Source: a virus (lineage: Duplodnaviria; Caudoviricetes). Taken from it: 64,000 bases of DNA. The stretch lies in the IMG/VR virus record IMGVR_UViG_3300033752_000023, positions 2,391 through 66,390 of that record. One strand, written 5' to 3'. Positions within the stretch are counted from its first letter, which is position 1. Every line of letters starts with the position of its first letter. Below the pieces are notes generated by a model. That model saw only the letters and a list, made by a program, of their open reading frames with translations, was not told the DNA's origin and did no database searches. Positions 1 through 64,000 of this stretch are shown here, in pieces. Both the position numbers and the translations under genes were made by a program.

Positions 1-4
1 ACGT

Positions 5-1261
5 TTGAAGAAACTAGTGAATGGTAGTCAGATGTTCCTACGTTCTGCATGGGGCTCGGCACTAGGTGAAGGTCAAGCTATAGACATACTAGGTCTGGAC
101 GAGTATGACCGTATGAAAGAGGGCGTAGAATTAGCGTTCCGTGAGTCTATGAAATCTTCTGCATATGGTCTTATGAGACGCTGGAGTACACCTACTATAC
201 CAGGTCGTGGAATAGATCTTCTGTTCGGTAAGAGTGACCAACGCTTTTATCATCATAAATGTGATAAATGTGGATACTGGCAGGTCCTCACACTTGAAGA
301 CAACATGATTCAAGTCAAGCCAAACGGTGTGGATTTGGTAAATGAACAGATAGAAGATGGTACATTCATGTTCATTTGTCAGAAATGTAAGAGGGAATTG
401 AACCGTTGGAACAAAGGTGAGTATGTTGCTAAGTATCCTGATAGGCGTGAAATACGTGGTTACCACATAAGTCAGCTTGATGCTGTTTGGATTTCCGCAG
501 ATGAGATTATGAGAAACCAATTCCATTATAAGGTCAAGCAGTTATTCTATAACTACGTAATTGGAATGCCTTATGCTTCTGAAGGTTTAATTATTACAGA
601 CCAAGATGTATTGGGCTGTGTAGCCTTCCCAGAGCCAATAGGCTATCGTGACTATTCTGTTTACAAGAAAGTTGTAGCCGGTATAGACTGGGGTCATTTC
701 AACTGGATGGTAATACTAGGTCTAACAGAAGATGACCAAGTACACCTACTTGACTTACACTGGATAGAAGACAACCCTAATGCCCCATTAGAGTGCGTGA
801 ATGTATTTACAACCTTACTGCAACCTTATGACCCAGATGTTATTGTAGCAGATAACGGTTTTGGTGCTGACCGTAACAGTTACCTAATACAGATGTTCCC
901 GGGTCGTACATTTGCATGTGATTGGGATACGCACAAAAGCAAAATTCCATTAATAGATTCATGGAATGACAATGCAGCAAAAGTCAGAGTAGATAAGACG
1001 GTTAAAATGAAGCGTGTGTTATATAATGTAAAATCTAGAGCTATTAAGACATTTGCTATGAATGAGAAATTGGCAATGCTTATTAAACATTTGAAGAATG
1101 TCCGTACTCTTATGGAGGAAGAAGAGGGTGAAGTTTATGAGAAAGTCACTCGTATTGGTGATGATCACCTAGCGACATCTTTAGCTTATGCCTATATTGC
1201 TCTGGATCGTATACTAGAAAAGCATAAACCAAAATCTAACTTTGGATTTGAGTTCATTTAG
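5..1261 (+). CDS. Terminase large subunit, C-terminal part (5' end lies outside the window)
   Basis: Walker B-like LGLDEYD, motif III WSTPT, Zn-ribbon HKCDKC...CQKC, RNase H-like nuclease motifs AGIDWG and GDDHL; the frame is open to the window edge. Confidence 0.9.
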   Translation: MKKLVNGSQMFLRSAWGSALGEGQAIDILGLDEYDRMKEGVELAFRESMKSSAYGLMRRWSTPTIPGRGIDLLFGKSDQRFYHHKCDKCGYWQVLTLEDNMIQVKPNGVDLVNEQIEDGTFMFICQKCKRELNRWNKGEYVAKYPDRREIRGYHISQLDAVWISADEIMRNQFHYKVKQLFYNYVIGMPYASEGLIITDQDVLGCVAFPEPIGYRDYSVYKKVVAGIDWGHFNWMVILGLTEDDQVHLLDLHWIEDNPNAPLECVNVFTTLLQPYDPDVIVADNGFGADRNSYLIQMFPGRTFACDWDTHKSKIPLIDSWNDNAAKVRVDKTVKMKRVLYNVKSRAIKTFAMNEKLAMLIKHLKNVRTLMEEEEGEVYEKVTRIGDDHLATSLAYAYIALDRILEKHKPKSNFGFEFI

Positions 1262-1273
1262 GGAGGTGTAAAT

Positions 1274-3985
1274 ATGGACCTATTTCTTGACTTAGAAAAG
1301 GGCAGAAAAAGTGTTGGTAGGGTAGATGGGAGCCTTACTGACAAAAAGAAAGATAAACTGCAACTTGTAATAGATCAACTAGGGTTACAGAACTTTGAAA
1401 AAGACCTAGTCACACGTAAGGTTGTAAGGAAATCTTATGAAGACGATTACAAAGACGATGAAATAAAGAAAGCTGACAATAGTCACCTGCCGGAAGGGGC
1501 AGAGAGGTTTGCTTATAAAACACCTACCAACTATGACATCATTTACATTCCAGTTAACAGGCTAAAACAGGTATATCAAACTGATAAGGCTCTGGACCCT
1601 AAGAAAGTCAATGAAAACATGAGAAAGATAAAAGAAGGTATCCCTCTGGACCCTATAGTAATTGGGTACAACTATGATGTCCATGACGGTCACCATAGGT
1701 GGGAAGCGGCTAAGAAATTAGGTCACACCCATGTACCATGTAGGGTAGTAGGTGCAGACCCAGACAAGGTAATGGAATCTAAGAAGAAATACAGAGAAGT
1801 GTGGAAATCAATGTCTACTGATGTAGATGACTGGGACTCTAAATCTTTAGTCCATGTACTAGACTTACAGAAAGCTATGCTCAACAAAGGAAAGTTAGTC
1901 AAACGTAGGGTTGCAGTTAGAGGTAAAAACGGTAAAGTATTCTACCGTATGCAATGGGTAAGACCTGATGCAAAGGCACCTAACATAGAGCACCCTGGGG
2001 TAGACCATAGTACCTATCACCATCATGAAGAAGGTATTAAGGAAATGGAGCGTAGGCAATCTAACCGTTTCCCAGTACTACATCATGATGCTAATAAGCT
2101 CAAATTCATTGAGCATAACTATAGAACTGATAAGCAAAAATACACTGAAGCGGAAAGAAAGTTCAATGCTGGGGAAAAGTTACCGCCAGTTAAGATAAAT
2201 CCTAAAGGTGAAGTACTAGACAATCATCACTTAGTCGACTTGGCAAGAAACAAGGGTTTGACACATGTTCCTGTTATCGTAATGGGTAACCCAACCCTAA
2301 AGAAACAGCTAGAGGACAAACTCAAGGATGAGGTAACTGTAAAGGACGAAGAAACTGGACAACACATACCTGCTGCCCTAGCAGATGATGATAACGTGAA
2401 AAATTCTAATGCTGGTTTATCAGCTGATATAGTTGATGATTTAGAACACTTCAATAACTTCACTAAGAAGAAATACACCAAACAGCACCTTATGAATGAA
2501 GCTAGGCGTCAAGGTATCACATGGAATGATAAGAAGAATGATGGTACACCCCTACCAGAAAACTCTGCTATCCTGTGGATGAGGGCTCATCAGGCAATTG
2601 TTGACCACATAAAATCTGGTAAGAAGTTTGAGGTACGACATGATGAGAAAGACGTTGATAAGAGAATGCAACAGGATGGTAAGGATTCTATACACAAGCA
2701 CTTCTTGAGGCTATTGGAAAAACATGGAAGTAAAGACGCATTGATGGAATGGGCTAGAAACAACGGTATAAAGTGGAAAGAGAAGGAAGATCCTACTATC
2801 AACTGGATGTATGCAGTTAAAGCTATTAAGCAGGAACTTGCTAAAGGTAGAATGCTAAGTGGTGTACGTACACGTCAGAAAAAGGCTATGGAAGAAGCTA
2901 ATACTGTAGTAACTGACCAAATTAAGTCTATGGTTACTGCTATAGGTAAGAAATATGGTAAATCCCAAGTAATGAAACGTGCTGAACAATTAGGTATCCA
3001 GTTCGATAGGTTCACTAAGAAGGGTGAACAACTCCCAGAGAACTCTAACATCCTATGGATGCGTGCACATGAAGCTATATCGAAATATATCGCTAAGGGT
3101 AACGAGTTTAAGATGGGCGATGAACAAGACACCGGAATCGTATCTACAGTCGGTGACTATGGTGAAGTAAAAGTCACTAAGAATCAGTCTATAGCACTTG
3201 ACAGGGCGAAGCGGAACAGCCAAAATAAAGAACCAAAGATGAAGAAATGGGCTCTCAAGGCACTCATGGTAGACCGAGGTATAAACCAAGAGCAGGCAGA
3301 GGAATTGTATAATCAATTCATGGAAAAAGCTAGAAATGCTAAGATAATGATACACTTTGACCCATTTGAAAAGCTACCAAATGGAGTAAATCTCATAGAT
3401 CAACTTAGCTCAGATGGCGTGTTTAAAAACGACTATGAGCTAAATCGTGGATTTGAACCAGAGCATAGAGAAATTAATGAGAGAGATCTATTTGGTGATG
3501 AGTATGATGAAGCTTCTCACAAAGAGCGTCCTAACTATGGTGTAATAGACCTATATAACCTGGGTCTAGCTTCAAACCCATTAGGCGGAGATGTAGCTTT
3601 TGTACTCAAAGATGAGGTCAAAAAGCGTGCTACAGGTTCTGCTATAGATTCCAATAGCATTCCTTATGGTGAGTCAGGTCAATGGGTACGTTCATTAGAA
3701 GACCCGCATCACCTAATCATAGATAGATGGCGTTCAAGATGGAAAAACGTAAACAAAAAAGACGGACAACGGATACGTGCTATGGATGCTGTACTTCAAG
3801 GTAAACCAAACAAGGATGACAACAAATATTTTGAATCACACATACATGGTGGCGTTAACTTTGCACGTGACGTTGACCATATCTTAGTCCCTCAGTCCTG
3901 GAAATCTGATAAAGCCCATAAAGAGAAACATGAAGCCATTAAGAACTTTGCTAAACAGTTTGGATTACAGGTTAAATATGATTAA
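1274..3985 (+). CDS. Modular 903-aa protein: ParB/Srx-like domain, shared KGK-QWV module, degenerate second ParB-like domain, three helical repeats, C-terminal DUF3626-like domain
   Basis: PIVIG..DVHDGHHRWEAAKKLG..HVP (ParB-like); PPVKI..VLDNHHL..GLTHVPV; RPNYG..FVLKDEV..RAT..DS and YFESHIHGGV..RDVDHI resemble DUF3626; RBS GGAGG upstream. Confidence 0.75.
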   Translation: MDLFLDLEKGRKSVGRVDGSLTDKKKDKLQLVIDQLGLQNFEKDLVTRKVVRKSYEDDYKDDEIKKADNSHLPEGAERFAYKTPTNYDIIYIPVNRLKQVYQTDKALDPKKVNENMRKIKEGIPLDPIVIGYNYDVHDGHHRWEAAKKLGHTHVPCRVVGADPDKVMESKKKYREVWKSMSTDVDDWDSKSLVHVLDLQKAMLNKGKLVKRRVAVRGKNGKVFYRMQWVRPDAKAPNIEHPGVDHSTYHHHEEGIKEMERRQSNRFPVLHHDANKLKFIEHNYRTDKQKYTEAERKFNAGEKLPPVKINPKGEVLDNHHLVDLARNKGLTHVPVIVMGNPTLKKQLEDKLKDEVTVKDEETGQHIPAALADDDNVKNSNAGLSADIVDDLEHFNNFTKKKYTKQHLMNEARRQGITWNDKKNDGTPLPENSAILWMRAHQAIVDHIKSGKKFEVRHDEKDVDKRMQQDGKDSIHKHFLRLLEKHGSKDALMEWARNNGIKWKEKEDPTINWMYAVKAIKQELAKGRMLSGVRTRQKKAMEEANTVVTDQIKSMVTAIGKKYGKSQVMKRAEQLGIQFDRFTKKGEQLPENSNILWMRAHEAISKYIAKGNEFKMGDEQDTGIVSTVGDYGEVKVTKNQSIALDRAKRNSQNKEPKMKKWALKALMVDRGINQEQAEELYNQFMEKARNAKIMIHFDPFEKLPNGVNLIDQLSSDGVFKNDYELNRGFEPEHREINERDLFGDEYDEASHKERPNYGVIDLYNLGLASNPLGGDVAFVLKDEVKKRATGSAIDSNSIPYGESGQWVRSLEDPHHLIIDRWRSRWKNVNKKDGQRIRAMDAVLQGKPNKDDNKYFESHIHGGVNFARDVDHILVPQSWKSDKAHKEKHEAIKNFAKQFGLQVKYD

Positions 3986-4068
3986 ATGTGAAGGTAGTCA
4001 GTCTACTGGCGGTGGTCTGACTGCTGAAGATATAAGCAAAGACATAAAAAAGGACTAGAGGTGATTAG

Positions 4069-4341
4069 ATGTCAAGAATGTATGTAAAAGCTATTAAACT
4101 AACAGATGACCCCCATTCTATTAAAGTTGCATATGAGAAAAATGGGAAGTTATATGTCAGAAGTGGGAACGATAAATTCAGCAAGGGAATATCAGTCCCT
4201 GTACCCCTTTCTACATTGTATACAATATGGGGGTTCCGTAAAGTAACAGATGCACCATATTTCTATGATGGTCAAGAGATGTGGGAGAATATACAAAGAT
4301 TCCAGATGACTAGGGATGGTACAGTCAAATATTTCAGTTAA
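4069..4341 (+). CDS. Hypothetical protein, 90 aa
   Basis: RBS GAGGTG just before the ATG; followed by a terminator hairpin. Confidence 0.7.
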   Translation: MSRMYVKAIKLTDDPHSIKVAYEKNGKLYVRSGNDKFSKGISVPVPLSTLYTIWGFRKVTDAPYFYDGQEMWENIQRFQMTRDGTVKYFS

Positions 4342-4347
4342 TGGTAC

Positions 4348-4380
4348 AGAGGAGTGAGTTTGATTCACTCCTCTTTTTTT
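4348..4380 (+). terminator. Intrinsic terminator
   Basis: AGAGGAGTGA/TCACTCCTCT 10-bp stem followed by a T-run. Confidence 0.8.
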
Positions 4381-4410
4381 ATGGTAAAAACAAGGTCGGG
4401 AGGGTTACCT

Positions 4411-5100
4411 ATGAGAACTAAAACTGTAGGGTTTTATCTGGAAAGAATGAATATACCATCTCATAAGAGAAACAATGAGGAGTTGTTTGAAAAACTAGAT
4501 AGTGCTAATAGTGACGAAGAGCGTCACCACATAGTAGAGAACATACTGATGAATAACATCAAGCTGGTATTTCATATCCTCAATAAACGATTCCCAGATA
4601 TAACTGGTCTATGTCAAAAAATCAGAGTTACTTATGATGATGTATTTAGTGTTGGAGTATATGGATTATTGAAATCTATATACACTTTTAATAGCTCCAA
4701 AAATATCAAATTCTCCACCTATGCTAGTAGAGTAATCAACAATGAGCTAGGAATATTTATGCGTAAGCACAGAAGGTCCCTAATGGTAACTAGCATAGAA
4801 GAAACTATATATGAAGATAAGCAGGGGAGAGAAGGCATAACACTAATGGATGTACTAATAGGTAGTGCTGATGGTATAGAACAGTACATTACTGAAGAAT
4901 ATAATGTATTTTTCCTAGAAGAGCTTGAAAGAGCCCTTACCCCTAAGGAAATAAATATGCTAAGGCTGTATTTTTATGGAAGGATGACTCAAAAACAAAT
5001 AGCAGATGCTATGGATATGAATCAGAGCTATGTTAGTAGGAAACTAAAGACAATACTACGGAAAGCTAAAAAACTTCATAAGAAGTTGCAGGATATGTAG
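4411..5100 (+). CDS. Sigma-70 family RNA polymerase sigma factor, SigE/SigK (sporulation)-like
   Basis: Region 2 NIKLVFHI..DDVFSVGVYGLLKSIYTFN..KFSTYASRVINNEL and region 4 MTQKQIADAMDMNQSYVSR. The ATG at 4411 follows GGAGGG; the ORF track start at 4354 lies inside the terminator. Confidence 0.9.
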   Translation: MRTKTVGFYLERMNIPSHKRNNEELFEKLDSANSDEERHHIVENILMNNIKLVFHILNKRFPDITGLCQKIRVTYDDVFSVGVYGLLKSIYTFNSSKNIKFSTYASRVINNELGIFMRKHRRSLMVTSIEETIYEDKQGREGITLMDVLIGSADGIEQYITEEYNVFFLEELERALTPKEINMLRLYFYGRMTQKQIADAMDMNQSYVSRKLKTILRKAKKLHKKLQDM

Positions 5101-5166
5101 CGGGGAGAACAATTTTCATTCCCCGCATTTCATTTACAACGAAGTCACTAATGGGAGGAGTTTTCT

Positions 5167-5529
5167 ATGTTAAATTGGGTAAAAGCTAATTACAGTAGTG
5201 ACCAGGTACAAAGCAAAGCAATCATTACAACTCTTGACTACTGCAACACTATTGGCAGGTACCATGTTTATCAAATAATAAACGGTCAGTATGTTGTAAT
5301 CTTTGATGACCAAAGAGAGCTATTGAACTATGTGAATCTAAATTTAGGGTCAATATTCATAGTGCGTTTTCTGCACGAAGACAATAACAAATACAGCTAT
5401 ACCGTAGAGCTGTACGGAAGAGAAGTTACTGTACTGACCCTGGCTAGAGCAGTGGTGTTGGTGCAAGGTAGCGAAGAAGAACCTAGAAAGATGTATCTCA
5501 GCGATGAGGAACTCATAACAATAGAGTAA
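5167..5529 (+). CDS. Hypothetical protein, 120 aa
   Basis: GGAGG RBS; complete ORF. Confidence 0.7.
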   Translation: MLNWVKANYSSDQVQSKAIITTLDYCNTIGRYHVYQIINGQYVVIFDDQRELLNYVNLNLGSIFIVRFLHEDNNKYSYTVELYGREVTVLTLARAVVLVQGSEEEPRKMYLSDEELITIE

Positions 5530-5576
5530 TGTTGTCACCCCCTAGATTTTATTAACTAGGGGGTGAATTTTTAGAT

Positions 5577-6059
5577 ATGAACGGAAGAGTACATTATGAA
5601 GTTCTAAGGAATTCCCTGCATCGGGACGATATATTAGAGCATGCTAAGGCAAATGGTGTTTCCTGGGAAGAGCATAGCCACCCAGGTATTAACTGGATGA
5701 GGGCTAGTTCTGCAATTATTAAACATATAGACAAAGGTAACAAGTTCCATACTGATGGTATTGACCTTGAAACTGGCAAGAAAATGCTAGACCATTATAT
5801 TCAGTTACGTGAAGCCCATAAGAAAACAATGATACCTCATATACGGTCAGCTGTGGCTAAACTGCACGCAGAGAAAGGTGACTCTAACACAAGCCCTATG
5901 GACTTGCTGGAGGAAGCCCATGAGCACCTAAAGGCTAATGGTGGTCATGTGTGGGCAGAAAAACTATCAACCCTACACCATATCAATATGCAGATAAAAA
6001 AACTATCTGATAGGATAGATAAAATGTCTAAAGCACAATCTAAGACACAGTCCGTGTGA
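5577..6059 (+). CDS. 160-aa protein with one copy of the helical G[IV]xW..INWMRA repeat found in the modular proteins
   Basis: EHAKANGVSWEEHSHPGINWMRASSAIIKHIDKGNKF aligns with the repeats in ORF 1274-3985. Confidence 0.75.
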   Translation: MNGRVHYEVLRNSLHRDDILEHAKANGVSWEEHSHPGINWMRASSAIIKHIDKGNKFHTDGIDLETGKKMLDHYIQLREAHKKTMIPHIRSAVAKLHAEKGDSNTSPMDLLEEAHEHLKANGGHVWAEKLSTLHHINMQIKKLSDRIDKMSKAQSKTQSV

Positions 6060-6097
6060 AAACACGGACTATACTATTCTTTATATGAAGAAACCGC

Positions 6098-6126
6098 TTG
6101 ACAAAACAGCTGAGGCATGAGAAAAT
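6098..6126 (+). promoter_or_regulatory. Host sigma-A-type (early) promoter
   Basis: TTGACA-17 bp-GAAAAT with an extended -10 TG; same layout as the promoter at 52618. Confidence 0.6.
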
Positions 6127-6159
6127 CAAGTCAGTACCAGAGAAGGAGGAAGAGAAGGT

Positions 6160-7095
6160 ATGAGTAGAAAGTCCCAGGTGGATAAGTTTTACCAAAAATG
6201 GTACAAGCATCAGGAAGATACCAGAGCCATCATAGAAGGACAAATGCGTAAGGAAAAGGAAAAAGAAGCTAAATGGTATGGAGATGTGGAAGGAGTGGAG
6301 GAATTGATGGAAAAGGGGAACATTAAGGAAGCCGCTGTAGTGTTCAGCCGGGAAGGAATGGAAGTGTTTACAAAATTATTTATCAACTCTGTAGAGAGAA
6401 GCGTAGAGGAAACCCTCATGAAAGGCATCACTGACCTCGAAAACAAAATATCAGAACTCATAGAAAAATCCGTAGAGAAAAAACTGGTTGAGATGATGGA
6501 AGGCATAACTGAGGGTATTAAGCAGTTTACTAACGAAAACATGGATAATCACATTAAAATATCACTTCCTACCATTCGTGACACTACAATTCCTGATGAC
6601 CCACTAACAGGAGAAAAACAAAACGAGAGACTGGCAAATTTAGCAGATTCAAATTTATCTGACATAATAATTGATAAGATTATAGTTGATAAGATTGGTC
6701 AAGAGGCAGATAAAAAAGTTACACAACAAATGGTAGAAGAAGGTATAACAAAAACAGTGGAGGAAATAAAATCTGATACAGAAACTTCTAAAGTAGAGAA
6801 AAAACCCAACAAAAAAGCTGATAAGCCTTCTTATACTGAAGAAGGAATACGTATTATTACAACAAAAGATGCAGGAGAAGTACTGCCATTAGTTATTAAC
6901 ATCATGAAAGCCAATGGTGGACCTATGAAACTTGTTGATATTAATAATAAACTAGTTGAACTCTATAATATGAAATTTACTTCATCTGGGTGTACATCGT
7001 TTATGAACAAAATAATCAAATTAGATTATAATATAGAAAAAGTTGGTTATGGTTTATATGAATACCGGGAGAAAAATTTCAAGCCAACGATTTAA
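6160..7095 (+). CDS. 311-aa protein with N-terminal coiled coil and C-terminal winged helix resembling Bacillus Rok
   Basis: C-terminal INIMKANGGPMKLVDINNKL..TSFMNKIIKL..IEKVGYGLY matches my recollection of the Rok pattern TTFMQSLIKM..VKKPYRGQY. Confidence 0.55.
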   Translation: MSRKSQVDKFYQKWYKHQEDTRAIIEGQMRKEKEKEAKWYGDVEGVEELMEKGNIKEAAVVFSREGMEVFTKLFINSVERSVEETLMKGITDLENKISELIEKSVEKKLVEMMEGITEGIKQFTNENMDNHIKISLPTIRDTTIPDDPLTGEKQNERLANLADSNLSDIIIDKIIVDKIGQEADKKVTQQMVEEGITKTVEEIKSDTETSKVEKKPNKKADKPSYTEEGIRIITTKDAGEVLPLVINIMKANGGPMKLVDINNKLVELYNMKFTSSGCTSFMNKIIKLDYNIEKVGYGLYEYREKNFKPTI

Positions 7096-7098
7096 TTT

Positions 7099-7370
7099 TA
7101 GATAGAAGGTTGGAGTTGAGCGACTACAACTGTATCCCCTAATCCGTTAGCTGTAAGGGGCTAGATTAAATGTCTAGTCCCTGACTCTCTTATCTTTCTT
7201 AGACCCATACATGCCCACGTCACTGTCTCGGACCGCTTTAGGTCCGAGACATACGATAACCCAGGGTGCACACTGGGCTTGGGATAGTTGCGCAACCATG
7301 TGTGGGTCTAACAAAGATAAGATAGCAGGGTGGATGCTGTCACATAGACCGTCTGCTCTATTATCTACCT
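7099..7370 (+). ncRNA. Putative structured non-coding RNA (~270 nt) directly 5' of tRNA-Arg; family not recognised
   Basis: Long-range stem 7189-7213/7297-7321 (9+15 bp), perfect 11-bp hairpin 7224-7251, hairpins 7157-7181 and 7260-7277; richer in GC than its flanks. Confidence 0.55.
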
Positions 7371-7448
7371 GCCCCTGTAGCTCAGTTGGACAGAGCACAG
7401 CCCTCCTAAGGCTGGTTAGCATAGGTTCGAATCCTATCAGGGGCACCA
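7371..7448 (+). tRNA. tRNA-Arg, anticodon CCT, with encoded CCA
   Basis: Acceptor GCCCCTG/CAGGGGC, D arm GCTC/GAGC, anticodon arm CAGCC-CTCCTAA-GGCTG, T arm ATAGG-TTCGAAT-CCTAT, 3' ACCA. Confidence 0.95.
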
Positions 7449-7494
7449 TCTATTCCCCTATTCTATATCCTGAGCCATACAAAAATATCTCTCC

Positions 7495-7531
7495 AATAGC
7501 CTAGAATCCTTTGAGATTCTAGGCTATTTTT
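7495..7531 (+). terminator. Intrinsic terminator after the tRNA
   Basis: 14-bp stem AATAGCCTAGAATC/GATTCTAGGCTATT plus a T-run. Confidence 0.8.
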
Positions 7532-7677
7532 AATATATGAGGGAAATCAATGTAAATGATGTCATATTGTGGTTTAATAGGAGATTTGCCCCGAATTTTG
7601 GAGCTATAGTTTGACTTTCTGAAATATTTTTCGGGGCAAAACAGGGTAAAAGAACATATCTCAAATCGTAAGGAGAG

Positions 7678-7860
7678 GTGTCCAACATGAGCCATTCCTG
7701 TCCATTGTTCAAATTAAGGGATGATAAGGTTGACAGTAAAAGTAATAACTGCGGTAATTGTGTGAATTATAACCAAACAGACAATACCAATCCATGGGAA
7801 AAGGTTTGCAAGGAGCATGAGGTTCTAGTCAAGATGGTACGATCTGACCTTAGGACATAG
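7678..7860 (+). CDS. Small Cys-rich protein (possible metal-binding)
   Basis: AAGGAG upstream; C-P-L-F..CGNC..C pattern. Confidence 0.55.
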   Translation: MSNMSHSCPLFKLRDDKVDSKSNNCGNCVNYNQTDNTNPWEKVCKEHEVLVKMVRSDLRT

Positions 7861-7902
7861 ACAACTTTGTACCTGCCAGTATGGGTGCCGCAAGTTAATT
7901 TT

Positions 7903-7993
7903 AACTTTAAGACCTTAATATACTAAAATGTACTAAACTTTAAGACCTTAATATATTAAAATATACTAAACTTTAAGACCTTAATATACTAAA
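7903..7993. repeat. 33-bp AT-rich tandem repeat, about 2.75 copies (iteron-like)
   Basis: AACTTTAAGACCTTAATATA[C/T]TAAAAT[G/A]TACTA at 7903 and 7936, with a 25-bp partial copy at 7969. Confidence 0.9.
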
Positions 7994-8040
7994 GAGTGAA
8001 AATTTGCGCATTGAATTTTAATTTTTATACTAAAGTTTTT

Positions 8041-8087
8041 GGTACTTTAAAAGTCTTTAACTTTTAGCCTACTTCGTAGGCTAAAAG
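8041..8087. other. Copy 1 of a composite element: GGTACTTTAAAAGT plus a 12-bp hairpin with a TTC/GAA triloop
   Basis: CTTTTAGCCTAC-TTC-GTAGGCTAAAAG at 8061-8087; homologous copy at 55734-55760. Confidence 0.75.
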
Positions 8088-8167
8088 GGGCGTGGCGACA
8101 CCAATCTGATACAGAACACTATTGATTTCATATCAATATTGGTGGGTCGGATTTTGAAGGTAAAGGA

Positions 8168-9097
8168 GTGGTATCCATGATTAAGCACTGGCAACACGTA
8201 GAGTATATTACTCAGGAAGATTACGATAAGTTTGCAAAATATAATATTCCTATAACTCCTAAAGAAGCTGGCTTACATTATAATACCGCAGTGTATATTG
8301 AATGTATTAATAGTGGTAAAAGGCTTGAAGGTATATATGACCCAGATATGAAAGGAATACGCAAACTAAACTTGAAAGGCAAAACTGCCAGCAATAGGGA
8401 TTTAAGACTATATTTAGATGCTATTCATAATCCTAAAATTACTATGATTGCTGTTGATGGTCTTATGGGAACAGGTAAGACTTCTACAGCTATAGAAGAA
8501 GTAATAAATCAGCATTTAATAAATGTCAAAATACCGGCTTTCATAGGTGAAGGTTATAAGCCAGACCCAGATGCTCACAAGATAATAATAGCAAAGCCAT
8601 ATATAAATGCTGGCGGTAAATATGAACAGTATGGATTCTTACCTGGTGACATAGATGATAAAATGGATCCAACCCTTTCCAACTTTATACAGTATTTTGA
8701 TAGATTCCATCCGGCAGGCTTTAATAATCTAAGAGAAGCGGGATACGTAGAGATTAAGCCACTAGGATTTATACGTGGACTAGATGCTAAAAACATGACT
8801 ATCATAGCAGATGAGACTCAAAATACTACAGAGTTAATATCACTGGCTACAAGGAAAGCCGAGAATTGTAGAATATTTTTCTTAGGGGACACAAGTCCCT
8901 TCCAAATTGACCTACCAGGAAATACACCTAAGAAGAACGGTCTGCGCCACATTATAGACCTGTTGCAAGGTGCCCCATACTTTCAGTATATTGAAATGAA
9001 GACCCTGGAACACATCGTTCGTAGCGATGAGGTAAGGGATATAGTACGTAGACTGTTCAAGAAGTATGGGCAAGACCCTCAAGAATGGGTAGTTTGA
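8168..9097 (+). CDS. phoH: PhoH-family ATPase
   Basis: GLMGTGKT P-loop, GFLPGDIDDKMDP, FIRG..IIADETQN, GD..QIDL. Confidence 0.9.
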   Translation: MVSMIKHWQHVEYITQEDYDKFAKYNIPITPKEAGLHYNTAVYIECINSGKRLEGIYDPDMKGIRKLNLKGKTASNRDLRLYLDAIHNPKITMIAVDGLMGTGKTSTAIEEVINQHLINVKIPAFIGEGYKPDPDAHKIIIAKPYINAGGKYEQYGFLPGDIDDKMDPTLSNFIQYFDRFHPAGFNNLREAGYVEIKPLGFIRGLDAKNMTIIADETQNTTELISLATRKAENCRIFFLGDTSPFQIDLPGNTPKKNGLRHIIDLLQGAPYFQYIEMKTLEHIVRSDEVRDIVRRLFKKYGQDPQEWVV

Positions 9098-9211
9098 GAG
9101 GGCTATTTCTGTAGGGTGAGTGCAGGGTGGGGATTTATTCTCCACCCTTTAGTGTTTTACTCATAAGAGAGAATTTCGGCTTGGTCAATTTTTATTAGTG
9201 CAAAAGAGGAG

Positions 9212-9394
9212 GTGCAGAACATGACAAAACTTCGCCTGATAACTGGAGATGTGTACACTGAACTATCTCCTGGAGAAGTTCGTTCTTATTTACAGGGGGG
9301 TAGTAAGGGAGGAACTATACCTGGCTACTTAGACATCGACAAAACTACTCCTATCCTCATAGCTGTTCACTCTATTGAATATATCTATGTATAG
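9212..9394 (+). CDS. Hypothetical protein, 60 aa
   Basis: GAGGAGG RBS; adjacent to the next gene. Confidence 0.55.
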   Translation: MQNMTKLRLITGDVYTELSPGEVRSYLQGGSKGGTIPGYLDIDKTTPILIAVHSIEYIYV

Positions 9395-9397
9395 GAG

Positions 9398-10084
9398 TTG
9401 ATGTGGGTGTCTAAGGATAATGCTAAGTCACTGCGTTGGTGGTTAGATGTCACCATTGTAGTATCAGTGTGCTTGACACTTGTAACGCTAATACTGGCAG
9501 TGACGAACCTTACTGAGGACAAAAAGAGGTTGGAACAAGAGGTAAAGGCGTTAAAGGATATTAGACGTGAGTTAATGAAGAATAATAGTATGCTTAATAG
9601 TGAGCTGGAGAATACTGAAATTCAGCTACAAGAAATACAGGAACAATATCAGCAGGTTAACGGTAAGGTAGAACAATTGCAGAAACGTAATGAGCAATTG
9701 CAAAAGGAGAATGATGCCCTAAAAAAGCAGTTACGCATGGAGAGGGCTAAGAAAACCTCTCCAATTTCATCTAGGGGTGTTCGTAAGAGTAATAAGTCCT
9801 TCTACATGAACTCTACTGCCTATACAGCTTACTGTAAGGGATGTTCCGGTAAAACTAGATGGAGAGAGTTGGATTTACGTGCTAACCCTAATCTTAAGGT
9901 GATAGCAGTAGACCCAAGCATCATCCCGCTAGGCACTAAAGTTTATGTAGAAGGCTACGGATACGCTATAGCAGCCGACACTGGTGGAGCTATACATGGT
10001 TATAAGATAGATATATTCATGCCAAGCAGACAACAGGCACTACAATGGGGTAGAAGGACTGTAAAGGTCACTATCATAAACTAG
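9398..10084 (+). CDS. Membrane-anchored coiled-coil protein with C-terminal 3D (MltA-like cell-wall hydrolase) domain
   Basis: N-terminal hydrophobic helix, heptad region, then STAY..VIAVDPSIIPLGTKVYVEGYGYAIAADTGGAI.G.KIDIF. Confidence 0.9.
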   Translation: MMWVSKDNAKSLRWWLDVTIVVSVCLTLVTLILAVTNLTEDKKRLEQEVKALKDIRRELMKNNSMLNSELENTEIQLQEIQEQYQQVNGKVEQLQKRNEQLQKENDALKKQLRMERAKKTSPISSRGVRKSNKSFYMNSTAYTAYCKGCSGKTRWRELDLRANPNLKVIAVDPSIIPLGTKVYVEGYGYAIAADTGGAIHGYKIDIFMPSRQQALQWGRRTVKVTIIN

Positions 10085-10246
10085 TATTAGTGGTAATGCT
10101 TCTGGACAGGAATTTATATTTTACAATAATTGTCTCCTACTTTGACCTACCACATGGTCATACGAAGGAGACAATTTTTGTCCTTCTGCTTAATTTAAGT
10201 TGCCAGCCGTCAAGAGCAAATAACAATACATGATAGGGGGATATTT

Positions 10247-13200
10247 ATGTTCAAGTTTACTGAAGAACAAATAGCGAAATATCGTGACATTACTCCACCA
10301 TTTGGTATGATTGGTTCTACAACCTATAAGAGGACATATTCAAGACCTATCTATGATGAAAACGGTAAGATGGTAAATAGAGAATCATGGTTGGATACTA
10401 TTGTACGTGTTATTGAAGGTAATGTTAATTTAGGTATAGAGAATGGTGATCCTACTGCAACGCCAGAGTGGGCAGAAGAAGCCTTGGAATATATGTTTTA
10501 CATGGGTGTTATGCCACCTGGACGTGGATATTGGATGATGGGAACGGAGTACGCTTATCAACGTGGTGGAGATGCTTTAAACAACTGCTGGTACGTAGCT
10601 ATTCGCCCGCAAAGCTACGAGGATATTGAAATGTTCAAGGACCAACCATATATTTTCTCTGATCCATGGAAAGAGATGCCTTCGTATCCATTTGTATTTA
10701 TGTTTGACCGGGCTATGTTGGGTGGAGGAGTAGGATTCGGTGCCAGTCGTAAGAATCTTAAATTAATGCCTAAGGTTACTACTGAAGTTGATCTTAAAAT
10801 CTTTCTACACCCTAATCATCCAGACTGGGAACGTATTATGGCTAGTGAGGAATGGGGTCGTATTAAAGATTATATTACAACGGACACAAATATTGCCCAG
10901 AAAGCCAAAGAAGAAGGTACTTACTATTTTACTACAGACAACCGTGAGGGTTGGAATATTTCTGTACGTGAAACTATTGATGGTCATTTTGTGAAGACTA
11001 AGCTAGATAAAAATAAGGTTACCCTGGTGGTTGACTTATCACGTATCAGACCATATGGGGCACCGATTAAAGGATTCGGTGGTACTGCTAGTGGTCCACT
11101 TCCACTTATTTCAGCCTTAGTGGAGATTAACAGAATACTTAATGCTCGTGTAGGTAAACGTATCACAAGTGAAGATACATTAGACATCATGAACTTGTTA
11201 GGGCGTTGTGTAGTTGCAGGTAATGTGAGACGTACTGCTCTTATTGCCTTGGGTGACGCTGATGACCCAGATTATGTTAATGCTAAGAACTACAAACTCG
11301 TTGAGCCAATTATGGAAAAAGATGAAAATGGTTACACTATCTGGGAAACTAATAAGTGGGGTCGGATGACACAAAAACGTAAGAGTTTTGATATAGTAGT
11401 GCAGGAACTATTAGACAAAAAATTATCTGAATTCTACAAGGACGGTAGAACTCCATCAGATGAACAATTAGCTGAGTTGAAAGCCAAAGCAGAGGAAGAA
11501 GCTAATTACCTATTTGAATTAGCTTGGAAGCAGGAGAACCATAGATGGGCTTCTAACAATTCTGTATATACTTACGAGATGTTTAAGGACCATCACTTCA
11601 TTGCCGCAGGTATTATTGCTAATGGTGAGCCAGGAGTAGGTAATGAGTGGTTAATGAAGAACTTTGGTCGTATTATGGACGGTTTTCAAGAAGCAATAGA
11701 TCGAGATGCAGAAGGGCTTAATCCTTGTTTTAGGGGCGACATGAGACTTCTAACAGTTGATGGGTATAAAACGTTTGAAGAGTTGGAAGGAACAGAACCA
11801 CTCATTATCAATAAGGATGGAGTTGTAGTTAAGGGTAAGGTCTGGTGCTCTGGGGTAAAAGATATTGTGGAGGTTAAGTTCCTTAATCGAGATAGTATTT
11901 TTGTTACTCCAGACCATGTGTTTATGTTGAATGATGGTACTGAGTGTCAGGCTAAGGACTTGAAAGGTAAGCGTATTATGCCATTCCTTACTGAAAACTA
12001 TAATCACGAGGATGAGTTTGTAAAACTTGGCTTTATTTTGGGGGATGGCTCATTCCGTATAACCAAAGGACATTTTGATGGTGTAGATGTAAATATAGGA
12101 AAAAAGGATACTGACGTGTGTGAAATGTTTGGTAGTCCTAAGCTTCAGTCTAGTGGTAGGGTTTTCTTCACTTCAGAGTTTAATGACCTGATTGAGCAAG
12201 TAGGTGTTGATACAGTACCTGTATACAATAGGTCATTGCCTTCTACTTATAGTGATTGGACAGACAGTCAGAAGCTAGGATTTTTACGTGGTTTGTATTC
12301 AGCTAATGGTAGTGTTTTAAATAACGGTCGTGTAACTTACAAGACTACTAGTGAGCAATTGGCATACCAATTAGTAGAGGCTTTGAGCGAGTTTGGTATT
12401 CATGCTTATGTGACATCTAACAGTCCTACAGACATTGCATGGCATAATGGCACGTACACATCAGCTCAAAGTTATGATGTAAATATACAAAGGTATGAAT
12501 CTCGGCTTGAGTTCTACAGACTAATTGGGTTTGTACAGCAATATAAGCAAAATAAACTTAGAACTACTCTAATTGAAACAGCTCCTATGGTTTGTAATGT
12601 AATTGAGCGTGGACAAGAGAAAGTGTATGACTTTACTGAACCTCTAACCCATTGGGGGGTAGTTGAGGGGGTTATAGCTCATAACTGCGCAGAAATCACA
12701 TTATGGAACTGTGAGCCTTGTAACCTAGTTGAATTTGTACCATACATGTGCATGAAGTCTGGCTTAGACTTCAAGAAGGCTTTACGTATTGCCACACAAT
12801 ACGCATATCGTATTACATTTGCTAAATACATCTGGAAAGCAACTGCTAGGGTAATAGCTCAGAACAGACGTATCGGTGTATCATTAACAGGTATGCAAGA
12901 CTACTTCCTTACTAAATATGGTCACTATGCAGTAAAAGGATTCGAGATTGACCCTGAGACAGGTAAAGAAGACATTACAAAGCCAATTTTTTACCAAGAG
13001 ATTGTAGATGAGTTAGATGAATGGTATAGCTACGTAAGGGAAGTTAACATGGAGCATGCTAGATTGATGGGTGATAATCCATCTATCAAGGTTACTACAG
13101 TTAAACCATCTGGTACAGTTGCTAAATTGCCTGGTGTATCATCTGGAATTCATTGGCACTATTCACCTTATATAATTCAGCGTATCCGATTCCATGAAAC

Positions 13201-13681
13201 AGACCCTAACTTGAAGGTACTGGAAGCATGTGGATTCCCTATTGAGAAGGCTGCTAAGGAACCTAATACAATGGTAGTGGAATTCCCTATCAAGAATCCT
13301 AACGCAGACCATCCTAACTTCTTGGGTGCTGGTGACATTCCATTAGAAGTGCAGTTTGCTAACCAATACTTATTTGCATATGCTTGGGCTGACAATGCGG
13401 TATCAGCAACATTGACATTCAAATATGAGGAAGTGGACAAAATCGAGCCGCTGTTGAAGGCTTACAACAACCGTATTAAGTCCACATCGCTGTTACCATA
13501 TAGTGGTCACGGATATGTTCAAGCTCCTTGGGAACCTATAACTAAAGAGGAATATGAAAGACGTGCAGCACAACTGAAGGCTACTCCAGAGGAAATGTAT
13601 GAACTTATACCACTGGTAACGGAAGCTGACGAAGAAATATTAGATCCAGACTGCTTAGGTGGTGCTTGCCCAGTTAAATAA
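10247..13681 (+). CDS. nrdJ: Class II (adenosylcobalamin-dependent) ribonucleotide reductase containing an intein
   Basis: PPGRG, ALNNC, VVAGNVRR, RWASNNS, NP|CAEI active site, RRIGVS, TTVKPSGT, C-terminal C..GACP. Confidence 0.93.
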   Translation: MFKFTEEQIAKYRDITPPFGMIGSTTYKRTYSRPIYDENGKMVNRESWLDTIVRVIEGNVNLGIENGDPTATPEWAEEALEYMFYMGVMPPGRGYWMMGTEYAYQRGGDALNNCWYVAIRPQSYEDIEMFKDQPYIFSDPWKEMPSYPFVFMFDRAMLGGGVGFGASRKNLKLMPKVTTEVDLKIFLHPNHPDWERIMASEEWGRIKDYITTDTNIAQKAKEEGTYYFTTDNREGWNISVRETIDGHFVKTKLDKNKVTLVVDLSRIRPYGAPIKGFGGTASGPLPLISALVEINRILNARVGKRITSEDTLDIMNLLGRCVVAGNVRRTALIALGDADDPDYVNAKNYKLVEPIMEKDENGYTIWETNKWGRMTQKRKSFDIVVQELLDKKLSEFYKDGRTPSDEQLAELKAKAEEEANYLFELAWKQENHRWASNNSVYTYEMFKDHHFIAAGIIANGEPGVGNEWLMKNFGRIMDGFQEAIDRDAEGLNPCFRGDMRLLTVDGYKTFEELEGTEPLIINKDGVVVKGKVWCSGVKDIVEVKFLNRDSIFVTPDHVFMLNDGTECQAKDLKGKRIMPFLTENYNHEDEFVKLGFILGDGSFRITKGHFDGVDVNIGKKDTDVCEMFGSPKLQSSGRVFFTSEFNDLIEQVGVDTVPVYNRSLPSTYSDWTDSQKLGFLRGLYSANGSVLNNGRVTYKTTSEQLAYQLVEALSEFGIHAYVTSNSPTDIAWHNGTYTSAQSYDVNIQRYESRLEFYRLIGFVQQYKQNKLRTTLIETAPMVCNVIERGQEKVYDFTEPLTHWGVVEGVIAHNCAEITLWNCEPCNLVEFVPYMCMKSGLDFKKALRIATQYAYRITFAKYIWKATARVIAQNRRIGVSLTGMQDYFLTKYGHYAVKGFEIDPETGKEDITKPIFYQEIVDELDEWYSYVREVNMEHARLMGDNPSIKVTTVKPSGTVAKLPGVSSGIHWHYSPYIIQRIRFHETDPNLKVLEACGFPIEKAAKEPNTMVVEFPIKNPNADHPNFLGAGDIPLEVQFANQYLFAYAWADNAVSATLTFKYEEVDKIEPLLKAYNNRIKSTSLLPYSGHGYVQAPWEPITKEEYERRAAQLKATPEEMYELIPLVTEADEEILDPDCLGGACPVK
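11726..12685 (+). mobile_element. Intein (320 aa) with LAGLIDADG endonuclease, inserted immediately before the RNR catalytic Cys
   Basis: EGLNP|CFRGDMRLLT...GVIAHN|CAEI; LGFILGDGS and FLRGLYSANGS motifs. Confidence 0.93.
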
Positions 13682-13699
13682 GAGAGAATTTACAAAAGG

Positions 13700-13939
13700 T
13701 TGGTTTCTTTAATTGAAACCAACCTTTATGTTTGGGGTGTTGATATGGATTTTGGTCTATTTTTATGTATATTAGGGCTAGGGACTTCTATACCATTTAC
13801 GTTGGTGATTATCATAAACCTGATTATTAAGGTTAGGGAAGGTGATAGATACCAATTGAATATTATATCTCTAGGTAAGGTTTATCTAGTAGCACTATTA
13901 GGCTGGGCTCTATTCTTTTCAACCCTCACAGGGAGGTGA
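13700..13939 (+). CDS. Small two-TM membrane protein (probable start ATG 13745)
   Basis: Two hydrophobic segments; GGGGT RBS before 13745. Confidence 0.6.
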   Translation: MVSLIETNLYVWGVDMDFGLFLCILGLGTSIPFTLVIIINLIIKVREGDRYQLNIISLGKVYLVALLGWALFFSTLTGR

Positions 13940-13944
13940 CCTTT

Positions 13945-14106
13945 ATGGAGGAGAAACAGGAAATAAGGTTTCCATATGCTACAGATATGGAAGAGAGAAG
14001 GAAAAAAGCATTGGAGAAGGCTATAGAGCATGAGAAATCGTTTATAAAAGCCAATACAGATGATGGTCTGTTTAAGAAACGCATGGGCTCTGATTTATTT
14101 AAGTAG
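13945..14106 (+). CDS. 53-aa protein not in the ORF track (MEEKQEIRFP...GSDLFK)
   Basis: GGGAGGTG RBS, ATG at 13945, TAG at 14104-14106; fills the gap between its neighbours. Confidence 0.65.
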   Translation: MEEKQEIRFPYATDMEERRKKALEKAIEHEKSFIKANTDDGLFKKRMGSDLFK

Positions 14107-14109
14107 GAG

Positions 14110-14334
14110 GTGGAAGCAATGAGTTATACATTTTTACGCTGGAATGGGCAATATGGTCATGACGCTAAGTTTGTTGTACAGGACAATAGCACAGGTCAAC
14201 AAGCTATATTTACTCCAGGTCGTACACAGGACCTAGTTTGGACTACAACTAAGCTAGATGAAACCCCAGAGATTTCTAAGTGGTCAGATTTTGGTAATGA
14301 AACAGTACATGATTTAGATGAAGTTGCCTTCTAA
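14110..14334 (+). CDS. Hypothetical protein (probable start ATG 14119)
   Basis: AGGAGG RBS before 14119; followed by a hairpin terminator. Confidence 0.65.
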   Translation: MEAMSYTFLRWNGQYGHDAKFVVQDNSTGQQAIFTPGRTQDLVWTTTKLDETPEISKWSDFGNETVHDLDEVAF

Positions 14335-14347
14335 TGAATACAGATAT

Positions 14348-14380
14348 AATTGCACCCTACTAATGGGTGCAATTTTTATT
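14348..14380 (+). terminator. Intrinsic terminator
   Basis: AATTGCACCC/GGGTGCAATT stem plus a T-rich tail. Confidence 0.75.
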
Positions 14381-14412
14381 ATCAGACATGAAAAGAGCGG
14401 GAGGTGTAAACT

Positions 14413-15762
14413 ATGGAATTGTATATTGATTTAGGTAAAGCTTTTAATACAGCTCGATTAGTTAAGAAACCAGTACAAGTGCATGGTAAGAATGGTAAAA
14501 TATTTACTCGTATGCAATGGGTTTACCCTGCGACTGATGAAGTTGTGTTTGAAGAGCCAGGGGGTAGGCATGATGAATACCATAATAGATTAAAAAAGAT
14601 GAGCGATGAAGAGAAAAGGTTTGCTCTGCAACAACTCTATAAGAATAAACCAGATAAGGTACGATTATTACTGCATAATTCTGATTTTCATGATCTACAA
14701 ACTGAACATAGCATTATTAATTATTTACATCATCATATCCATAATATACCTCAGCACATGTTAGAGGAATATTTACCTACATTAGACAATAATAGACAGG
14801 AAACTAGCAACATAGATGGTGTTTCTGAACAGGAATCTGAAAAATCTAAGAATAACTTTAAGATTCCAATATCATTAAAACACACAGATCATGGGCTTAC
14901 AAGTAAGGAAGTAAAGAAAAGACATGGTGAAATAGGAGATATAGATTTATCTAAACTTAGAATGGGAACAAAAGTGTCGGATTTTGATGGGGGTAATCTA
15001 GATGGAGATGATAGAAAGGTATTATCTCATATATTTAAAGACATAACAACAGAAGGGTTAGAATATGTATTTAGCCATCCAAAAGGTGAGTTTACTTGTT
15101 CATTCACAGACGTTATGGTATACAATAACGAGGATTACCCAAAGGCAAACATAAATTTTGATATATTAGATAAGGAAGGTAGTACAATAGGATTTGTTAG
15201 TAGGACCTTATGGAGAAATGAAGAAGGTCATTTGTGTGTATATAATGATGAACTATCAATAGATAAAGAGTATACAGGGTCAGGGATGGGTGATGTATTA
15301 TATAAGAGATCTGAACAGTTATGGAGGCATCTATCTGGTGGACATCCAGTAGAAATATCTCTATCAGCTAACATTAGTGTGGGTGTATATGCTTGGGCTA
15401 AGAAAGGTTTTGACTTTAAAATGCCTAATGAGTTACAAAGGACTAAGAATGAATTAGAAAAATTTTGTATAGAGAACAACATAGATTTAGGTAAAGCCCT
15501 CAAGAAAAGTGGATATAACAGTATAGATGATTTAAAACATTCTTGGGATTTTGCTACACTAGATGATGATAAAGAATATGACTTAAATTCTGTAGCTCCA
15601 AAGTACTTTAAGAAGGAGATAAAAGGTACTGGTCATTTAGGTAAAGCCTTTATGTTAGGTGGTAAATCTGAGTGGCTGGGGAAGAAAGTGCTTAATGCTG
15701 ATGATCATACAGAAAAAGTAGGAGATATACATGATGAGTTTAATAAAAGGAGGGTTAAATAA
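14413..15762 (+). CDS. Modular 449-aa protein: N-terminal KGK-QWV module plus C-terminal GNAT-like acetyltransferase
   Basis: MELYIDLGKAFNTARLVKKPVQVHGKNGKIFTRMQWV; acetyl-CoA motif A-like EYTGSGMGDVLY, then LSANISVGVYAWAKKGFDF. Confidence 0.75.
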   Translation: MELYIDLGKAFNTARLVKKPVQVHGKNGKIFTRMQWVYPATDEVVFEEPGGRHDEYHNRLKKMSDEEKRFALQQLYKNKPDKVRLLLHNSDFHDLQTEHSIINYLHHHIHNIPQHMLEEYLPTLDNNRQETSNIDGVSEQESEKSKNNFKIPISLKHTDHGLTSKEVKKRHGEIGDIDLSKLRMGTKVSDFDGGNLDGDDRKVLSHIFKDITTEGLEYVFSHPKGEFTCSFTDVMVYNNEDYPKANINFDILDKEGSTIGFVSRTLWRNEEGHLCVYNDELSIDKEYTGSGMGDVLYKRSEQLWRHLSGGHPVEISLSANISVGVYAWAKKGFDFKMPNELQRTKNELEKFCIENNIDLGKALKKSGYNSIDDLKHSWDFATLDDDKEYDLNSVAPKYFKKEIKGTGHLGKAFMLGGKSEWLGKKVLNADDHTEKVGDIHDEFNKRRVK

Positions 15763-18700
15763 TGGCTAAAAAGCTGAAGAGAACAGTTCCATATAAAGCT
15801 TCTAGTAAGGAAGGTTTATTTAAAGGTAAAGGTGATGCTTGGTTTCATCCAGAGGTTTTTGATGAAGAATATGAGCATAAGACTAATAAAGCTATAAGGA
15901 GGTTTTCTAGAAACAACAGAAAAGTCATATCTAAATGTATGGAATTGTATATTGATCTGGAAAAAGGTAGACTAAACACAGCCAAGTTAGTTAAAAGACC
16001 AGTACAGGTACGTGGTAAGGACGGTAAAATCTATACACGTATGCAGTGGGTAGACCCACATTCTGGAGAGCCAGTTAACAATCAACGTAGCCTTAAGCTA
16101 GAGAATGAAAAGGAACAGCCTAAGTTTAGAAGTCAAAAGGAGTATATTGACCACTATGTTAAAAACTTGTCTAGGGATGAAAAATATCATCTTATAGACA
16201 AACATGGTATTAAATGGGAACGTAACCACCATGAAGCTATAGACCACAAAAATGCTGTTATGGCTCTTAAGGAGCACCTCTATAAGAACCCACATCTAGT
16301 TGGGGTAGAACACCTACCTAAAGAGCCTGATGGTAGTAAGACACCGGAAGGTACAGATAGAATTGATGAGTGGCTAAAGAAATATAAGAATCATCCAGAG
16401 CTCCTATACAGAATGATGCACCATGCAGGTGTTCTTGATGACCCTACTGATCCACGCACAGTACCAGAATGGGGTCCAAAGGATAAAGGTGGTAATGGTA
16501 CAGCCCCTATACGCCACATGAGGAACATGATGACATTTAAAAAGCATCTGAAGGAAAATCCTCACCTAATGGATTTATATGACAGTCATGAGGAATTCGG
16601 TTTACCTAATACTAAAACTGGTTCTAAGTCCCATAAGCCAGAGCCTAAAGTAAAATCTAAGGCTCAAGAGGGTGGAAACACTATCCATGGCATATTGAAA
16701 AATATGAGTTCAGAAGAGCTATATGCTTTGATGAAACGCTTAGGCATAGCAGATAGAGATCCACGAACAGTACCAGAATGGGGTCCAAAGGATAAAGGTG
16801 GTAATGGTACAGCCCCTATCCGACATATGAGAAATATGATGGCTCTTAAGAAAGCTATCGAGCGAGACCCTTCTATCCTTAATTTAGACGAAAACGGTGA
16901 TTTGAGCGAACAGGAGAAAGAACGTTTGGCGAGTCTCAGTGGTAAGGAGAAGCTATCACATGATGTAGACGAATTCCTAAAGGGTGTTGACCGAAAATTA
17001 GTGCTTGCATGGGCTGACACATATGATTGGCATGATCATATGAAGAATCGTATTAAGAGTGACCATGAGCACATAGATAATATGCATAAGATTTCAGCTC
17101 TTAAGAAAATCATTATGGACAACCCTCATCTTATGGAAGAGGGTCCTATGAAGGAAGAATTTGATACAGACAGACTATTAAAAACTAAGATCAAGAACAA
17201 GGAAATGCAGAAAATATTACGTGAAGTAGTTGGATTGAAGGGTGTAGGAGACGTTAAGCAGGCAGAAAAAGGCGTAGAGTGGTCATTTGGGGTAGCTTCA
17301 TTTGCACGTATAGATAAAGACCAAGATGGTAAGGCAGTTTTATCAGTAGTAGATGCTGGTAAGGATGGAAGTGGATGGGATGAATACGTTTTCCCTATGG
17401 AAGATGTGGTTAAATACTTAGAAAAGATACGCAATGGTAAACAAGCGAAATTAAAGTCTAAAGAAGTACCTCTGCATAAGAAATCTCCTGCGGAGATGTG
17501 GAAAGCCATAGAAGAAGATTTTGATAAGAATTATACTCATGAAGTTGGGGAAGAGCTGAAAGATGAAATAGGAATGCTATATAGAACTCATGGATTTGAT
17601 AATGTAGATGCTTTCTTGAAGGAGTTACCTGTAAAGGTGTCTGGTGACACATTTAGAAAATTACTAGACAAATATGGAGTTTTATATAATCATTCTCAGA
17701 TTTACACTGATGGCGAAGCCTGGAAAGAAGTAGTATATAAAAGTCTTGTCGAAAAGACTAAGACTAAAAATGCTTCTGAATACCTAGTAATTAAGCCGGG
17801 CACAGATGAAGTAGATACATGGGTTCTACATCAATCAGCTAAGCATTGGAGCCCAGAGGAGCGTGCACAGGCTCGTAAGGAATTGATTCATAGACAAGTC
17901 CATATAGAAGATGAAGATGGTTTTGAGGACAAGGAGCATAGACGTGTCAAATTAGTAGACCACATACACCAGGCTTTAGAGTTCGTACCGTTTGATTTGA
18001 TGACAGATGTGCTGTGTTCTGGTAAGGGAGTTAAGCTGAAGTTTATGAAAACAGGAGAAGATGGTGGGGAACATTATGGTAACTATTTTGGGTATAGAGT
18101 AGATGGTCCTGTCATATATTTTGACCATAGGTATGTAAAGGATGACTCTGTATTAAAGGCATCTCACCCATTAGACCATACACCTAAACCTAGGTTGCTT
18201 GGTATAAGTAGAAAGCTCATATATTCAGCATTTGCTGATACCTGTGCTCATGAATTTGCCCATGCTATAGACCATTTCCTATCTGGTAGTATAGGGACAT
18301 ACTTAACCTGGGACAATCCTATAGGCAGGAAATATGCTGAAGGTCACACTGATGCAGTTATTAGGTCTTATAAGGCTTCCGTAGAGCGTTCAAATCCTAA
18401 GAAATACTTAGGCGCAGCTAGAAATGGTAACACTAGGTATTTCTGGCATTTGGATGAATGGATTTCAAGTTATGAGGGTCGTATCTATAATAGAAGGTAC
18501 ACTGACCCATCCCTTATGGATAATTATATAGGTCGAGATGAGAATGGTCAATTGTTAGATAAGGCATGGGACACAGAAACAGATGAACGTGGGTTAGAAC
18601 ATTGGAGTGAGAATACATCCAGGTATGCAAATGCTTTCCATGCTTATAGGAGATGGAGGGAAGAGACAGGAAATACTAGTACATCTATGGATTCCTGGGC

Positions 18701-18998
18701 TAGACAGATGTATGAGAAGTTCATGGACATGGGGTATGGTGATGACTCTAATAAGCAAATTGACGGTAAACTTCTTGCTAGGTATACAGCCGGTATAAGG
18801 ACCAACCCAATAGAGGGATATGGGTACTTATGGCATAGGATGAAACAAGTACACCCAGAGTTGCATGGGTCACTAAATGCAATCTTTGGTAGGGGTGACT
18901 TTGTGGATAAAGACGATGTAGCAAATAGAAAAGAGTTGTTTGAAAGAGGGGATTATACTCGTAAGTCTGAAGAACCGAAATTGATTATTGAATTGTAG
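15762..18998 (+). CDS. Modular 1078-aa protein: KGK-QWV module, helical repeats, C-terminal HExxH zincin-like metallopeptidase
   Basis: MELYIDLEKGRLNTAKLVKRPVQVRGKDGKIYTRMQWV from aa 60; CAHEFAHAIDH at 18243-18272; downstream EHWSE. Confidence 0.75.
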   Translation: MAKKLKRTVPYKASSKEGLFKGKGDAWFHPEVFDEEYEHKTNKAIRRFSRNNRKVISKCMELYIDLEKGRLNTAKLVKRPVQVRGKDGKIYTRMQWVDPHSGEPVNNQRSLKLENEKEQPKFRSQKEYIDHYVKNLSRDEKYHLIDKHGIKWERNHHEAIDHKNAVMALKEHLYKNPHLVGVEHLPKEPDGSKTPEGTDRIDEWLKKYKNHPELLYRMMHHAGVLDDPTDPRTVPEWGPKDKGGNGTAPIRHMRNMMTFKKHLKENPHLMDLYDSHEEFGLPNTKTGSKSHKPEPKVKSKAQEGGNTIHGILKNMSSEELYALMKRLGIADRDPRTVPEWGPKDKGGNGTAPIRHMRNMMALKKAIERDPSILNLDENGDLSEQEKERLASLSGKEKLSHDVDEFLKGVDRKLVLAWADTYDWHDHMKNRIKSDHEHIDNMHKISALKKIIMDNPHLMEEGPMKEEFDTDRLLKTKIKNKEMQKILREVVGLKGVGDVKQAEKGVEWSFGVASFARIDKDQDGKAVLSVVDAGKDGSGWDEYVFPMEDVVKYLEKIRNGKQAKLKSKEVPLHKKSPAEMWKAIEEDFDKNYTHEVGEELKDEIGMLYRTHGFDNVDAFLKELPVKVSGDTFRKLLDKYGVLYNHSQIYTDGEAWKEVVYKSLVEKTKTKNASEYLVIKPGTDEVDTWVLHQSAKHWSPEERAQARKELIHRQVHIEDEDGFEDKEHRRVKLVDHIHQALEFVPFDLMTDVLCSGKGVKLKFMKTGEDGGEHYGNYFGYRVDGPVIYFDHRYVKDDSVLKASHPLDHTPKPRLLGISRKLIYSAFADTCAHEFAHAIDHFLSGSIGTYLTWDNPIGRKYAEGHTDAVIRSYKASVERSNPKKYLGAARNGNTRYFWHLDEWISSYEGRIYNRRYTDPSLMDNYIGRDENGQLLDKAWDTETDERGLEHWSENTSRYANAFHAYRRWREETGNTSTSMDSWARQMYEKFMDMGYGDDSNKQIDGKLLARYTAGIRTNPIEGYGYLWHRMKQVHPELHGSLNAIFGRGDFVDKDDVANRKELFERGDYTRKSEEPKLIIEL
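16449..16830 (+). repeat. Intragenic duplication encoding DPRTVPEWGPKDKGGNGTAPIRHMRNMM twice
   Basis: 53 identical bp at 16458-16510 and 16767-16819, 309 bp apart. Confidence 0.95.
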
Positions 18999-19009
18999 GG
19001 GGTTAGAAT

Positions 19010-19402
19010 ATGAAGGTATCCATCCACCACCAAGGTGTGAGTGGATGGGTTACCTATGACCCTTTAAATAAGGAGGTCATGGTATCCCATCCAAATGAAC
19101 TAGTACGTAAAGCAGTTAGGCATTATCTTAACAATGAGCAAAAGTTTGACATACCTTTGAGCCACAACATAGGTCATAAGGGCACTATACTAGAGAAACC
19201 CACTAAAGACAAGATGTACATGTTGATGGCTTTATCACAGATGTATCATCAGACAGGTGTCCATGTAGATTGGGGTCATTCTGAGAACGCAGGTCCATAT
19301 AAATATGACAAGGTGCTTGACACCCAGGACCCTAATGCTAGGGCTGATAAGCCAATAGTCAAGTCATTATTTGGTGATGAAGATTACGAAATTATTAATT
19401 AA
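19010..19402 (+). CDS. Hypothetical protein, 130 aa
   Basis: GGGG RBS; directly follows the metallopeptidase gene. Confidence 0.75.
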   Translation: MKVSIHHQGVSGWVTYDPLNKEVMVSHPNELVRKAVRHYLNNEQKFDIPLSHNIGHKGTILEKPTKDKMYMLMALSQMYHQTGVHVDWGHSENAGPYKYDKVLDTQDPNARADKPIVKSLFGDEDYEIIN

Positions 19403-19413
19403 GGGGTGTTACT

Positions 19414-19938
19414 ATGAAAAAAGAGCCATTATTGCTTATATCAGAGGACTTAGGTTCTTTACAAAAGGGTATGGAAGCAGACCTTTTTAAAGGTAAAGGT
19501 AATCGTGATGGGTTGATACAGCAAATTATAACCTATATACGTAACGGTCACGTAGTTACACGTAAGCAGTGGGTACGTAGTGAATTTGCTGACCATGCTA
19601 AGAAGAATGAAGAAGAGAAGAAACAGGCTATGCTTAGGGAGCAGGAACGTGAAAGGGAAAAACATAACAAGGAAATAGGTGAGCATAATATTAAGGCTAG
19701 ACATCAAGATGAACATGCTAGGAGAAAACAGAAGAAACGAGAACAAGAGGAACTAGGTATAAAAGGGCGTAACAGACATATAGTTGATAAAGAGCTAAAT
19801 GAGTATAAGAAGAAGCTAGAGAGACAGCGTAAGAAGGAAGAACAAGAACGTAAAAAGCAAGAGAAAAGGGATAAGGAGAAGCAGAGAAAAGCTAAGAAAG
19901 AAGAAGCTAAACATGCTAGGTATGGTCAGTCTGACTAA
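19414..19938 (+). CDS. 174-aa protein: divergent KGK-QWV module plus highly charged K/E/R coiled coil
   Basis: DLFKGKGNRDGLIQQIITYIRNGHVVTRKQWV followed by a basic/acidic low-complexity helix. Confidence 0.7.
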   Translation: MKKEPLLLISEDLGSLQKGMEADLFKGKGNRDGLIQQIITYIRNGHVVTRKQWVRSEFADHAKKNEEEKKQAMLREQEREREKHNKEIGEHNIKARHQDEHARRKQKKREQEELGIKGRNRHIVDKELNEYKKKLERQRKKEEQERKKQEKRDKEKQRKAKKEEAKHARYGQSD

Positions 19939-20092
19939 ACTAGGGCTCCGAATAAGGAAGAAGAGAGAATGGCTACACAGCCATCAAGCCGATAGCATGC
20001 ACTAGGGTGTATGCTATTTTTCTTGCAATTACGAGATTTTATGTGTGAGGACTTACAGGATTCAACTTTATTTGTTATAAGGAGGTGCTATT

Positions 20093-21676
20093 ATGGGAGC
20101 ATGGAGCAACCTAGTTAAATCTCTCAAGCTAGGCAGTACTCCGTTGATGCCTCACAGTACAAGCACAGATGAGTTAGTAAAATCAGAACGGGTACAAGAA
20201 GCTAAGTCAATAATTGAGGACCCCTTGTCTATAATTCAGAGCATGGGGTATAAAGATAAACCGTCTTCTTTATCATATGACACTCTAAAGAGAATGGCTA
20301 CACGTAACTCTGTTATATCTTCAATTATACAAACAAGGGTAAATCAGGTGTCAACTTTCTCACAACCTGCTCGATATACCAGGGATGGTGTAGGGTTTGA
20401 GATTAAGCTGAGAGACCCTAAATCCAAGCCTACCAAAGAGCAAAAGAGGATTATGCTAGCCTTAGAATCATTCATAGAAAACTGTGGGTTTTCATATGAC
20501 CCTAGTAGGGACAATTTTGATACATTCCTACGCAAAATCGTTAGGGACTCACTAATCTATGACCAGTTAACATTTGAAATTGTGCCAGACAGGGTAGGCA
20601 GACCAGCAGAGATGTATGCTGTAGATGCATCTACTATACGTGCCGCTGCCATAGAACCACTAGATGGAGAGGACTATGTACACCCAACAACTCCTAATGC
20701 TAGCAATATAAAATGGGTACAGGTTATAGATAATAGTGTAGTTGCTGAGTTTGAAGGCGATGAGTTAGCGTTTGCTGTAAGAAACCCTAGGACAGACATC
20801 AACATACAACCTTATGGGCTTTCTGAACTAGAAATACTTGTACACCAGGTAACTGCACATTTATGGGCTGAAGAATATAACTCTCGTTACTTTTCTCAAG
20901 GCGGTACAACAAAAGGTATTTTGAACATAAAAGGTCAAAATATAAGTAAGGAGCAATTAGATGCTTTCCGTAGACAATGGACTGCACAAATAGCAGGTAT
21001 AACAGGGGCATGGAAAACACCAGTTGTATCTGTAGAAGGGTTAGAGTATATTAATGTGTCTCAGTCTAACCGTGAGATGGAATATGAAATGTGGATGAAC
21101 TACCTCATAAATATAGCATGTGCAGTGTATCAAATTGACCCTGCTGAGATTAACTTCCCTAATAGGGGTGGTGCAGGGGGTAGTGCTGGAAGTTTAGGTG
21201 AGGGTGGTATTGAAGACCGCCTTAAAAACTCTAGAGATAAAGGTCTAAGACCTTTATTGAGATTCATAGAATCTGTTATTAACAGATACATTATACGCAG
21301 ATTTAGCCCTGAATATACATTTAACTTTGTTGGTCTAAATGGTGAATCTGAACAAGAACGCTTAGACTTGTCTAATAAGCAGATACGTACATTCAAGACT
21401 ATAAATGAAGTACGTGTAGAGAACGATTTAGACCCTATTGAAGACGGTGACATCATCTTAGACCCTACTTTTGTCAACTACAAGATGCAAAAAGGAAATC
21501 AGGAACAAATGATGCAAATGGGTGGAGATGGTGGTCAGGGTGACGTACAGGACCCTAACCAAGACCCTAATGCTCAAGAGGGTGACCAACAAGAGGAATT
21601 AAGCCCAGAGGAGCAACAACGTCAGCAGGAAGATGAGCAAATATCTCAGAGTATAGACCAAAAATATGGTCAATAA
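20093..21676 (+). CDS. Portal protein
   Basis: [35 protein letters not shown](Y)[18 protein letters not shown]; position before protease and capsid; Q-rich tail. Confidence 0.93.
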
Positions 21677-21736
21677 CCAATATGGAGTAAATAATGACCC
21701 TATGTGATTTTATTAGCATAGGGTTGTTTTGAGATA

Positions 21737-22525
21737 TTGTACAATGAATTGGGAGGTGATGATATGGACATCTTTCGCTTTAGTGTTGATGCTGATATAG
21801 TTAAGTCCAATAGTGAAGATGAAGGACGTAGATTGATACGTGGTTATGCTTCTACTGAGGATGAGGATAGGCATGGTGAACATTTAGTACAAAAAGGTCT
21901 AGATATTTCAGATTTCGTAAAGCATGGATATTTTAACTATGATCACGATAATAGTATAATATTAGGATACCCTCTACCTACTTGTAGAATAGACGAGAAG
22001 GGGTTCTGGGTAGAAGGTGAGCTATTGAAGGGTATCCCTATGGCAGACCGTATTTGGGAGTTAGCTGTGGCACTGAAGAAATCTAGTGCTCCTAGAAAAA
22101 TAGGATTTTCTGTTGAAGGTAAGGTCTTACAACGTGAGGGTAACCGTATAGTCAAAGCGAAAATTTATAATGTAGCTATAACTACCAACCCAGTAAATAC
22201 AAACTGCTCATGGGAAGCAGTGGTGAAATCATTTAGTGGAAATGTAGGTAATATACTCGATAAGATAGATAAGTCCTTAGAAGCTGGATATGAGACTGAC
22301 CCAACTAAATTAGAGGGTGGGGGAGTTTTCCGTAAGGAAAGTCTAGATAAGGACTTACACAACCTATCATATGTGATAGATGATGGGGAGAAGAAGAAAA
22401 TTCTTAAACAGAAGCTATCAGCTAAGAAATCTCTATCAAGAAATGAACTCATAGTCTACTTACAGATAACGAAGGGATTCTCTTTGCAACAAGCAAAGGA
22501 CTTTATAGACAAGCATATTAATTAG
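21737..22525 (+). CDS. Prohead protease (probable start ATG 21764)
   Basis: IRGYAST..EDRHGE..GYFNYDH, GFSVEG, NVAIT.NPVN; GGGAGGTG RBS before 21764. Confidence 0.9.
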   Translation: MYNELGGDDMDIFRFSVDADIVKSNSEDEGRRLIRGYASTEDEDRHGEHLVQKGLDISDFVKHGYFNYDHDNSIILGYPLPTCRIDEKGFWVEGELLKGIPMADRIWELAVALKKSSAPRKIGFSVEGKVLQREGNRIVKAKIYNVAITTNPVNTNCSWEAVVKSFSGNVGNILDKIDKSLEAGYETDPTKLEGGGVFRKESLDKDLHNLSYVIDDGEKKKILKQKLSAKKSLSRNELIVYLQITKGFSLQQAKDFIDKHIN

Positions 22526-22539
22526 GAGGTGCCTACCTA

Positions 22540-23346
22540 ATGTCTAAATTCGATGAAATCATTAGCAAATCATTAGATGAGATTGATGCCCTCGTAGAGG
22601 ACTTTAAGAAGAGTGTAGGGGAAGCTGAGGAAGATACTATTTCTAAAGCACAAAACGATGAAGATTTATCAGCTGATGATATATCTGAAGATACTCCATC
22701 TTCTGATAACGGAGATGAAGATGCTGATGAGCCGCAAGCAGATGACCCTGCTGAAACACAAGAAGACGTAGATGCTGACACTGAAGGAGAAGAAGATGCT
22801 GATGAGGATGAGGAATATGAAAAATCCTTAGAAAAAGAGTTATCTTCTAACAACAGTGTCCGTAAAGCTCTAGAAGTTAGTGAATTCTTACGAGAGCTTG
22901 TAAAAAGCTTAGACAAAGTTATAGCTGATAATACCAACAGCATCAGCAAATCCTTTAAAGAATCCTATGAATCTTCTAATGGATTATTAGCTAAATCTGT
23001 TGAGGGTATTATTAAATCACAGCGTGCAGTACTAGAAACTCAGGCTGAGTTGCTAAAATCTGTACGTGCTCTAAATAAACGTGTCCAATCTTTGGAATCT
23101 CAACCAGTTGTGCGTAAATCTGTAGCTTCTAAAAATACACAAGTAGTTGAGAAGTCATTTAAAGCATCTGCTGGAGATAAACCACAACCTTCTACTACAC
23201 TAACTAAGTCACAAGCGTCTGCTAAACTTACAGCAGCGTATGAGCAGGGACAAACAGACCTATTAGACGATATACTAGCTTTAGAAGGCACAGGTAGTTT
23301 CGATTCTATATCTGATAAAGCTAAAGCGTTTTTAGGATTATTATAA
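22540..23346 (+). CDS. Acidic scaffold-like head protein
   Basis: Lies between protease and capsid genes; D/E-rich; 13 hydrophobic-x-K-[SA] sites. Confidence 0.75.
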   Translation: MSKFDEIISKSLDEIDALVEDFKKSVGEAEEDTISKAQNDEDLSADDISEDTPSSDNGDEDADEPQADDPAETQEDVDADTEGEEDADEDEEYEKSLEKELSSNNSVRKALEVSEFLRELVKSLDKVIADNTNSISKSFKESYESSNGLLAKSVEGIIKSQRAVLETQAELLKSVRALNKRVQSLESQPVVRKSVASKNTQVVEKSFKASAGDKPQPSTTLTKSQASAKLTAAYEQGQTDLLDDILALEGTGSFDSISDKAKAFLGLL

Positions 23347-23383
23347 TCGAATGCCAACATATATTTCGGAGGTGTACTAAGAG

Positions 23384-24793
23384 ATGATGAATTTCGCTAA
23401 CGGTGTAAACGGCTTTGGTATTAGTACTCAACAAGAAGTTGAGTTGCTAAACAAAGCGTTAGAAGCAGGTCATGAGGTTAATCCCCTAAATCTTGAGGGT
23501 GGTGGAGCATTCCGTGTTGAATCACTAGATAATAGCTTAAAAGTTCTTACTTATGGTGATCAACATATCAAATTCTGGAAGAAAATTCCTAAGCAAAAAG
23601 CATATTCTACTGTAGAACAATACGGTCAATTGATTGACTATGGTCGTAGTCAAGGAGCGTTCGTGGGTGAGGGCGTACTGCCAGATACAAACGACTCTAC
23701 TTACGCACGTAAGGCTGCATTCGTTAAGTTCTTAGGAACTACTCGTGAAGTTACTCATCCAATGACACTTGTTAACAGTGCATTTGGTAATGTAATTGCA
23801 CGTCAAAACCAAGATGGCATCCTTTGGCTATTGAAACAAGTAGAGCAAGCTCTATTCTGGGGTGATTCTAAACTAGCCCCTGGTGGACAAGAAGGTTTAC
23901 AGTGGGATGGTCTTAACAAAATGATTGACCCAGAAAACACTATTGACCTTAAAAACAGCTACTTAGAAGAAAAGCATATTAACTGGGGTGCTCAGTTAAT
24001 TATTCAAAACTATGGAACACCTACTGACATCTATTTACCATTTGAAGTAATGGCACAATTCTCTCAAGAGTTCTTCCCGAAAGAACGTGTAATCATGCCT
24101 ACTCAAAGTGGTTACCAAGCAGGTGTAGTAGTTAACAAATTCATGACTCATGGTGGAGAGGTAGAATTCAATCCTGACATTTTCTTACACAAAACTCGTC
24201 CATTGAATCCTAATGCTTCTAGCTTTAAGGCTCCATCTGTAGGAACATTGAGCTTTGAACCTACTACAGACCTTGTAGGTACTGATGGAGATTGGGGTAA
24301 ACAAGGTGCAGGTACTTACAAATTTAAAGTAACATTCAATAACTCCCATGGTGAGTCTATCCCATCTAACGAAGTAGTAGTTACGTTGGCTTCCGGTGAC
24401 CTCAATAAGGGAGTCAAACTGACTATTACTAACCCAGCATCTACTGCATTCCCTGTTGAATACATCCGCTTGTATCGTACTGAAAAAGATGGAGATAAAT
24501 TCTATGAAGTAGCTCATTTTGCAGTATCTAGTTCTAATTCCGGTGCTGTTACTGAGTATGTAGATAAAGGTGAGACTATTGCCAATACTTATACAGCATT
24601 CATGGGTGAAATGTCTCCAGACATTATTGCTTTCAAACAGCTAGCTCCACTTATGAAAATGGACCTTGCTACATTAGGACCAGTCATCCGTTGGATGATT
24701 TTACTATATGGTGTGCCTGTTTTATATGCACCTCGTAAATGGATGCGCTTTATTAACATCAAAGCTGATGTGCCTGGGTTTATAGGTGCTTAA
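23384..24793 (+). CDS. Major capsid protein (SPO1/Twort-like)
   Basis: KALEAG..GGGAFRVESLD N-arm, YSTVEQY, ILWLLKQVEQALFWGD..GLQWDGL, QLAPLMKMDLA; strong terminator downstream. Confidence 0.95.
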   Translation: MMNFANGVNGFGISTQQEVELLNKALEAGHEVNPLNLEGGGAFRVESLDNSLKVLTYGDQHIKFWKKIPKQKAYSTVEQYGQLIDYGRSQGAFVGEGVLPDTNDSTYARKAAFVKFLGTTREVTHPMTLVNSAFGNVIARQNQDGILWLLKQVEQALFWGDSKLAPGGQEGLQWDGLNKMIDPENTIDLKNSYLEEKHINWGAQLIIQNYGTPTDIYLPFEVMAQFSQEFFPKERVIMPTQSGYQAGVVVNKFMTHGGEVEFNPDIFLHKTRPLNPNASSFKAPSVGTLSFEPTTDLVGTDGDWGKQGAGTYKFKVTFNNSHGESIPSNEVVVTLASGDLNKGVKLTITNPASTAFPVEYIRLYRTEKDGDKFYEVAHFAVSSSNSGAVTEYVDKGETIANTYTAFMGEMSPDIIAFKQLAPLMKMDLATLGPVIRWMILLYGVPVLYAPRKWMRFINIKADVPGFIGA

Positions 24794-24810
24794 TAGCTTT
24801 ATATAGATTC

Positions 24811-24850
24811 CAATAGGAAGTGAATTATATTCACTTCCTATTGTTGTTTT
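24811..24850 (+). terminator. Intrinsic terminator after the capsid gene
   Basis: 14-bp stem CAATAGGAAGTGAA/TTCACTTCCTATTG plus a T-rich tail. Confidence 0.85.
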
Positions 24851-24893
24851 ATGGGGTAAAAACCGATTATAAATTCTTAGAACACAACTATTT

Positions 24894-25169
24894 ATGGGAG
24901 GTATGGACATGAGCTATAAAGTTCGCAATGAGAAATTAGCAGGGTTGGAAGTAGGTATCTCTACGGAGAGGGTTAAATTCGATGAGAATGGTATTGGTGA
25001 AATCCAATCTAAAGAATTATATGATGAGGTAATTAAGCTACCAAACTACTTCCCGGTAGAAGAAGCTAAAGCTGAAAGGGTAGAAAAAGCAGAAGAGCCT
25101 AAAGAAGAAGCAAAAGAAGAAGCTAAACCTAAAGCTACTAAATCCACTAAGGCTGCCTCTAAGAAGTAA
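24894..25169 (+). CDS. Small head-region protein with K/E/A-rich tail
   Basis: Follows the capsid gene; GGAGG RBS before ATG 24909. Confidence 0.65.
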   Translation: MGGMDMSYKVRNEKLAGLEVGISTERVKFDENGIGEIQSKELYDEVIKLPNYFPVEEAKAERVEKAEEPKEEAKEEAKPKATKSTKAASKK

Positions 25170-25196
25170 TATATAACAATAAAGGGGGTCTAGACT

Positions 25197-25934
25197 ATGA
25201 AGTTCTCAGACTTAAATAGTCAGTTCCTCCGTGAGTACTACCTATTTGGTATTCCTCTAGAGGACCTGTATGGTAACAAGATGAAAGAGGGTATGTTGGA
25301 TCATTATATAAAGTCAGCTATACAACATACTCAACGCATGCTACAAATCGTTATAGAGCCTGTTGAGGTTAAGGACGAGGTTCATGACTACTATGCCAAT
25401 GACTTCCTAAACTGGTCCTTCATACAGTTGCATAAAAGACCAGTTATGGAAGTAACTTCACTGTCTATGTACTTTGGGGATATGAAAATGTTTGACATTC
25501 CAAAAGATTGGGTACGCATGCATCCAATATCTGGGCAGATACAATTATTCCCTGTATCTGGGTCTACTGGTAGCCTTATCCTCACTCAAAATGGCTCTTT
25601 TTTGCCAACTTTATTAGGTATATACCCAAATGCTCCAGGTCTATGGAGAATATCATATAGAGCGGGTATGGAGGATATACCGGATGACCTAGCTGAGTAT
25701 ATAATGAAACGTGCATCAGTAGGGGTATTACAAGTATGGGGCGACTTAATTATCGGTGCAGGTATTGCTAACCAAACTATTAGTATTGATGGGCTGTCCC
25801 AATCTATAGGTACTACCCAATCTCCAGAGTTCTCAGGTGCAGGTGCTCGTATCAAGAACTACATGGATGACATGAGAGAATTAGAGAAGAGGTTAAAAGA
25901 CACATACCTAGGTATAAACTTAGGTGTAGTATAA
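25197..25934 (+). CDS. Head-tail adaptor / neck protein
   Basis: Position; IDGLSQSIGTT motif typical of myovirus neck proteins. Confidence 0.7.
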   Translation: MKFSDLNSQFLREYYLFGIPLEDLYGNKMKEGMLDHYIKSAIQHTQRMLQIVIEPVEVKDEVHDYYANDFLNWSFIQLHKRPVMEVTSLSMYFGDMKMFDIPKDWVRMHPISGQIQLFPVSGSTGSLILTQNGSFLPTLLGIYPNAPGLWRISYRAGMEDIPDDLAEYIMKRASVGVLQVWGDLIIGAGIANQTISIDGLSQSIGTTQSPEFSGAGARIKNYMDDMRELEKRLKDTYLGINLGVV

Positions 25935-25937
25935 GGG

Positions 25938-26660
25938 GTGGTATCAGTGTCAGGTATTGAACAATATGTAGGATATAACGCCCCTAGAGCGGACTTTAAG
26001 CCAGAAGCGTTTGATGCCCTTATAATCCAAAAAGGATATAGGGTGCTATGGGAGCAGGGTATGTTCTGTTCCTGCTACAATATGCAATCAGGTCAGCCGG
26101 ACTATAATTGCCCTGCTTGCAAAGGTAAAGGATATGTATACTTCGGAGGTAAGATTACTAGAGCACTTGTGACTAGTATCAATGGTCACAGAGAGCAAGA
26201 ACGTATTGGTCTATATGACATGGGGACAGCATATTTAACCCCACTAAGCACAGACAATGTAGGATTTCGTGACCGATTTACATTTTTAGACTTCATTGTA
26301 AAGTTCTCTGAGGTGATAAAGAGAGGTGCCCCTGGTACCGCAGATGCTTTAAGGTACGAAGCTATAGATATTATAGCTTTACGTAATCTGAATACAGAAT
26401 ACAAAAGAGAAGTAGATTTTGAATTATCAGAGGATAAAAGACACATTAAATGGATAACAGAGCCCTTATACGAGAATGACCAGTACTCTGTCCTTTACAC
26501 AATCAGACCGGTGTATATAGCTATAAATCCTATTCATGAACTACGTGGAACTTATACTAAACAAGGGGCTAGAGGTCTAGAGAATTTTGTATCACTCCCT
26601 AAACAATTCCAAATTAAAAGGGAGGACTTCATAGAATATGATAATCCGTTCCAAGGCTAG
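25938..26660 (+). CDS. Head completion / neck protein with Zn-binding cysteines
   Basis: WEQGMFCSC..DYNCPACKGKG; position. Confidence 0.65.
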   Translation: MVSVSGIEQYVGYNAPRADFKPEAFDALIIQKGYRVLWEQGMFCSCYNMQSGQPDYNCPACKGKGYVYFGGKITRALVTSINGHREQERIGLYDMGTAYLTPLSTDNVGFRDRFTFLDFIVKFSEVIKRGAPGTADALRYEAIDIIALRNLNTEYKREVDFELSEDKRHIKWITEPLYENDQYSVLYTIRPVYIAINPIHELRGTYTKQGARGLENFVSLPKQFQIKREDFIEYDNPFQG

Positions 26661-27351
26661 TATCGGGCTAGACCTCTCTAAAGACTTTGACAGGATAGCT
26701 GATATGTCAGTCTCTAGTGTTGCTAAGGCAGTAAGAGACGCATGGATAGGGGAAGCCCTAAATAGATTAAATACCACAGCTAACGATTATGTTAGCAGTA
26801 TAAGAACTAGGTTTTATAGAGGTGCATCAGAGTTTGTAGCTGAAATATACCTAGAAGGAAAATGGTCTAATGCTTTAGAGTCAGGGTTTGGTTCATTCGA
26901 TATGAAGCCAGGATTTGCTAGAAGTAGCAAAAAGAAAATAAGCCAGGAGAATCAATGGTATTTACACATACCATTTAGACACACAACTCCTGCGGCTACT
27001 GGTAGGACTGGCAGACCAATGCCTAGCTCAATATATAGGAGAGCGTCACAACTTCCACAATGGGGTAGAATGCAATCTAATAGACCACCTGCTACTTCCT
27101 GGACAGGGTACCAACATAAGGGTGACATATATGATGGTCTTACTAAGGTACCGGAAACCCCATCTGGTACTAGAAGTGCTTACTTTACTTGGAGAACTGT
27201 TAGCCAGAACAGTGACCCTAAAGCATTTATACACCCAGGATTTGAAGGGGTACACATTGTGGACAGCTTAGATCCCTATATACAAGACACCTTCTCCTTA
27301 GTATTTGCTTCCAATGCTCAGCACGTACTGGGGGATAATAGGAGGAGATAA
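26638..27351 (+). CDS. Neck/tail-associated structural protein
   Basis: LESG..SFDMKPG, YL.IPFRH, FTWRTVSQNS..FIHPG; position. Confidence 0.6.
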   Translation: MIIRSKASIGLDLSKDFDRIADMSVSSVAKAVRDAWIGEALNRLNTTANDYVSSIRTRFYRGASEFVAEIYLEGKWSNALESGFGSFDMKPGFARSSKKKISQENQWYLHIPFRHTTPAATGRTGRPMPSSIYRRASQLPQWGRMQSNRPPATSWTGYQHKGDIYDGLTKVPETPSGTRSAYFTWRTVSQNSDPKAFIHPGFEGVHIVDSLDPYIQDTFSLVFASNAQHVLGDNRRR

Positions 27352-27354
27352 TAT

Positions 27355-28212
27355 ATGATACCGATAGTCGAAGATTATTTAAGTGAATTGATACAAAGTA
27401 AGTTAGATTTTCTGAAAAGCAACCCAGACCGAATTGGTAACATATTATCAACTAGTCAGGCTAGGATTGACAGACTAAAAAACTTCATAGGGAATAACCC
27501 TATCAGGGTGATAAAGGGCTATCCTAGGACTCCTGCTGAATTACCTTGTATCTGTATATTATTGTCTGGGGAAAATGAAACGCAAGAAGGTCTAGGTGAT
27601 TATGATAATACAGATGAGTATGATATATTGGAAGCAACTGTTGAAGCTGAGGTCATTGATAAGGTAGGGGGCAGACTAGAAGTACCTTATATAGAGCTGC
27701 CGTATAAACCAGTAGTTAATGTGTCTAGTATTGTCCACAATGATTTCGGCACAGTACTACAAGATGATGACTACGAGATTTATAACCCTGATTTAGGGTT
27801 AGTGGGATTTTATACTGGAATGGTAGAAGATGGTGATACAGTTACAGTCACCTTTACTTACCGTAATTCCAGTACAGATTTAACCCAAGTGTTGTATGAG
27901 GCTAACTACAGACTGGAAATATGGGCTCTTAATGCAGATTTGGTTGTAGAGCTGTATCACCTAGTGAAATGGGCTCTACTATCCGGCAGGGACCATCTTG
28001 GTTCTGACAGAGATATTATTAGACAGAGATTAGGGGGAGCAGATTTTGAACCAGCCCCTAACTATTTCCCAGAATTTGTATACAGACGTGCCCTTACATT
28101 CTGGTGTCAATTCTCAGTATCAGCCCCATATGAGGAAGAAGCAAATTACATTGATGGAGTAGTAATAAATCAATTAGAATACAGAGGGGAATTTGGTGGA
28201 GGTGATAAGTGA
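27355..28212 (+). CDS. Tail completion / terminator-like protein
   Basis: Position before the sheath gene; GYPR.PAELPCICILL. Confidence 0.55.
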   Translation: MIPIVEDYLSELIQSKLDFLKSNPDRIGNILSTSQARIDRLKNFIGNNPIRVIKGYPRTPAELPCICILLSGENETQEGLGDYDNTDEYDILEATVEAEVIDKVGGRLEVPYIELPYKPVVNVSSIVHNDFGTVLQDDDYEIYNPDLGLVGFYTGMVEDGDTVTVTFTYRNSSTDLTQVLYEANYRLEIWALNADLVVELYHLVKWALLSGRDHLGSDRDIIRQRLGGADFEPAPNYFPEFVYRRALTFWCQFSVSAPYEEEANYIDGVVINQLEYRGEFGGGDK

Positions 28213-28445
28213 TGGCTAGAGACAATAAGCAAGCAAAACAGGAACTTAAACAGGAACTTAATGGTACTTCTAAAACCTTGACACCACGCATCCATATTAA
28301 TGAATTTATGATGTTACACTCAAACCTAGATGAGATGCAGAAAGCAGGATTCAAAGCGATATGTAAAAAAGAATGGATGCGTAAGGAAGAATGGCAAGAA
28401 CAATTAGATAAGTATTTGAACAAAAATAAGAGAGGTGTTAAATGA
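28209..28445 (+). CDS. Small hypothetical protein preceding the sheath gene
   Basis: Overlaps both neighbours (translational coupling). Confidence 0.65.
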   Translation: MMARDNKQAKQELKQELNGTSKTLTPRIHINEFMMLHSNLDEMQKAGFKAICKKEWMRKEEWQEQLDKYLNKNKRGVK

Positions 28446-30169
28446 TGGCTATTAATCAATATGGAGTAGTTTTTAATGGTCGTAGGATTGTACACCCTGG
28501 TGCTTATGACGCTACAGATGCTTCAGCCACTACGGTAGTAAGTGGTGGTAGTTTAAACATCCCTATAATCATTGGTACAGCAGAAGCAGGTGAATCCGGT
28601 AAAGTTATGTGGTTTACTGATGCTTCTGAGGTACACAGACAGTTACGTGGTGGGGACCTAGTTATTGCCGCTGAATTAATGTTCTCCCCTATACCTGAAG
28701 GTGGGGGTGGAGCTAGCGTTATAGGATTACTAGTAGCTAACTCTACACAACGTGCTGAAAAAACTGTAGGAGGATTGAAAATTCAATCTCTTGAATATGG
28801 TAACGGTGGAAACCGTATTCAAGCTAAATTGGAAGATGGCACTATTACAGGAACTAAAAAGCTCACTGTTCATCGTTGGGATACAGAGCAGTTAGAAGTA
28901 TTTGACAATTTGGGTGCAGCATTTGTAATTCAGTATACAGGCTCAGAGCCATATGCTGAAATCACAATTACAAGAACTTCTGAAGAAGCTACCTTATTGG
29001 AAACTAAAGTAGGTGCAGACCAGACTAGTGCTGTAACAGATGTGTCCTTAGACCTTACTAATGAACGCTTTTCTACTATTGAAGATATAGTTCAATACTT
29101 AAACAGCTTGTCTGGGTATGTTGTATCTTATGTGGATTATGGTAGAAATGCTGATTTACCTGTTAGCAAATTAGATGCTATATCTGGAGCAGATATTAAA
29201 ACAGCTAGGCATATGATGGCTGTAGAAGGGGACATTGAATTACAAGTAAATAAGTTTTCTGAGCTAGTCAATGTTACCGTTACAGGACCACTATCTAACT
29301 TTGATTTCACTTACTTGACTGGTGGTTCTGCTGGTACTACTCCTTCTAGTTGGTCTGCTCATTTTAATGTAGTTAAGAAGCACTTTTCTGATATTCTAGT
29401 GGTATTGAGTGACTCTGAAGCTATTCATGCAGAAGCACTAACCCACATACAACAAATGGAGCTACGTCAGCAAAAACAAATGCTATTTACTGGTGGTGCT
29501 GTTGGAGAAACGGTAGCAACAGTAAAACAACGTGCTGCTGCTCTAAATAGTTCTCGTGCAGTACTAGCATATCCTGGAATTTACCATAAGAGTGTTGGGA
29601 ATGGTAAGAAAGTCTTAGCCCCTTACTTTACTGCTGCTATGATAGCAGGACGTGTATGCGGGGTAGATGCTTCTGAACCTATCACATTTGATTATTTCAA
29701 CCTAGTAGGTCTAGAGGTAGACTTATTAGCAGGTGACCCAGTAATTGACGAGCTCATATCGGCTGGAGTATGTACTCTTGAAAGAGTGGAAAATGATGCT
29801 ATACGATTGGTACAAGGTATTACAACATATCTGGGACCGAATAACTCATTATTCCGTGAGATTTCTGTAAGACGTGGTGCTGATAAATTGTCAGATACTA
29901 TGCGTAGGTCTATGGAGGATACTTTTGTAGGAAAGAAAGGTTTGCGAGCTACTGCATCAGCAGTAGAAACTAAGGCTATTGATGTCTTAGAGCAAGCTAT
30001 AAGAGATGGAGATATTACAGCCTACAGAAACATAGTCGTACGTTTTGTAGGTTCAGTTGTGTATGTAGATTATGAAGTAGCTATGGTTGAGCCTATCAAC
30101 TTTGTACTAATAACATCTCACTTTGTACCAGATTCTATTATAAGTACAACAAGTGAGGAAGAAATCTAA
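28442..30169 (+). CDS. Tail sheath protein
   Basis: FNG..IVHPGAY N-terminus, PYFTAAMIAG, LVQGITT, EISV.RG.D, VEPINFVLIT. Confidence 0.93.
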   Translation: MMAINQYGVVFNGRRIVHPGAYDATDASATTVVSGGSLNIPIIIGTAEAGESGKVMWFTDASEVHRQLRGGDLVIAAELMFSPIPEGGGGASVIGLLVANSTQRAEKTVGGLKIQSLEYGNGGNRIQAKLEDGTITGTKKLTVHRWDTEQLEVFDNLGAAFVIQYTGSEPYAEITITRTSEEATLLETKVGADQTSAVTDVSLDLTNERFSTIEDIVQYLNSLSGYVVSYVDYGRNADLPVSKLDAISGADIKTARHMMAVEGDIELQVNKFSELVNVTVTGPLSNFDFTYLTGGSAGTTPSSWSAHFNVVKKHFSDILVVLSDSEAIHAEALTHIQQMELRQQKQMLFTGGAVGETVATVKQRAAALNSSRAVLAYPGIYHKSVGNGKKVLAPYFTAAMIAGRVCGVDASEPITFDYFNLVGLEVDLLAGDPVIDELISAGVCTLERVENDAIRLVQGITTYLGPNNSLFREISVRRGADKLSDTMRRSMEDTFVGKKGLRATASAVETKAIDVLEQAIRDGDITAYRNIVVRFVGSVVYVDYEVAMVEPINFVLITSHFVPDSIISTTSEEEI

Positions 30170-30185
30170 TCGGAGGTGACCACAA

Positions 30186-30599
30186 ATGACTACAGCCGCT
30201 AAACAATCCGTACATTCCGGTCACACCATTAATATCCGTATAGGTGCTACAATTGTAGGACGTGTACAGGGTCTTGATGGTGAGCGTTCTTTCGGTACAG
30301 AAGGTGTATATGAAATTGGTTCCATCATGCCGCAGGAGCATGTTCAAAACCGATATGAAGGTACCTTATCTATGGAACGGTTCTTCGTTCGTAATAAGGA
30401 TCTAGCTAAAGCTGGATATGCTTCTGTAGGTGAGGAAGTACTTAAAAAAGATATTATCACTATAGAAGTTGTAGATAAATACACAGGAAAAGTAGTACGT
30501 TCTTATCATGGTTGTAGTATTGTTAGCTATCGTGAGACATTCCGGGTTAACTCTATTGCAGGGGAAAATGCTACTTGGTCATATTTATATGCTAAGTAA
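30186..30599 (+). CDS. Tail tube protein
   Basis: Follows the sheath gene; GVYEIGSIMPQEHV motif; 137 aa. Confidence 0.9.
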   Translation: MTTAAKQSVHSGHTINIRIGATIVGRVQGLDGERSFGTEGVYEIGSIMPQEHVQNRYEGTLSMERFFVRNKDLAKAGYASVGEEVLKKDIITIEVVDKYTGKVVRSYHGCSIVSYRETFRVNSIAGENATWSYLYAK

Positions 30600-30687
30600 T
30601 TGAGTCTCATATATAGGTCATGGGTATTTTTAAAATCACCCATGACCCTATTTTATTTATGAGTAAACTTATAGAGGAGGAATTGCA

Positions 30688-31122
30688 ATGACAGAGATTA
30701 AACCAGAAGTACTGAAAACATTACGTTCAGAGGATACTTTACTGAAGATTAAACAAGGCAAGCGTAGAACTCATACATTCAAGGTAGATTTCAGTGAAAT
30801 CAATGAGAAATTCGTAGGTACATTTACAGTACACCATCCATCACAAATGGAACGTTTACAAGTTGGTGTTCTAAAAGCTCAATTATTAGGCGGTGTAGCA
30901 CCACTTGACGTGATGACAGATAATATTGCTACTATAATTTCTACTTTAGATGTAGTACTTGATGATAAACCAGACTGGTTTGATGTATTTGATGATGAAC
31001 TGGACTATGAAATCTTGGAAGCTGTGTATTTAGAATACATTAATTGGGTGAATTCCTTTCGTAAAGGAACTGGAACAGAATCCAATAAAGGAACTAGCGA
31101 AAACTCCGAGAGCCAGGTTTGA
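30688..31122 (+). CDS. Tail assembly chaperone (short form)
   Basis: Lies between tube and tape measure genes; ATL.V..D.KPDWF; ends NSFRK... Confidence 0.8.
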   Translation: MTEIKPEVLKTLRSEDTLLKIKQGKRRTHTFKVDFSEINEKFVGTFTVHHPSQMERLQVGVLKAQLLGGVAPLDVMTDNIATIISTLDVVLDDKPDWFDVFDDELDYEILEAVYLEYINWVNSFRKGTGTESNKGTSENSESQV

Positions 31123-31495
31123 GTGGTGGGTACAGACCTATTTTAGGGTCCTACCTACTGACCCACGCTTCTTAGACTTAACTGAAGAACAGTTAGACCT
31201 TATGTGGGAGCACTACTTACTAGACAACCCTCCTGCTAATCAGCCTACATATCATGACCCGGACTATGATAAAGAAGCAGGGGAAGATGGTAGACTACCA
31301 CTAGCAGACCATGAGCATTTTGAGGACCCTGATTTTGATGCTGTTTGGAACGTAACAGATGATGAGGAACTTGATAGCGGAATTATAGGCGAAAATCCTT
31401 CCGAAGAAGGTTTTGAGAGAATTGGAGACGAGGAAATTGAGGATACAGAAGTGGATATAGACTTAGATAATGAAGACGAGTGGGAGGAGGTGTAA
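31052..31495 (+). CDS. +1-frame extension of the tail assembly chaperone (probable frameshift product; the ORF track shows only 31202-31495)
   Basis: The +1 frame is open from 31052 (after TGA 31049-31051): FVKELEQNPIKELAKTPRARFEWWVQTYFRVLPTDPRFLDLTEEQ...; TCC TTT CGT at 31054-31062; no clear RBS before ATG 31202. Confidence 0.7.
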   Translation: MPFVKELEQNPIKELAKTPRARFEWWVQTYFRVLPTDPRFLDLTEEQLDLMWEHYLLDNPPANQPTYHDPDYDKEAGEDGRLPLADHEHFEDPDFDAVWNVTDDEELDSGIIGENPSEEGFERIGDEEIEDTEVDIDLDNEDEWEEV

Positions 31496-31498
31496 GGC

Positions 31499-34105
31499 AT
31501 GGCGTCTAACAACAATGTGAGAATCAAACTCAGTGCTGATACAAAGGAAGCTATACGAAGCGTACGTGAGTTTGAGAGACAAGTAAATAAGCTCGGTGAT
31601 TTAGCTGATCAGGGTCAGCGCAGACAAGACGGATTTTTATCTAGTAGGCAGGTACAGATGTATAGGAGAATCCTTAAAGAAATGGAGAACTCCTATGCAC
31701 AACACCAAAAGAACTTGCAAAGGATAGAAGCCGAGTACCAAAATCGTAAAAACAGCAAGGAACTTGAAGAACTTAAGAGATTAGAGCGGGAGCTAGAAAA
31801 ACGTCAGCGGCTATTACGTCATGCTGAAGGTGGCAATAGGTGGGGAGATGTGGCTAGCCCTGTGGTGCAAGAATATCACAGGACTAAACTAGAAGAAGCC
31901 CAGAAAGCCTTAGACGCATATAAAAACTCTGATGAGTTAAAGAAAGCTATGGCTGACGTGACCCAGCTAGAATCTGAACTTAATGTAATGCGATCTACTT
32001 TACAACAGCTACAAGCCGAACGTCAGCGTGCACAAATTCATAGTAACCGCATAGATCAAATGTATGAGATGGACCCTACTATGCGCAGATATATGAATGG
32101 TGTTGTGCAGACAGTAGGCTCTACTGGTGCCATCATAGGTTTTAATAAATACTGGGAATACACAATGGGTGGTATAGACATCCTTAGAGCACAAGAAAGA
32201 GAAGCTAGTGCAGTTGCTCTAAGGTCTGGTGCTTACACTGGTGTAGACGGGGCTGATGGTGAACATAGGAGGGCTATATACAATTTAGGTGAGCAAAATA
32301 ACTATGATACTCTACAGACTGCCGCATTACAAAGATTAATACTAACAGGTGGAACGTCAAGCGACCTTGATGCTCTGAATAAGGATACATTTGCTATTCA
32401 GAGGTTTAGTAGAGCTTATGCAATGGATCCTATGCAACTGGCTTCAGCAGGTTCTCTATTGCAACGTATGGGGACTTTAGATGAAGGGCAACAACAGAGA
32501 TTTGCTAATATGATTGCAGGTGCCATAGCTAAAAATGGTATGCGTGGTCGTGAAGAGGAAATGCTGAGGGCTACAATATCCTTAGCTGAATCAGTAAGCC
32601 AGGGGCAAGCTATATTTACCCAACAGCAGTTGAAAAACACAATGGGGTTACAGGTGGCATTAGGTCAGTCTGTACCAGAACTTAGAGGTGAACGAGGAGC
32701 CCAATTGTTATCTACTATAGATAGCTCTATCAAAAATGGTGGTCCTCAATTAGACTTATTGATGGGTAAGGGTACTGAATTTGTTGGCTTGCATGGCATG
32801 ACCAAGCTAGAAGAACTTAAAGAACAGGGTCTATCTAACCCAGAAAACTTACAACGGATACTCAAAAATGCTAACCGTATGTTCGGTGGTAATGAGGATA
32901 TGATTAAATGGGCTCTTAAAGAGCAACTAGGATTACAGATGAACGAGTACAACGCTCTTAAAAAATCTGGGTTATTGGATAAGATTATGGAGGACCCTTA
33001 CTCTGTTACATCGGCAGACCTATCAAAGGCTGGTGCTAAGGAATTAGCAAAACAGTGGGGGACTTATTCATCCTCTGAAACTGCTAAGGTGGACTATTTA
33101 GATTCTCAATCCTCAAACCTACAAGCTAGCCATGCACAACTAGCTGATGAAGCCGCTAAAAGTTCTAGGGGTATATGGCATGGCATGCCAGACTGGATGC
33201 AACATGCTCTATTACCTCTGGTATCCCTTGGTGGGGGTTTGGCTATAGGCTGGAAAGGTGGTCTTTTACTTAGAAAGGCTGCTAATGCAGTTACTAAACG
33301 CATCAACCCCAACATCAGTGGTCAAGGCGGTATAGCTAATTGGCTGTCTAGCAAGTTTAAGGGCGGTGGTGGCGGTACTCCTCCTACTCCTCCTACTGTA
33401 CCACCTGCGGGTGGTGGCGGATTCAGAGGTGCAATAGGTCAAGTATTAAAAGGTTGGGGTAAAGCAGTTCCTCTAGCAGGCGGTGCTCTGACCGTTGCTG
33501 TAGACCAAGCTACGACTGATAACAACTTTGGTAGAAGTATTGCTAAAGGTGTAGGTAGTGCCATAGGTAATGTGCTGGGAGCCGCAGGTGGTATAGCTTT
33601 AGGCTTCGGAACAGGTGGGTTAGGTGTAGCTGCTACTGGTGGTATGACTATTGGTGGCGGTATGATAGGTGAGAAGGTAGGAGATTGGATTTACAGTTTA
33701 TTTGCTGGGGATGAGGATAAGCAACCTAAGAAAGTACCTACCCCAGACAGTTCTTCTAGTGCTGGGGATAAGCAATCTAAGAAAGTACCTACCGAAAACA
33801 GCTCTTCTAGTGCTGGGGCTGTTGCAGTTGGTAGTATTAATACCGATAGGATTAACATAAATAATAAAGACCTTGCTAGCTACTTTGAAAAGCAGCCCTC
33901 TCGTAAAGATGTGTCCCAGTCTACTAGCTCTTCTAGTAAGGAGCAAGTCATTAGGATAATAATTGAGGGCGACATCAAAGGTATGGATAAGAAGAACCAA
34001 GATAAGGTTACTAACTCTATTAGAGACTACTTCTCCATCTTATCCAGCCCTTTCAATCCATTTAGATACAACCTGGCTTTTGACCAATCCAGACAGCTAG
34101 GATAA
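31499..34105 (+). CDS. Tape measure protein
   Basis: Follows the chaperone; helical N-terminus, Gly/Ala-rich hydrophobic C-terminal part. Confidence 0.8.
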   Translation: MASNNNVRIKLSADTKEAIRSVREFERQVNKLGDLADQGQRRQDGFLSSRQVQMYRRILKEMENSYAQHQKNLQRIEAEYQNRKNSKELEELKRLERELEKRQRLLRHAEGGNRWGDVASPVVQEYHRTKLEEAQKALDAYKNSDELKKAMADVTQLESELNVMRSTLQQLQAERQRAQIHSNRIDQMYEMDPTMRRYMNGVVQTVGSTGAIIGFNKYWEYTMGGIDILRAQEREASAVALRSGAYTGVDGADGEHRRAIYNLGEQNNYDTLQTAALQRLILTGGTSSDLDALNKDTFAIQRFSRAYAMDPMQLASAGSLLQRMGTLDEGQQQRFANMIAGAIAKNGMRGREEEMLRATISLAESVSQGQAIFTQQQLKNTMGLQVALGQSVPELRGERGAQLLSTIDSSIKNGGPQLDLLMGKGTEFVGLHGMTKLEELKEQGLSNPENLQRILKNANRMFGGNEDMIKWALKEQLGLQMNEYNALKKSGLLDKIMEDPYSVTSADLSKAGAKELAKQWGTYSSSETAKVDYLDSQSSNLQASHAQLADEAAKSSRGIWHGMPDWMQHALLPLVSLGGGLAIGWKGGLLLRKAANAVTKRINPNISGQGGIANWLSSKFKGGGGGTPPTPPTVPPAGGGGFRGAIGQVLKGWGKAVPLAGGALTVAVDQATTDNNFGRSIAKGVGSAIGNVLGAAGGIALGFGTGGLGVAATGGMTIGGGMIGEKVGDWIYSLFAGDEDKQPKKVPTPDSSSSAGDKQSKKVPTENSSSSAGAVAVGSINTDRININNKDLASYFEKQPSRKDVSQSTSSSSKEQVIRIIIEGDIKGMDKKNQDKVTNSIRDYFSILSSPFNPFRYNLAFDQSRQLG
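33716..33817 (+). repeat. 51-bp tandem duplication in the tape measure C-terminus
   Basis: DKQPKKVPTPDSSSSAG / DKQSKKVPTENSSSSAG. Confidence 0.9.
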
Positions 34106-34116
34106 GAGGTGGTATT

Positions 34117-36282
34117 ATGAATGTAGAATTATACCGTCCTAGAGCTAATGTAGTATTCTATACTGAAAATGGGGAGTTAGTGGCAAGAGCCACTAACGAC
34201 CCTAAATCAGCTATGGATGATGACGTGGTTAGCATAACCACTACCAGGGATATGCAAGCAGACTCCCCTACGTTCTCCATAGAACTAACTACTAGAAAGC
34301 CTTGGCATAAATGGGTAGCTTCCAATGATTTAGTCATTATACAAATGTATAGACCACCGGAAGCCTTAGCTACAGTATTCGTAGGACTAGTAGATGACTG
34401 TCGTAAAAGAGTTATAGTTGCTGATAATACTGTTCAAAGGGTCATCTCTGTAGTTGGTAGGGGTGTAGCTAAAGCATTTATTAGATTTGATGTGGGAATA
34501 GTACCGGAAGCGGAATATGCGTCTACATCAGTAGGCTGGCTGGAGTCAGCAGGTATCACTCTTGCAGGCTCCGCTCCTGGCAGAATAGTTGAAGCTATAT
34601 GGGATATTATATGTATGAAGCACATAAATTATAAATGGAGCAACGGAAAAACTTTATTTGATTATGTAAAGAAATCTGTTAAGGACAGACCTAACCTCAA
34701 GCTACTAGATTCCTCCAATATAATGAACTGGCAAGGTAGTATCTATGCACTATTTAAAGAAGTAGCTGAAGAGCCTTTCTATGAAGTGTTTTGGGAAATA
34801 CTAGGTGGGCTCCCAACTCTTGTAGTTAGACCTACACCTTTCAATAAGACTGACTGGGATAATTTGACTGTCATAAAAATAACAGATGCCGATGTGGTTT
34901 CCGATGAAGTTGGTAGAAGTGACGTAGAAACATACAGTATCTTCTCTGTTGGTGCTAAGACCCTATTTAGCCCCCACGACACGTATAAAACCTTTGGAGT
35001 ACTACCTTACTGGAATAAAGAGTATGCTAAAAAGTATGGTAACTCTAGGTTACATGTTGAAACATCCTACACTTCAGTATCTAGCAGTGAAGATGTAGAA
35101 TTGCAAACTGACACTATGCGGGAATTAATGAGGGACCTATATAATTGGAATATTAAGAACAATTCCATGCTTAATGGTAATTTAGTTGTCAAAGGTTCCA
35201 ATAAATATAAAGTAGGAACCAGAATTATATATACATCTACAGAAAACAATAGCGAAAATGAATTCTATGTAACCTCAGTTACACATACATTTGTTAATTT
35301 CGGTAAATATACAACCACCCTAGGAGTAACTAGAGGATTACCTCCGAAAGAGAGATTTACACCTCCTTGGGATAAATATGAAGAATACTCTGGTTTAGGT
35401 ATAGTACCATTTGATCCTAAAGCTGCTAAAGAAGCTATGGAATTAGAAGGTGGTGTTGGAGGTGATGGTTTATCTGGAGTAGACTTTGGTACATCAAACA
35501 GAGTTGTATCTGGGGCTAAAGAAATAATGGAGAAAGGTATAAATGGGGTTAAAGTTAGGTATATTTTTGGAGGAAATGACCCATCTAGAGGTAGGCTAGA
35601 TTGTTCGTCTTTCACTCAATATGTATACAGAACGTATGCTGGAATAGATATAGGTAGGGTTACAGGTGAACAGGTTACAAAAGGTTTTAAAATTGATAAA
35701 AGTCAATTAGTGCCTGGTGACTTAGTATTTTTTAAGGGGACTTACAACAGTCCTCACATATATGGAGTTTCTCACGTAGGAATCTATATAGGTGATGGTA
35801 AATTTATTCATAATTCTAGTGGGGCAGGTGGTGTAACTACAGGGGATCTAAGTAGCTCTTACTGGGTTGATCATTGGTTAATGGGCAGAAGGGTACTAAC
35901 TGGAGGTCAATCTAGTGGAGGTTCGGGAGAAACTTTTATAGCAAGTGCATATGGGGCTACTGCTCTTAACTTAGGAGCCCCTAGTTGGTGGACTCCTACT
36001 GGAAAAACAGCTATAGGCACAAGACCTGTGGAAGGTAGAACTATAGCAGTTGACCCTAAAGTAATACCACTTTATAGTAAAGTTAGAATAACATGTGATA
36101 GCTATCCTAGTGTTAACGGAGAATATATTGCAGAAGATACAGGAGGAGCTATTAAAGGTAAAAGAATAGACATCTACTTTGATGATCTTCCTCCTAAAGA
36201 CCCTCATGCGGCTAGAAAACGTATGTTAAATTTTGGTAAGAGAGAAGTTAAAGTTACAATACTAAAAAGAGGTAAGGGGTGA
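34117..36282 (+). CDS. Baseplate hub / tail lysin with NlpC/P60 peptidase and 3D domains
   Basis: YIFGG..LDCSSFTQYVY..PGDLVFF..HVGIYIGDGKFIH; IAVDPKVIPL..AEDTGGAIKGKRIDIYF. Confidence 0.9.
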   Translation: MNVELYRPRANVVFYTENGELVARATNDPKSAMDDDVVSITTTRDMQADSPTFSIELTTRKPWHKWVASNDLVIIQMYRPPEALATVFVGLVDDCRKRVIVADNTVQRVISVVGRGVAKAFIRFDVGIVPEAEYASTSVGWLESAGITLAGSAPGRIVEAIWDIICMKHINYKWSNGKTLFDYVKKSVKDRPNLKLLDSSNIMNWQGSIYALFKEVAEEPFYEVFWEILGGLPTLVVRPTPFNKTDWDNLTVIKITDADVVSDEVGRSDVETYSIFSVGAKTLFSPHDTYKTFGVLPYWNKEYAKKYGNSRLHVETSYTSVSSSEDVELQTDTMRELMRDLYNWNIKNNSMLNGNLVVKGSNKYKVGTRIIYTSTENNSENEFYVTSVTHTFVNFGKYTTTLGVTRGLPPKERFTPPWDKYEEYSGLGIVPFDPKAAKEAMELEGGVGGDGLSGVDFGTSNRVVSGAKEIMEKGINGVKVRYIFGGNDPSRGRLDCSSFTQYVYRTYAGIDIGRVTGEQVTKGFKIDKSQLVPGDLVFFKGTYNSPHIYGVSHVGIYIGDGKFIHNSSGAGGVTTGDLSSSYWVDHWLMGRRVLTGGQSSGGSGETFIASAYGATALNLGAPSWWTPTGKTAIGTRPVEGRTIAVDPKVIPLYSKVRITCDSYPSVNGEYIAEDTGGAIKGKRIDIYFDDLPPKDPHAARKRMLNFGKREVKVTILKRGKG

Positions 36283-36288
36283 TGACCA

Positions 36289-37401
36289 ATGGAACTGGAT
36301 GCTAGGTTACAACCTCATTTAGGTAGGGTCAAGAATAACTATAAACCACACCTGGATTTTAACATGATCGCTGTAGCTAAAATTATAAAGGTCCATCATA
36401 AGCATGGTACAGTAGATTTACAGTTAATAAAATCCAATAACGTTATTTCTTCTGATCCATCTAATGAAGGTAAATATGGTGCTAGAATACTAACTACTAC
36501 AGCCCATTATGACCCAGTTCTAATGTCATCTTCCGGTGTAGTCGAACCTATTCAAGAAGGTCAATTGGTGCTGGTAGCCTTCATAGATGGGTTAAAAAAC
36601 CAGCCTGTAATTCTAGGTAGTTTTCACCAAACATGGGAAAGTGAGCAAAACATCTTACCCAGTATATATCCTTTGAACCCAAATAATTCTATGTGGGAGA
36701 AGAGGGAAGCCCTTAAATATCTAAGGGTACACCCTTCCCAATTCTATCAAAGGGTAGATGGAATTGGTGCTATGGAGATGTCCCACCCTTCTAAGACATT
36801 CTTGCAGATAGACCCAGACCTGTATGGGGAGATAAGTGACAGTCATAAGGGTTATGACCATATAAATCTTAATGAAAGAGACCCCTATACAGGTCAATCT
36901 AGGTCTGCTAGGACAGAAGAGTCAGCCTATCCAGTAAATGTGTTATTCGTTCATCGCAGCAATTTTGATGATAGTATGACTACTTGGACTAAGTTCTTCA
37001 TAAACTCTTCCGGTATGTTTAGGCTGACAAGGGACAACAATGATGGCACACTATCATACTTACAAATATCCGAAAACGGAGAAATGATATTAAGAAGGCA
37101 GACTGATAGCCCTAATCATGGGGAAGGAGAAAACTACTCTGAAATGTCTATTGGTCAAGATGGCACAATAGCAATGAGCAGAGTAGTTGATGGTAAAAGC
37201 TCCAGTATAGCTGTAGATGGGTATGGGGATATTATATTGTCCCATAAAGACGGGTCCTATGTAAAATTGACTCCAGATGGTATGATAAGTGAAGGACCAG
37301 ATGGTACTGGTGAAGGAATAGGAATTACTGTATCAGCTGTACAACCAGAAGATGTACCAGATGGTCACCTCTGGATAGATATTAGTGATATAAAGGGGTG
37401 A
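36289..37401 (+). CDS. Baseplate central spike-like protein (OB-fold plus beta-rich C-terminus)
   Basis: Position; GQLVLVAFIDG..PVILG; repeated short beta segments. Confidence 0.6.
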   Translation: MELDARLQPHLGRVKNNYKPHLDFNMIAVAKIIKVHHKHGTVDLQLIKSNNVISSDPSNEGKYGARILTTTAHYDPVLMSSSGVVEPIQEGQLVLVAFIDGLKNQPVILGSFHQTWESEQNILPSIYPLNPNNSMWEKREALKYLRVHPSQFYQRVDGIGAMEMSHPSKTFLQIDPDLYGEISDSHKGYDHINLNERDPYTGQSRSARTEESAYPVNVLFVHRSNFDDSMTTWTKFFINSSGMFRLTRDNNDGTLSYLQISENGEMILRRQTDSPNHGEGENYSEMSIGQDGTIAMSRVVDGKSSSIAVDGYGDIILSHKDGSYVKLTPDGMISEGPDGTGEGIGITVSAVQPEDVPDGHLWIDISDIKG

Positions 37402-37407
37402 TAGGTC

Positions 37408-37932
37408 ATGGCAAATAATCAGTCCGATGGTAAAAACAAACTAAAACGTATAGAATTTGTCTTCGCTGGCAAGTCCTATAAATTTATACTTAACCCTGAA
37501 GAGTACCAACAAACAGAACCCAATAGAGCTAATGTCACCCAAACTAAGGCAGGGGCTTGGATAGATGAATTTGGTGCAGGGGTGCCTACAATACAATTTA
37601 AGGGTACTACTGGATTTAAGAATGGAACATCGGACCCTACTAAAGGATTCCAAAAGTTCAAAGAGCTTAGAGATACTATAAGGAAGGTATACAACAGGGT
37701 GTCCCCAGGGTCTGTAGTACCTTCCTCTAAGGAACTACTGTTTTATAACTACACTGATGGGGAATACTGGGTAGTAACCCCCACAACATTTGAACTAATG
37801 AGATCAATAGCTAGACCAACATTGTATGCTTACAATGTACATCTTATATGTCAAAGACGTATTTCTAACCCTAACGCCTCAGATGTATCTTCAAATAAGT
37901 CAATAACTAAAGCTAGGAGGTTAGACAAATGA
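37408..37932 (+). CDS. Baseplate / tube-initiator-like protein
   Basis: F.LNPEEY..TQTKAGAWIDEFG; position. Confidence 0.6.
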   Translation: MANNQSDGKNKLKRIEFVFAGKSYKFILNPEEYQQTEPNRANVTQTKAGAWIDEFGAGVPTIQFKGTTGFKNGTSDPTKGFQKFKELRDTIRKVYNRVSPGSVVPSSKELLFYNYTDGEYWVVTPTTFELMRSIARPTLYAYNVHLICQRRISNPNASDVSSNKSITKARRLDK

Positions 37933-38552
37933 TTGATGAAACTTATATAAAGACCTCCGAGATGGTAATTCAAAACGAATTATATGATACTCTATGTAAT
38001 ATGTCCTATCTATTGCAGGATGATGGTGGTAAAGTACTAGACCGGGAAGCTAAGTTTGTCATAAGGAATCTGAAAGTAACCCCTACTGGAACGATACAGG
38101 GTCTAGGAGGAGATTTGGTGTTAAAGCATGATTATCTGTTAGGTCAGGAGGTATTTGAGCCAGTACTGTCTCAGTATGCACTTGAAGTATATGGACATAT
38201 ATCAGCTCTAAAGCCTGACTATGTAGTGAAATCTAGTTATGACCCAGATACAGAAATTAGTATGGTACTTCGATATACAAAAGGATTACCGGATTATGTT
38301 GCATCATACATGTCCTACCTGTATCTAGAACTGTATTCTCTATTTATTGCACTAGTAGGGTATCGGACTGGCAGTGTATTCAAGATGAGCTTATCAGAAA
38401 TTGACACAATAGCAAAAAACTGTAGGTATGTTTCAACAAAAATAGGATTGGTAGGAAATCAAGAGAACACATATAGAACATTAAATGTGCTAAAACATAT
38501 ACAGAGAGCTATTTTATTTGTTAAAACAAGTATTCCATCAATTTTGAGGTGA
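37929..38552 (+). CDS. Hypothetical baseplate-region protein
   Basis: Overlaps both neighbours. Confidence 0.6.
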   Translation: MIDETYIKTSEMVIQNELYDTLCNMSYLLQDDGGKVLDREAKFVIRNLKVTPTGTIQGLGGDLVLKHDYLLGQEVFEPVLSQYALEVYGHISALKPDYVVKSSYDPDTEISMVLRYTKGLPDYVASYMSYLYLELYSLFIALVGYRTGSVFKMSLSEIDTIAKNCRYVSTKIGLVGNQENTYRTLNVLKHIQRAILFVKTSIPSILR

Positions 38553-39166
38553 TGTTCATGCAGTACACCATCAAATACGGTGATACAATAAGGATGATAG
38601 CTCAAAGGGAATTAGGTAATGCTGATCTATGGACAGAGATAATAGCTCTCAATAATCTGTCTTATCCTTATATTTCAGATACCCCTGCTGATGGCGTAGT
38701 CACTCCTGGGGACACTATTTACTTACCTGTTCTAGATACCGAAGATATACCTGCTGAAGAGGTATCATTTGGTACAGATTTAGCACTTTCTACAGACAAG
38801 ATAAACCTATCCTACTACAGAGGAGGGGATTTAACTGTAGCAGTGGATGGGGATTACCAACTAGTATCTGAATTGGACTGCTTAAGACAGGACTTAGCAC
38901 ACCGAAAAATGACTCCATTGGGTACAGTTCCTTATCATCCTTCCTATGGAAGTAACTTAACCACTATTGTGGGTAGTAAAAAGGATGAAAACTGGAGAAT
39001 TAAGGCTAGGTTAGAGGTAGAAAGGACTATAAAATGTGACCCTAGAGTAACCGATGTCCGAGATGTTACTATTGAAGACCTGCCAACAGGTATAAGGATA
39101 GATTACACTGCTGTGGCTAAAGGAATTGTATTTAGAGGGGGAGGTATCGAAGGTGAAGAAGTTTAG
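38549..39166 (+). CDS. LysM-like domain plus gp25-like baseplate wedge protein
   Basis: YTIKYGDTIRMIAQRELG..W.EI..LN.L; TPLGTVPYHPSYGS..DPRV. Confidence 0.8.
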   Translation: MMFMQYTIKYGDTIRMIAQRELGNADLWTEIIALNNLSYPYISDTPADGVVTPGDTIYLPVLDTEDIPAEEVSFGTDLALSTDKINLSYYRGGDLTVAVDGDYQLVSELDCLRQDLAHRKMTPLGTVPYHPSYGSNLTTIVGSKKDENWRIKARLEVERTIKCDPRVTDVRDVTIEDLPTGIRIDYTAVAKGIVFRGGGIEGEEV

Positions 39167-40193
39167 AGAAATACTAGGAGATATGGCTTCATGGCTTGTT
39201 CTAAGTGGAAGTAAAGTAACTAACTTTACAGTTGGTTCGGTTGCACGCAGTATCTTAGAAGCTGTAGCTATGGAAATTGAAGATTTGTATTACTACATTA
39301 GGACTAAATTTGAAGAGTTGCAGGATAATGCTATATACAATAGCTTTGGATATAATAAAAGACCTGCTGTGCCAGCTACAGGATACGTGACAGTTAGGTT
39401 TACTCAGCCTTTAACCCAGAGTGTGTTGTTTAAAGCAGGTACTAGATTCTATACTATTCCTTTAAATGGTAAAACTATATATTTTGAAAGTATAGAAGAT
39501 GTGACCGCAAACATAGGAGCTACAGAGGTTGATCTACTTGTTAGGTGTACAACAGCTGGCACTATTGGCAATGTTCCTGCTTATTCTATTACTAGGATAG
39601 TAAATTCCATGCCTTTCCTTGCAGGAGTATTCAATAAGGAAAAATTCTTTACAGGCTTACCAGAAGAAACTAAAGAAGAAAGGCAAAAAAGATTTAATGA
39701 CTTTATACAGAGTCTGGGTAAGTCAAGTACTCCTGCTATAATATATGGATGTATGCAGGTAGAAGGTATTGCTGGTGTATATGTGAAGGAAGATATTGGG
39801 ATGATTTATGTGTATGCTCATGATGCCTTCGGTAACCTAAATGACCAATTAAAAGCAGATTTGGAAGCCAAGCTGTATGAATACAAAGCCGGAGGAATTA
39901 AAGCTATCATTTCAGGTGTTATTAAGAAACCTATAGACCTGAATATAAAAGTTCTTATAGATAATGGATATGATAAGTCCAGTATACTATATAAGATTGA
40001 AGAAGAAGTTAGAGTTTATTTAAATAAAATGGTTGTATCAAAACCTTTGGTACGTGCTGATTTAATCAGATTCATAATGGAGATAGATAGGGAAGCCATA
40101 GAGAATATTTCTATAAACTTGGATAAAGACATAGTAGTGGAGCCCCAAGAATTGATACGCCCAGGTGTCATAACTGTGACAGAAATGGAGTGA
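39126..40193 (+). CDS. Baseplate J-like wedge protein
   Basis: VTNFTVGSVARSILEAVA, GTIGNVPA..IT, G..EET.EER..RF. Confidence 0.85.
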   Translation: MYLEGEVSKVKKFREILGDMASWLVLSGSKVTNFTVGSVARSILEAVAMEIEDLYYYIRTKFEELQDNAIYNSFGYNKRPAVPATGYVTVRFTQPLTQSVLFKAGTRFYTIPLNGKTIYFESIEDVTANIGATEVDLLVRCTTAGTIGNVPAYSITRIVNSMPFLAGVFNKEKFFTGLPEETKEERQKRFNDFIQSLGKSSTPAIIYGCMQVEGIAGVYVKEDIGMIYVYAHDAFGNLNDQLKADLEAKLYEYKAGGIKAIISGVIKKPIDLNIKVLIDNGYDKSSILYKIEEEVRVYLNKMVVSKPLVRADLIRFIMEIDREAIENISINLDKDIVVEPQELIRPGVITVTEME

Positions 40194-40199
40194 TAATAA

Positions 40200-40724
40200 G
40201 TGGGCATCCTCAAAAGGTTATCTTCTATATTTACTAAAAAGGAAAATTCTGAGATAGGTTATCTAACTAGCTCTATAGATAACTCTATTTCTGAGGTATT
40301 AGATACAGTAACCGATATAGAATTATATCAATCAGTTATACCTTCTGCTACAGGTGAATGGCTTGATTTATGGGGGAATAGGTTTGGTGTACCTAGGGAA
40401 CCAGGGGAGTTAGATGAATCTTATAGAAATAGGATACTGTCTGAGGTTACAAACCAAAAAGGAACAATACCTGCATTAATAAGTGCAGTTAAAAGGGCAT
40501 TAGGTGAGGACACTAAGGTTCGGGTAGAGGAAACCTACCAAGATCTTAGAATATTTAATGTATCCACATTTAGTGGTACCGGAAAGTTCCAAGATTCTGA
40601 TACTGTAAGACTAGGTGTTGTTAAGATTTTTATTAATAAGCCAGAGAATGAGAAGCTAAGGGAGGAAGTATGGAAGACTAAGGCTTCAGGTATAAGAGTT
40701 ATAATTGTTGAGGAATTAGACTAA
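40200..40724 (+). CDS. Baseplate wedge protein
   Basis: ATGEWLDLWG..FGVPR..GE.DE.YR.RI; follows the J-like gene. Confidence 0.75.
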   Translation: MGILKRLSSIFTKKENSEIGYLTSSIDNSISEVLDTVTDIELYQSVIPSATGEWLDLWGNRFGVPREPGELDESYRNRILSEVTNQKGTIPALISAVKRALGEDTKVRVEETYQDLRIFNVSTFSGTGKFQDSDTVRLGVVKIFINKPENEKLREEVWKTKASGIRVIIVEELD

Positions 40725-40740
40725 GTAAGGGGGTTCAAAT

Positions 40741-43700
40741 ATGACAACGGTAGATAGAAGCAAAGCTCCATACTATGATGATTATGACCCAAGCAAAAAC
40801 TATAGCCAGATACTGGCTGTACCAGGTAGGGTAGAGCAAGCTAGGGAATTTACACAGATGCAGACCATGATTTATGATTATCTGCAAAGGCTGTCTGATA
40901 CCATCTTTAAAAATGGTGCCATTATTTCTGGTATGGGGTTCGTAATGAAAGAATCCACTCTTTTAGTAGAGAGTGGGAAAGTATATTTGAATGGCAAAAT
41001 ACACAACTTCGTAGAGCAAGAAATACCTATAACCAAGTCCGGACAGGAAATTATAGGTGTAAAATTAATAGAGTCTATAGTAACAGAGAACGAAGACCCT
41101 TCTCTATTGGACCCTACCACAACTACAGGAAACTATGGACAACCTGGGGCACATAGGGTTAAGAACAAAGTAGTATTGACAGTCAATGATCCTAATGCCT
41201 CTACCATTTATGAATTCTATGACGGTCAGCTGCAAGCAGAGGTACCAAGACCACAATTTGATGGATTAGCTGACCTGTTAGCTAAGAGGACATACGATGA
41301 ATCTGGTAACTACCGGGTACGTGGATTGGAAATTATAGCTGAACCTTATGATGCTAACAACGTACAAATTACGGTAGAAGCTGGTACGGCATATGTTATG
41401 GGTTACCAAGTCATCAAGCCCACCCCAGTTAAGCACATTATACCAATGTCAAAAGACTACAGGACAGTTGTAGGGGAACCTAAGCTATACAAAACTGGTA
41501 CTAATATGTACCTGTTAAATAACCACCCTGCAAAATCCATCAGCCAAGTTACAGCATATGTTCAAGTTAGTGAAACATTAACCAGAGGTAGCACCCCTGG
41601 AGGTATTGATTATTTATCTAACACTCCAGTAGTTGATGTGCTAATTGTACAAGCTGGGGGCACAACTTATACAGAGGGCGTAGATTTCCAATTAACCAAT
41701 GATGGTATCGACTGGAGTTTAGGAGGTAGTGAACCTACAGCAGGTTCTTCATATATAGTAACATACCTGTTTAACAAGACAATGGTACAGGGTCAAGACT
41801 ATGAGCATTATCAAGAAGTAGGAGAATTTGGTGAAACTAAAGACTATGTTAAATTCTTAGCTGGAGATAAGCCTGCCAATAGTACCACTTTCTACGTAAC
41901 CTATGACTTCTATCTAGCTAGAATGGATTTAGTCAGCATAGACAAAGATGGGAACATAGTGGTGCAACGAGGTCAGAGTGATATACCTAGAAACGTAAAA
42001 GCTCCAATCAATGCTAACCCAGATGTATTACCTTTAGGGGCAGTGTATTTACCTCCTAATAGTGGTAATGCTAAAGCAACATCTAACACTGTCACTAGGC
42101 TCGATATGGCTCAATTGCAAAGATTGGCTAAAAGGGTGGAGGACTTAGAATTTAACCAAGCTATCACCGCCTTGGATAGGGAAGCTATTGACAGTGAAGT
42201 AGCTACTGACTTAAGAGGTATATTCTCCGACAGCTTTAGGTCTACTGCACGTGCAGATATGTCACATCCTAACTTTAACATTATGTACGATTTAGAATTA
42301 GGTAACATAATGTTACCATTAGCCAACATCAAAGTAAGAGATATGCAAGTTGCTAACCCTTCTAGTGTTAAACAGTTTTCTCGTATAGCTACAGCCCCTA
42401 TGATAGAAAGGGTTGTTATAACACAACCTTATGCAACTACCACTATGAAGGTTAACCCATACCTAGCATTTAATACTATGGCTGTCCTAAAATTGAATCC
42501 GCAAGTTGATAACTGGATAGAGGACAGTTACATCAAAATAGAGGAAACCAAATTCCAGGCTAGGAACTTCTGGAGATGGTGGGGACACCCTGAACGTAAA
42601 GCATGGGTAGAGGACCTATTTGGTCTAGAAATAGTAGAAGGTGCACCAGTAGGTACCAAAGTTGAGGACTGGCGACCTGCATGGCAAGGACCTAATATAT
42701 TCCCTACTGCTACGGCTATTAAGACCGAGAAATCTCGTTCTATATTGCAGGAAGCTATAACTCACATGAGACAAATTGAGATTACCTTACATGCTACCAA
42801 CCTAGAGCCAAGTACAGACAACCTTGAATGCTTTTTTGATGGTGTAAGAGTAAACTTAACTCCTCTGCCTGGATACAGCGCAGGTAGTAAATCAGGCTCA
42901 GTGAGAGCTAACTCATCGGGAGAAGTTAAGGCTAAATTCACTATACCACCTAATATTAGGACAGGTACTCGTGAAGTTAAGCTAATGAACGCAACTAACG
43001 TAGCTTCCACTTCATTTACATCAATTGGTACTAAACGTACTACAATTGATAAGATTATCACGACACGTATCACCCTAACAACCATAGATCCATTAGCCCA
43101 GACATTCCAATTCGAGAAAGACACCATGTTAACCTCGGTTGGTGCCTATTTCTCAGCTAAGGATAATACCCATAATGTTCTAGTGCAAATCAGAAATGTA
43201 GTCAATGGCTATCCGGGGAATGTTGTGTATGCAGAAAAGGTATTAACACCTAGCCAAATCAATGTCAGTGAGGATGCCACTGTAGAAACTAAAATTACTT
43301 TTGATGACCCTGTGTTATGCTCTGCTAAAGAGCAATACAGCATGGTATTCCTAACTGACAGTGCCACAACTGCTATGTACGTATGTGACTTGGGTCAAAA
43401 TGACATCACTACAGGCGTTAAAGTCACACGTCAGCCATACCTTGCAGGTATGCTATTTAGCTCATCTAATGGATTGGCTTGGACAGCACACCAATCTATG
43501 AGATTGAAATTCAAAGTGTATGCTGCTCAATTTAATGCCAGTACAACTATTGATTTTGTAGAGCAAACAGGTATGGATGCTGACAGGCTACTCCTACTGG
43601 CTGATGTTATTGAACCTACTGAAACTTCTTGTCAATGGCAGGTAAGTTTAGATGGTGGGGAATATCAGCCTATTACTGAGTACAGTGATCTAGACTTACT

Positions 43701-44118
43701 CAAAGTAGCTAGCAAAGTGAAGCTACGTGCTATCATCACCACCAATGGTGATATGTCACCTATCATAGCTATGGACAGTATAAAATTGACAGGATTTACG
43801 ACTGGGTTATCCGGGTCCTATATAGGACGTAATGTGGAGCTGACATATCCATACACCACTGTTAAGCAGTCATTTGAAGCCCACATACCAAGTGGATGCT
43901 CAGTGACCCCACAGTTCAGCTATGATAGTGGTAATACTTGGATTACGCCTACCCAAGTATCTGCACAACCTATATCAAGTGAATATACTAGATATGTATG
44001 TGAAGCTACCATACCTGAAAGTGCTAATGCTATGAACTTTAGGGCTAGACTAAACATAACAGCTAATAGCCCAATTCTTAGACCTAGAGCTAGAAAATTC
44101 GTCAATGTTATGAAATAA
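40741..44118 (+). CDS. Large baseplate / fibre-attachment protein (DUF4815-like)
   Basis: PYYDDYDP.KNY..IL..PGR.EQAREFTQ.Q, GQPGAHR, LAKRTYDESGNY.V, DPLAQTF. Confidence 0.75.
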   Translation: MTTVDRSKAPYYDDYDPSKNYSQILAVPGRVEQAREFTQMQTMIYDYLQRLSDTIFKNGAIISGMGFVMKESTLLVESGKVYLNGKIHNFVEQEIPITKSGQEIIGVKLIESIVTENEDPSLLDPTTTTGNYGQPGAHRVKNKVVLTVNDPNASTIYEFYDGQLQAEVPRPQFDGLADLLAKRTYDESGNYRVRGLEIIAEPYDANNVQITVEAGTAYVMGYQVIKPTPVKHIIPMSKDYRTVVGEPKLYKTGTNMYLLNNHPAKSISQVTAYVQVSETLTRGSTPGGIDYLSNTPVVDVLIVQAGGTTYTEGVDFQLTNDGIDWSLGGSEPTAGSSYIVTYLFNKTMVQGQDYEHYQEVGEFGETKDYVKFLAGDKPANSTTFYVTYDFYLARMDLVSIDKDGNIVVQRGQSDIPRNVKAPINANPDVLPLGAVYLPPNSGNAKATSNTVTRLDMAQLQRLAKRVEDLEFNQAITALDREAIDSEVATDLRGIFSDSFRSTARADMSHPNFNIMYDLELGNIMLPLANIKVRDMQVANPSSVKQFSRIATAPMIERVVITQPYATTTMKVNPYLAFNTMAVLKLNPQVDNWIEDSYIKIEETKFQARNFWRWWGHPERKAWVEDLFGLEIVEGAPVGTKVEDWRPAWQGPNIFPTATAIKTEKSRSILQEAITHMRQIEITLHATNLEPSTDNLECFFDGVRVNLTPLPGYSAGSKSGSVRANSSGEVKAKFTIPPNIRTGTREVKLMNATNVASTSFTSIGTKRTTIDKIITTRITLTTIDPLAQTFQFEKDTMLTSVGAYFSAKDNTHNVLVQIRNVVNGYPGNVVYAEKVLTPSQINVSEDATVETKITFDDPVLCSAKEQYSMVFLTDSATTAMYVCDLGQNDITTGVKVTRQPYLAGMLFSSSNGLAWTAHQSMRLKFKVYAAQFNASTTIDFVEQTGMDADRLLLLADVIEPTETSCQWQVSLDGGEYQPITEYSDLDLLKVASKVKLRAIITTNGDMSPIIAMDSIKLTGFTTGLSGSYIGRNVELTYPYTTVKQSFEAHIPSGCSVTPQFSYDSGNTWITPTQVSAQPISSEYTRYVCEATIPESANAMNFRARLNITANSPILRPRARKFVNVMK

Positions 44119-44124
44119 CATAAG

Positions 44125-44175
44125 AGAGGGGTAATTGCAATTATTTAATTTGCAAAAGCCCCTCTTTAATTTTTC
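44125..44175 (+). terminator. Probable intrinsic terminator
   Basis: AGAGGGG/CCCCTCT with inner TTGCAA/TTGCAA pairing, then a T-rich tail. Confidence 0.6.
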
Positions 44176-44195
44176 CAGATAAGGAGGTAATCAGT

Positions 44196-44366
44196 ATGCC
44201 ACATATGCATATTCATAAATCTAGTGGAGGTATAGTATTCACTCCTACTAAAGAAGAACGTGAAATCATAGAAATGAAGCGAGCACTAAAGCAAGAATTG
44301 GAAAATGTACGGAAATTAAAAGAAGAGCTTCTTCAAGTGAAGAAGTTTATAGGGGATGATAAGTAA
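44196..44366 (+). CDS. 56-aa coiled-coil protein not in the ORF track (MPHMHIHKSSGG...IGDDK)
   Basis: AAGGAGG RBS; its TAA overlaps the ATG of the next gene. Confidence 0.75.
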   Translation: MPHMHIHKSSGGIVFTPTKEEREIIEMKRALKQELENVRKLKEELLQVKKFIGDDK

Positions 44367-47110
44367 TGCCGACAGCTAAAGTTAAAGTCGATGGTAAATG
44401 GTATGAGGTAGGTGGACTGTCTAATGCTGAGAGACAGTCCATTTTAGGAGAAGCTAGCCAATATGCCAACCAACTATTCCAAGGGATGCAGGATGAAATA
44501 AACAGTCTCAATCAGGCTGTTCAAGATACAAATAACTATATTGATGGGGCATTTAAGGATGGTATTATAACTGAAGTAGAAGCCAGAGCTATTCAAACTC
44601 ACCTAAAGACCTTAGAAAGTAGAAAGGCTGAGTTGGACAGAGAATATAATGATATTCTAGGAAATGTATACCTCAGTGAAGATAGCAGAGCAAGTTTAAC
44701 GTCAGCTAAAGCTTTTTATGATTCTAAGTATAATGCACTAGTTGATGAGATCCTCAATGCTATAGTAGATGGGGAGGCTAGTCAGGGGGAAACCACCTTA
44801 GTAAACCAAAGGTTTGTAGAGTACAATAATGCTATTAGCCTTCTAGTGTCTGCCCTAAGAAGTGCTACAGAACAAATTGGTGAAGCGAAAGCTGAAGAAA
44901 CATTATCTAATGCTATAGACTATACAGATGGCAAAATAGCTCCAATTGAATCAAGATTGCTTCACGCAGAATCACAAATAACTCAAAACGCACAAGAAAT
45001 ACAACTGCGTGTAACGCAACAACACCTAGAAACTGTCATGGGCAACGTCAAACAAGAAGCTGTGGAAGAAGCTAATGCTTATGCTGATGGATTGTTACAT
45101 CAATCTACAGAAGCCATACAAAATTTACAATCACAAATTGAGGATACTAATACTTATATTGATAATTCTTTCAGAGATGGAATAATAACAGCTCTTGAAG
45201 CTAGTGGTGTTGCTAATTACCTAAATACTTTAGGAGCTATGAAAAACTCTTTTGATGCTTCATATAATGCTATATATAATAGTCCTTACCTAAAAGGTAC
45301 GTACAAAACTAATTTAGACAATGCTAAATCTAATTTAGATACTGCCCATAGTAATTTAGTTAATGCTATAAATCAAGCCATATCAGACAACATAGCTACA
45401 GTTGAAGAAAAGAATGATGTAGATACCAAATTTCAACTATACAACGATGCTATAACTATATACAGGATGCGTGTAGAACAAGCTACTGACTCAATAGCCA
45501 AAGAGAAAGCATTAGAAGCAGAATCTAATGCTAATGATTACACTGATGGTCAACTCATACCTATTGAACAAAGACTAGTTACTGCGGAATCTACTATTAC
45601 TCAGTTAGCAGATGAAATAGAACTAAAAGTGACAAAAGAAGTTCATGATGCAGATTTAGTTAAAACTCTTAATCAGGCTAAAACATATGCCGATGATTTA
45701 AAATCTATTACAGACCAGTCACTTCAGAATCTACAAAATCAAATAAATAGTACTGAATCATATATTGATGGTGCATTCAGAGATGGTATCATATATGAAG
45801 CAGAGTATAAGAAGATTCAATCTTACTTGAATACTCTGAGTGAGAGTAAAACACAATTTGATAACAGATACAAGGAAATCTATAACAACACTTGGCTTGT
45901 AGGTACACCTAAGACTGACTTATCTACTGCTAAAACAAACTATGATGAAAAATATAACCATTTAATTGATACCATCAATAATGCTATTGCTGACCAATTA
46001 GCAGATGTTACAGAGTCCCAGGCTGTAGATGCCGCCTTTACTGACTATAATAACGCCTTAGCTTTACTTGCTTCAACATTAGAGAGAGCTATTGATGCCA
46101 TAGCTCAGGCTAAAGCAGATAGGGCAAAACAAGATGCACAAGCCTATGCAGATAACATTAGGTCCATTATAAATGGTCAAATACAGGCTCTACAAAATGA
46201 CATCAATGCTACCAGTGATTATATTGACAACTCATTTAAGGACGGTGTAATTTCTGAAGCTGAAGCTAAACGTATATCAACATATATTAACATATTGAAT
46301 GAATCTAAAAATGTATTTGACCAGAGATACCAGGAAATTTATAACAATAGTCTATTAGGACCTACGTATAAACTAGAACTAAATAATAAGAAACAAGCTT
46401 ATAATTCTGCTTACAATAACCTAATTAACTCCATAAATACGGCTATAGCAGATGGAACAGCTTCTCCTAATGAAGCTACAGATGTTGATATTAAGTTCTC
46501 AGCATACAATACAGCGGCTAAGGACTTAACTTCTGCTATAGAAAGAGCTATAGACAACATAGCTCAAAACAAAGCAAACCAAGCACAACAAAATGCACAG
46601 CAATATACAGATGATGCAATTACTCCTATTGATTCTAGGTTAAGTGTCGCTGAATCTGCTATTACTCAACATGCAGATGAAATATCTTTAAGAGTAACTA
46701 AAACAGAATTTAATACTGTTATACAAAATACTAATGATACTATACAACAGAATACTGCTCAGCTAGCTTCAGATATTAGCCAAGCACAGGCTAAAGCAGA
46801 CGAAGCCTATAACTATGCAGCTGAGCTAGAAAATGATATTGTGTATAAAGTGGAGATAATCAGTAGTAATGGGGTAATCTTTAAAAATGGTCAAATCAAT
46901 ACAGTTTTAAATGCAAAAGTGTACAGGGGAACGCAAGATATAACTAATACTATACCTGCTACTAGGTTTAAGTGGACAAGAATATCAAATGATCCAGTAG
47001 CAGACGAAGCGTGGAACGCAGCCCATTCTACGGGTACTAAGAGCATAACAATTACAAGTAATGATGTCATATCAAAATCTACATTTCAAGTGAATATTTT
47101 AGATTCATAG
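44366..47110 (+). CDS. Tail fibre / minor tail protein with four helical repeats
   Basis: YID[GN][AS]F[KR]DG.I..E repeats at 44525, 45143, 45749 and 46208; ESxITQxAxEIxLxVT linkers. Confidence 0.7.
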   Translation: MPTAKVKVDGKWYEVGGLSNAERQSILGEASQYANQLFQGMQDEINSLNQAVQDTNNYIDGAFKDGIITEVEARAIQTHLKTLESRKAELDREYNDILGNVYLSEDSRASLTSAKAFYDSKYNALVDEILNAIVDGEASQGETTLVNQRFVEYNNAISLLVSALRSATEQIGEAKAEETLSNAIDYTDGKIAPIESRLLHAESQITQNAQEIQLRVTQQHLETVMGNVKQEAVEEANAYADGLLHQSTEAIQNLQSQIEDTNTYIDNSFRDGIITALEASGVANYLNTLGAMKNSFDASYNAIYNSPYLKGTYKTNLDNAKSNLDTAHSNLVNAINQAISDNIATVEEKNDVDTKFQLYNDAITIYRMRVEQATDSIAKEKALEAESNANDYTDGQLIPIEQRLVTAESTITQLADEIELKVTKEVHDADLVKTLNQAKTYADDLKSITDQSLQNLQNQINSTESYIDGAFRDGIIYEAEYKKIQSYLNTLSESKTQFDNRYKEIYNNTWLVGTPKTDLSTAKTNYDEKYNHLIDTINNAIADQLADVTESQAVDAAFTDYNNALALLASTLERAIDAIAQAKADRAKQDAQAYADNIRSIINGQIQALQNDINATSDYIDNSFKDGVISEAEAKRISTYINILNESKNVFDQRYQEIYNNSLLGPTYKLELNNKKQAYNSAYNNLINSINTAIADGTASPNEATDVDIKFSAYNTAAKDLTSAIERAIDNIAQNKANQAQQNAQQYTDDAITPIDSRLSVAESAITQHADEISLRVTKTEFNTVIQNTNDTIQQNTAQLASDISQAQAKADEAYNYAAELENDIVYKVEIISSNGVIFKNGQINTVLNAKVYRGTQDITNTIPATRFKWTRISNDPVADEAWNAAHSTGTKSITITSNDVISKSTFQVNILDS

Positions 47111-47138
47111 TATTTTATTATATCAGGAGGAATTATAT

Positions 47139-50100
47139 ATGGCTATTATTGCTTCTGGTCAAATAACTATTTTGGACTTAAATGATGCCATCGTGTCCGG
47201 TACCGCCCCAGCTAACCCAGTGGTAGGAACATTATGGATTGACACTTCTGTCAACCCTAATGTCCTCAAAAGATGGAATGGTACACAATGGACCCCACAA
47301 ACCTTAGATTTAGGTAACCTGGACCCACAGGCTCAACAAGATATTGATAATAATAAGATTACTTTAGCTAATATGGCAGATGACACTATTTTAACACGAC
47401 AAGAACGGTCCTATGTAAAAGATTTAGTTACAAAGATTATAGGAACAATTATAACTGATAATGGTACTATGCCTACACTAGCAACCTTAGATTCATCTGG
47501 TGTTGGTGATGTAGCTACAGCTAGAAAATCAGCTGTTAATGCTGGTATAGATATCTCTCATGTAGATTATACTGACTTAGGAACTAAGTATACAAACTTA
47601 GCTAACTATCTCAATGGCTTAAATCCAAAGCCTTGGGATACTACATCATCTACTAATGTAACTATAAACCCTACTACTTGGAGGAACACATGGTTACAAT
47701 TCTATACTGCACTAGGTAAACTTAATCAAACTGTATCTGATAAATTAAGACAGAATGCAGAAGGTAACCTTGTTGACAACCCTTCTATTACGGGAGCTGT
47801 AGGAAGATGGAATAAAGGCACCTCTCCTACTATAGAGAACATTGACTTCCAAGGTAAAACTATACCTACAATGAAAGTAACTACTACTGGAGACGTTATG
47901 GTAATACATGATGACATCTTGGTAGATCCATCCAAAGCATACCAGGTATCCTTATGGTTTAGATCCAGTACTATATCTACAGGTACTGTATATCTTGGAG
48001 TATATGCTTATGACTCAGCTGGAAACAACATAGGTATAGATGTTGTAAATGACTCTACTGGTGCTGTTACAGCAGCTAATACCAACCCATACGCTTGGTC
48101 CGGTAACAACTCATCAGCAAACACATGGGTACAAAGGGTATTCTACATCATGCCTGCTGGTACCAATAATAATGATATGAAGCAATTAGGTACAAATGTA
48201 ACCAGTAACATGAGATTTTTATCTAACACTAGGAAGTTACGTATCCGTTGGTTAAACTACTACAACTCAGGTACAACTAAAACTGTTTGGGTTGCCCACC
48301 CTAGAGTAACTGAAGTGGACCCTAACGCAGTATTAACTTCTGCTAAGGCAAAAATAGATGCAAATACTGCTAACTCCTTGCTTGCTGATATTTCTAACGA
48401 TAATAAACTCACTCCTGTAGAGAAGCAAGATGTTAAAAAAGAATGGGACATTATAGTAGGAGAAAAGCCTATAATAGAAGCCCAAGCTAATACGTACGGC
48501 ATTACTACCGAGAAAACTAACTATGTCAATGCGTATAATGCTCTAAATACGTACATCACTCCTCTATTGTCTAACTTAAACTCCACCAGTGATATTGTAG
48601 GCACTACATTTAGGGCTAATTTCAAAGCCTATTATGATGCCAAGACAGCCTTGTTAAAGAAGATTAGTGATACACCTAAAACCATTATAGACAACATAAA
48701 AATAGGCGGGCGGAACTGGTTAAGAGGAACAGGTACTGAAAAATCTATAATTGGTGAAAATAGAAGCAATCAAACATTTACACCATATTACTTTGTCAAC
48801 AATAGTTCAGCACCTATTATGGATAAAACTATTACAGTATCTTTTGATTGGCGTGTAGAAGGAGTGGATTCACCTTCAGGTACTTTTTATGTACAGGGCA
48901 GTAATCCTTATCCTTTAATAGCAAATAAAATCACACTATCATCTACAAATAAAAGCGGTAGAGTTGTTGAAACTAGAACAATAACAGGAAGTCCTTTCAG
49001 TGGTGTTAACTTTAGACTAGATTACGTTACAGCAGGTGCTAAACTTGTTATCTCTAATATGAAAATTGAGATAGGCAACCGTTCCACCGACTGGACACCT
49101 GCACCAGAGGACGTGCAGGAGCAAATCGACGGTCTCGGAACACGCGTGAACAGTGCTGAAACAAGTATTACCCAACTAGCAAATCAAATACAGCTTAAAG
49201 CGAATCAAACGACTGTTGATGCGTTGGGCAATCGTATTAGCAGCGCTGAATCGTCTATCACTCTTTTATCAGATGAAATCGACCTGAAAGTGGACAAAAA
49301 CGGTGTTGTTTCAGCAATTAACCAAACAGCCGAACAAATAAAAATACAAGCTAGTAAAATCGCTTTAGACGGTTACGTAGAAGCAAAGCATATCAAATCC
49401 CTAAATGGTCTAAATGTAAACGATCAGTTTATTGTTGATTCCAAGGGAAATGTTAAATTTTTAGGTGAATTAGAAGGTGCGACAGGAACGTTTCAAGGTG
49501 ATATAACAGCAAATAGATTATTTATAAACCCTTTTCATACAGGAGAAGGGCTTTATAATATTTTTACGATAGACTGGATAATAGGCACAAATAACGAAAA
49601 AATAGAAGCATTTATTGGTGATACAGGTTATCCAGAGTTAACATGGAGAGCTTTAGATGGAAATAATAATGAAATAGAATTCGCTATGGGAATAAGAGGA
49701 TTATTATCTACAAATAAAATAAGCTCTCCTTATTACTATGGTGATACTTCACATACAAACCCAATTTTACAAGATCACTTAAATGGAAATGTGTCGTTGT
49801 CGGCGCTTGGTGCAGATTTATATTTGGGCTATATCAATACAAGATATGTCAGAGTTACGCCTAATATATTAATGTTTGCGAACGGTCCGTATATCGATAC
49901 TTATGGCGGAACGTTACGCTTAAAACAAAATGATACGAACTACATTCATCAGAACGGATATGGAGATGTGATGATTTATGCAAACGGCAGTATCAGACAT
50001 AGGTTTAATGGGAACGGAACAAAATCCGGTGGTTCGATTGAGATTGATGGAAAAGTGTTAGGGATGACACCTATAGATTCACCGCAAATTTTACTTGAAT

Positions 50101-50357
50101 ATATAGAATTTGACATTCCTTTGATACCTACTGGTGTAAAAGTGTACATTGAAGAAAATTTTCGTCAAGCAGTTGAGAACTTCACTGTCTTCCCAAATAA
50201 TGGTCAAGTGATTGAAAAAGGCTATGATTATTTTATTATTAAAGGAGAAGGGGTTGCAGATGTAAGAATCGTTGGCAAACGCTCAGGCTATGCAGATCAC
50301 TTCTTCGAGAATTTAGATAACCTTTCAGAAAGTGGAGGTATGTCCGATGCAAGCTAA
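47139..50357 (+). CDS. Tail fibre / receptor-binding protein with carbohydrate-binding-like domains
   Basis: IASGQITILDLND N-terminus, GNLVDNPS and GRNWLRGT..MKIEIGNRSTDWTPAPED beta-sandwich signatures, coiled-coil linkers. Confidence 0.75.
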   Translation: MAIIASGQITILDLNDAIVSGTAPANPVVGTLWIDTSVNPNVLKRWNGTQWTPQTLDLGNLDPQAQQDIDNNKITLANMADDTILTRQERSYVKDLVTKIIGTIITDNGTMPTLATLDSSGVGDVATARKSAVNAGIDISHVDYTDLGTKYTNLANYLNGLNPKPWDTTSSTNVTINPTTWRNTWLQFYTALGKLNQTVSDKLRQNAEGNLVDNPSITGAVGRWNKGTSPTIENIDFQGKTIPTMKVTTTGDVMVIHDDILVDPSKAYQVSLWFRSSTISTGTVYLGVYAYDSAGNNIGIDVVNDSTGAVTAANTNPYAWSGNNSSANTWVQRVFYIMPAGTNNNDMKQLGTNVTSNMRFLSNTRKLRIRWLNYYNSGTTKTVWVAHPRVTEVDPNAVLTSAKAKIDANTANSLLADISNDNKLTPVEKQDVKKEWDIIVGEKPIIEAQANTYGITTEKTNYVNAYNALNTYITPLLSNLNSTSDIVGTTFRANFKAYYDAKTALLKKISDTPKTIIDNIKIGGRNWLRGTGTEKSIIGENRSNQTFTPYYFVNNSSAPIMDKTITVSFDWRVEGVDSPSGTFYVQGSNPYPLIANKITLSSTNKSGRVVETRTITGSPFSGVNFRLDYVTAGAKLVISNMKIEIGNRSTDWTPAPEDVQEQIDGLGTRVNSAETSITQLANQIQLKANQTTVDALGNRISSAESSITLLSDEIDLKVDKNGVVSAINQTAEQIKIQASKIALDGYVEAKHIKSLNGLNVNDQFIVDSKGNVKFLGELEGATGTFQGDITANRLFINPFHTGEGLYNIFTIDWIIGTNNEKIEAFIGDTGYPELTWRALDGNNNEIEFAMGIRGLLSTNKISSPYYYGDTSHTNPILQDHLNGNVSLSALGADLYLGYINTRYVRVTPNILMFANGPYIDTYGGTLRLKQNDTNYIHQNGYGDVMIYANGSIRHRFNGNGTKSGGSIEIDGKVLGMTPIDSPQILLEYIEFDIPLIPTGVKVYIEENFRQAVENFTVFPNNGQVIEKGYDYFIIKGEGVADVRIVGKRSGYADHFFENLDNLSESGGMSDAS

Positions 50358-50550
50358 TATTGATCTAGTAATTCAGGACTTAATTGGTCAAATAGCAAAT
50401 TTGTCTAAGGAGAAAGCTATTTTCTCCGCATTAGCGACACAACATACAGTGGAGATCAACCAATTACGTCAAGAAAATGAACAGTTGAGAAAACAGATTG
50501 AGGAGCTTGAAAAACAAGAAGGGACAGGAAAACCTACTGATGGAAAATAG
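50332..50550 (+). CDS. Small coiled-coil protein after the fibre gene (probable start ATG 50347)
   Basis: GGAGG RBS; heptad pattern. Confidence 0.65.
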   Translation: MEVCPMQANIDLVIQDLIGQIANLSKEKAIFSALATQHTVEINQLRQENEQLRKQIEELEKQEGTGKPTDGK

Positions 50551-50638
50551 ACATTAACTTAACGACAAAAAGATAAAGATGTTTTTTTACCTACACATCT
50601 CCTTAGTTCTCCATTATTGATAGAGGTTTATAACACTG

Positions 50639-50671
50639 AAGGTGGGAAATTATTTCCCACCTTTTATTTTT
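50639..50671 (+). terminator. Intrinsic terminator
   Basis: AAGGTGGGAAA/TTTCCCACCTT 11-bp stem plus a T-run. Confidence 0.8.
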
Positions 50672-50720
50672 GTAACCAATTCGATTTTTATAAGGTAGAT
50701 TCATAAAACTTAACTAAGGA

Positions 50721-51227
50721 GTGGTCGATATGCAAGCTGCTATGTACAGAAAGGCAGGTGTGGGTACCATGAGGCACTATTTTGAACAGCTTGCTTCTGG
50801 CTTTGAATATAAGATTGTTCTCAGCATTATTGGGGCAATAATAGCTAAAATAGAAGGCTTCTATGGTGAACTAGTATGGGGATTTCTTGCCCTATTCTGT
50901 CTGGACTTAGTATCCGGCATATGGAAATCTAAAAAGAAAGGAATACCTATAAGTAGTAGAAGATTAAGGGATTCAGTAAGTAAGCTAGGTGCCTACATGG
51001 TACTTATGACAGCCTTAATTGTTGCTAGTAAATATGAACCATCTTTCTTACCTATTGTAACGGTAACCTACTACTATTTTATGTTTACAGAACTTAAATC
51101 AATTATTGAAAATGTAGAGGAGATAGGTGTGAAAATACCTAAATTCTTAAGACAAGAAGTAAACTCTAAAGTAGAAGATTCTGAAAACGAAGACGAGGAG
51201 GAAGGAAAAGATGGCAAACGCTCGTAA
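50721..51227 (+). CDS. Holin (phage holin family 4-like)
   Basis: LDLVSGIWKS..ISS..LR..K, three hydrophobic segments, E..SIIEN..IGVKIP.FL; precedes the endolysin. Confidence 0.8.
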   Translation: MVDMQAAMYRKAGVGTMRHYFEQLASGFEYKIVLSIIGAIIAKIEGFYGELVWGFLALFCLDLVSGIWKSKKKGIPISSRRLRDSVSKLGAYMVLMTALIVASKYEPSFLPIVTVTYYYFMFTELKSIIENVEEIGVKIPKFLRQEVNSKVEDSENEDEEEGKDGKRS

Positions 51228-52065
51228 TTTCCTAATTGCATTAGATGATGGTCATGGTATGGAGACCCCAGGTAAACGTACTCCTTATATTGCTTCATTA
51301 GGTAGAGAGATTAAGGAAAACGAATTCAATAGGGCAGTAGTAAAATACTTAGATGAAGAGCTAAGACGTTGTGGTTTTCGTACTTTGTTGGTAGCACCTA
51401 CTGATAAAGACGTACCTCTTAAAAAGAGAACTGACTTAGCTAACGCTAAGGGTGCAGATGCCTATATTTCAATACACTATAATGCTTTTGATGGTAAATT
51501 TAATGGTCCTGGTAAAGACCCAGAAGGTCACTCTATTCACATATATCCAGGTTCTAAATCTGGTCGTAAGCTAGCAGAATGTATCTTAAAATACTTGAGA
51601 CAAGGTACACCACAAAAAAATCGTGGCATACAGGAAAATAATTTCCATGTACTGAGAGAAACTAAAATGCCTGCTGTTCTATCTGAGAATGGATTTATGG
51701 ACAACATGAGAGAAGCACTACTAATGATTAACAAACAATTCCAAAAAGAAGTAGCTATAGAACACGCTAAAGGAATCTGTGACTACTTCGGAGTTAAGTA
51801 CGTGCCAAAAGCCACCCCAGTTAAAAAACCTACTAGCACAGGTAACAAAATATACAAAGTACAAACTGGAGCCTTCAAAGTAAAGGGATATGCAGACAAA
51901 TTAGCTAAAGAACTAAAGAAAGATGGATATGACACATTTATTGTCCACGACAAGTACTATAAAGTACAAACTGGTGCATTTAGTGTAAGGAAAAATGCAG
52001 AAAAACTAGCTATGGAGCTTAGGAAGAAAGGATATTCTGTATTTATTGTAGAGGTGGGAAAATAA
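51211..52065 (+). CDS. Endolysin: N-acetylmuramoyl-L-alanine amidase (Amidase_3) with two SPOR-like repeats
   Basis: IALDDGHG, E.EFN, R..LAN..GAD.YISIH.NA, VLRETKMPAVL.E.GF; YKVQTGAF twice. Confidence 0.93.
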   Translation: MANARNFLIALDDGHGMETPGKRTPYIASLGREIKENEFNRAVVKYLDEELRRCGFRTLLVAPTDKDVPLKKRTDLANAKGADAYISIHYNAFDGKFNGPGKDPEGHSIHIYPGSKSGRKLAECILKYLRQGTPQKNRGIQENNFHVLRETKMPAVLSENGFMDNMREALLMINKQFQKEVAIEHAKGICDYFGVKYVPKATPVKKPTSTGNKIYKVQTGAFKVKGYADKLAKELKKDGYDTFIVHDKYYKVQTGAFSVRKNAEKLAMELRKKGYSVFIVEVGK

Positions 52066-52066
52066 T

Positions 52067-52486
52067 ATGGAGCAAATATTAAATGTCATAACCCAGTCTG
52101 CTGTTGAAATCATAGTGGTCATTATTGGCTACCTGGCTATGTCCATAGCCTACAAGGTTCGAGGATATGTAGACAGACTTAAGAAGAAAGATGAACTTGG
52201 TATTGTTGATGTTATTACTGATGCAGTAGTAGAGTGGACAGAAGCTGAACTGAAAGGTAAGCCAGGTATAGAGAAGCGAGATTTCGCTGTAAAGAAAGCT
52301 GTAGAAATACTATCATCTAAAGGCATTAAGGTCAGCGAAGCTGAAATTATTGCAGGTATTGAAAACGGTGTTAATAAACTCCGTTTAAAACAACAAAAAG
52401 GCTCATCCACCCAAATAACTCAAAATGCCCACGAAATTCAAATGCGGGCAATGAGCAAACCTGATGGTTTAAGCGACATGTTTTAA
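52067..52486 (+). CDS. Second holin-like protein (LL-H type)
   Basis: One N-terminal TM helix, then AVVEWTEAEL..KPG.EK..FAV..GI..IE.GV. Confidence 0.65.
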   Translation: MEQILNVITQSAVEIIVVIIGYLAMSIAYKVRGYVDRLKKKDELGIVDVITDAVVEWTEAELKGKPGIEKRDFAVKKAVEILSSKGIKVSEAEIIAGIENGVNKLRLKQQKGSSTQITQNAHEIQMRAMSKPDGLSDMF

Positions 52487-52501
52487 TAGGACATTATATC
52501 C

Positions 52502-52545
52502 GAAAATCCCTGCCAAAATCAATGGCAGGGATTTTCATTATGTCC
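52502..52545. terminator. Strong hairpin ending the late operon, possibly bidirectional
   Basis: 14-bp stem GAAAATCCCTGCCA/TGGCAGGGATTTTC. Confidence 0.75.
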
Positions 52546-52617
52546 AAACCAACGACAAAATTTGCCTATAATGTGCCCTAGAACTATGAAAACCAGGACT
52601 AGCAGTACCCCTCTGTG

Positions 52618-52646
52618 TTGACATCTCCCGAAAGGTGTGGCAAAAT
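52618..52646 (+). promoter_or_regulatory. Host sigma-A-type promoter at the start of the replication module
   Basis: TTGACA-17 bp-CAAAAT with an extended -10 TG. Confidence 0.65.
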
Positions 52647-52707
52647 GAGGTTGAGGTGAAAAGTTCGTGGAAAACGATTATTTTATGTATATAATCTAAT
52701 TCTGGAG

Positions 52708-55608
52708 GTGTGCCGTATGGCTATAATTGAAATACACAATTTGTACTCAAAAGTCATAGACGCTTCTCCAAAAGCCCTAATAGCTATTGACAATGCCTTA
52801 GCGGTTGAGACACCAGGATATAAATTTACAGCCAGCTATAGAAGTGGACATTGGGACGGTATGACTAGATTTTTCAATAGAGTCAGAAGTAAGTCAGGAG
52901 TGAAGGGTAAATTCCCTACTGGTCTTCTATCCGAAGTAGTAATGGCTATGAGAAGGGCAGGAGAAGAGGTAGAAATAGTTGACAAACGTAATATCATCGA
53001 GGTAAATGTACCTAATGAGATAAAACTAAAGCACAAAGAGCTAGGTGAAATTACACTACGTGATTACCAGTATGAATCAGTAAAGAAAGGTCTTGAATCT
53101 ACACGTGGTATAATAAATGTAGCAACAAATGGGGGTAAGTGTGTACCTAAAGACACTCTGGTACTAACACCTGAGGGTTATAAAACCATAGAACAGATAT
53201 TTATGGAAAACGGAACACCTTGTGAGATAGCTGACAAGGCTGTGGAAACTGAGGTTGAGTTAATCAACCGCTACGGTAAGCCTGAGAGAGCCAGCCATCT
53301 GACTTTTAATGGTGTTAAACCTGTCATAAAAACTACACTAAATTCTGGTATAGAATTGAAATCCACCTACAATCATCCATTATTAACTGTTAATGAAAAT
53401 GGTGATTTTGAATGGAAGAATACAGAGGATATTAAAGTTGGAGACATGTTAGTCACTAGAATAGGAGATAACATATATGGATCCAACAATACAATTAACG
53501 AACATGAAGCATACTGTGTAGGTGCATTGTTGGCAGATGCTTATATAGGTCAAGACTATAAAATTGGATTTACTAATGACCAACCAGTTTTACTAGACAT
53601 CATAGAAGAATATTTTAAGACATTGAACCCAACAAGTATCACTAGGGAATATAGTAAACGCTCAATGAATAGTATAACAGTTGTACAACATGGTAAAGAA
53701 TCTACTATTAACTGGCATAATAGACTTGGTATAGATTATGGTGTAGCTAAGGACAAACATGTACCTCAATGTATTATGGAGGCACCAAAAAGTGTACAGT
53801 TATCTTTTCTATCTGGATACCTGGAATGTGAATGTCACATAGATGTTTCTAGACCTAGAATGGAAGTTACCTCTGCTTCTAAGAAACTGATGACTCAGAT
53901 ACAACTAATGCTAAAAAATATGGGAGTTATGTCTTCGCTAAGAATCAAAAAACAGGCAAAAGGTTACTACTATAGATTGACAATAGCAACAAAATATTTG
54001 GTGAAGTTGCTCAGTATGTTAGACTTCAAAACCGAGCAAAGACAAAATCAGGCTATAGAGTCAGTATCAAATTACTATAGCAAAAGTCGCAGACCAGATA
54101 ATGAGTCAGTTCCTAATGGTAAAACTCTCATTACTATGTATAAGGATGGGTATAAAAACATACCATCAGGAGCAAAGAAGAAAATGCATGTACCAAACAA
54201 TATAAGCCGAGATAGAATGAGTGAACTGCTATGCATGTACCCAGATGGTCCAGAGCATATAAAGGACAAGATAGAAGCACTGATTGATGACAACCTATAC
54301 TTCGATAAGGTGGTGTCTATAGAATACGTAGGGGAAGAGCCTACATTTGATGTTTGTATGCCAGAGACCCATAGTTTCATAGCTAGCAGCGTAGTAAACC
54401 ATAATACCGAGATAGCTTGTGGTATCATCCAGACATTACTTCCCCAACTAAAAGACGGTGAGAGAATAGTATTCTTTACACATGCTAAAGAAATATTCAC
54501 TCAGTCACACAAACGTATACAAGAACGGTTAGGTATAAAGGTTGGTCTCATAGGTGACGGTAAGTGGGAAGAAGAGCAGGTTACTGTGGCTATGATACCT
54601 ACGATTGCCAAATACTTAAAGAAGCCAAAAATCTTACCAAAGACTAAGAAGTACAAAGAGTTAAGTGAAAAGATAGACCTAATGATGATTAAATATGCCA
54701 GCATGAAAGACAAGGAACAGAAGAAGGAGTATAAGGAGCAGATAGATGCAGCACGCCAAGAGTTAGAAGAATATACTAAAGAGCAATGGGACAAGATTAA
54801 TGAGAATGTTGCTAGGACCAATGAATTCCTAAACTCAATCGTATGCTTTATAGGCGATGAGGTACACCATGCTTCTTCTGATACGTGGTACCAAGTGTTT
54901 ATGTCCTTGGAGAGAGCATACTTTAGATTCGGCTTAACTGGTACAGTAGATGAGAGTAATAGGATAAACATCAAACGTTTACTGGGTTGTACAGGTAAGA
55001 TAATAACCAAAATATCTAACGAGTTTTTGATTGATAGAGGATACTCAGCAAAACCTACAATCTATATGATGAGTTTAGGCAACATCAAACCTATCGAGAA
55101 GGTTCCGTACGCTGAAGCTAGACGGATGGGAATTATAGAGTGTAAAGAACGTAATCAAAAATTCATAGACAAAGTACTGGAGAGAGCAAAATCCGGGAAA
55201 CAGTGTTTAATTATTGTGAACGAAACAGAGCATGGGGAAATTGTGCTAGACATGTTAGAAGGTAAAGGTGTAACAGTCAAGTTCACACATGGAGAAAAGT
55301 CTAGTAAATACCGAGAACAGGTTCTACAGGAATTAAGAGAGGGCACCTTGCAAGTACTTATAGCTACATCTATACTAGATGAGGGGGTAGACGTATCTGG
55401 GATAAACTGCTTATTCCTAATGGCTGGCGGTAAATCTATGAGGCAGTTACTGCAACGTATCGGTCGAGGATTACGTAAGAAAGAAGATGGCAGTGGATTG
55501 GAAGTATATGATGCGTTAGACTACCATAATGAATACCTGGTGGACCACACTTTAGAGAGATATTATACTTACAAAGACGAAGGGTTCGAGATAACCAAGT
55601 TGCAATAG
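52708..55608 (+). CDS. SF2 (UvsW-like) DNA helicase containing an intein (probable start ATG 52717)
   Basis: LRDYQ Q-motif, ATNGGK|T Walker A, GDEVHH, GLTGT, LDEGVD, QRIGRGLR. Confidence 0.92.
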   Translation: MCRMAIIEIHNLYSKVIDASPKALIAIDNALAVETPGYKFTASYRSGHWDGMTRFFNRVRSKSGVKGKFPTGLLSEVVMAMRRAGEEVEIVDKRNIIEVNVPNEIKLKHKELGEITLRDYQYESVKKGLESTRGIINVATNGGKCVPKDTLVLTPEGYKTIEQIFMENGTPCEIADKAVETEVELINRYGKPERASHLTFNGVKPVIKTTLNSGIELKSTYNHPLLTVNENGDFEWKNTEDIKVGDMLVTRIGDNIYGSNNTINEHEAYCVGALLADAYIGQDYKIGFTNDQPVLLDIIEEYFKTLNPTSITREYSKRSMNSITVVQHGKESTINWHNRLGIDYGVAKDKHVPQCIMEAPKSVQLSFLSGYLECECHIDVSRPRMEVTSASKKLMTQIQLMLKNMGVMSSLRIKKQAKGYYYRLTIATKYLVKLLSMLDFKTEQRQNQAIESVSNYYSKSRRPDNESVPNGKTLITMYKDGYKNIPSGAKKKMHVPNNISRDRMSELLCMYPDGPEHIKDKIEALIDDNLYFDKVVSIEYVGEEPTFDVCMPETHSFIASSVVNHNTEIACGIIQTLLPQLKDGERIVFFTHAKEIFTQSHKRIQERLGIKVGLIGDGKWEEEQVTVAMIPTIAKYLKKPKILPKTKKYKELSEKIDLMMIKYASMKDKEQKKEYKEQIDAARQELEEYTKEQWDKINENVARTNEFLNSIVCFIGDEVHHASSDTWYQVFMSLERAYFRFGLTGTVDESNRINIKRLLGCTGKIITKISNEFLIDRGYSAKPTIYMMSLGNIKPIEKVPYAEARRMGIIECKERNQKFIDKVLERAKSGKQCLIIVNETEHGEIVLDMLEGKGVTVKFTHGEKSSKYREQVLQELREGTLQVLIATSILDEGVDVSGINCLFLMAGGKSMRQLLQRIGRGLRKKEDGSGLEVYDALDYHNEYLVDHTLERYYTYKDEGFEITKLQ
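53140..54405 (+). mobile_element. Intein (422 aa) splitting the helicase Walker A motif
   Basis: NGGK|CVPKDTLVLT...SSVVNHN|TEIAC; atypical LAGLIDADG motifs VGALLADAY and LSGYLECEC. Confidence 0.93.
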
Positions 55609-55609
55609 A

Positions 55610-55760
55610 AAGCCTAGGACGAAGTACCTAGGCTTCGCTTAATATATTTAAAGGTACTTTAAAAGTACTTTAAAGGTATTTTAAAGTATCTTATAAATAC
55701 TTTATAAGTCTTTTTTAAATTAAAAATTTTTAAGTTTTAACTTACTTCGTAAGTTAAAAC
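55610..55760. repeat. Copy 2 of the composite AT-rich element: 11-bp repeats between two triloop hairpins (origin-like)
   Basis: TTTAAAGGTAC/TTTAAAAGTAC/TTTAAAGGTAT from 55647; hairpins at 55610-55635 and 55734-55760. Confidence 0.8.
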
Positions 55761-55803
55761 GGGACCACAGATCCCACATTGTATGGACAGCTAACTTGGG
55801 GGT

Positions 55804-56586
55804 ATGGAAATGGTAAGGCGAAAACCTATAAAGGTGAACAGGAAACCTATAAAACTCCCACAGCACCTAAAGATTCATATGAAGTTATGGGAGGTTACAG
55901 AGGAAACTAAGGAAGATGATATTTATGAGCTATCTAAACATTATGATATGTTAGCTATGAAGGTGACCCATAAGGCAGGGTATAACTCCCTATCACTTAA
56001 AAATCCAACCAAGCATAAAAACTGGGTGCATTTTGAAAGGGTGTATGAAATATGTAGGATGAAGGGTTGGGACCCTAAATTGTATATAGAATCACAGTTT
56101 GAACGTGTTAAGGCATGGAATTGGTCACAGGTAAAATACCCTCAGCCTAATGCCCTATATTCTGAGAAGGCTCTGCGGTTCTTTACTAATTATCTGTCAT
56201 CTATAAAACAAAAATATGAACATGACACCAGGAAGAAAGAAAAAGAAAGAGGAAGGGAAACGAAGCAGTTACGTACCAAAATAGTGGATGACATTGTTGC
56301 ATCAGTAGAAACCCTAGCCCAGTATATGGAAAGGACCAAACATAAGGACAAGGCTCAGTACAAAGCATTACGTATATTCCAATCATGGGCAGAATTATCT
56401 CCATACTACCTATGGAGTGTTCCCTGGTTCCATGAAGTGATAGATGAAATAGAGGGAACTATGGTAGAGAAATATAGGGCAGAATTCGATACAATCAGAA
56501 AGTCCCCAATGATACAAGAGGTAATCAGAGAAACCGTACCACAGGTTGAGCAATTCTATAACGTTTCAGGCAATATTCGGCTTTGA
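55804..56586 (+). CDS. Hypothetical replication-module protein, 260 aa
   Basis: GGGG RBS; lies between the origin-like element and the DnaB-like gene. Confidence 0.7.
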   Translation: MEMVRRKPIKVNRKPIKLPQHLKIHMKLWEVTEETKEDDIYELSKHYDMLAMKVTHKAGYNSLSLKNPTKHKNWVHFERVYEICRMKGWDPKLYIESQFERVKAWNWSQVKYPQPNALYSEKALRFFTNYLSSIKQKYEHDTRKKEKERGRETKQLRTKIVDDIVASVETLAQYMERTKHKDKAQYKALRIFQSWAELSPYYLWSVPWFHEVIDEIEGTMVEKYRAEFDTIRKSPMIQEVIRETVPQVEQFYNVSGNIRL

Positions 56587-56655
56587 TACGTAAGAGAGGA
56601 TTTTGACTGCACCCCCTTTAATTAAGTTGACAGCTTAATCGGAGGGGGTACAATA

Positions 56656-58288
56656 ATGCCAGACGTCTATGAGTTTTCAGAAGGATTCCAACTGAAGATA
56701 CTAGCATTGATGGCTAGAGACAAAGGATTCTATGTGATATACAAGGATGTATTGAAGCCTAAGTATTTCCGGAAGGATATCCATATAGACATTGCTCGTA
56801 TTATACATGACCACTATGAGAGAGAATTAGACAGAGCTAAGAGAAAGGGAACAGAAGTTAATCCTCCTACATTGGAGGTGTTATGGGAAGAGATAAGAAA
56901 GCTGACTCGCAATAATGAACGTAAGAAAAAGCTAAAACATCAGTATGAAGATACCGCTGTTGATATATGGGAAGTTGACCTATCTGATGCAGAATATATA
57001 AAAGAAAGCGTTATTGCATTTGGTAAACGTGCAGCTATGGAGCATGCTATCTTAGAATCAGTTGAAGAGATAGAAAAGGGTACTCAAGATTATGCTGTAA
57101 TCGAACAACGTATTAGGTCAGCTATACTAGTAGGTGAGGACATATCTGACTTAGGTATGGATTACTTTGCCGATGCTGAAAAGCGTATGGAAATGTATTC
57201 ACAGGGCTTTGATGGTGTGAGAAGGGTACCTACAGGTTTGTCAGGATTAGATAGGGTTATGAAAGGTGGTCTAGGTGATGGTGAATTAGGTGTTATAATT
57301 GCTCCACCGAACAGAGGTAATGTAAAAGTCGCATAACTTTCATGTGGCTTATTGCCGTCTGTATCAGAAATGATGCAGATTATTAGCGGGCAAAATCGGT
57401 GGAAGCTGGGAAGCTAACACCGAGGTAACTGTAGCTGGGCATAGGTAGCTACAGTACCGTAGAGCATAGGTAGTGAGTCCCAACAATAATCTACCCACGA
57501 GTGTCCGCCACCCAAACCGTAAAGGTCGGTGGGTGAAAATATATGCCAAGCTTACGGGAATAAGAACCGTAAGAACTAGGGGATAAAAAGCCTCTAGGAT
57601 AATATAACTGAAATCATTCGCACTTATTAACATAGGTGCTGGTGGAGTATCTGAAGGATATAACGTTGTTCACTATACACTTGAGATGCCAGAGAAACAG
57701 GTAGCAAAACGATATGACAACAGACTTCTTAAAAAGGATTTCAACTACCTGCGTGAGCACAGTAGTAAAGCTATTACAGCCCTCATGAATCTACACAAGC
57801 ATATGAAGGGTGAACTGATTATCAAGAAGTACAGAACCAATGAGTGTTCTGTAGATACAATTCGTTCTCACCTAACTCGTCTGTATATGGAAAAGGGATT
57901 CAAGCCAGATGTCATTATTGTAGACTATGCAGATCTACTCAAACCTAGACGTTCTTACTCTGACAAACGTTTTGAGCTAGAGTCAATCTACTTAGACCTA
58001 CGTGACCTGGGTGATGAATACAAATGTCCGGTATGGACTGCATCACAGGCTAACCGGGGTGCACTGGATAAGAAGGTTATCACAATTGCAGACCTGGCAG
58101 AAGCGTTTAATAAAGCCAATATAGCAGATTTCATGGTTGCCCTATGTCAAACAGTAGAGGAAAAGTCTCAGGGTATCATGCGCTGGTATGTAACTAAACA
58201 TCGTGATGGTGAAGCTAACATAACACTAGAAGGAGACATTGATTATGTTACTGCGTTCATGACAGTAATAGATGAGGAGGTAATGTGA
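56656..58288 (+). CDS. dnaB: DnaB-like replicative helicase, split by a group I intron (exons 56656-57318 and 57611-58288)
   Basis: Splicing restores GELGVIIAPPNRG|KSFALINIG..VVHYTLEM; IIVDYADL, VWTASQANR and ADF motifs in exon 2. Confidence 0.9.
57319..57610 (+). mobile_element. Group I self-splicing intron, 292 nt, no homing endonuclease ORF
   Basis: Exon 1 ends in U and the intron ends in G; P3-like GCGGGCA/TGTCCGC, P7-like GCATA/TATGC, P9-like CTTACGG/CCGTAAG; removal gives an in-frame Walker A. Confidence 0.88.
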
Positions 58289-58289
58289 C

Positions 58290-58853
58290 ATGAAGGAATA
58301 CTGTCCAGAGTGTTTGAAAAAGGGCTACCAAGCTGAGATATTCTCGGCAGGTAGCCTTTACCGTTGTATTAGATGTTCTAAGGATATTGAGAAGAGAAAA
58401 GTTGACCCGGAGCCAGTTAAATTAGGTAAAAAGGGGAAGATCATGCTTTGTACTATACATGGTCGAACTGTTATGGAAGGAATTGATAAGCAACTATTTG
58501 CTGTAGGTAAACCTAAAGGAAAAACGTATTTTCGTTGGTGGAAATGGGACCCTGGGTTAGCACCTAGCAGAGAATTAGTAACCTTTACAAAAGATTATAT
58601 CAGAAGAAAAGGTCATAAGGAAGGTTGGTTTGAAAGATATACAGAAAGGTTACTAGATGAATGGGCTATACGTGAGGATACCATGCAGTCATTTGTTAGA
58701 CTTAGAAAATGGTTAGACAGTGGCTTAAATGTAGCAATTGCATGTTATTGTGCACCAGAAAAAAGACCTCAATGTCATTTAAGCATACTGGGAGATGTAT
58801 TAACATCTATGGGATACACAGTGGAGGAAGCAGAACCTATTAAGTACAAGTGA
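58290..58853 (+). CDS. Zn-ribbon plus DUF488-like protein
   Basis: CPEC..CIRC; GLAPS.EL..F..Y..RLL..VAIACYC..CH..IL. Confidence 0.55.
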   Translation: MKEYCPECLKKGYQAEIFSAGSLYRCIRCSKDIEKRKVDPEPVKLGKKGKIMLCTIHGRTVMEGIDKQLFAVGKPKGKTYFRWWKWDPGLAPSRELVTFTKDYIRRKGHKEGWFERYTERLLDEWAIREDTMQSFVRLRKWLDSGLNVAIACYCAPEKRPQCHLSILGDVLTSMGYTVEEAEPIKYK

Positions 58854-58862
58854 GGTGGTATA

Positions 58863-59939
58863 ATGAAACTAGCTGTATTTGCTGATTTACATGCTCATAA
58901 TTTTAAGGAATTCGATACTAAAAGTGACTTCACAGGGTCACAAAGATTAGACTATATAATATTTACCTTACGCCATATCAGAAACTACTGTAAGATCAAT
59001 GATATAAAATATGTGCTGTTTGCTGGTGATTTATTTCATACCAGAGCGAAGGTTAATACTATTGTATTTAATTCAGTTTATGATGAAATTAAAGAGTTTT
59101 ATAAAGATAATATTCATCTGATCATGATTGCAGGTAACCACGACCAGTATGATAATTCAGACGTACCAGAGCATTCTCTACATGCATTTAATGATTTACC
59201 TGGAGTTCATGTATATGGAGATTTGTCAATACACACCATACAACAAGAGCCTGAAGGAGAAGTAGTAGATGTATATTGTGTTCCATACAGTAAAAATGTA
59301 CAAAGAACTAAAGAATGGATTGCTAGTCAAGAGGAACGTGGGTATGAAAGGTCCAGAATATGCCTATTCCACCTAGGAATAAAAGGAGGTCTGGTTGGTA
59401 ATGGTAACTACCCTATGGCTGATGCCTTTGATATAGAGGACCTTAGACCAGACTTCTTTAAGTACATCATCGGTGGTCATTTCCATAAGCGTCAGATTCT
59501 TGGTGGTTACCCTCATGCATTCTATTGTGGCTCACCAATTCAGCATAGTTTTGGTGATGAGGGTGAAGATAAAGGATTTTACGTAGTAGACACAGCAAGG
59601 CGTTGGGATATTGAATTTGTACCTATTCCCAACCCTAAGTTTCTAACCATGACTTTACAGGACGTAATAAATACAGACATGCAAGCCATAGCAAATGAGG
59701 GTCACTATGTGAGATTACAGGTTACAGAGGAAGAACTACAAAAGGCATTACAACACCTGCCAGATAATCTGAAGTACAAAGTGGAGTTGCAACGTGTATA
59801 TGAAGAAAAGACTAGGGTTGATGTAAAGATTGGTATGAGTTTCGAGGAAATTGTATCTAAGTATGCTGATGAGTATAACCCGGAAGGTAAGGAAATAGGT
59901 TTGAAAATACTCGATGAGGTGAAAAATAAGGGGGACTAA
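58863..59939 (+). CDS. sbcD: SbcD/Mre11-like metallophosphoesterase nuclease
   Basis: ADLH, AGDLFH, AGNHD, GGHFH, YCGSP..HSFGD. Confidence 0.9.
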   Translation: MKLAVFADLHAHNFKEFDTKSDFTGSQRLDYIIFTLRHIRNYCKINDIKYVLFAGDLFHTRAKVNTIVFNSVYDEIKEFYKDNIHLIMIAGNHDQYDNSDVPEHSLHAFNDLPGVHVYGDLSIHTIQQEPEGEVVDVYCVPYSKNVQRTKEWIASQEERGYERSRICLFHLGIKGGLVGNGNYPMADAFDIEDLRPDFFKYIIGGHFHKRQILGGYPHAFYCGSPIQHSFGDEGEDKGFYVVDTARRWDIEFVPIPNPKFLTMTLQDVINTDMQAIANEGHYVRLQVTEEELQKALQHLPDNLKYKVELQRVYEEKTRVDVKIGMSFEEIVSKYADEYNPEGKEIGLKILDEVKNKGD

Positions 59940-59941
59940 TA

Positions 59942-60295
59942 ATGTGTAATGTTGTCCGTACTTCAGTCAGTACTAATCGTGTGCCTATTAAGTTCAAACG
60001 AAATCCAGTAACTATATTTACAGAACTCGGATGGACAATAGGTCAATGGTTTGCATTTCCTAGACCAGACGAAAATCCTCCTAGCATTAAGACTAAGAAA
60101 GGTGAAAGGGTATTGTGGTGCCCATATTGCGCTGAGTGGACCATCTTCAAAAGAAGAGAAGACAGGGAGTTATGTCAGGGCATATGTGGGTGGGCTAATA
60201 CAAATGACTTTTACGTGAAGGCATATAATAGCTTATGGCATGAAGATGCTTCAATTAGAGTTCTACGAAACTCTCCTGTATCTAAGAGGAAATAG
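59942..60295 (+). CDS. Small Zn-finger protein
   Basis: WCPYC..CQGICGW. Confidence 0.65.
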   Translation: MCNVVRTSVSTNRVPIKFKRNPVTIFTELGWTIGQWFAFPRPDENPPSIKTKKGERVLWCPYCAEWTIFKRREDRELCQGICGWANTNDFYVKAYNSLWHEDASIRVLRNSPVSKRK

Positions 60296-60332
60296 GGCTT
60301 ATGTCTTATTTTCTTATTAAGGGGGGTTAATT

Positions 60333-60575
60333 ATGAAGATAGTGAAGCAAACCAAAGAGAAGATTACTCTAGAGTTAACTCCTATAGAATTAGAGCTCTT
60401 ACGTGGGGCTATAGTTAAGGAAAATAACAGCAGACGTAAAGCATGGAAAAAGGTTAACCCTGTATTCCCTGAAGAACTTATGTATCATGTAATGATGGCT
60501 GATACCTCTAAGCAGATGAGGGTGGAGATATATAAAGGAATCAAGAAATACCAAGATTGGGGTATCTTAAAGTAG
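60333..60575 (+). CDS. Hypothetical protein, 80 aa
   Basis: GGGG RBS; terminator hairpin follows. Confidence 0.6.
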   Translation: MKIVKQTKEKITLELTPIELELLRGAIVKENNSRRKAWKKVNPVFPEELMYHVMMADTSKQMRVEIYKGIKKYQDWGILK

Positions 60576-60637
60576 TTAAGAGGGTGGAGCCGGGATTGGC
60601 TTCAGCCCTTTTTTAATTAGTTGAAGGAGGGAGAATC

Positions 60638-60985
60638 ATGCTTTATAGGGACTATAGACAAATGACTGTTCATGTTATAGGAATTGATAAAGAAGGTAGA
60701 GTTGAATATGCTAAGAATAGTAACCTGGGTATGCCTACTAGTGAGGAAGGGGTATGTGGCTATATGCATGCAGAAATAAGACTTCTTAAGAAGATGCCTA
60801 ACCCTGTAACAGTAATGGTATCACATGCTCCATGTTTAAACTGTGCTAAAGCACTAGTAAAAGCAGGGGTGCAAGCAGTTTATTATATGAAACCTTATAG
60901 ACTGAAAGATGGACTGGAATACCTATATGAGAACGGTGTATTAGTGTATTGTACAGAAATAAATAGGGAGGATGATCTGTCTTGA
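60638..60985 (+). CDS. dCMP deaminase-like Zn-dependent deaminase
   Basis: MHAEI and APCLNC motifs, AGV..V.Y...YR..G...L. Confidence 0.8.
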   Translation: MLYRDYRQMTVHVIGIDKEGRVEYAKNSNLGMPTSEEGVCGYMHAEIRLLKKMPNPVTVMVSHAPCLNCAKALVKAGVQAVYYMKPYRLKDGLEYLYENGVLVYCTEINREDDLS

Positions 60986-62895
60986 AATTTGGGCGTTTAG
61001 TAGTAGATAATTTTATGTCCATTGAACATGCTGAAATCTATTTCAATGACAGAGGTTTAGTGCTCATACAAGGTAAGAATGAAGATGTAGATGCCTTTGA
61101 GAGTAATGGGGCAGGTAAATCTACCCTATTTTCTGAAGCCCCTACATGGGCACTATTTGGTGAAACTATTCGTGGGAAAAAGGGAGATGCTGTAATAAAT
61201 CGTAAGGCTAAACGTAATACTAGAGTTAGCTTAGAGATTATAGATGATAATGGTGGCGTATATGAAATTGTAAGACACCGTAAGCACCACCAATATAAGA
61301 ATCATGTACTATTGTACCGAAATGGTGAGAATATCACCAGCAAAAGTGATTCTGATACCAATAAAGCTATTGAGGATCTACTACAAATGGATTTCCTAAC
61401 GTTCACTAACTCTATTATGTTTGGTCAAGGGGTTAGTAGAATGTTTGCAATGTCTACAGACAGCGAGCAGAAGAAAATACTAGAGCGCATGCTCCAGATA
61501 GACATATTCAAGGCTTGTCAGGAACGGGCTAAGCAATACTTATCTCATACACAAGCAAGTGTAGACAAAATACAGATGGAGATGGACTCCCTAAATAAGG
61601 AAAGGTCTACTTTGGCGCAGTCTATAGAGGAGTTACAGAAAAAAGAAGCTGAATTAGAGCAGAAAGTTACAGAACGTATAAAGGAACTACAAGAGGAAAA
61701 AGAGGAGCTATTATCGGAACTAGAAAACTTGGATGATATAGAGATTTTACAAGAAGATAAGAAGGCTATGGAAAATGCCTTAAAGAAAGTGCAGAAAAAG
61801 CTGGATAGCTTTAAGGAATATGAAGAAAGTATGGCTGACCTATTAAGTGATAAAAAGTCACTGACACGTGAACTAGACAGAATTAGAAAAGAACTAGATA
61901 AGAAGCGGGTGGAGTTAGAAGACATTTTGAGTGGGAAAAATATCCCAAAAACATGCGAAACGTGCGGGCAAGAGTTACCCTTAGAGGACACCACTCACAT
62001 TGAAAATCACCTAAAAGAATCCATGAAAAAATTAGAGGTGGAATGGCAGGAGAAGAAGGGTGAGCTAACTGAGGTTGAGGAGCTTCTACACAAGGTGTAT
62101 ACGGTACTTGAAGGTAAAAAACCATTAGAAGAGCAAAAACAGCAATTACAAGATTCCATACGTGACATCCATATAGACATAAAACACATAGAAAACAAGT
62201 GCAAGTCATTGTCACGAGCTATAGAGGGCATTGATAAGCAAATAGAGGAGCAGGAAGCTTTATTAGGTACAACATATACAGACTTGATTGAGAGCAATAT
62301 AGAAAAGATTAAGGAAATTGATAGTGTATTAGAGATTAAAGAAGCTGAGTTAGAGGACCTACAAAAGGACCTGCATCATTATAACTTCTGGGTAAATGCC
62401 TATGGAAACCAAGGTATCAAGTCTGTATTACTGGACAGTGTTACCCCATTCCTTAATAAGCGTGCCAACTATTACCTGTCCAAACTAGCTGACTCCTCTA
62501 TAGAGGTAACATTTAACACACAAGTGGAGTTGAAATCCGGGGAGAAAAGGGATAAATTTTCAGTAGAGGTAGTAAACAGTAATGGGGACGATGACTACCA
62601 GGGTAGTAGTAATGGAGAGAAACGCAGAATTGATATAGCAATCAATATGGCTTTGCAAGACTTAGTTAGCTCTAGGTCTAACAAGCGTATAGACTTGATT
62701 GTATATGATGAAGTGTACGAAGGATTGGATGAAATTGGGTGTCATAGAGTTATAGAGTTACTCCAAGAAAAGGCAAAAATATTTGGTACTGTTATAGTAA
62801 TAACCCATAATGAATGGTTGAAGCAATTGTTTACTAAAGCTATAACAGTGAGAAAAGAAGGAGGTAGGACAGTTGTAGATGAGGAACAAGTATGA
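60982..62895 (+). CDS. sbcC: SbcC/Rad50-like ABC ATPase
   Basis: GAGKST, FGQG Q-loop, coiled coils with a CETC zinc hook, SSNGE signature, YDEV, ITH. Confidence 0.92.
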   Translation: MKFGRLVVDNFMSIEHAEIYFNDRGLVLIQGKNEDVDAFESNGAGKSTLFSEAPTWALFGETIRGKKGDAVINRKAKRNTRVSLEIIDDNGGVYEIVRHRKHHQYKNHVLLYRNGENITSKSDSDTNKAIEDLLQMDFLTFTNSIMFGQGVSRMFAMSTDSEQKKILERMLQIDIFKACQERAKQYLSHTQASVDKIQMEMDSLNKERSTLAQSIEELQKKEAELEQKVTERIKELQEEKEELLSELENLDDIEILQEDKKAMENALKKVQKKLDSFKEYEESMADLLSDKKSLTRELDRIRKELDKKRVELEDILSGKNIPKTCETCGQELPLEDTTHIENHLKESMKKLEVEWQEKKGELTEVEELLHKVYTVLEGKKPLEEQKQQLQDSIRDIHIDIKHIENKCKSLSRAIEGIDKQIEEQEALLGTTYTDLIESNIEKIKEIDSVLEIKEAELEDLQKDLHHYNFWVNAYGNQGIKSVLLDSVTPFLNKRANYYLSKLADSSIEVTFNTQVELKSGEKRDKFSVEVVNSNGDDDYQGSSNGEKRRIDIAINMALQDLVSSRSNKRIDLIVYDEVYEGLDEIGCHRVIELLQEKAKIFGTVIVITHNEWLKQLFTKAITVRKEGGRTVVDEEQV

Positions 62896-63067
62896 AATTG
62901 TAAAGATGAAGGTTAAAGATATGACAAAGGAGGAAGCACGTGTACTTATTAAATGGCTAGGCTACCCTGATGCCCCTGCTGTATCCTCAGCATTTGTTAG
63001 GGATTTGTATAGGAAAGCAGAATTACCTATCCCAGAGCACTTACAACAAAAACAAAGCCTGATATAA
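62879..63067 (+). CDS. Hypothetical protein, 62 aa
   Basis: GGAGG RBS; overlaps the end of sbcC. Confidence 0.5.
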   Translation: MRNKYEIVKMKVKDMTKEEARVLIKWLGYPDAPAVSSAFVRDLYRKAELPIPEHLQQKQSLI

Positions 63068-63118
63068 TGTGAGAGCATATAGAAAAGGGATTATCTGGTA
63101 CTTGGGTGTGAATTTTCG

Positions 63119-63152
63119 CCCTTCCACTTTTATTAAGGTGGAAGGACTTTTG
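63119..63152 (+). terminator. Probable intrinsic terminator
   Basis: CCTTCCAC/GTGGAAGG stem plus a T-rich tail. Confidence 0.6.
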
Positions 63153-63169
63153 TTGTTAGGGGTGGTAGC

Positions 63170-64000
63170 ATGATAGTAGATTACTTAGATACAGCACTAG
63201 GAGAAGGTACCCCTCATCATACGTCTAAAGGGCTTCAATATAGTTATAAATGCCCATTTTGTAATGATTATAAGGAGCGTTTATATATTAATATAGACAG
63301 AAAAGTGTACTGGTGCCATAATTGCCAAGCCACAGGTACTATGGTCACTTTCATCTCCGAATATGCTCATGTAACCTGGAAAGAAGCATTAAAGATATAT
63401 AGGGAGTTTGAGGGGTACGACCATAAGTTGCCAGATTCTATTGAGGAAGAAGTTTATTCAAGGCTTATAAAGGCATCTGAGATAGAACAGCCCAAATATG
63501 TGTACCCTTTACCAGAGGAGTTTGTTCTTATAGAGGAAGCTAGAGGACAGGTTGGTGAGAAGGCTGTAAAGTACCTCAAAAGTCGAGGGGTCACCCTAGA
63601 AATGGCTGAACGATATTATATAGGATACTGCGAGGAAGGGAAATATGCCAATCGTATAATAATGCCAGACTTTGAGAATGGTGAGCTGATATACTGGCAG
63701 GCTAGAACATTCTTGCCTACACCTACCAATCCAGTACTAAAAAAGATGTTTAGGAAGGTGCTAAACCCTTCACTTACAGAGGAGCAAGTAAAACAAGGCA
63801 TAAAGGCAGTTGACAAATCACAAGTAGTAGGAAATATAGATTTTGTACTGGAAGAGGGAATGGCAGTACTGTGTGAAGGAAAATTCGACTCATACACAAT
63901 CGGTGATATAGGAGCATGTTTGCATGGTAAGCATATGTCTGATGAGCAGTTCCTAAAACTAGTACTGAACAGGGACAAGATACAATGTATAGCTGTCATG
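63170..64000 (+). CDS. dnaG: DNA primase, N-terminal part (runs off the window; absent from the ORF track)
   Basis: ATG 63170 after GGGGTGG; CPFC..CHNC zinc finger; YWQAR; TOPRIM-like VLCEGKFD. Confidence 0.88.
   Translation, partial: MIVDYLDTALGEGTPHHTSKGLQYSYKCPFCNDYKERLYINIDRKVYWCHNCQATGTMVTFISEYAHVTWKEALKIYREFEGYDHKLPDSIEEEVYSRLIKASEIEQPKYVYPLPEEFVLIEEARGQVGEKAVKYLKSRGVTLEMAERYYIGYCEEGKYANRIIMPDFENGELIYWQARTFLPTPTNPVLKKMFRKVLNPSLTEEQVKQGIKAVDKSQVVGNIDFVLEEGMAVLCEGKFDSYTIGDIGACLHGKHMSDEQFLKLVLNRDKIQCIAVM

Follow-up and report, generated by a model that had tools for sequence, protein, structure and literature searches.

Four proteins of an SPO1-like, Bacillus-type phage, encoded between the terminase and portal genes, carry one and the same module, a conserved unit without a name in the curated profiles and solved chains searched. 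The module belongs to SPO1-like phages (Spounavirinae) and their uncultured relatives and was analyzed here in a window of 64,000 nucleotides, the whole stretch of DNA considered. On the basis of sequence features, we think it somewhat probable that this shared tag marks unrelated enzymes for uptake into the capsid and transfer to the host cell; packaging, cleavage and ejection of the carriers are inferred, as is what the hairpin binds.

The module and its four carriers

The carriers, termed A to D, and the elements surrounding them are located as follows.

1274..3985, + strand: carrier A, 903 aa (ORF list; Pfam ParB_N and DUF3626; phrog_26588)
1274..1303, + strand: leader-only copy MDLFLDLEKG at the N-terminus of A (sequence)
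1856..1960, + strand: module copy in A, aa 195-229 (sequence; BLASTP against B)
14348..14374, + strand: terminator-like hairpin closing the upstream unit
14413..15762, + strand: carrier B, 449 aa (AlphaFold2 mean pLDDT 83.8; Foldseek GNAT matches)
14413..14523, + strand: module copy in B (sequence; AlphaFold2)
15762..18998, + strand: carrier C, 1078 aa (ORF list; AlphaFold2 mean pLDDT 91)
15939..16052, + strand: module copy in C, aa 60-97, internal (sequence)
19010..19402, + strand: gene E, 130 aa, phrog_26403, between C and D (ORF list)
19414..19938, + strand: carrier D, 174 aa (sequence; profile match; orthology to SPO1 gp5.3)
19480..19575, + strand: divergent module copy in D (similarity of D to C; profile without D-type rows)
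19991..20018, + strand: terminator-like hairpin separating D from the portal operon

All four module translations were exactly those quoted in a first-pass annotation of this DNA. The module described there as ~35 aa is real; the unit is longer and comprises ~45 aa including a leader strand. The leader, for example M-E-L-Y-I-D-L-x-K, is short and hydrophobic/acidic and ends in h-x-K-[AGS], of which the K is invariant across the aligned copies. It is followed by a beta-hairpin with the consensus K-L-V-K-R-x-V-x-V-x-G-K-x-G-K-x-F-T-R-M/K-Q-W-V, ending in TR(M/K)QWV and often succeeded by D-P. Conservation at the protein level includes the invariant residues K, L, G, R, Q and W. The basic hairpin proposed in the first-pass annotation agrees with both charge and structure prediction: the net charge is always positive (+1 to +9, mean +5.3), and in the AlphaFold2 model of B an ordered hairpin (strands aa 17-24 and 30-37) is predicted behind a disordered leader, MELYIDLGK.

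BLASTP matched B to A with E=6e-13 over 66 aa and revealed no other significant similarity, and the similarity of D to C (E=0.006) was restricted to the module. A profile lacking D-type rows matched SPO1 gp5.3, the orthologue of D, at E=1.6e-7, and the D protein of the window was its top-ranked non-member (E=0.007). As judged from these comparisons, the similarity exceeds chance and is limited to the module itself. The excised module had no match in Pfam-A (E<=1) or NCBIfam, its profile gave no significant match in the PDB (best E 0.8), and nothing was found in the ESM Atlas, consistent with the first-pass annotation, in which the module was not recognised as a named domain. Newer precomputed Pfam matches on the carriers comprised only PF26856, PARP and others, all within the payloads, and PHROGs grouped only whole carrier proteins, as 'unknown function'.

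Carrier A starts 12 nt after the terminase stop codon. Its domain order is leader-only copy, ParB_N, module, second ParB-like region, three SPO1-gp51-like helical repeats and DUF3626. The leader-only copy had been missed in the first description of this protein. The module of A is preceded by SK|S, contains LDLQK|A and is located where the short ParB protein of SPO1, gp2.12, ends. The same leader opens gp2.12, which has no hairpin. A leader without hairpin exists in three places, namely gp2.12, the N-terminus of A and a ferritin-like protein in L045. For this reason, the short leader may be a signal resembling the capsid-targeting sequence (CTS) of T4, and the hairpin may serve a separate function retained on the protein.

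B, C, E and D form a separate block downstream of the terminator-like hairpin at 14348..14374. B consists of the module (aa 1-37), a helical linker and a domain at aa ~164-449, which in the predicted model is of the GNAT fold. All top Foldseek matches of this payload were GNATs (E from 4e-4), and a Pfam GNAT match was weak and below cut-off. The same GNAT-like domain forms the C-terminal part of a protein with a MuF domain (pairwise E=8e-12), MuF being seen only on this distant homologue, which itself has no module. The GNAT-like domain of B also matched phrog_4611, annotated as 'minor head protein'.

The gene for C starts at 15762, behind a good ribosome binding site, which the ATG at 15939 lacks, so that the module of C is internal (aa 60-97), a correction to the first description. 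It keeps its Met and the full leader. It is preceded by a 59-aa N-terminal extension containing LFK|GKG and followed by four gp51-like repeats and a predicted C-terminal zincin domain with the motif HEFAH at 18249-18263. H-E-x-x-H was invariant in 21 homologues of this domain, and E-H-W nearly so. Comparison with MEROPS M34 and the lethal-factor/PPEP group used HExxH plus a downstream Glu ligand as criterion. In structural comparison by VIA-align, lethal factor (Z 9.8 over 184 aa, rmsd 4.3) and PPEP-2 (Z 9.1 over 157 aa, rmsd 3.3) matched best; Foldseek E-values were only 0.1-0.3 and Pfam gave no match. The modelled payload of C resembles a lethal-factor/PPEP-like zincin fold.

Gene E contains no module in its sequence. 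D, the SPO1 gp5.3 orthologue directly before the portal gene, has the divergent module followed by a long K/E/R-rich tail, and we regard this small charged protein as the conserved core member of the proposed cargo set. The payloads had been called unrelated, which applies to the ParB/DUF3626, GNAT-fold and zincin-fold parts and not to the gp51-like repeats, which A and C have in common. Two or more effector-type domains can reside in one polypeptide, as in A (ParB twice, gp51-like repeats, DUF3626); C likewise combines gp51-like repeats and zincin.

Distribution and gene context in relatives

A module profile built from 22 rows was searched against 1.84e9 (1.84 billion) protein cluster representatives and matched 301 clusters at E<=1e-3, 125 of them at E<=1e-10. 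These clusters are below 50% identity to one another; phylogenetic independence does not hold for counts made over representatives. The module started within the first 15 aa in 96 of 184 copies, at aa 16-80 in 65 and later in 23, while none of the 184 was C-terminal in a full-length protein. At least 54 architectures were present among 178 carrier proteins, including payloads of the PARP, Zeta_toxin and Topoisom_I (topoisomerase IB) families, and an SNF2 neighbour was seen in the carrier context of relatives. The profile search had been proposed in the first-pass annotation, and its outcome, many architectures adjoining terminase and portal, was as predicted there.

These data bear on the possibility that the shared N-terminus is a functionless remnant of gene duplication or a translation-start cassette. 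The first 18 bp of the copies at 14413 (B) and 15939 (C) are indeed identical, as noted before, and would suit such an origin. We consider it very unlikely, because conservation is at the protein level across the 301 clusters, the DNA copies diverge at many third positions, and internal copies, at which translation does not begin, have been retained.

The linkage to head genes recognised in the window extends to the relatives. The gene order is constant (terminase, carriers, portal-protease-scaffold-capsid); terminase, carriers and portal follow one another in the window, EalM-132, JL and SPO1 as well as in a complete phage of 116 kb and a metagenome scaffold of 41 kb that encodes five carriers. 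The genes for A and JL gp32 are either directly adjacent to the terminase gene or overlap with it. The number of carriers is one in SPO1 (gp5.3, directly before the portal gene) and five in CP-51-like phages; in metagenomic relatives, as many as five lie between the terminase and portal genes. Only four copies were present in the 66-kb, 46%-complete contig to which the window belongs, compared with five in complete relatives. Phage K, A511 and Bastille have the same head-gene layout without the module, which therefore is not required for Herelleviridae head assembly as such. No MuF domain (PF04233) was found in A-D or in 20 diverse carriers. Since scans for the SPO1 late and middle promoter consensus were uninformative, the timing of carrier expression is deduced from gene position alone.

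The probable prohead-protease site and the proposed loading system

Downstream of the carriers, the window contains the head genes.

20093..21676, + strand: portal protein (Pfam Phage_portal)
21737..22525, + strand: prohead protease, S78 (Pfam; motif count)
22540..23346, + strand: scaffold protein with hyper-acidic N-terminal half (sequence; motif count)
23384..23455, + strand: predicted 24-aa propeptide of the capsid protein, ending LLNK|A (alignment with phi812-type capsid)

The motif [LIVM]xK[SAG] occurs 11 times in the scaffold (1.4 expected, p=3e-7) and eight times in the protease (1.4 expected, p=1e-4). Among the 62 ORFs of the window only these two were enriched, and the carriers as a whole were not. 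On its own, h-x-K-[AGS] is a weak motif expected by chance ~0.5 times per 100 aa. In the PDB, the first residue of chain 9row_B (439 aa) is the one that follows VVK24 in the phi812-type precursor 5lii_P (463 aa), a mature N-terminus read solely from the length of the deposited chain, and VVK24|S aligns with LLNK24|A of the window capsid protein. The K site of the module leader agrees with the likely prohead-protease site, in line with the L-x-K-[AG] opening that had been matched to the head proteins before. Moreover, in 61 of 84 internal modules a second K-[SGA] is located at most 12 aa upstream (background 25%, p=6e-20), and in natural two-module fusions the internal copy retains the full leader. 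Peptide-based targeting appears to operate in this head, as the C-tail of the window protease copies the N-arm of the capsid protein.

We suggest a two-part N-terminal head-delivery tag of SPO1-like phages. The first part would be the leader, ending in the phage's own prohead-protease site (hydrophobic-x-K, cut before A, G or S), and the second the strongly basic beta-hairpin remaining on the mature protein. Tagged proteins would be produced along with the head genes, taken up into the procapsid and clipped at the K site, which would also release parts fused to the tag, for example the 59-aa extension of C and the ParB head of A. The cargo would be kept with the DNA, probably via binding of the hairpin to DNA or, earlier, to the acidic scaffold, and would be ejected along with it upon infection, to target the host. 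It would consist of exchangeable enzymes: ParB/DUF3626, GNAT and lethal-factor-like zincin here, PARP-type ADP-ribosyltransferase, Zeta-toxin kinase and topoisomerase IB in relatives.

Alternatively, the hairpin may be a nucleic-acid- or host-factor-binding domain of late or middle enzymes that work in the infected cell and are never packaged, for instance in partition, topology or modification of phage or host DNA, with K-[AGS] merely belonging to the fold or binding surface. The consistently basic hairpin, several DNA-enzyme payloads (ParB, topoisomerase IB and the SNF2 neighbour) and the predicted three-stranded basic sheet, a common DNA-binding element, are in accordance with this. We nevertheless consider it unlikely: it leaves unexplained the strict N-terminal bias, why the disordered leader ends in the site found in scaffold, protease and capsid propeptide, why internal copies have a further site upstream, and the constant terminase-portal location, and it poorly fits the injected-effector payloads (PARP, Zeta toxin, zincin, and the GNAT also present on MuF). 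A role in DNA transactions of the infected cell could suit payloads of the ParB, topoisomerase and SNF2 types equally well.

The module might also dock proteins to scaffold, portal or capsid inner face of the procapsid exclusively for head assembly or in-capsid roles, such as DNA condensation by the charged D/gp5.3, or processing. D/gp5.3, the sole carrier conserved in SPO1, is small, charged and portal-adjacent, and a basic hairpin would match the hyper-acidic scaffold. This role without anti-host delivery seems quite improbable, as it is hard to see what a lethal-factor-like zincin, PARP, Zeta toxin or GNAT would do inside the capsid, and the payload classes are those of known injected or polyvalent proteins. 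Furthermore, SPO1 does without B, C and the enzyme half of A, as expected of accessory weapons.

Returning to delivery of tagged cargo, a more far-reaching version, to which we give slightly less than even chances, is an undescribed portable loading system. A ~9-aa leader would be cut by the prohead protease, the basic hairpin would tether cargo to DNA or scaffold, four to five or more interchangeable enzymes per capsid would be co-injected (ADP-ribosyltransferase, Zeta kinase, topoisomerase IB, GNAT, lethal-factor-like protease and ParB nuclease), and fusions would be resolved polyprotein-style at duplicated K-[SGA] sites. If true, the module would be for Gram-positive myophages what the CTS is for T4, a sequence-recognisable head-cargo address, and hundreds of large 'hypothetical' phage proteins would be re-annotated as effectors delivered by the virion. 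It would also indicate what SPO1- and CP-51-like phages deploy against the host and its defences in the first minute of infection, and provide a natural tag for studying how HK97-type heads select the proteins they encapsidate. For laboratory work, gp5.3 of SPO1 in B. subtilis offers an easy starting point.

Comparison with known systems

Duda et al. reportedly described, in 2013, a C-terminal capsid-targeting tail of the HK97 protease. Like that tail, the module is proposed to be a short, portable peptide by which a protein enters the procapsid; the carriers lack an HK97-type tail, and their signal is N-terminal and unrelated in sequence. The logic would be of the same kind as in the T4 CTS, MuF-toxin and polyvalent-protein systems.

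The T4 CTS of ~10 aa directs foreign proteins to the core, where the cargo is then processed by gp21 (PMC9958956). Like the CTS of IPII/IPIII and head-packaged Alt (PMC9958956), the module leader is N-terminal, ~10 aa long and ends at a (here putative) prohead-protease cleavage site. Both occur on several non-essential cargo proteins that enter, or here would enter, the prohead core, including anti-host enzymes injected, here presumably, with the DNA. In contrast, the two are unrelated in sequence, and no Pfam or PHROG link connects the carriers to T4 internal proteins. In T4, gp21 cleaves behind Glu; the protease of the window belongs to the HK97/S78 type, and its putative site lies behind Lys. 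Unlike in T4, a conserved basic hairpin comes after the leader and would stay on the cargo. Targeting is demonstrated for T4 and is proposed for the module.

In giant phages of the phiKZ/SPN3US type, diverse head-internal proteins lose propeptides to the prohead protease at one consensus site and are then ejected into the host, according to the parts of the literature consulted (PMC7411985, PMC10052503), which resembles the proposed system; the protease family and site are different, and the same parts do not describe a shared basic hairpin module.

Head-packaged ADP-ribosyltransferases (ARTs) and MuF fusions have been described (PMC5512222, PMC9503650). In MuF polymorphic toxins and polyvalent proteins (Iyer et al. 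2017, PMC5512222; PMC9503650), as in the carriers, exchangeable enzymes (ART, GNAT, zincin, Zeta kinase, ParB, SNF2) stand C-terminal to a constant part that is associated with the head, putatively so in the carriers; the genes are located beside portal and terminase, and one polypeptide may hold several effector domains. The B payload itself occurs on a MuF protein. The carriers differ in having no MuF domain and a constant part of ~45 aa compared with ~110 aa or more, and the module is spread over four or five genes per genome, as opposed to one giant MuF or polyvalent protein.

Gene order and verification of the four module copies

The window covers the head-morphogenesis portion of a myophage of the SPO1 type (Herelleviridae, Spounavirinae). 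Its capsid protein matched SPO1 Gp6.1 (PDB 9vel) at E=6e-255, and DNA comparison identified Exiguobacterium phage vB_EalM-132 (EalM-132) as the nearest isolate; the source record is a 66-kb IMG/VR contig with a completeness estimate of 46%. Four proteins, carriers A to D, share a unit of about 45 aa (the module), in which a leader strand ending in h-x-K-[AGS] precedes a basic beta-hairpin ending in TR(M/K)QWV. The part of a carrier beyond the module is termed payload. The genes are arranged as follows:

2-1261, terminase large subunit, first in the gene order
1274-3985 (+), carrier A, directly after the terminase large subunit
between carriers A and B, sigma factor, Rok-like winged-helix protein, PhoH, 3D-domain protein and intein-bearing ribonucleotide reductase
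14348-14374, terminator-like hairpin
14413-15762 (+), carrier B, next after the ribonucleotide reductase
15762-18998 (+), carrier C
19010-19402 (+), small module-free gene E
19414-19938 (+), carrier D
19991-20018, terminator-like hairpin
after carrier D, portal, S78 prohead protease, scaffold and major capsid protein
24811-24843, terminator-like hairpin

The terminator-like hairpins bracket B-C-E-D as a block of its own, which the portal-to-capsid unit follows directly. Twelve nt separate the terminase stop codon from carrier A; JL gp32 overlaps the terminase gene. Promoter scans with sigma-70 and with the SPO1 late and middle consensus returned nothing usable for expression timing and no class assignment. 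Between carriers A and B, an intein with a LAGLIDADG homing-endonuclease domain interrupts the ribonucleotide reductase large-subunit gene (10247-13681), and the corresponding genes of SPO1 and EalM-132 are shorter. Upstream of PhoH lies a long intergenic region with three tandem copies of a ~34-bp unit (7905-8000; ACTTTAAGACCTTAATATAYTAAAAT...), and relatives carry tRNA genes at that place.

The first-pass annotation had described one address module of ~35 aa on four ORFs with unrelated payloads. All four peptide strings were recovered exactly on re-translation, and their similarity was significant and confined to the module (B versus A, a single significant segment of 66 aa at E=6e-13; D versus C, E=0.006, module only). 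Carrier D indeed holds a divergent copy: a profile built without D-type rows matched gp5.3, the SPO1 orthologue of D, at E=1.6e-7 and ranked window D first among non-members at E=0.007. Many third codon positions vary between the DNA copies, and the module is therefore conserved at the protein level; that it reflects paralogy without function appears highly improbable. The number of four copies stands, with an additional leader-only copy at the extreme N-terminus of A. Carrier C starts at 15762, where a ribosome binding site is present, and the ATG at 15939 lacks one; its module is therefore internal. Unrelatedness of the payloads does not extend to A and C, which have ~45-aa helical repeats in common.

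Structure and distribution of the module

When 22 non-identical copies, drawn from the window and from related IMG/VR phages, were aligned, the leader formed a hydrophobic/acidic strand with the consensus x-L-x-I-D-I-x-K-A, followed by 2-10 variable residues and L-N-x-G-K-L-V-K-R-x-V-Q-V-K-G-K-x-G-K-x-F-T-R-M-Q-W-V-x-P; the invariant residues are K, L, G, R, Q and W. The AlphaFold2 model of B (36 homologues, mean pLDDT 83.8) displayed disordered residues 1-11, hairpin strands at 17-24 and 30-37 and a short third strand at 44-47, and continued through a helical linker and a disordered spacer into a confident C-terminal domain. Among 173 copies the net charge of the hairpin ranges from +1 to +9 (mean +5.3), and the leader is slightly acidic. 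Such a hairpin might belong to a DNA- or host-binding domain on proteins that are never packaged, an explanation we regard as unlikely. A scaffold segment of ~70 aa consists almost entirely of Asp and Glu (22621-22824) and is a plausible electrostatic partner of the basic hairpins.

Searches of Pfam-A, NCBIfam, PDB sequence profiles and the ESM Atlas gave no match to a named domain, a word-index search with the module region yielded nothing further, and no description of the module was found in the searched literature; the paper on Goe2/Goe3 includes no proteomics. PF26856 (Phage_SPO1_gp51) was rejected as the hairpin family, as it matches a separate helical repeat.

Among 50,697 phage records, tblastn matched the isolates EalM-132, S4-1, CP-51, Shanette and JL only, to which the profile search added SPO1 gp5.3; phage K, A511 and Bastille showed no module match. 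The window record has four copies, EalM-132 and complete CP-51-like genomes five each, and SPO1 one, gp5.3, directly upstream of the portal gene product gp3.1. The fifth carrier of the complete CP-51-like genomes (~650 aa) adjoins the terminase, and its C-terminus is a paralogue of the B payload. Profile search of 1.84 billion representatives returned 301 clusters at E<=1e-3, of which 125 also passed E<=1e-10, comprising proteins of 66-1502 aa, nearly all of them metagenomic, on contigs of up to ~146 kb. A second large subfamily, found in metagenomes only, has a longer leader (M-x-N-F-I-N-x-G-x-D-x-x-I-L-K-S ... E-D-L-x-K-A-M-N) before the hairpin G-L-V-Q-K-E-V-Q-V-K-G-K-N-G-Q-x-F-T-R-K-Q-W-V. 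The opening of this leader resembles the capsid propeptide start of SPO1 and the window (M-N-F-x-N-G-V-N-G-F-G) and of the 116-kb phage G007 (D-Y-V-D-F-G-Q-G), a likeness that is suggestive only.

The leader as a predicted prohead-protease site

Three independent lines of sequence comparison agree in pointing to the leader as a predicted protease site. First, a phi812-type capsid protein is represented in the PDB by a 463-aa precursor (5lii_P) and a 439-aa chain (9row_B), whose first residue is the one after V-V-K24 of the precursor; this K aligns with that of L-L-N-K24|A-L-E-A-G in the window capsid protein. Second, of the 62 window ORFs only two are enriched for the motif [LIVM]-x-K-[SAG], namely the scaffold (11 copies where 1.4 are expected, p=3e-7) and the protease (8 where 1.4 are expected, p=1e-4), proteins that are normally degraded by the prohead protease. 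Third, 61 of the 84 modules in non-N-terminal position have a second K-[SGA] at most 12 residues upstream of the leader (background 25%; p=6e-20, uncorrected for relatedness), as in A (S-K|S-L-V-H-V-L-D-L-Q-K|A) and D (L-Q-K|G-M-E-A-D-L-F-K|G); C has Cys after its upstream Lys (I-S-K-C), outside the motif. In natural two-module fusions the internal copy retains a complete leader, as would be expected if polyprotein-style processing restored an N-terminal module.

Leader-like motifs, (I/V)-D-L-V-K-(G/S) or E-L-V-K-S, also occur ~30 residues into portal proteins (window 20093-20210; sequences L046, 19070-19200, and L065, 2462-2580), which suggests that the portal N-terminus may undergo trimming by the prohead protease as well. 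The C-terminal tail of the protease (K-S-L-E-A-G ... L-E-G-G-G-V-F-R-K-E-S-L-D; 22262-22357) closely copies the capsid N-arm just past the predicted maturation site (K-A-L-E-A-G ... L-E-G-G-G-A-F-R-V-E-S-L-D; 23444-23527) and may be the route by which the protease enters the procapsid.

Payloads and comparison with known head-delivery systems

The module starts within the first 15 residues in 96 of 184 copies, at residues 16-80 in 65 and further inside in 23; none lies at the C-terminus of a full-length protein. Single-linkage clustering of the payloads failed because shared repeats join everything and was dropped for coverage-based clustering, which gave 54 architectures among 178 proteins. 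Pfam scans of 20 diverse carriers detected almost nothing except DUF3626. Carrier A combines ParB_N with DUF3626, B ends in a GNAT fold and D in a charged tail. The last 378 residues of C, modelled with a mean pLDDT of 91, form a putative zincin with a lethal-factor-like fold: the best matches were the catalytic domain of anthrax lethal factor, at Z 9.8, and two Pro-Pro endopeptidase matches, at Z 9.1 and 8.3; Foldseek alone gave weak matches. Its HExxH motif is invariant in 21 homologues. The carriers of metagenomic relatives bear PARP, Zeta_toxin and Topoisom_I domains and adjoin SNF2 and GHKL-ATPase genes, and one 41-kb scaffold has the order terminase, five carriers, portal-protease-scaffold.

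The helical repeats, three in A (2465-3134) and four in C (16149-17142), resemble the two repeats forming SPO1 gp51, an early host-takeover protein (gp51 versus A, E=0.003); precomputed PF26856 matches several metagenomic carriers. Small genes directly follow toxin-like carriers and could encode immunity or chaperone partners: E in the window (19010-19402, 130 aa) and, in metagenomic relatives, Cys-rich proteins of ~90 aa after PARP, Zeta-toxin and large carriers (L046, 8777-9040 and 17882-18169; L044, 4782-5066 and 9301-9582).

We consider it somewhat better than an even chance that the module is a bipartite head-delivery tag. The leader would serve as an entry or processing signal like the T4 capsid-targeting sequence (CTS) and be cleaved by the protease, and the basic hairpin would stay on the mature cargo and probably bind DNA or, until the DNA enters, the acidic scaffold. 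The leader occurs without a hairpin at the N-terminus of A, in a ferritin-like protein of sequence L045 and in the SPO1 ParB protein gp2.12 (207 aa), which opens with MDLHIDLNKS and lacks the hairpin and the remainder of A; the address may therefore be the leader, not the hairpin. The L045 protein (4786-5289, 167 aa, ferritin/Dps-like) has the subfamily-2 leader L-N-Q-F-V-x-G-S-x-D-E-N-L-V-K-A, and its orthologue in L046 (1755-2255) has none. That the module docks to the procapsid on proteins not delivered as effectors is quite unlikely.

For the head-delivery tag, the B payload provides a link to a known system. It aligns (E=8e-12) with the C-terminal end of a protein that begins with MuF, a known head-internal domain, so that the same enzyme occurs elsewhere behind an established head address. 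A further match of this payload is PHROG 4611, 'minor head protein'. In T4, foreign proteins enter the core by means of a CTS of ~10 aa and are then processed by gp21 (PMC9958956), and MuF fusions and ARTs beside terminase/portal genes are regarded as head-packaged, injected effectors (PMC5512222, PMC9503650). The general principle has precedents in T4, MuF toxins, polyvalent proteins and phiKZ-type ejection proteins. New with respect to the searched libraries and literature are the module itself, its bipartite form, its use within one genome by four to five separate genes, and its spread in an uncultured phage group.

Follow-up and report, generated by a model that had tools for sequence, protein, structure and literature searches.

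The C-terminal domain to be considered here has its nearest described relative in SopF, a Salmonella effector. The domain of SopF is DUF3626 (PMC6682159), and SopF is an ADP-ribosyltransferase (ART) with an I-Y-E triad whose target residue is a protein glutamine (PMC10333799). It reaches animal cells by type III secretion, acts there on V-ATPase and needs ARF GTPases. To our knowledge it is the only characterised member of the DUF3626 family, and it is directed against animal cells. The location of ART genes adjoining terminase or portal genes, with their products packaged in phage heads, is a described theme (PMC5512222, PMC9503650). The T4 Alt protein, of the Alt/VIP2 clade and R-S-E type, is made late with a prohead leader of ~10 residues, is trimmed by the prohead protease and is injected with the DNA (PMC5512222); the T4 protease, gp21, cuts after Glu. 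Polyvalent proteins (Iyer et al. 2017, PMC5512222), which include the P1 DdrB-type ParB head proteins, combine several unrelated effector-type domains (ParB-like and ART among them) and are encoded among head genes; their ParB-like domain is predicted to be injected. The ART families discussed in that work are ART-PolyVal, Alt and N4, and it mentions neither DUF3626 nor SPO1.

The protein described here, of 903 aa (P0001), is encoded in a window of 64,000 nucleotides of viral DNA. The source phage is SPO1-like (Herelleviridae), Bacillus-type. With a ParB-like and an ART domain encoded among head and packaging genes, the protein has the at least two unrelated effector domains by which polyvalent proteins are recognised. 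It differs from them in that its ART is of DUF3626 type and in that prohead-protease processing at a portable junction motif, instead of autoproteolysis, is proposed. MuF, zincin peptidase and LPD domains were not found in it; LPD1 is present in a relative, P0200, and MuF in Lactococcus phage P1045.

The gene and its neighbourhood

All features given below are on the + strand of the window. The window begins inside the gene for the terminase large subunit (TerL), which is therefore partial, with its C-terminal 419 aa encoded at 2..1261 (phrog_675, E 1.4e-140; Pfam GpA_ATPase). Only 12 nt separate the TerL stop from the ATG of the P0001 gene (1274..3985), an open reading frame whose product matches phrog_26588 over its full length (E 5e-273). 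The start is plausible since a strong Shine-Dalgarno sequence, GGGAGGTG, is 6-7 nt 5′ of the ATG. The gene for a 90-aa protein (P0204; 4069..4341) is directly 3′, and after it an intrinsic terminator with a 12-bp stem and a T-run (4348..4384) closes the predicted TerL / ParB-ART / 90-aa transcription unit, within which P0001 is predicted to be co-transcribed with the terminase. The P0001 gene is thus located between TerL and the portal block. SPO1 has the same gene order, gp2.11 followed by gp2.12. In the examined part of the locus a small terminase subunit is not apparent. [In RefSeq and GenBank, genes of this type are named either ‘ParB-like partition nuclease’ or hypothetical.]

The modules of P0001 are, in order, a 9-aa leader, a propeptide-like stretch (L1), a ParB/Srx domain with the motif DGHHR, a junction or TAG module, a degenerate ParB copy with DNHHL, three helical repeats and the C-terminal DUF3626 domain.

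A predicted SopF-family transferase at the C-terminus

The C-terminal domain (aa 680-903; 3311..3982) matches Pfam DUF3626 (PF12294) in two stretches (52.8 bits, E 4e-14; the Pfam cut-off is 27), and the same result was obtained in a scan of the phage's own genome. The initial annotation had named this family and had associated it with the ART fold; both suggestions are borne out. The motifs on which it had relied (RPNYG, RAT..DS and YFESHIHGG) are near-invariant positions of the family. When compared to SopF as a single sequence, the domain gives a weak match (E 0.79), whereas a profile of 118 family members matches the SopF chain 7dn8_C over 242 profile positions with E 3.2e-31. The search for an ART-like fold had been set beforehand as the test that could refute the assignment, and that fold was found: the best structural matches of the predicted domain model are SopF, DarT and other ARTs. 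On these profile and model comparisons the domain is confidently predicted to be an ADP-ribosyltransferase of the Salmonella SopF family.

The residues expected of such an enzyme are present. Near-invariant positions were defined on about 150 representatives of the family, which together have 165 copies of the domain, and all of these positions are kept in P0001: R732, E736, F740, R752, P753, Y755, G756, G772, R785, T787, D792, S793, Y852, E854, H858, G859 and D866. Glu854 (codon 3833-3835), in YFESHIHGG, is the candidate catalytic residue; every aligned domain (156/156) has it, and its counterpart in SopF is the Glu that appears as Asp in the NAD-bound entry 7dn9. Y755 is found in all but one of 160 aligned domains (159/160), and H694 occupies the beta-1 position, at which the family has H or N. 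H694, Y755 and E854 may accordingly constitute a triad of H-Y-E type, judging from these alignments. Among homologues the ART domain is the best-conserved part of the protein, with 43-68% identity.

The relationship to SopF (PDB 7DN8/7DN9) is nevertheless one of family and not of orthology. Identity is only about 20%, and two family-consensus residues kept in the phage domain, R785 and S793, are Asn and Ile in SopF. The structural and profile alignments are limited to SopF residues 127-374. The N-terminal 126 residues of SopF, its ARF-binding, helical region, have no counterpart in P0001, where the region upstream of the ART consists of phage-specific repeats, and the P0001 host is a Gram-positive bacterium. 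Because SopF needs a eukaryotic ARF GTPase activator, and because its N-terminal 126 residues lack a counterpart here, ART activity in bacteria is an assumption.

Two units built from portable modules

The first unit opens with the 9-aa leader and its predicted cut site, MDLFLDLEK/G (1274..1303; here and below a slash marks the putative cut). The leader consensus, M-[DE]-x-x-[LI]-D-[LI]-x-K/[GAS], of 9-11 aa, heads proteins whose downstream modules are different: it is present in the 449-aa ORF at 14413, in SPO1 gp2.12 and in P0003, P0005, P0012, P0014 and P0015. Of the aligned homologues, 14/21 have the pattern at their N-terminal position. The mirroring of MDLFLDLEKGR (aa 1-11) in a 1078-aa ORF, pointed out in the initial annotation, stands as a likeness (MELYIDLEKGR), but its location there is residues 60-70 and not the listed N-terminus. 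The propeptide-like L1 stretch follows (aa 11-66, RKSVGR...LGLQNF...; 1304..1471), and its HMM finds matches in most homologues and in P0198/P0199.

ParB/Srx-like domain 1 (aa 67-190; 1472..1843) contains HDGHHR at aa 137-142. It matches PHROG ParB families with E about 1e-9 to 1e-69, SerK and Noc models with E 3.5e-5 and 1.6e-3, and the sulfiredoxin structure 6ky4 with E 1e-3; its match to Pfam ParB_N (PF02195; 21.8 bits, E 2e-4) is under the 26.3 cut-off. The D-G-x-x-R phosphate-binding motif is intact as DGHHR (aa 138-142), as had been noticed at the outset. YDVHDGHH (H137, D138, G139, H140, H141) is invariant among 26 homologues, and the next position, 142, is R in 14/26 and S in 9/26.

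The second unit begins at LDLQK/A (aa 196-201), within the junction/TAG module (aa 192-232; 1847..1969), which reads LVHVLDLQK/A and then LNKGKLVKRRVAVRGKNGKVFYRMQWV. The module is recognised by a TAG HMM and by the N-terminus of phrog_25452 (E 2.5e-9). In the window the same HMM also matches the N-terminus of ORF 14413 (aa 2-39) and ORF 15762 (aa 61-100), and elsewhere the N-termini of P0003, P0005, P0014, P0157, P0161 and P0194. Besides P0001, two proteins encoded just 5′ of the portal have the module.

The second unit had been described as a DLQKA module that carries a degenerate ParB-like copy and three helical repeats, and the profile comparisons agree on each point. The second ParB-like domain (aa 240-350; 1991..2323; DNHHL at aa 316-320) is homologous to domain 1 (hhalign probability 97%, E 9e-11), and the HMMs of the two cross-match in nearly all homologues. 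It is a degenerate copy because the motif Arg is replaced in every homologue, position 320 being L, I, M or V in 26/26. The helical repeats (about aa 388-456, 468-530 and 545-614; 2429..3193) match one another with hhalign E values of 1.7e-28, 1.3e-17 and 3.7e-13 versus 0.13 for a control pair, and an AF2 model of aa 380-690 (pLDDT 84) has all-helical units. A single copy of the repeat is present in ORF 5577-6059. A PDB search with the repeats gave neither a significant match nor an assignment to a DNA-binding fold. Between them and the ART is a helical linker (aa 641-679; 3194..3310), modelled by AF2 as two long helices, whose LNK HMM is always found together with the ART in homologues.

Relatives testify to the shuffling of these modules. 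SPO1 gp2.12 is unit 1 only, with leader, L1 and ParB/Srx domain 1. Relatives with unit 2 only, starting with leader or TAG, are P0014, P0194, P0008, P0182, P0185 and P0191/P0192, while in P0198/P0199 unit 1 is joined to other payloads. The domains in relatives include LPD1, SLOG, GNAT and MuF-linked versions. Lactococcus phage P1045 has a MuF minor head protein, adjoining the portal, with a DUF3626-like domain fused to it, and the N-terminus of a giant relative, P0018, is the end of a MuF-like motif.

Putative head protease sites at the module junctions

The putative cut pattern is hydrophobic-x-K/[GAS], counted as [LIVMF]xK[GAS]. Its anchor is the capsid protein of a Staphylococcus relative, for which the cleavage site can be inferred from structure-deposited sequence: the precursor has 463 aa (5lii_P) with the site VVK/SF, and the deposited mature protein (9row_B, 439 aa) begins directly after K24. 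This position aligns with LNK24/A25 of the capsid protein of the phage studied here. The pattern is 8-fold enriched in the scaffold (12 observed vs 1.5 expected, z 9) and 5-fold in the protease (8 observed vs 1.6 expected, z 5.2). In P0001 the enrichment is modest (9 observed vs 4.2 expected, z 2.3, p about 0.03), and the pattern is short.

K200 is invariant and the junction site pattern around it is present in 26/26 homologues; VWK/S (aa 176-179), in ParB domain 1, is found as VWK[SGA] in 23/25, and of the two sites bounding L1, IKK/A (aa 64-67) is present in 21/22 and VRK/S (aa 51-54) in 15/22. The conserved junction sites coincide with the places where relatives split or begin. Since the module junctions carry what appear to be the cut sites of the phage's head protease, P0001 is probably an enzyme that is loaded into the capsid and injected to modify the host.

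A conserved cut site immediately N-terminal to the ART, at MEK/A (aa 683-686), was weighed and rejected: no more than 12/26 homologues have it, and it falls within the first helix of the domain, which is confidently folded. With no conserved site there, the ART would not be freed by itself but would stay attached to the rest of unit 2 (aa 201-903). The earlier proposal of two tagged units cleaved at K-[SAG] sites thus keeps its general form, with which the capsid-site match, the enrichment in scaffold and protease, the conservation at junctions and the split relatives are consistent, but loses the separate release of the ART. Literature searches for virion proteomics of CP-51, vB_EalM-132 and SPO1 gp2.12 yielded no report of the protein or a homologue in virions or cleaved.

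A candidate 90-aa partner

P0204 (phrog_26341, function unknown) accompanies the transferase closely. Related IMG/VR loci were retrieved with a full-length protein alignment, a single ART domain query having given no relatives, and in 14/14 of these loci, and in CP-51, the P0204 gene adjoins the ART gene. It is missing from relatives' loci that do not have the ART, and tblastn matches to it are confined to 5 phages (8 records), all ART-bearing. Conversely, each ART-bearing phage found (5/5) has it, and always directly 3′ of the ART gene. A Pfam search with P0204 returned no family, its structural neighbours in the Atlas have TM <= 0.54 and belong to no consistent family, and it has no similarity to the small gene that Lactococcus phage P1045 has after its MuF-ART gene. 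It would be the ART's cognate partner, most likely an inhibitor or chaperone.

A proposed mode of action and its alternatives

The model we favour, with confidence only slightly above even, is of a late polyprotein, co-transcribed with the terminase, that is packaged in the head, cut by the protease and injected, whereupon its SopF-family ART acts on the host, with the 90-aa protein as partner. P0001 would enter the prohead by means of its short N-terminal leader and propeptide, and a protease of S78 type would cut it after Lys at the module junctions (K10, K54/K66, K179 and K200). The head would then contain two cargo proteins: the ParB/Srx-like domain, of about 13-15 kDa, and a protein of about 80 kDa (aa 201-903) comprising a basic beta-hairpin-like tag, the degenerate ParB copy, the three repeats and the ART. 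Both would leave the head together with the DNA, and at an early stage of the following infection the ART would use host NAD+ to mono-ADP-ribosylate some macromolecule of the host, most probably a protein, while the ParB-like module would act on DNA or nucleotides. In the producing cell the co-transcribed 90-aa protein would keep the ART harmless, most likely as inhibitor or chaperone. The likeness proposed is to T4 Alt, a late-made, leader-bearing, trimmed and injected ART. The differences are that P0001 is a multi-domain polyprotein predicted as head cargo, that its ART is predicted to be SopF-like and that its S78 protease is predicted to cut at Lys and not Glu. Delivery would be by the phage head in place of the type III secretion used by SopF.

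The strongest competing explanation, unlikely though deserving of serious consideration, is that P0001 is not packaged but is a late cytoplasmic enzyme. Its ParB domains would then serve the terminase or replicated DNA (in packaging, concatemer handling or as nuclease), its ART would modify host or phage components in the same infection, as do T4 ModA/ModB, and its K-[GAS] junctions would be flexible linkers. The position of the gene directly 3′ of TerL, the RefSeq annotation as a partition nuclease, the lack of an evident small terminase subunit in the examined part of the locus and the weak motif enrichment in P0001 alone are in keeping with this. However, several proteins of the head block have the leader/junction motif ahead of payloads that are unrelated; the motif also matches the capsid maturation site and is strongly enriched in scaffold and protease. 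Lactococcus phages have a domain of this ART family joined to a MuF head protein, and for an ART produced only late the time left to act is short if it does not pass into the next cell.

A second question is the target. DarT modifies thymidine in ssDNA, and Tpt1/KptA acts on RNA 2′-phosphate. By analogy with these the P0001 ART could have a nucleic acid target, being held on DNA by the ParB-like domains and repeats and blocking host replication or transcription or modifying DNA ends. We regard this as quite unlikely, for SopF modifies a protein glutamine (PMC10333799) and is far closer to the phage domain (by the profile match) than is DarT, with which identity is 8-9% and no sequence-level relationship was detected, and the helical repeats offer no assignable DNA-binding fold. 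Compared to DarTG, the 90-aa partner is far too small for a macrodomain and is without detectable family.

A more elaborate version of DNA targeting is improbable. It would have an injected, thymidine-specific DarT-like ART loaded on host DNA by the ParB-like domains and repeats, the 90-aa protein as antidote, and the 9-aa leader with hydrophobic-x-K/[GAS] as a general address-and-release code for Herelleviridae capsid cargo. Thymine is replaced by 5-hydroxymethyluracil in SPO1-type phages, and because of this substitution the phage would itself be immune. A thymidylate-synthase-like gene of the hydroxymethyluracil pathway was not found in the window's own record, a 66-kb fragment that is 46% complete, so that its absence there is uninformative.

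That the ART fold at the C-terminus is without catalytic activity and has a binding or structural role in an internal head protein has a precedent within P0001 in the tolerated degeneracy of the second ParB copy, but is very improbable given that the domain is the best-conserved part of the protein and keeps every near-invariant position, including the Glu aligned with the catalytic Glu of SopF.

Implications

With such genes labelled ‘ParB-like partition nuclease’ or hypothetical in RefSeq and GenBank, the transferase is currently invisible in annotation. If the favoured model of an injected, SopF-family transferase is true, the SopF family would extend to phage-bacterium conflict, and a third ART lineage would be added to the enzymes carried in phage heads. 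The leader/junction motif, readable from scaffold, protease and capsid protein, may serve as a rule for identifying the capsid cargo of SPO1-like phages and the positions at which it is cut, and the 90-aa gene, with its strict linkage to the ART, may encode a new ART inhibitor or chaperone.

The C-terminal domain

The C-terminal domain of the 903-aa protein (ORF 1274-3985, + strand) can be placed firmly, in both fold and family, with DUF3626/SopF, on the strength of its Pfam score, a profile match to SopF, its retained residues, its AlphaFold model and the Foldseek ranking of that model. The score against Pfam DUF3626 is 52.8 bits (cut-off 27), and the domain of Salmonella SopF is DUF3626 (PMC6682159). 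SopF is an ADP-ribosyltransferase (ART) with an I-Y-E triad (structures 7DN8/7DN9; PMC10333799). Residues 680-903 have 178 matches at E <= 1e-3 among 1.8 billion representatives, and a profile built from 118 of these matches the SopF chain with E 3.2e-31. The SopF motif Y-I-E-A-H-I-H-G has Glu in the apo entry and Asp in the NAD-bound entry, a difference from which this Glu is deduced to be catalytic; Y-F-E854-S-H-I-H-G of the 903-aa protein aligns with it, and every position near-invariant across 165 domain copies is kept. With the AlphaFold model (pLDDT 95.7, pTM 0.92) as query, Foldseek ranks SopF top (E 1e-9, TM 0.68), followed by DarT, CteC, OspC3/CopC, Tpt1 and LT/CT. The proposal in the initial annotation that DUF3626 has an ART-type fold is borne out by the profile and Foldseek matches to SopF, and the domain, a predicted enzyme, is very probably an ADP-ribosyltransferase.

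The protein belongs to the same family as SopF but is not its orthologue. The N-terminal 126 residues of SopF lack a counterpart in it, and so, probably, does SopF's ARF dependence. A literature search found no paper placing DUF3626 in phages. [Among related proteins fetched for comparison (P-numbers), giant metagenomic ones (P0057, P0022, P0029, P0098, P0115, P0142 and P0018) have DUF3626 domains in tandem, two or three per protein, and some of them also contain GNAT domains and nucleotidyltransferase domains of the poly(A)-polymerase type; in P0049 the partners of DUF3626 are a CotH kinase and a T9SS sorting signal.]

Modules and relatives

Module HMMs cut from an alignment of 27 full-length homologues (A2) were searched against all fetched proteins and the window ORFs. 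They delimit a propeptide-like L1 (residues 11-56), ParB1 (68-200), the TAG junction module (193-232), ParB2 (240-350), helical repeats, REP (386-640), a linker, LNK (641-689), and ART (690-903). ParB1 and ParB2 are homologous (hhalign probability 97%, E 9e-11). The His, Asp and Gly positions of the ParB1 motif YDVHDGHHRW are invariant in 26 homologues, with the canonical Arg being R in 14/26 and S in 9/26; in ParB2 (DNHHL) that Arg is absent from every homologue compared. The three helical repeats (hhalign E 1.7e-28 to 3.7e-13 vs 0.13 for the control) are modelled as helix-helix-loop-long-helix units (pLDDT 84), and a search for a known fold gave no assignable match for them. A 160-aa ORF at 5577-6059 (+) has a lone repeat copy (REP HMM match at aa 10-65).

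Full-length homologues found by tblastn (48-54% identity) are confined to Exiguobacterium phage vB_EalM-132 and Bacillus phages CP-51 (its gp10), Shanette, JL and S4-1, with residues 1-202 alone being matched in about 19 SPO1-type records. The architecture is common to about 55 metagenomic proteins, and PHROG 26588 (‘ParB-like partition nuclease’) spans the full length. In alignment A2 most homologues, P0154 (89% identical) among them, possess an additional domain, ~70 residues long, N-terminal to the first VEK↓S site (the arrow marks a predicted cut after Lys); the 903-aa protein is without it, and its 9-aa leader is directly at the N-terminus.

Locus and candidate partner gene

The window is the head/tail gene block of an SPO1-like myophage (the source IMG/VR contig is 66 kb and ~46% complete). 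A strong GGGAGGTG ribosome-binding site precedes the 903-aa ORF, whose start is 12 nt past the stop of the terminase large subunit gene (TerL). Downstream come a 90-aa ORF (4069-4341, +) and a strong intrinsic terminator with a 12-bp stem (4348-4384), which overlaps the listed GTG start of a sigma-factor-like ORF (4354-5100). The true start of the latter is probably not GTG 4354 but ATG 4411, behind its own GGGAGGG and after the terminator, so that the sigma gene would open a new transcription unit. Given this, the terminator and the gene spacing, TerL, the 903-aa gene and the 90-aa gene look like a single late transcription unit. SPO1 has the same order of TerL, ParB-like gene and sigma factor (gp2.11, gp2.12 and gp2.21). 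[A B12-dependent ribonucleotide reductase gene at 10247-13681 (+) is split by an intein whose homing endonuclease domain is of the LAGLIDADG type (Pfam Intein_splicing, LAGLIDADG_3).]

The 90-aa protein is phrog_26341 and has no Pfam family. Within the phage collection its gene is present only in the five ART-bearing phages (5/5), 12-25 nt after the ART stop; it directly follows ART in 14/14 IMG/VR loci and is absent from those with TerL but without ART, including SPO1. Because of this strict linkage the protein is a candidate cognate partner of the ART, whether inhibitor, chaperone or activator.

Predicted cleavage and head packaging

The HK97 protease, an S78 family member, cleaves after Lys before Ser, and head proteases generally destroy two proteins, the scaffold and the protease. 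The window phage head protease matches Peptidase_S78. In a Staphylococcus Herelleviridae phage, the capsid protein solved in its mature form (9row_B, 439 aa) starts 24 residues into its 463-aa precursor (5lii_P), after V-V-K24, and this K24 aligns both with L-N-K24↓A25 in the capsid protein of the window phage and with SPO1 gp6.1 at a site that shares this motif. For the protease/scaffold pair (21737-22525 and 22540-23346), [LIVMF]-x-K-[GAS] is enriched 8-fold in the scaffold (12 observed vs 1.5 expected, z 9) and 5-fold in the protease (8 vs 1.6, z 5.2), in keeping with an S78 protease that is Lys-specific, removes the scaffold and destroys itself. The 903-aa protein has 9 vs 4.2 expected (z 2.3, p 0.03), the sheath 0 vs 1.7 (z -1.4), and tail-region ORFs 40741, 44366 and 52708 have 1 each vs 2.6-4.3 (z -1.0 to -1.6).

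Conservation of the predicted sites is highest for LQK↓A (residues 198-201; 26/26 homologues, K200 invariant), VWK↓S (176-179; 23/25) and IKK↓A (64-67; 21/22), followed by VRK↓S (51-54; 15/22), LEK↓G (7-10; 14/21) and MEK↓A (683-686; 12/26). The last falls within the ART fold, in its first helix, so that separate release of the ART is not to be expected.

The predicted junctions coincide with places where relatives split. SPO1 gp2.12 consists of leader, L1 and ParB1 (unit 1), retaining MDLHIDLNK↓S, DLEK↓A and VWK↓S, while unit 2 (TAG to ART, residues 201-903) stands alone in P0014, P0194, P0008, P0182, P0185 and P0191/P0192. In P0014 and P0194 an N-terminal leader is followed directly by TAG, P0015 begins MELLIDLIK↓A and continues directly into ParB1, and P0198/P0199 join unit 1 to a different payload. 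Three different modules thus occur downstream of the leader, which spans 9-11 aa and has the pattern M-[DE]-x-x-[LI]-D-[LI]-x-K↓[GAS]. TAG also occurs at the N-terminus (aa 2-39) of a 449-aa ORF (14413-15762) and at residues 61-100 of a 1078-aa ORF (15762-18998); the two ORFs closely precede the genes for portal, protease, scaffold and capsid. Several TAG proteins are encoded in CP-51-type genomes, and the gene of one of them comes immediately after TerL. [The stop of the 449-aa ORF overlaps the start of the 1078-aa ORF. Neither product has a Pfam family, and the 449-aa protein partially matches a minor-head-protein PHROG.]

The ART family is tied to head genes elsewhere. In Lactococcus phage P1045 the minor head protein (2948-4615), whose gene follows and adjoins that of the portal, is Phage_Mu_F (E 3.8e-18) with a C-terminal DUF3626-like domain, to which the window ART domain matches by tblastn with E 7e-5 over 88% of its length. 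(Next after this gene comes a small, unrelated ORF.) The giant relative P0018 has two ART copies, and its N-terminus corresponds to the last part of a MuF-type motif. Relatives have the accessory domains LPD1 (P0200), SLOG (P0181), or GNAT and poly(A)-polymerase domains. These occurrences fit the ‘polyvalent protein’ theme (Iyer et al., PMC5512222) and a later point of the same authors, that ARTs adjoining terminase/portal genes are likely head-packaged (PMC9503650); the main texts of both make no mention of DUF3626, SopF or SPO1.

The capsid-site match, motif enrichment, site conservation, split points and head-anchored ART relatives together lead us to infer that the 903-aa protein is packaged in the head and cleaved. 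The chief alternative, that it is a late enzyme which acts beside the terminase and is not packaged, we regard as unlikely, though a serious rival. A nucleic acid target for the ART, whether or not it is packaged, is suggested by DarT and Tpt1 as the next structural neighbours after SopF and by the ParB domains fused to the ART, and is rated improbable. A literature search found no virion proteomics or biochemistry on the protein.

The reading that we favour, by a little over even chances, is of a precursor made late, whose leader and propeptide take it into proheads. Cleavage at the junctions by the prohead protease would give a ParB-like protein and an 80-kDa ART-carrying unit, both would be ejected into the next host, and there the ART would draw on NAD+ to modify a macromolecule of the host. 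The protein would then work like T4 Alt, though its ART is probably not of the Alt/VIP2 type, and like polyvalent proteins. The database names of these genes hide the ART domain.

Follow-up and report, generated by a model that had tools for sequence, protein, structure and literature searches.

An AT-rich tract joined to a perfect hairpin recurs at fixed intergenic positions in SPO1-like phages and may be a replication initiation site

Two AT-rich intergenic segments, each followed by a hairpin with a three-base loop, occur in a 64,000-nucleotide fragment of an uncultured SPO1-like (Spounavirinae) phage (hereafter the window), and they raise the question of what such a composite does. The original prediction took them for two replication origins, or for sites recognized by a primase or read as hairpin promoters. 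In our analysis, the two appear to be copies of one functional element with the look of a site acting at the DNA level; an origin is the best single reading of it, whereas the promoters of the N4 type are a poor fit.

Both hairpins were found where they had been predicted, with perfect stems and a TTC loop (Table 1). They differ at three stem positions, each of which is compensated in the other arm, as had been claimed. Folded as single-stranded DNA, hairpin 1 reached -11.1 and -10.7 kcal/mol on the plus and minus strands, respectively, and hairpin 2 reached -9.3 and -8.9 kcal/mol; relative to shuffles, the z-scores ranged from -3.4 to -5.6. Within the window, the hairpin core, TACTTCGTA, is present at these two hairpins only, and the shared upstream 14-mer likewise occurs only at 8041 and 55653 (chance expectation, 0.02; two matches in 0 of 100 shuffles). 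Searching the remainder of the 66-kb record containing the window yielded no further copy of the hairpin.

Table 1. Features of the two copies and of the neighbouring genes (positions in the window)
Feature	Positions	Strand	Description
Copy 1 tandem array	7903-7993	.	2.8 copies of an AT-rich 33-bp unit, 94% matches (Tandem Repeats Finder)
Copy 1 promoter-like box	7992-8022	+	AAGAGTGAAA; TTTTAAT 18 nt after the first hexamer (pattern scan)
Copy 1 AT-rich stretch	7994-8060	.	Between the 33-bp array and the hairpin; includes the 14-mer GGTACTTTAAAAGT at 8041-8054
Copy 1 hairpin (hairpin 1)	8061-8087	.	Perfect 12-bp stem, plus-strand loop TTC (minus strand GAA), TAC/GTA top
Copy 1 hairpin-to-PhoH stretch	8088-8167	+	GC-richer, C/A-rich; reaches the PhoH-like gene
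PhoH-like gene	8168-9097	+	PHROGs and Pfam; 3' of copy 1
UvsW-like helicase gene	52708-55608		5' of copy 2; Pfam UvsW_N match on its protein
Terminator-like hairpin	55610-55635	+	Immediately 3' of the UvsW-like helicase stop codon; borders copy 2 on its upstream side
Copy 2 AT tract	55639-55733	.	87% AT; ~11-bp units of type GTACTTTAAAG; 14-mer at 55653-55666; 11-bp period at 55647-55686, reaching on to 55713 (Tandem Repeats Finder)
Copy 2 hairpin (hairpin 2)	55734-55760	.	Perfect 12-bp stem, plus-strand loop TTC, TAC/GTA top
Copy 2 second small hairpin	55761-55775	+	Short, GC-rich, GGGA...TCCC; abuts hairpin 2
gp20.1 homologue (SPO1; phrog_14232)	55804-56586	+	3' of copy 2, followed by the DnaB-like helicase gene
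SbcD-like protein	58863-59939		Encoded downstream of copy 2
SbcC-like protein	60982-62895		Encoded downstream of copy 2

The predicted arrays, which like the hairpins and the 14-mer far exceed chance, were recovered by both Tandem Repeats Finder and autocorrelation, the latter peaking at lag 33 in copy 1 and, in copy 2, at lags 11 and 22; each 33-bp unit of copy 1 contains a small inverted repeat, TTAAG-N2-CTTAA. The helical-turn periodicity read into them is clear in the gp20.1-type arrays, whereas in the relatives' PhoH-type arrays autocorrelation showed little or none of it. The AT content of copy 1 is 0.81 over 7895-8060, and the tract of copy 2 is one of only three in the window with at least 85% AT. 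The placement of copy 2 between two helicase genes, the UvsW-like helicase on one side and gp20.1/DnaB on the other, was also borne out. On the other hand, the second C-GAA-G hairpin proposed at the upstream border of copy 2 is a terminator-like structure with an incidental GAA, because the relatives keep its stem (AGCCTAGG/CCTAGGCT) with unrelated loops and its minimum-energy fold has a 9-bp stem with an 8-nt loop. This border hairpin failed the terminator scan, and the T run 3' of its stem is weak.

Both hairpins are members of a small family of non-coding elements that had not been filed before. Our search of relatives identified the same composite at the two matching loci in SPO1-like phages, namely the PhoH locus (after tRNA-Arg and before PhoH) in the window, SPO1, SP82G, SP8, Goe16 and the Exiguobacterium phage Eal132, and the gp20.1 locus in the same six and in 10 IMG/VR or metagenome loci. 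The orthologues of hairpin 1 lie upstream of PhoH at 33089-33115 in SPO1 and 34525-34555 in Eal132, and those of hairpin 2 lie upstream of gp20.1 in SPO1, SP82G, SP8, Goe16, Eal132, L066 and L125-L140. Proteins are only 36-62% identical across the phages sharing these positions. The Bacillus subtilis phages have a third copy in their early region, and a genome carries three or four dispersed copies in total, one of which adjoins the helicase/DnaB genes.

The composite consists of the AT-rich tract, a perfect hairpin of 11-17 bp with an invariant TAC-loop-GTA top, and GC-rich DNA, in this order, and all copies share an abrupt change from AT-rich to GGGCG-type sequence directly 3' of the stem. 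A GC-rich companion hairpin of 4-7 bp, differing in sequence from copy to copy, follows the main hairpin after 0-1 nt in 12 of the 16 elements examined, and is absent in SPO1. The SPO1 genome has only four tracts of at least 85% AT over 60 bp (at 11.3, 33.0, 78.3 and 98.9 kb), and these are exactly the four with a long TAC-loop-GTA hairpin; a similar pairing of the AT-richest tracts with the hairpin was seen in Eal132 and CP-51.

Does the hairpin act in DNA or in RNA? In an alignment of nine sequences, both partners change in nine of the 12 stem pairs, and pairing holds in 99% of the cells. Intrastrand pairing is selected, as the covariation score was reached by none of 500 shuffles and sliding the partner by one column reduced stem pairing to 47-59%. 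No G-U or G-T pair was present among 107 paired stem cells, whereas G-T pairs made up 5.5% in 101 terminator-like hairpins from these genomes, a zero that is weakened by the copies having been collected through a scan for perfect stems; a strictly Watson-Crick stem fits selection on both DNA strands. With few exceptions, the loop is GAA or the complementary TTC; L125 and CP-51-like phages have TAAC, L139 has AAA and L131 has a tripled TACTTCG. At one locus, the loop is flipped between SPO1, SP82G and SP8 on one side and Goe16 on the other, while the stem is unchanged. A protein reading RNA should not tolerate such a flip, whereas recognition of the duplex, of a cruciform or of either DNA strand would. 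With a strand-symmetric loop, a strictly Watson-Crick stem and a hairpin attached to the genome's AT-richest DNA, the element looks like a DNA-level site and most likely acts on DNA.

A close rival, possible albeit somewhat unlikely in our judgement, is that the hairpin works in RNA as an mRNA-leader hairpin. A middle promoter, or read-through from upstream, would yield a long leader comprising the AU-rich tract and the hairpin, of which the AU-rich part would be cut by an RNase Y-type endoribonuclease; the hairpin and the small GC hairpin, left at the new 5' end, would shield the messages of PhoH and of gp20.1-helicase from 5' exonuclease. The hairpin may instead be the operator of a translational repressor. 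Both RNase Y cleavage in AU-rich RNA beside a stem and protective 5' stem-loops are established in Bacillus, and favour this rival. The main class has indeed the look of an mRNA leader, since the orientation is always tract, hairpin and gene, and at the gp20.1 locus the hairpin ends 44-50 nt 5' of the start codon with the second small hairpin, which co-varies where a copy has one, in between; this arrangement argues against an origin. The same holds for the promoter-like boxes at the upstream edge of many tracts, downstream of which the hairpin would be transcribed. The copy 1 box, a putative active promoter, is similar to the SPO1 gp28 middle-promoter pattern, which we take to be AGGAGA, 17-18 nt and TTTNTTT. 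The pattern scan detected such boxes at the PhoH loci of SPO1, SP8 and Eal132 as well as in L066 and L125, and found none at copy 2; those in L129, L138 and L140 were recognized by eye. In addition, a sigma-A-like promoter lies upstream of the SPO1 33-kb tract.

Nevertheless, several observations are difficult to reconcile with a leader. The GAA/UUC flip leaves the stem unchanged in a loop otherwise conserved across genera, and wobble pairs are missing from the stem. The hairpin precedes the tract, i.e., lies on its far side, in CP-51-like phages, in the SPO1 98.9-kb copy and in the terminal repeat of Eal132, and such a swap of order poses no difficulty for a site in DNA but would be strange in an mRNA leader. 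The SPO1 11.3-kb copy is flanked by a terminator and by the next gene's promoter, a good sigma-A one (TTGACT-17-AATAAT with TG, ~115 bp downstream of the hairpin), and thus lies probably within a non-transcribed spacer, which we count for the DNA-level reading. Furthermore, each genome has so few copies despite many middle transcripts, and no Rfam family matches the hairpins.

Being stable and intergenic, the hairpins could be suspected of being ordinary intrinsic transcription terminators, the alternative that the original prediction had itself raised. We regard this as the least probable of all readings, and simple terminators are excluded by the sequence, as both hairpins lack a 3' T run on both strands and both failed the terminator scan. 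The stem has a T-rich 5' arm and an A-rich 3' arm, whereas real terminators here have an A-rich arm, a GC stem and a T run, and each AT tract is already equipped with a separate terminator-like hairpin 5' of it. Scarcely more credible are hairpin promoters of the N4 type, which would be read in the extruded single-stranded form by a phage RNA polymerase. The purine-rich three-base loop closed by C-G and the G-rich possible start site directly after it are in keeping with such promoters, but the stems here are AT-rich and 11-17 bp long, as opposed to the 5-7 bp stems and the virion polymerase of N4 (PMC4496689), the strand carrying GAA varies relative to the downstream gene, and SPO1 relies for its transcription on the host polymerase with phage sigma factors (PMC13401047).

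The elements are placed between terminators and the next operon, and in several copies the units are near-palindromic, of the CTTTTAAAAG or GTACTTTAAAAGTAC type, with ~11-12 bp spacing. It is conceivable, yet distinctly unlikely, that they are architectural or regulatory DNA sites, in which a phage DNA-binding protein (for example TF1, the HU-like protein of hmU phages, or gp20.1) binds the repeats and the palindrome, and thereby bends or insulates the DNA at transcription-unit borders and controls nearby promoters. HU-family proteins favour bent and cruciform DNA, TF1 has preferred sites in SPO1 DNA, and curved A-tract DNA upstream stimulates promoters of the related phage SP82, all of which speak for such a role. 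A dimer on duplex DNA, however, leaves the complementarity of non-conserved mid-stem positions unexplained; neither unit sequence nor period is conserved between loci or genera, and the distance between the tract and any recognisable promoter, 27 to more than 100 bp, exceeds that of a classical UP element. A binding protein was sought and none was identified. We list the gp20.1 homologue as a candidate partner protein for context; it is predicted to fold entirely into helices, matches no solved structure clearly and shows no initiator-like fold, the last of which counts against an origin.

The phage also encodes SbcD- and SbcC-like proteins, and the stems are perfect, strand-symmetric palindromes. 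If the palindromes, folded once replication exposes them, were cut by the SbcCD-like nuclease, the ends could prime recombination-dependent replication, and both the loop flips and the TACTTCG expansion in L131 could be taken as traces of hairpin formation during DNA metabolism. We consider programmed break or recombination sites of this kind improbable, as known SbcCD-substrate palindromes are longer than stems of 12-17 bp, and neither the AT tract nor the fixed positions beside particular genes would be explained.

The reading that we tentatively prefer is a DNA-level site made of an unwinding tract and a hairpin, possibly a replication initiation zone resembling oriF and oriG of T4. SPO1-group phages would keep this composite site, acting in cis on the DNA, at three or four set intergenic locations; in each, the AT tract, as the most easily unwound DNA of the genome, is joined to a perfect palindrome. 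A phage promoter at its edge, or simple breathing, would open the tract, and the palindrome would then fold to a hairpin beside the GC-rich clamp or extrude as a cruciform, capped by C-GAA-G on one strand and by C-TTC-G on its complement. The phage helicase and primase, the genes of which adjoin copy 2, might use the branched structure to enter the DNA or to start priming. Both its formation in DNA in vivo and its service in replication are our inference. Few and dispersed copies, one of them beside the helicase/DnaB genes, resemble the situation in multi-origin phages such as T4. GC skew, suggested as a check of the origin idea, gave no help, as it climbs steadily through both sites in the window and tracks only gene direction in complete relatives. 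The other loops in L125, CP-51-like phages, L139 and L131 are a further point against an origin.

How does the element compare with known systems? G4-type complementary-strand origins and mini-hairpins of the d(GCGAAGC) type are very stable DNA hairpins capped by C-GAA-G, which act as single-stranded priming or loading signals. These signals are strand-specific, usually clustered and served by a known primase, whereas the SPO1-group element has one long hairpin, sometimes with a small companion, and no fixed loop strand. In N4, the promoters comprise a GC-rich heptamer centred at -11 and a region conserved from -17 to +1, are used by a 3500-aa virion polymerase, and form DNA hairpins owing unusual stability to a sheared G:A triloop (PMC4496689). 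A DNA hairpin with such a three-base loop, and non-conserved stem positions that vary as long as pairing is kept, are common to both systems (PMC4496689); N4, however, has GC-rich stems and a fixed template strand, in contrast to AT-rich stems with the loop on either strand. The substrates of Bacillus RNase III in SP82 early RNA are stems with internal loops, cut once on the downstream side (PMC1935012). Like these sites, which come from a very close relative of SPO1, and like 5' stabiliser stem-loops, the elements are conserved intergenic stem-loops, and one of them lies in the early region; compared by description, their hairpins are perfect, shorter and mostly outside that region. In the Staphylococcus phage K (Herelleviridae), a gap with direct repeats has been proposed, by inference, as the origin on the ground that it is untranscribed (PMC9241854). 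It is likewise the lowest-GC intergenic gap of a related myovirus, albeit of a different subfamily and, compared by description only, with no hairpin reported. Finally, oriF (uvsY) and oriG (gene 34) of T4 combine a middle promoter with an A+T-rich unwinding element (PMC3016281). These T4 origins have no conserved hairpin, whereas the hairpin is the best-conserved part of the SPO1-group element, which lacks the promoter-like box in some copies, including copy 2; both are non-coding modules of ~100 bp that occur several times per genome in phages with a UvsW-type helicase (PMC3016281).

The window covers 64 kb of an IMG/VR virus record of 66,390 bp, which is judged to be ~46% complete; by gene content and weak nucleotide matches it falls among the SPO1-like phages (Herelleviridae). 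Nearly all of its genes are carried on the plus strand. Two copies of an element are found there, in which an AT-rich tract is followed by a perfect hairpin with a TAC-loop-GTA top and then by GC-rich DNA; copy 1 lies upstream of a PhoH-like gene and copy 2 upstream of a homologue of the SPO1 protein gp20.1 (phrog_14232). The original prediction described the pair accurately. Both hairpins have perfect 12-bp stems and a TTC loop, the three stem positions that differ between the copies are all compensated, and both strands fold well as single-stranded DNA (z-scores -3.4 to -5.6). The 14-mer said to be shared upstream, GGTACTTTAAAAGT, occurs at only two sites in the window against a chance expectation of 0.02 matches, and the proposed repeat arrays were recovered as a 33-bp unit repeated 2.8 times (copy 1) and as 11-bp units (copy 2). 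Copy 2 indeed lies between two helicase genes, a UvsW-like one upstream and a DnaB-like one after the gp20.1 homologue.

Features around the two copies of the element (window coordinates)
Feature	Coordinates	Position
tRNA-Arg (anticodon CCT)	7371-7448	before copy 1
Terminator	7495-7528	between tRNA-Arg and copy 1
Small Cys-rich ORF (57-60 aa, good ribosome-binding site)	7678-7860	between terminator and copy 1
Hairpin of copy 1	8061-8087	
PhoH-like gene	8168-9097	after copy 1
UvsW-like helicase gene, intein-bearing	52708-55608	before copy 2
Hairpin of copy 2	55734-55760	
gp20.1 homologue	55804-56586	after copy 2, followed by DnaB-like helicase gene

As no terminator separates the small Cys-rich ORF from copy 1, its transcript may enter the element. 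Good candidates for sigma-A-type promoters (TTGACA, 17 nt, then GAAAAT or CAAAAT) were located at 6060-6159, before the gene starting at 6160, and at 52487-52707, before the UvsW-like helicase gene, suggesting that these two units are transcribed early by the host polymerase. The protein family scan covered ten window proteins. Inteins with a LAGLIDADG endonuclease domain (Pfam Intein_splicing, LAGLIDADG_3) were noticed in the ribonucleotide reductase (10247-13681) and the UvsW-like helicase. A GC-richer (0.44) insert of 349 bp at 57337-57685 divides the DnaB-like helicase gene into two ORFs (56656-57336 and 57686-58288), whereas SPO1 gp21.1 is a single uninterrupted protein of 456 aa. The split is probably due to a group I intron; Rfam gave no match to the insert up to E = 1.

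Across the copies, the three loop-adjacent pairs (C-G, A-T and T-A) were invariant, the two pairs below them were pyrimidine-purine in all copies but one, and the middle three pairs were free to vary with pairing always kept; the outer stem has a T-rich 5' arm and an A-rich 3' arm. In an alignment of nine sequences, 99.1% of the cells were paired, 9 of the 12 pairs had changed on both sides, and none showed a one-sided (wobble) change; the short-stemmed copy at 116 kb of CP-51, which MAFFT misplaced, was left out of this count. Shuffled alignments and slid partners fell far below the observed pairing and covariation, and G-T pairs make up 5.5% in the terminator-like hairpins of the same genomes. 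The pattern of changes clearly points to selection on intrastrand pairing. Nearly all copies have a GAA or TTC loop, and at the locus in the early region the orientation of the loop in Goe16 is opposite to that in SPO1, SP82G and SP8, with the stem identical. The exceptions are TAAC (locus L125 and CP-51-like phages), AAA (locus L139) and a tripled TACTTCG (locus L131). In the last of these (~1110-1150, upstream of the gp20.1 homologue), three tandem TACTTCG units sit at the hairpin top with the arms intact, which looks like replication slippage on the folded hairpin.

The original prediction proposed that relatives be searched for the hairpin, and doing so recovered the element at syntenic loci in SPO1-group phages and in metagenomes. 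At the gp20.1 site, the order of terminator, AT-rich tract, perfect hairpin of 11-17 bp, GC-rich sequence and ribosome-binding site is the same in the Bacillus subtilis phages SPO1, SP82G, SP8 and Goe16 and in the Exiguobacterium phage Eal132, as well as at one locus from IMG/VR and nine from metagenomes. The layout of the PhoH site is likewise shared by these five named phages, and the SPO1 copy is also preceded by tRNA-Arg. A third copy was found between genes 56 and 55 of the early region in SPO1, SP82G, SP8 and Goe16. CP-51-like phages have the hairpin on the opposite side of the tract at their gp20.1 site, as do SPO1 at 98.9 kb and Eal132 in its terminal repeat; the PhoH upstream region of CP-51-like phages lacks the element. 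The gp20.1 loci of metagenomic relatives were collected by alignment-based search. A single-protein search of IMG/VR for gp20.1 loci yielded no matches, and scanning IMG/VR for an exact pattern, in which the outer as well as the inner stem bases were kept constant, returned only unrelated giant-virus and coding matches, because the stems are too variable. Searching with PhoH retrieved mostly CP-51-like loci and nothing closely related to copy 1. A gp20.1 88% identical to that of the window (P0001) is encoded on a 129-kb contig, and this contig is likely to carry the closest relative of both copies. In LysYB1, SP-10 and several metagenomic phages (loci L014:1090-2289, L016:1141-2361 and L141-L147), the gp20.1 homologue is longer (~400 aa) and the element is absent upstream of it; the added N-terminal domain and the element seem to be mutually exclusive. 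The domain is winged-helix-like, with only sub-threshold matches to HTH_36 and RP-C.

The tracts are 81-94% AT and are the AT-richest of each genome; hairpins of this class have 79-93% AT on one flank. In SPO1 just four tracts reach 85% AT, and each of them has the hairpin; in the window three do so, two of which are the elements and the third of which lies in coding sequence. In their composition the tracts agree with the A+T-rich unwinding elements of T4 oriF/oriG. An iteron-type origin, as in lambda or SPP1, has repeated sites bound by an initiator encoded next to it; both copies contain repeats, and the repeat unit and its period differ among relatives. Uninterrupted A runs of ~35 and ~45 bases were noticed in the SPO1 tracts at 78.37-78.40 kb (locus L039) and 11.40-11.44 kb (locus L036). 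The same places hold short interrupted A runs in SP8 and Goe16 and Ns in the SP82G record, and we interpret the long runs as recent, unstable expansions.

The hairpins are a class apart from terminators. Real terminators of these phages run from an A-rich arm through a GC-rich stem into a T run, whereas the element hairpins run from a T-rich to an A-rich arm with G/C-rich DNA next. Neither hairpin appeared in the terminator scan of either strand, and the stems continue into GGGCG and GGGAC (plus strand) or TTAAAG and TTAAAA (minus strand), with no T run, so that we rejected an intrinsic terminator. The claimed second C-GAA-G hairpin at 55610-55635 turned out to be the terminator-like hairpin of the helicase gene; in relatives this stem is retained while the loops differ, and the GAA there is thus incidental. 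An SP82-type RNase III site of Bacillus is a stem with an internal loop and a single cut on the downstream arm (PMC1935012); compared with this published description, the element stems do not fit, as all are uninterrupted. Rfam 15 found no match up to E = 1 in 55500-57800, and in 7000-8300 nothing besides tRNA-Arg and a far-sub-threshold chance match over it on the opposite strand.

A serious rival, which we consider possible rather than probable, is that the hairpin works in the mRNA leader as a processing or stabilising signal or as an operator. The signs that the element is transcribed are mixed. In favour, a box A(A/G)GAG(A/T)(A/G)AAA, which is followed at 18 nt by a T-rich element and which we take to resemble the -35 region of SPO1 middle promoters, marks the tract's upstream edge at copy 1, all PhoH sites and several gp20.1 sites; hairpin end and start codon are 44-50 nt apart at the gp20.1 site; and 12 of 16 copies, judged sequence by sequence, have a short second GC hairpin after the main one. 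When RNAalifold was run on the gp20.1 leaders, it found the main hairpin and missed the second, because its variable loops were misaligned. Against it, the SPO1 early-region copy has a terminator on one side and a good sigma-A promoter on the other, the start of which is ~115 bp downstream of the hairpin. The box is absent at copy 2 and at four other copies, among them those at SPO1 11.3 kb, Eal132 87 kb and CP-51 116 kb; a strict scan of SPO1 gave six matches, several of which are terminators, and sigma-70-type promoter scans of both elements gave nothing above chance. The gp20.1 leaders of the window (55779-55798) and of CP-51-like phages (loci L012/L013) also have ATGGACAGCT in common, which in the window reads as a three-codon mini-ORF (ATG GAC AGC TAA) just 5' of the ribosome-binding site. 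Many copies, that of the SPO1 early region among them, have a looser ACAGTAT motif 18-30 nt past the hairpin. If the elements act as RNA, they would represent a new conserved leader motif controlling the PhoH and helicase operons.

The original prediction had also raised hairpin promoters of the N4 type, which have a GC-rich heptamer centred at -11, a stem of 5-7 bp made by short inverted repeats, and conservation from -17 to +1 (PMC4496689). The elements differ in these defining features, as their stems are AT-rich and 11-17 bp long and TAC-loop-GTA alone is invariant, and we rejected this candidate. SPO1 itself is transcribed by the host polymerase with phage sigma factors (PMC13401047). GC skew, suggested as a check for origins, is dominated by gene direction and carries no origin signal. 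We failed to recognise an initiator fold in gp20.1 by predicted-structure search: with the model (mean pLDDT 83.6, pTM 0.44), Foldseek had no match at E <= 0.001, and VIA-align matched it only weakly to helical bundles (Z <= 6.1), among them AAA+ lid domains and, at Z 4.5, a DnaD-like fragment. The sub-threshold winged-helix N-terminus occurs only in the long forms of other phages.

The strand-symmetric constraint on the loop, the strict Watson-Crick stem, the swappable order of hairpin and tract, and the one-to-one tie to the most meltable DNA argue for a structure acting in DNA rather than RNA. An architectural protein-binding site is improbable as an account of it. From sequence comparison we favour a site of replication initiation, albeit at somewhat less than even odds, as the copies are few and dispersed, one lies beside helicase genes, and a promoter-like box, AT tract and structure together resemble T4 oriF/oriG. 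It is attractive to speculate, quite tentatively, that SPO1-group (hmU-containing) phages start replication at three to four fixed AT tracts. Such a tract would be opened by transcription or breathing, and the displaced strand would fold into the GAA/TTC-capped perfect hairpin as a loading or priming platform, replacing the winged-helix initiator domain retained by the gp20.1 homologues of hairpin-less relatives.

SPO1 is a classic model phage, and the Herelleviridae include phages used against Staphylococcus and Listeria. We found no sequence-level description of SPO1 replication origins in the accessible literature. The elements supply candidate cis sites in this cultivable phage (~11.3, 33.1, 78.4 and 98.9 kb) and a comparative signature, i.e., a co-varying stem, a strand-symmetric loop and a tie to the AT-richest DNA, by which the family can be annotated in related genomes under either reading. 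If they are origins, their architecture would be new and would give a reason for the tolerated loop flips; the mechanism proposed here, if true, would be an origin design so far undescribed for any phage. T4 oriF/oriG combine a promoter with an A+T-rich unwinding element (PMC3016281), whereas the elements described here add a hairpin structure next to the AT tract and have the promoter-like box at some copies only.
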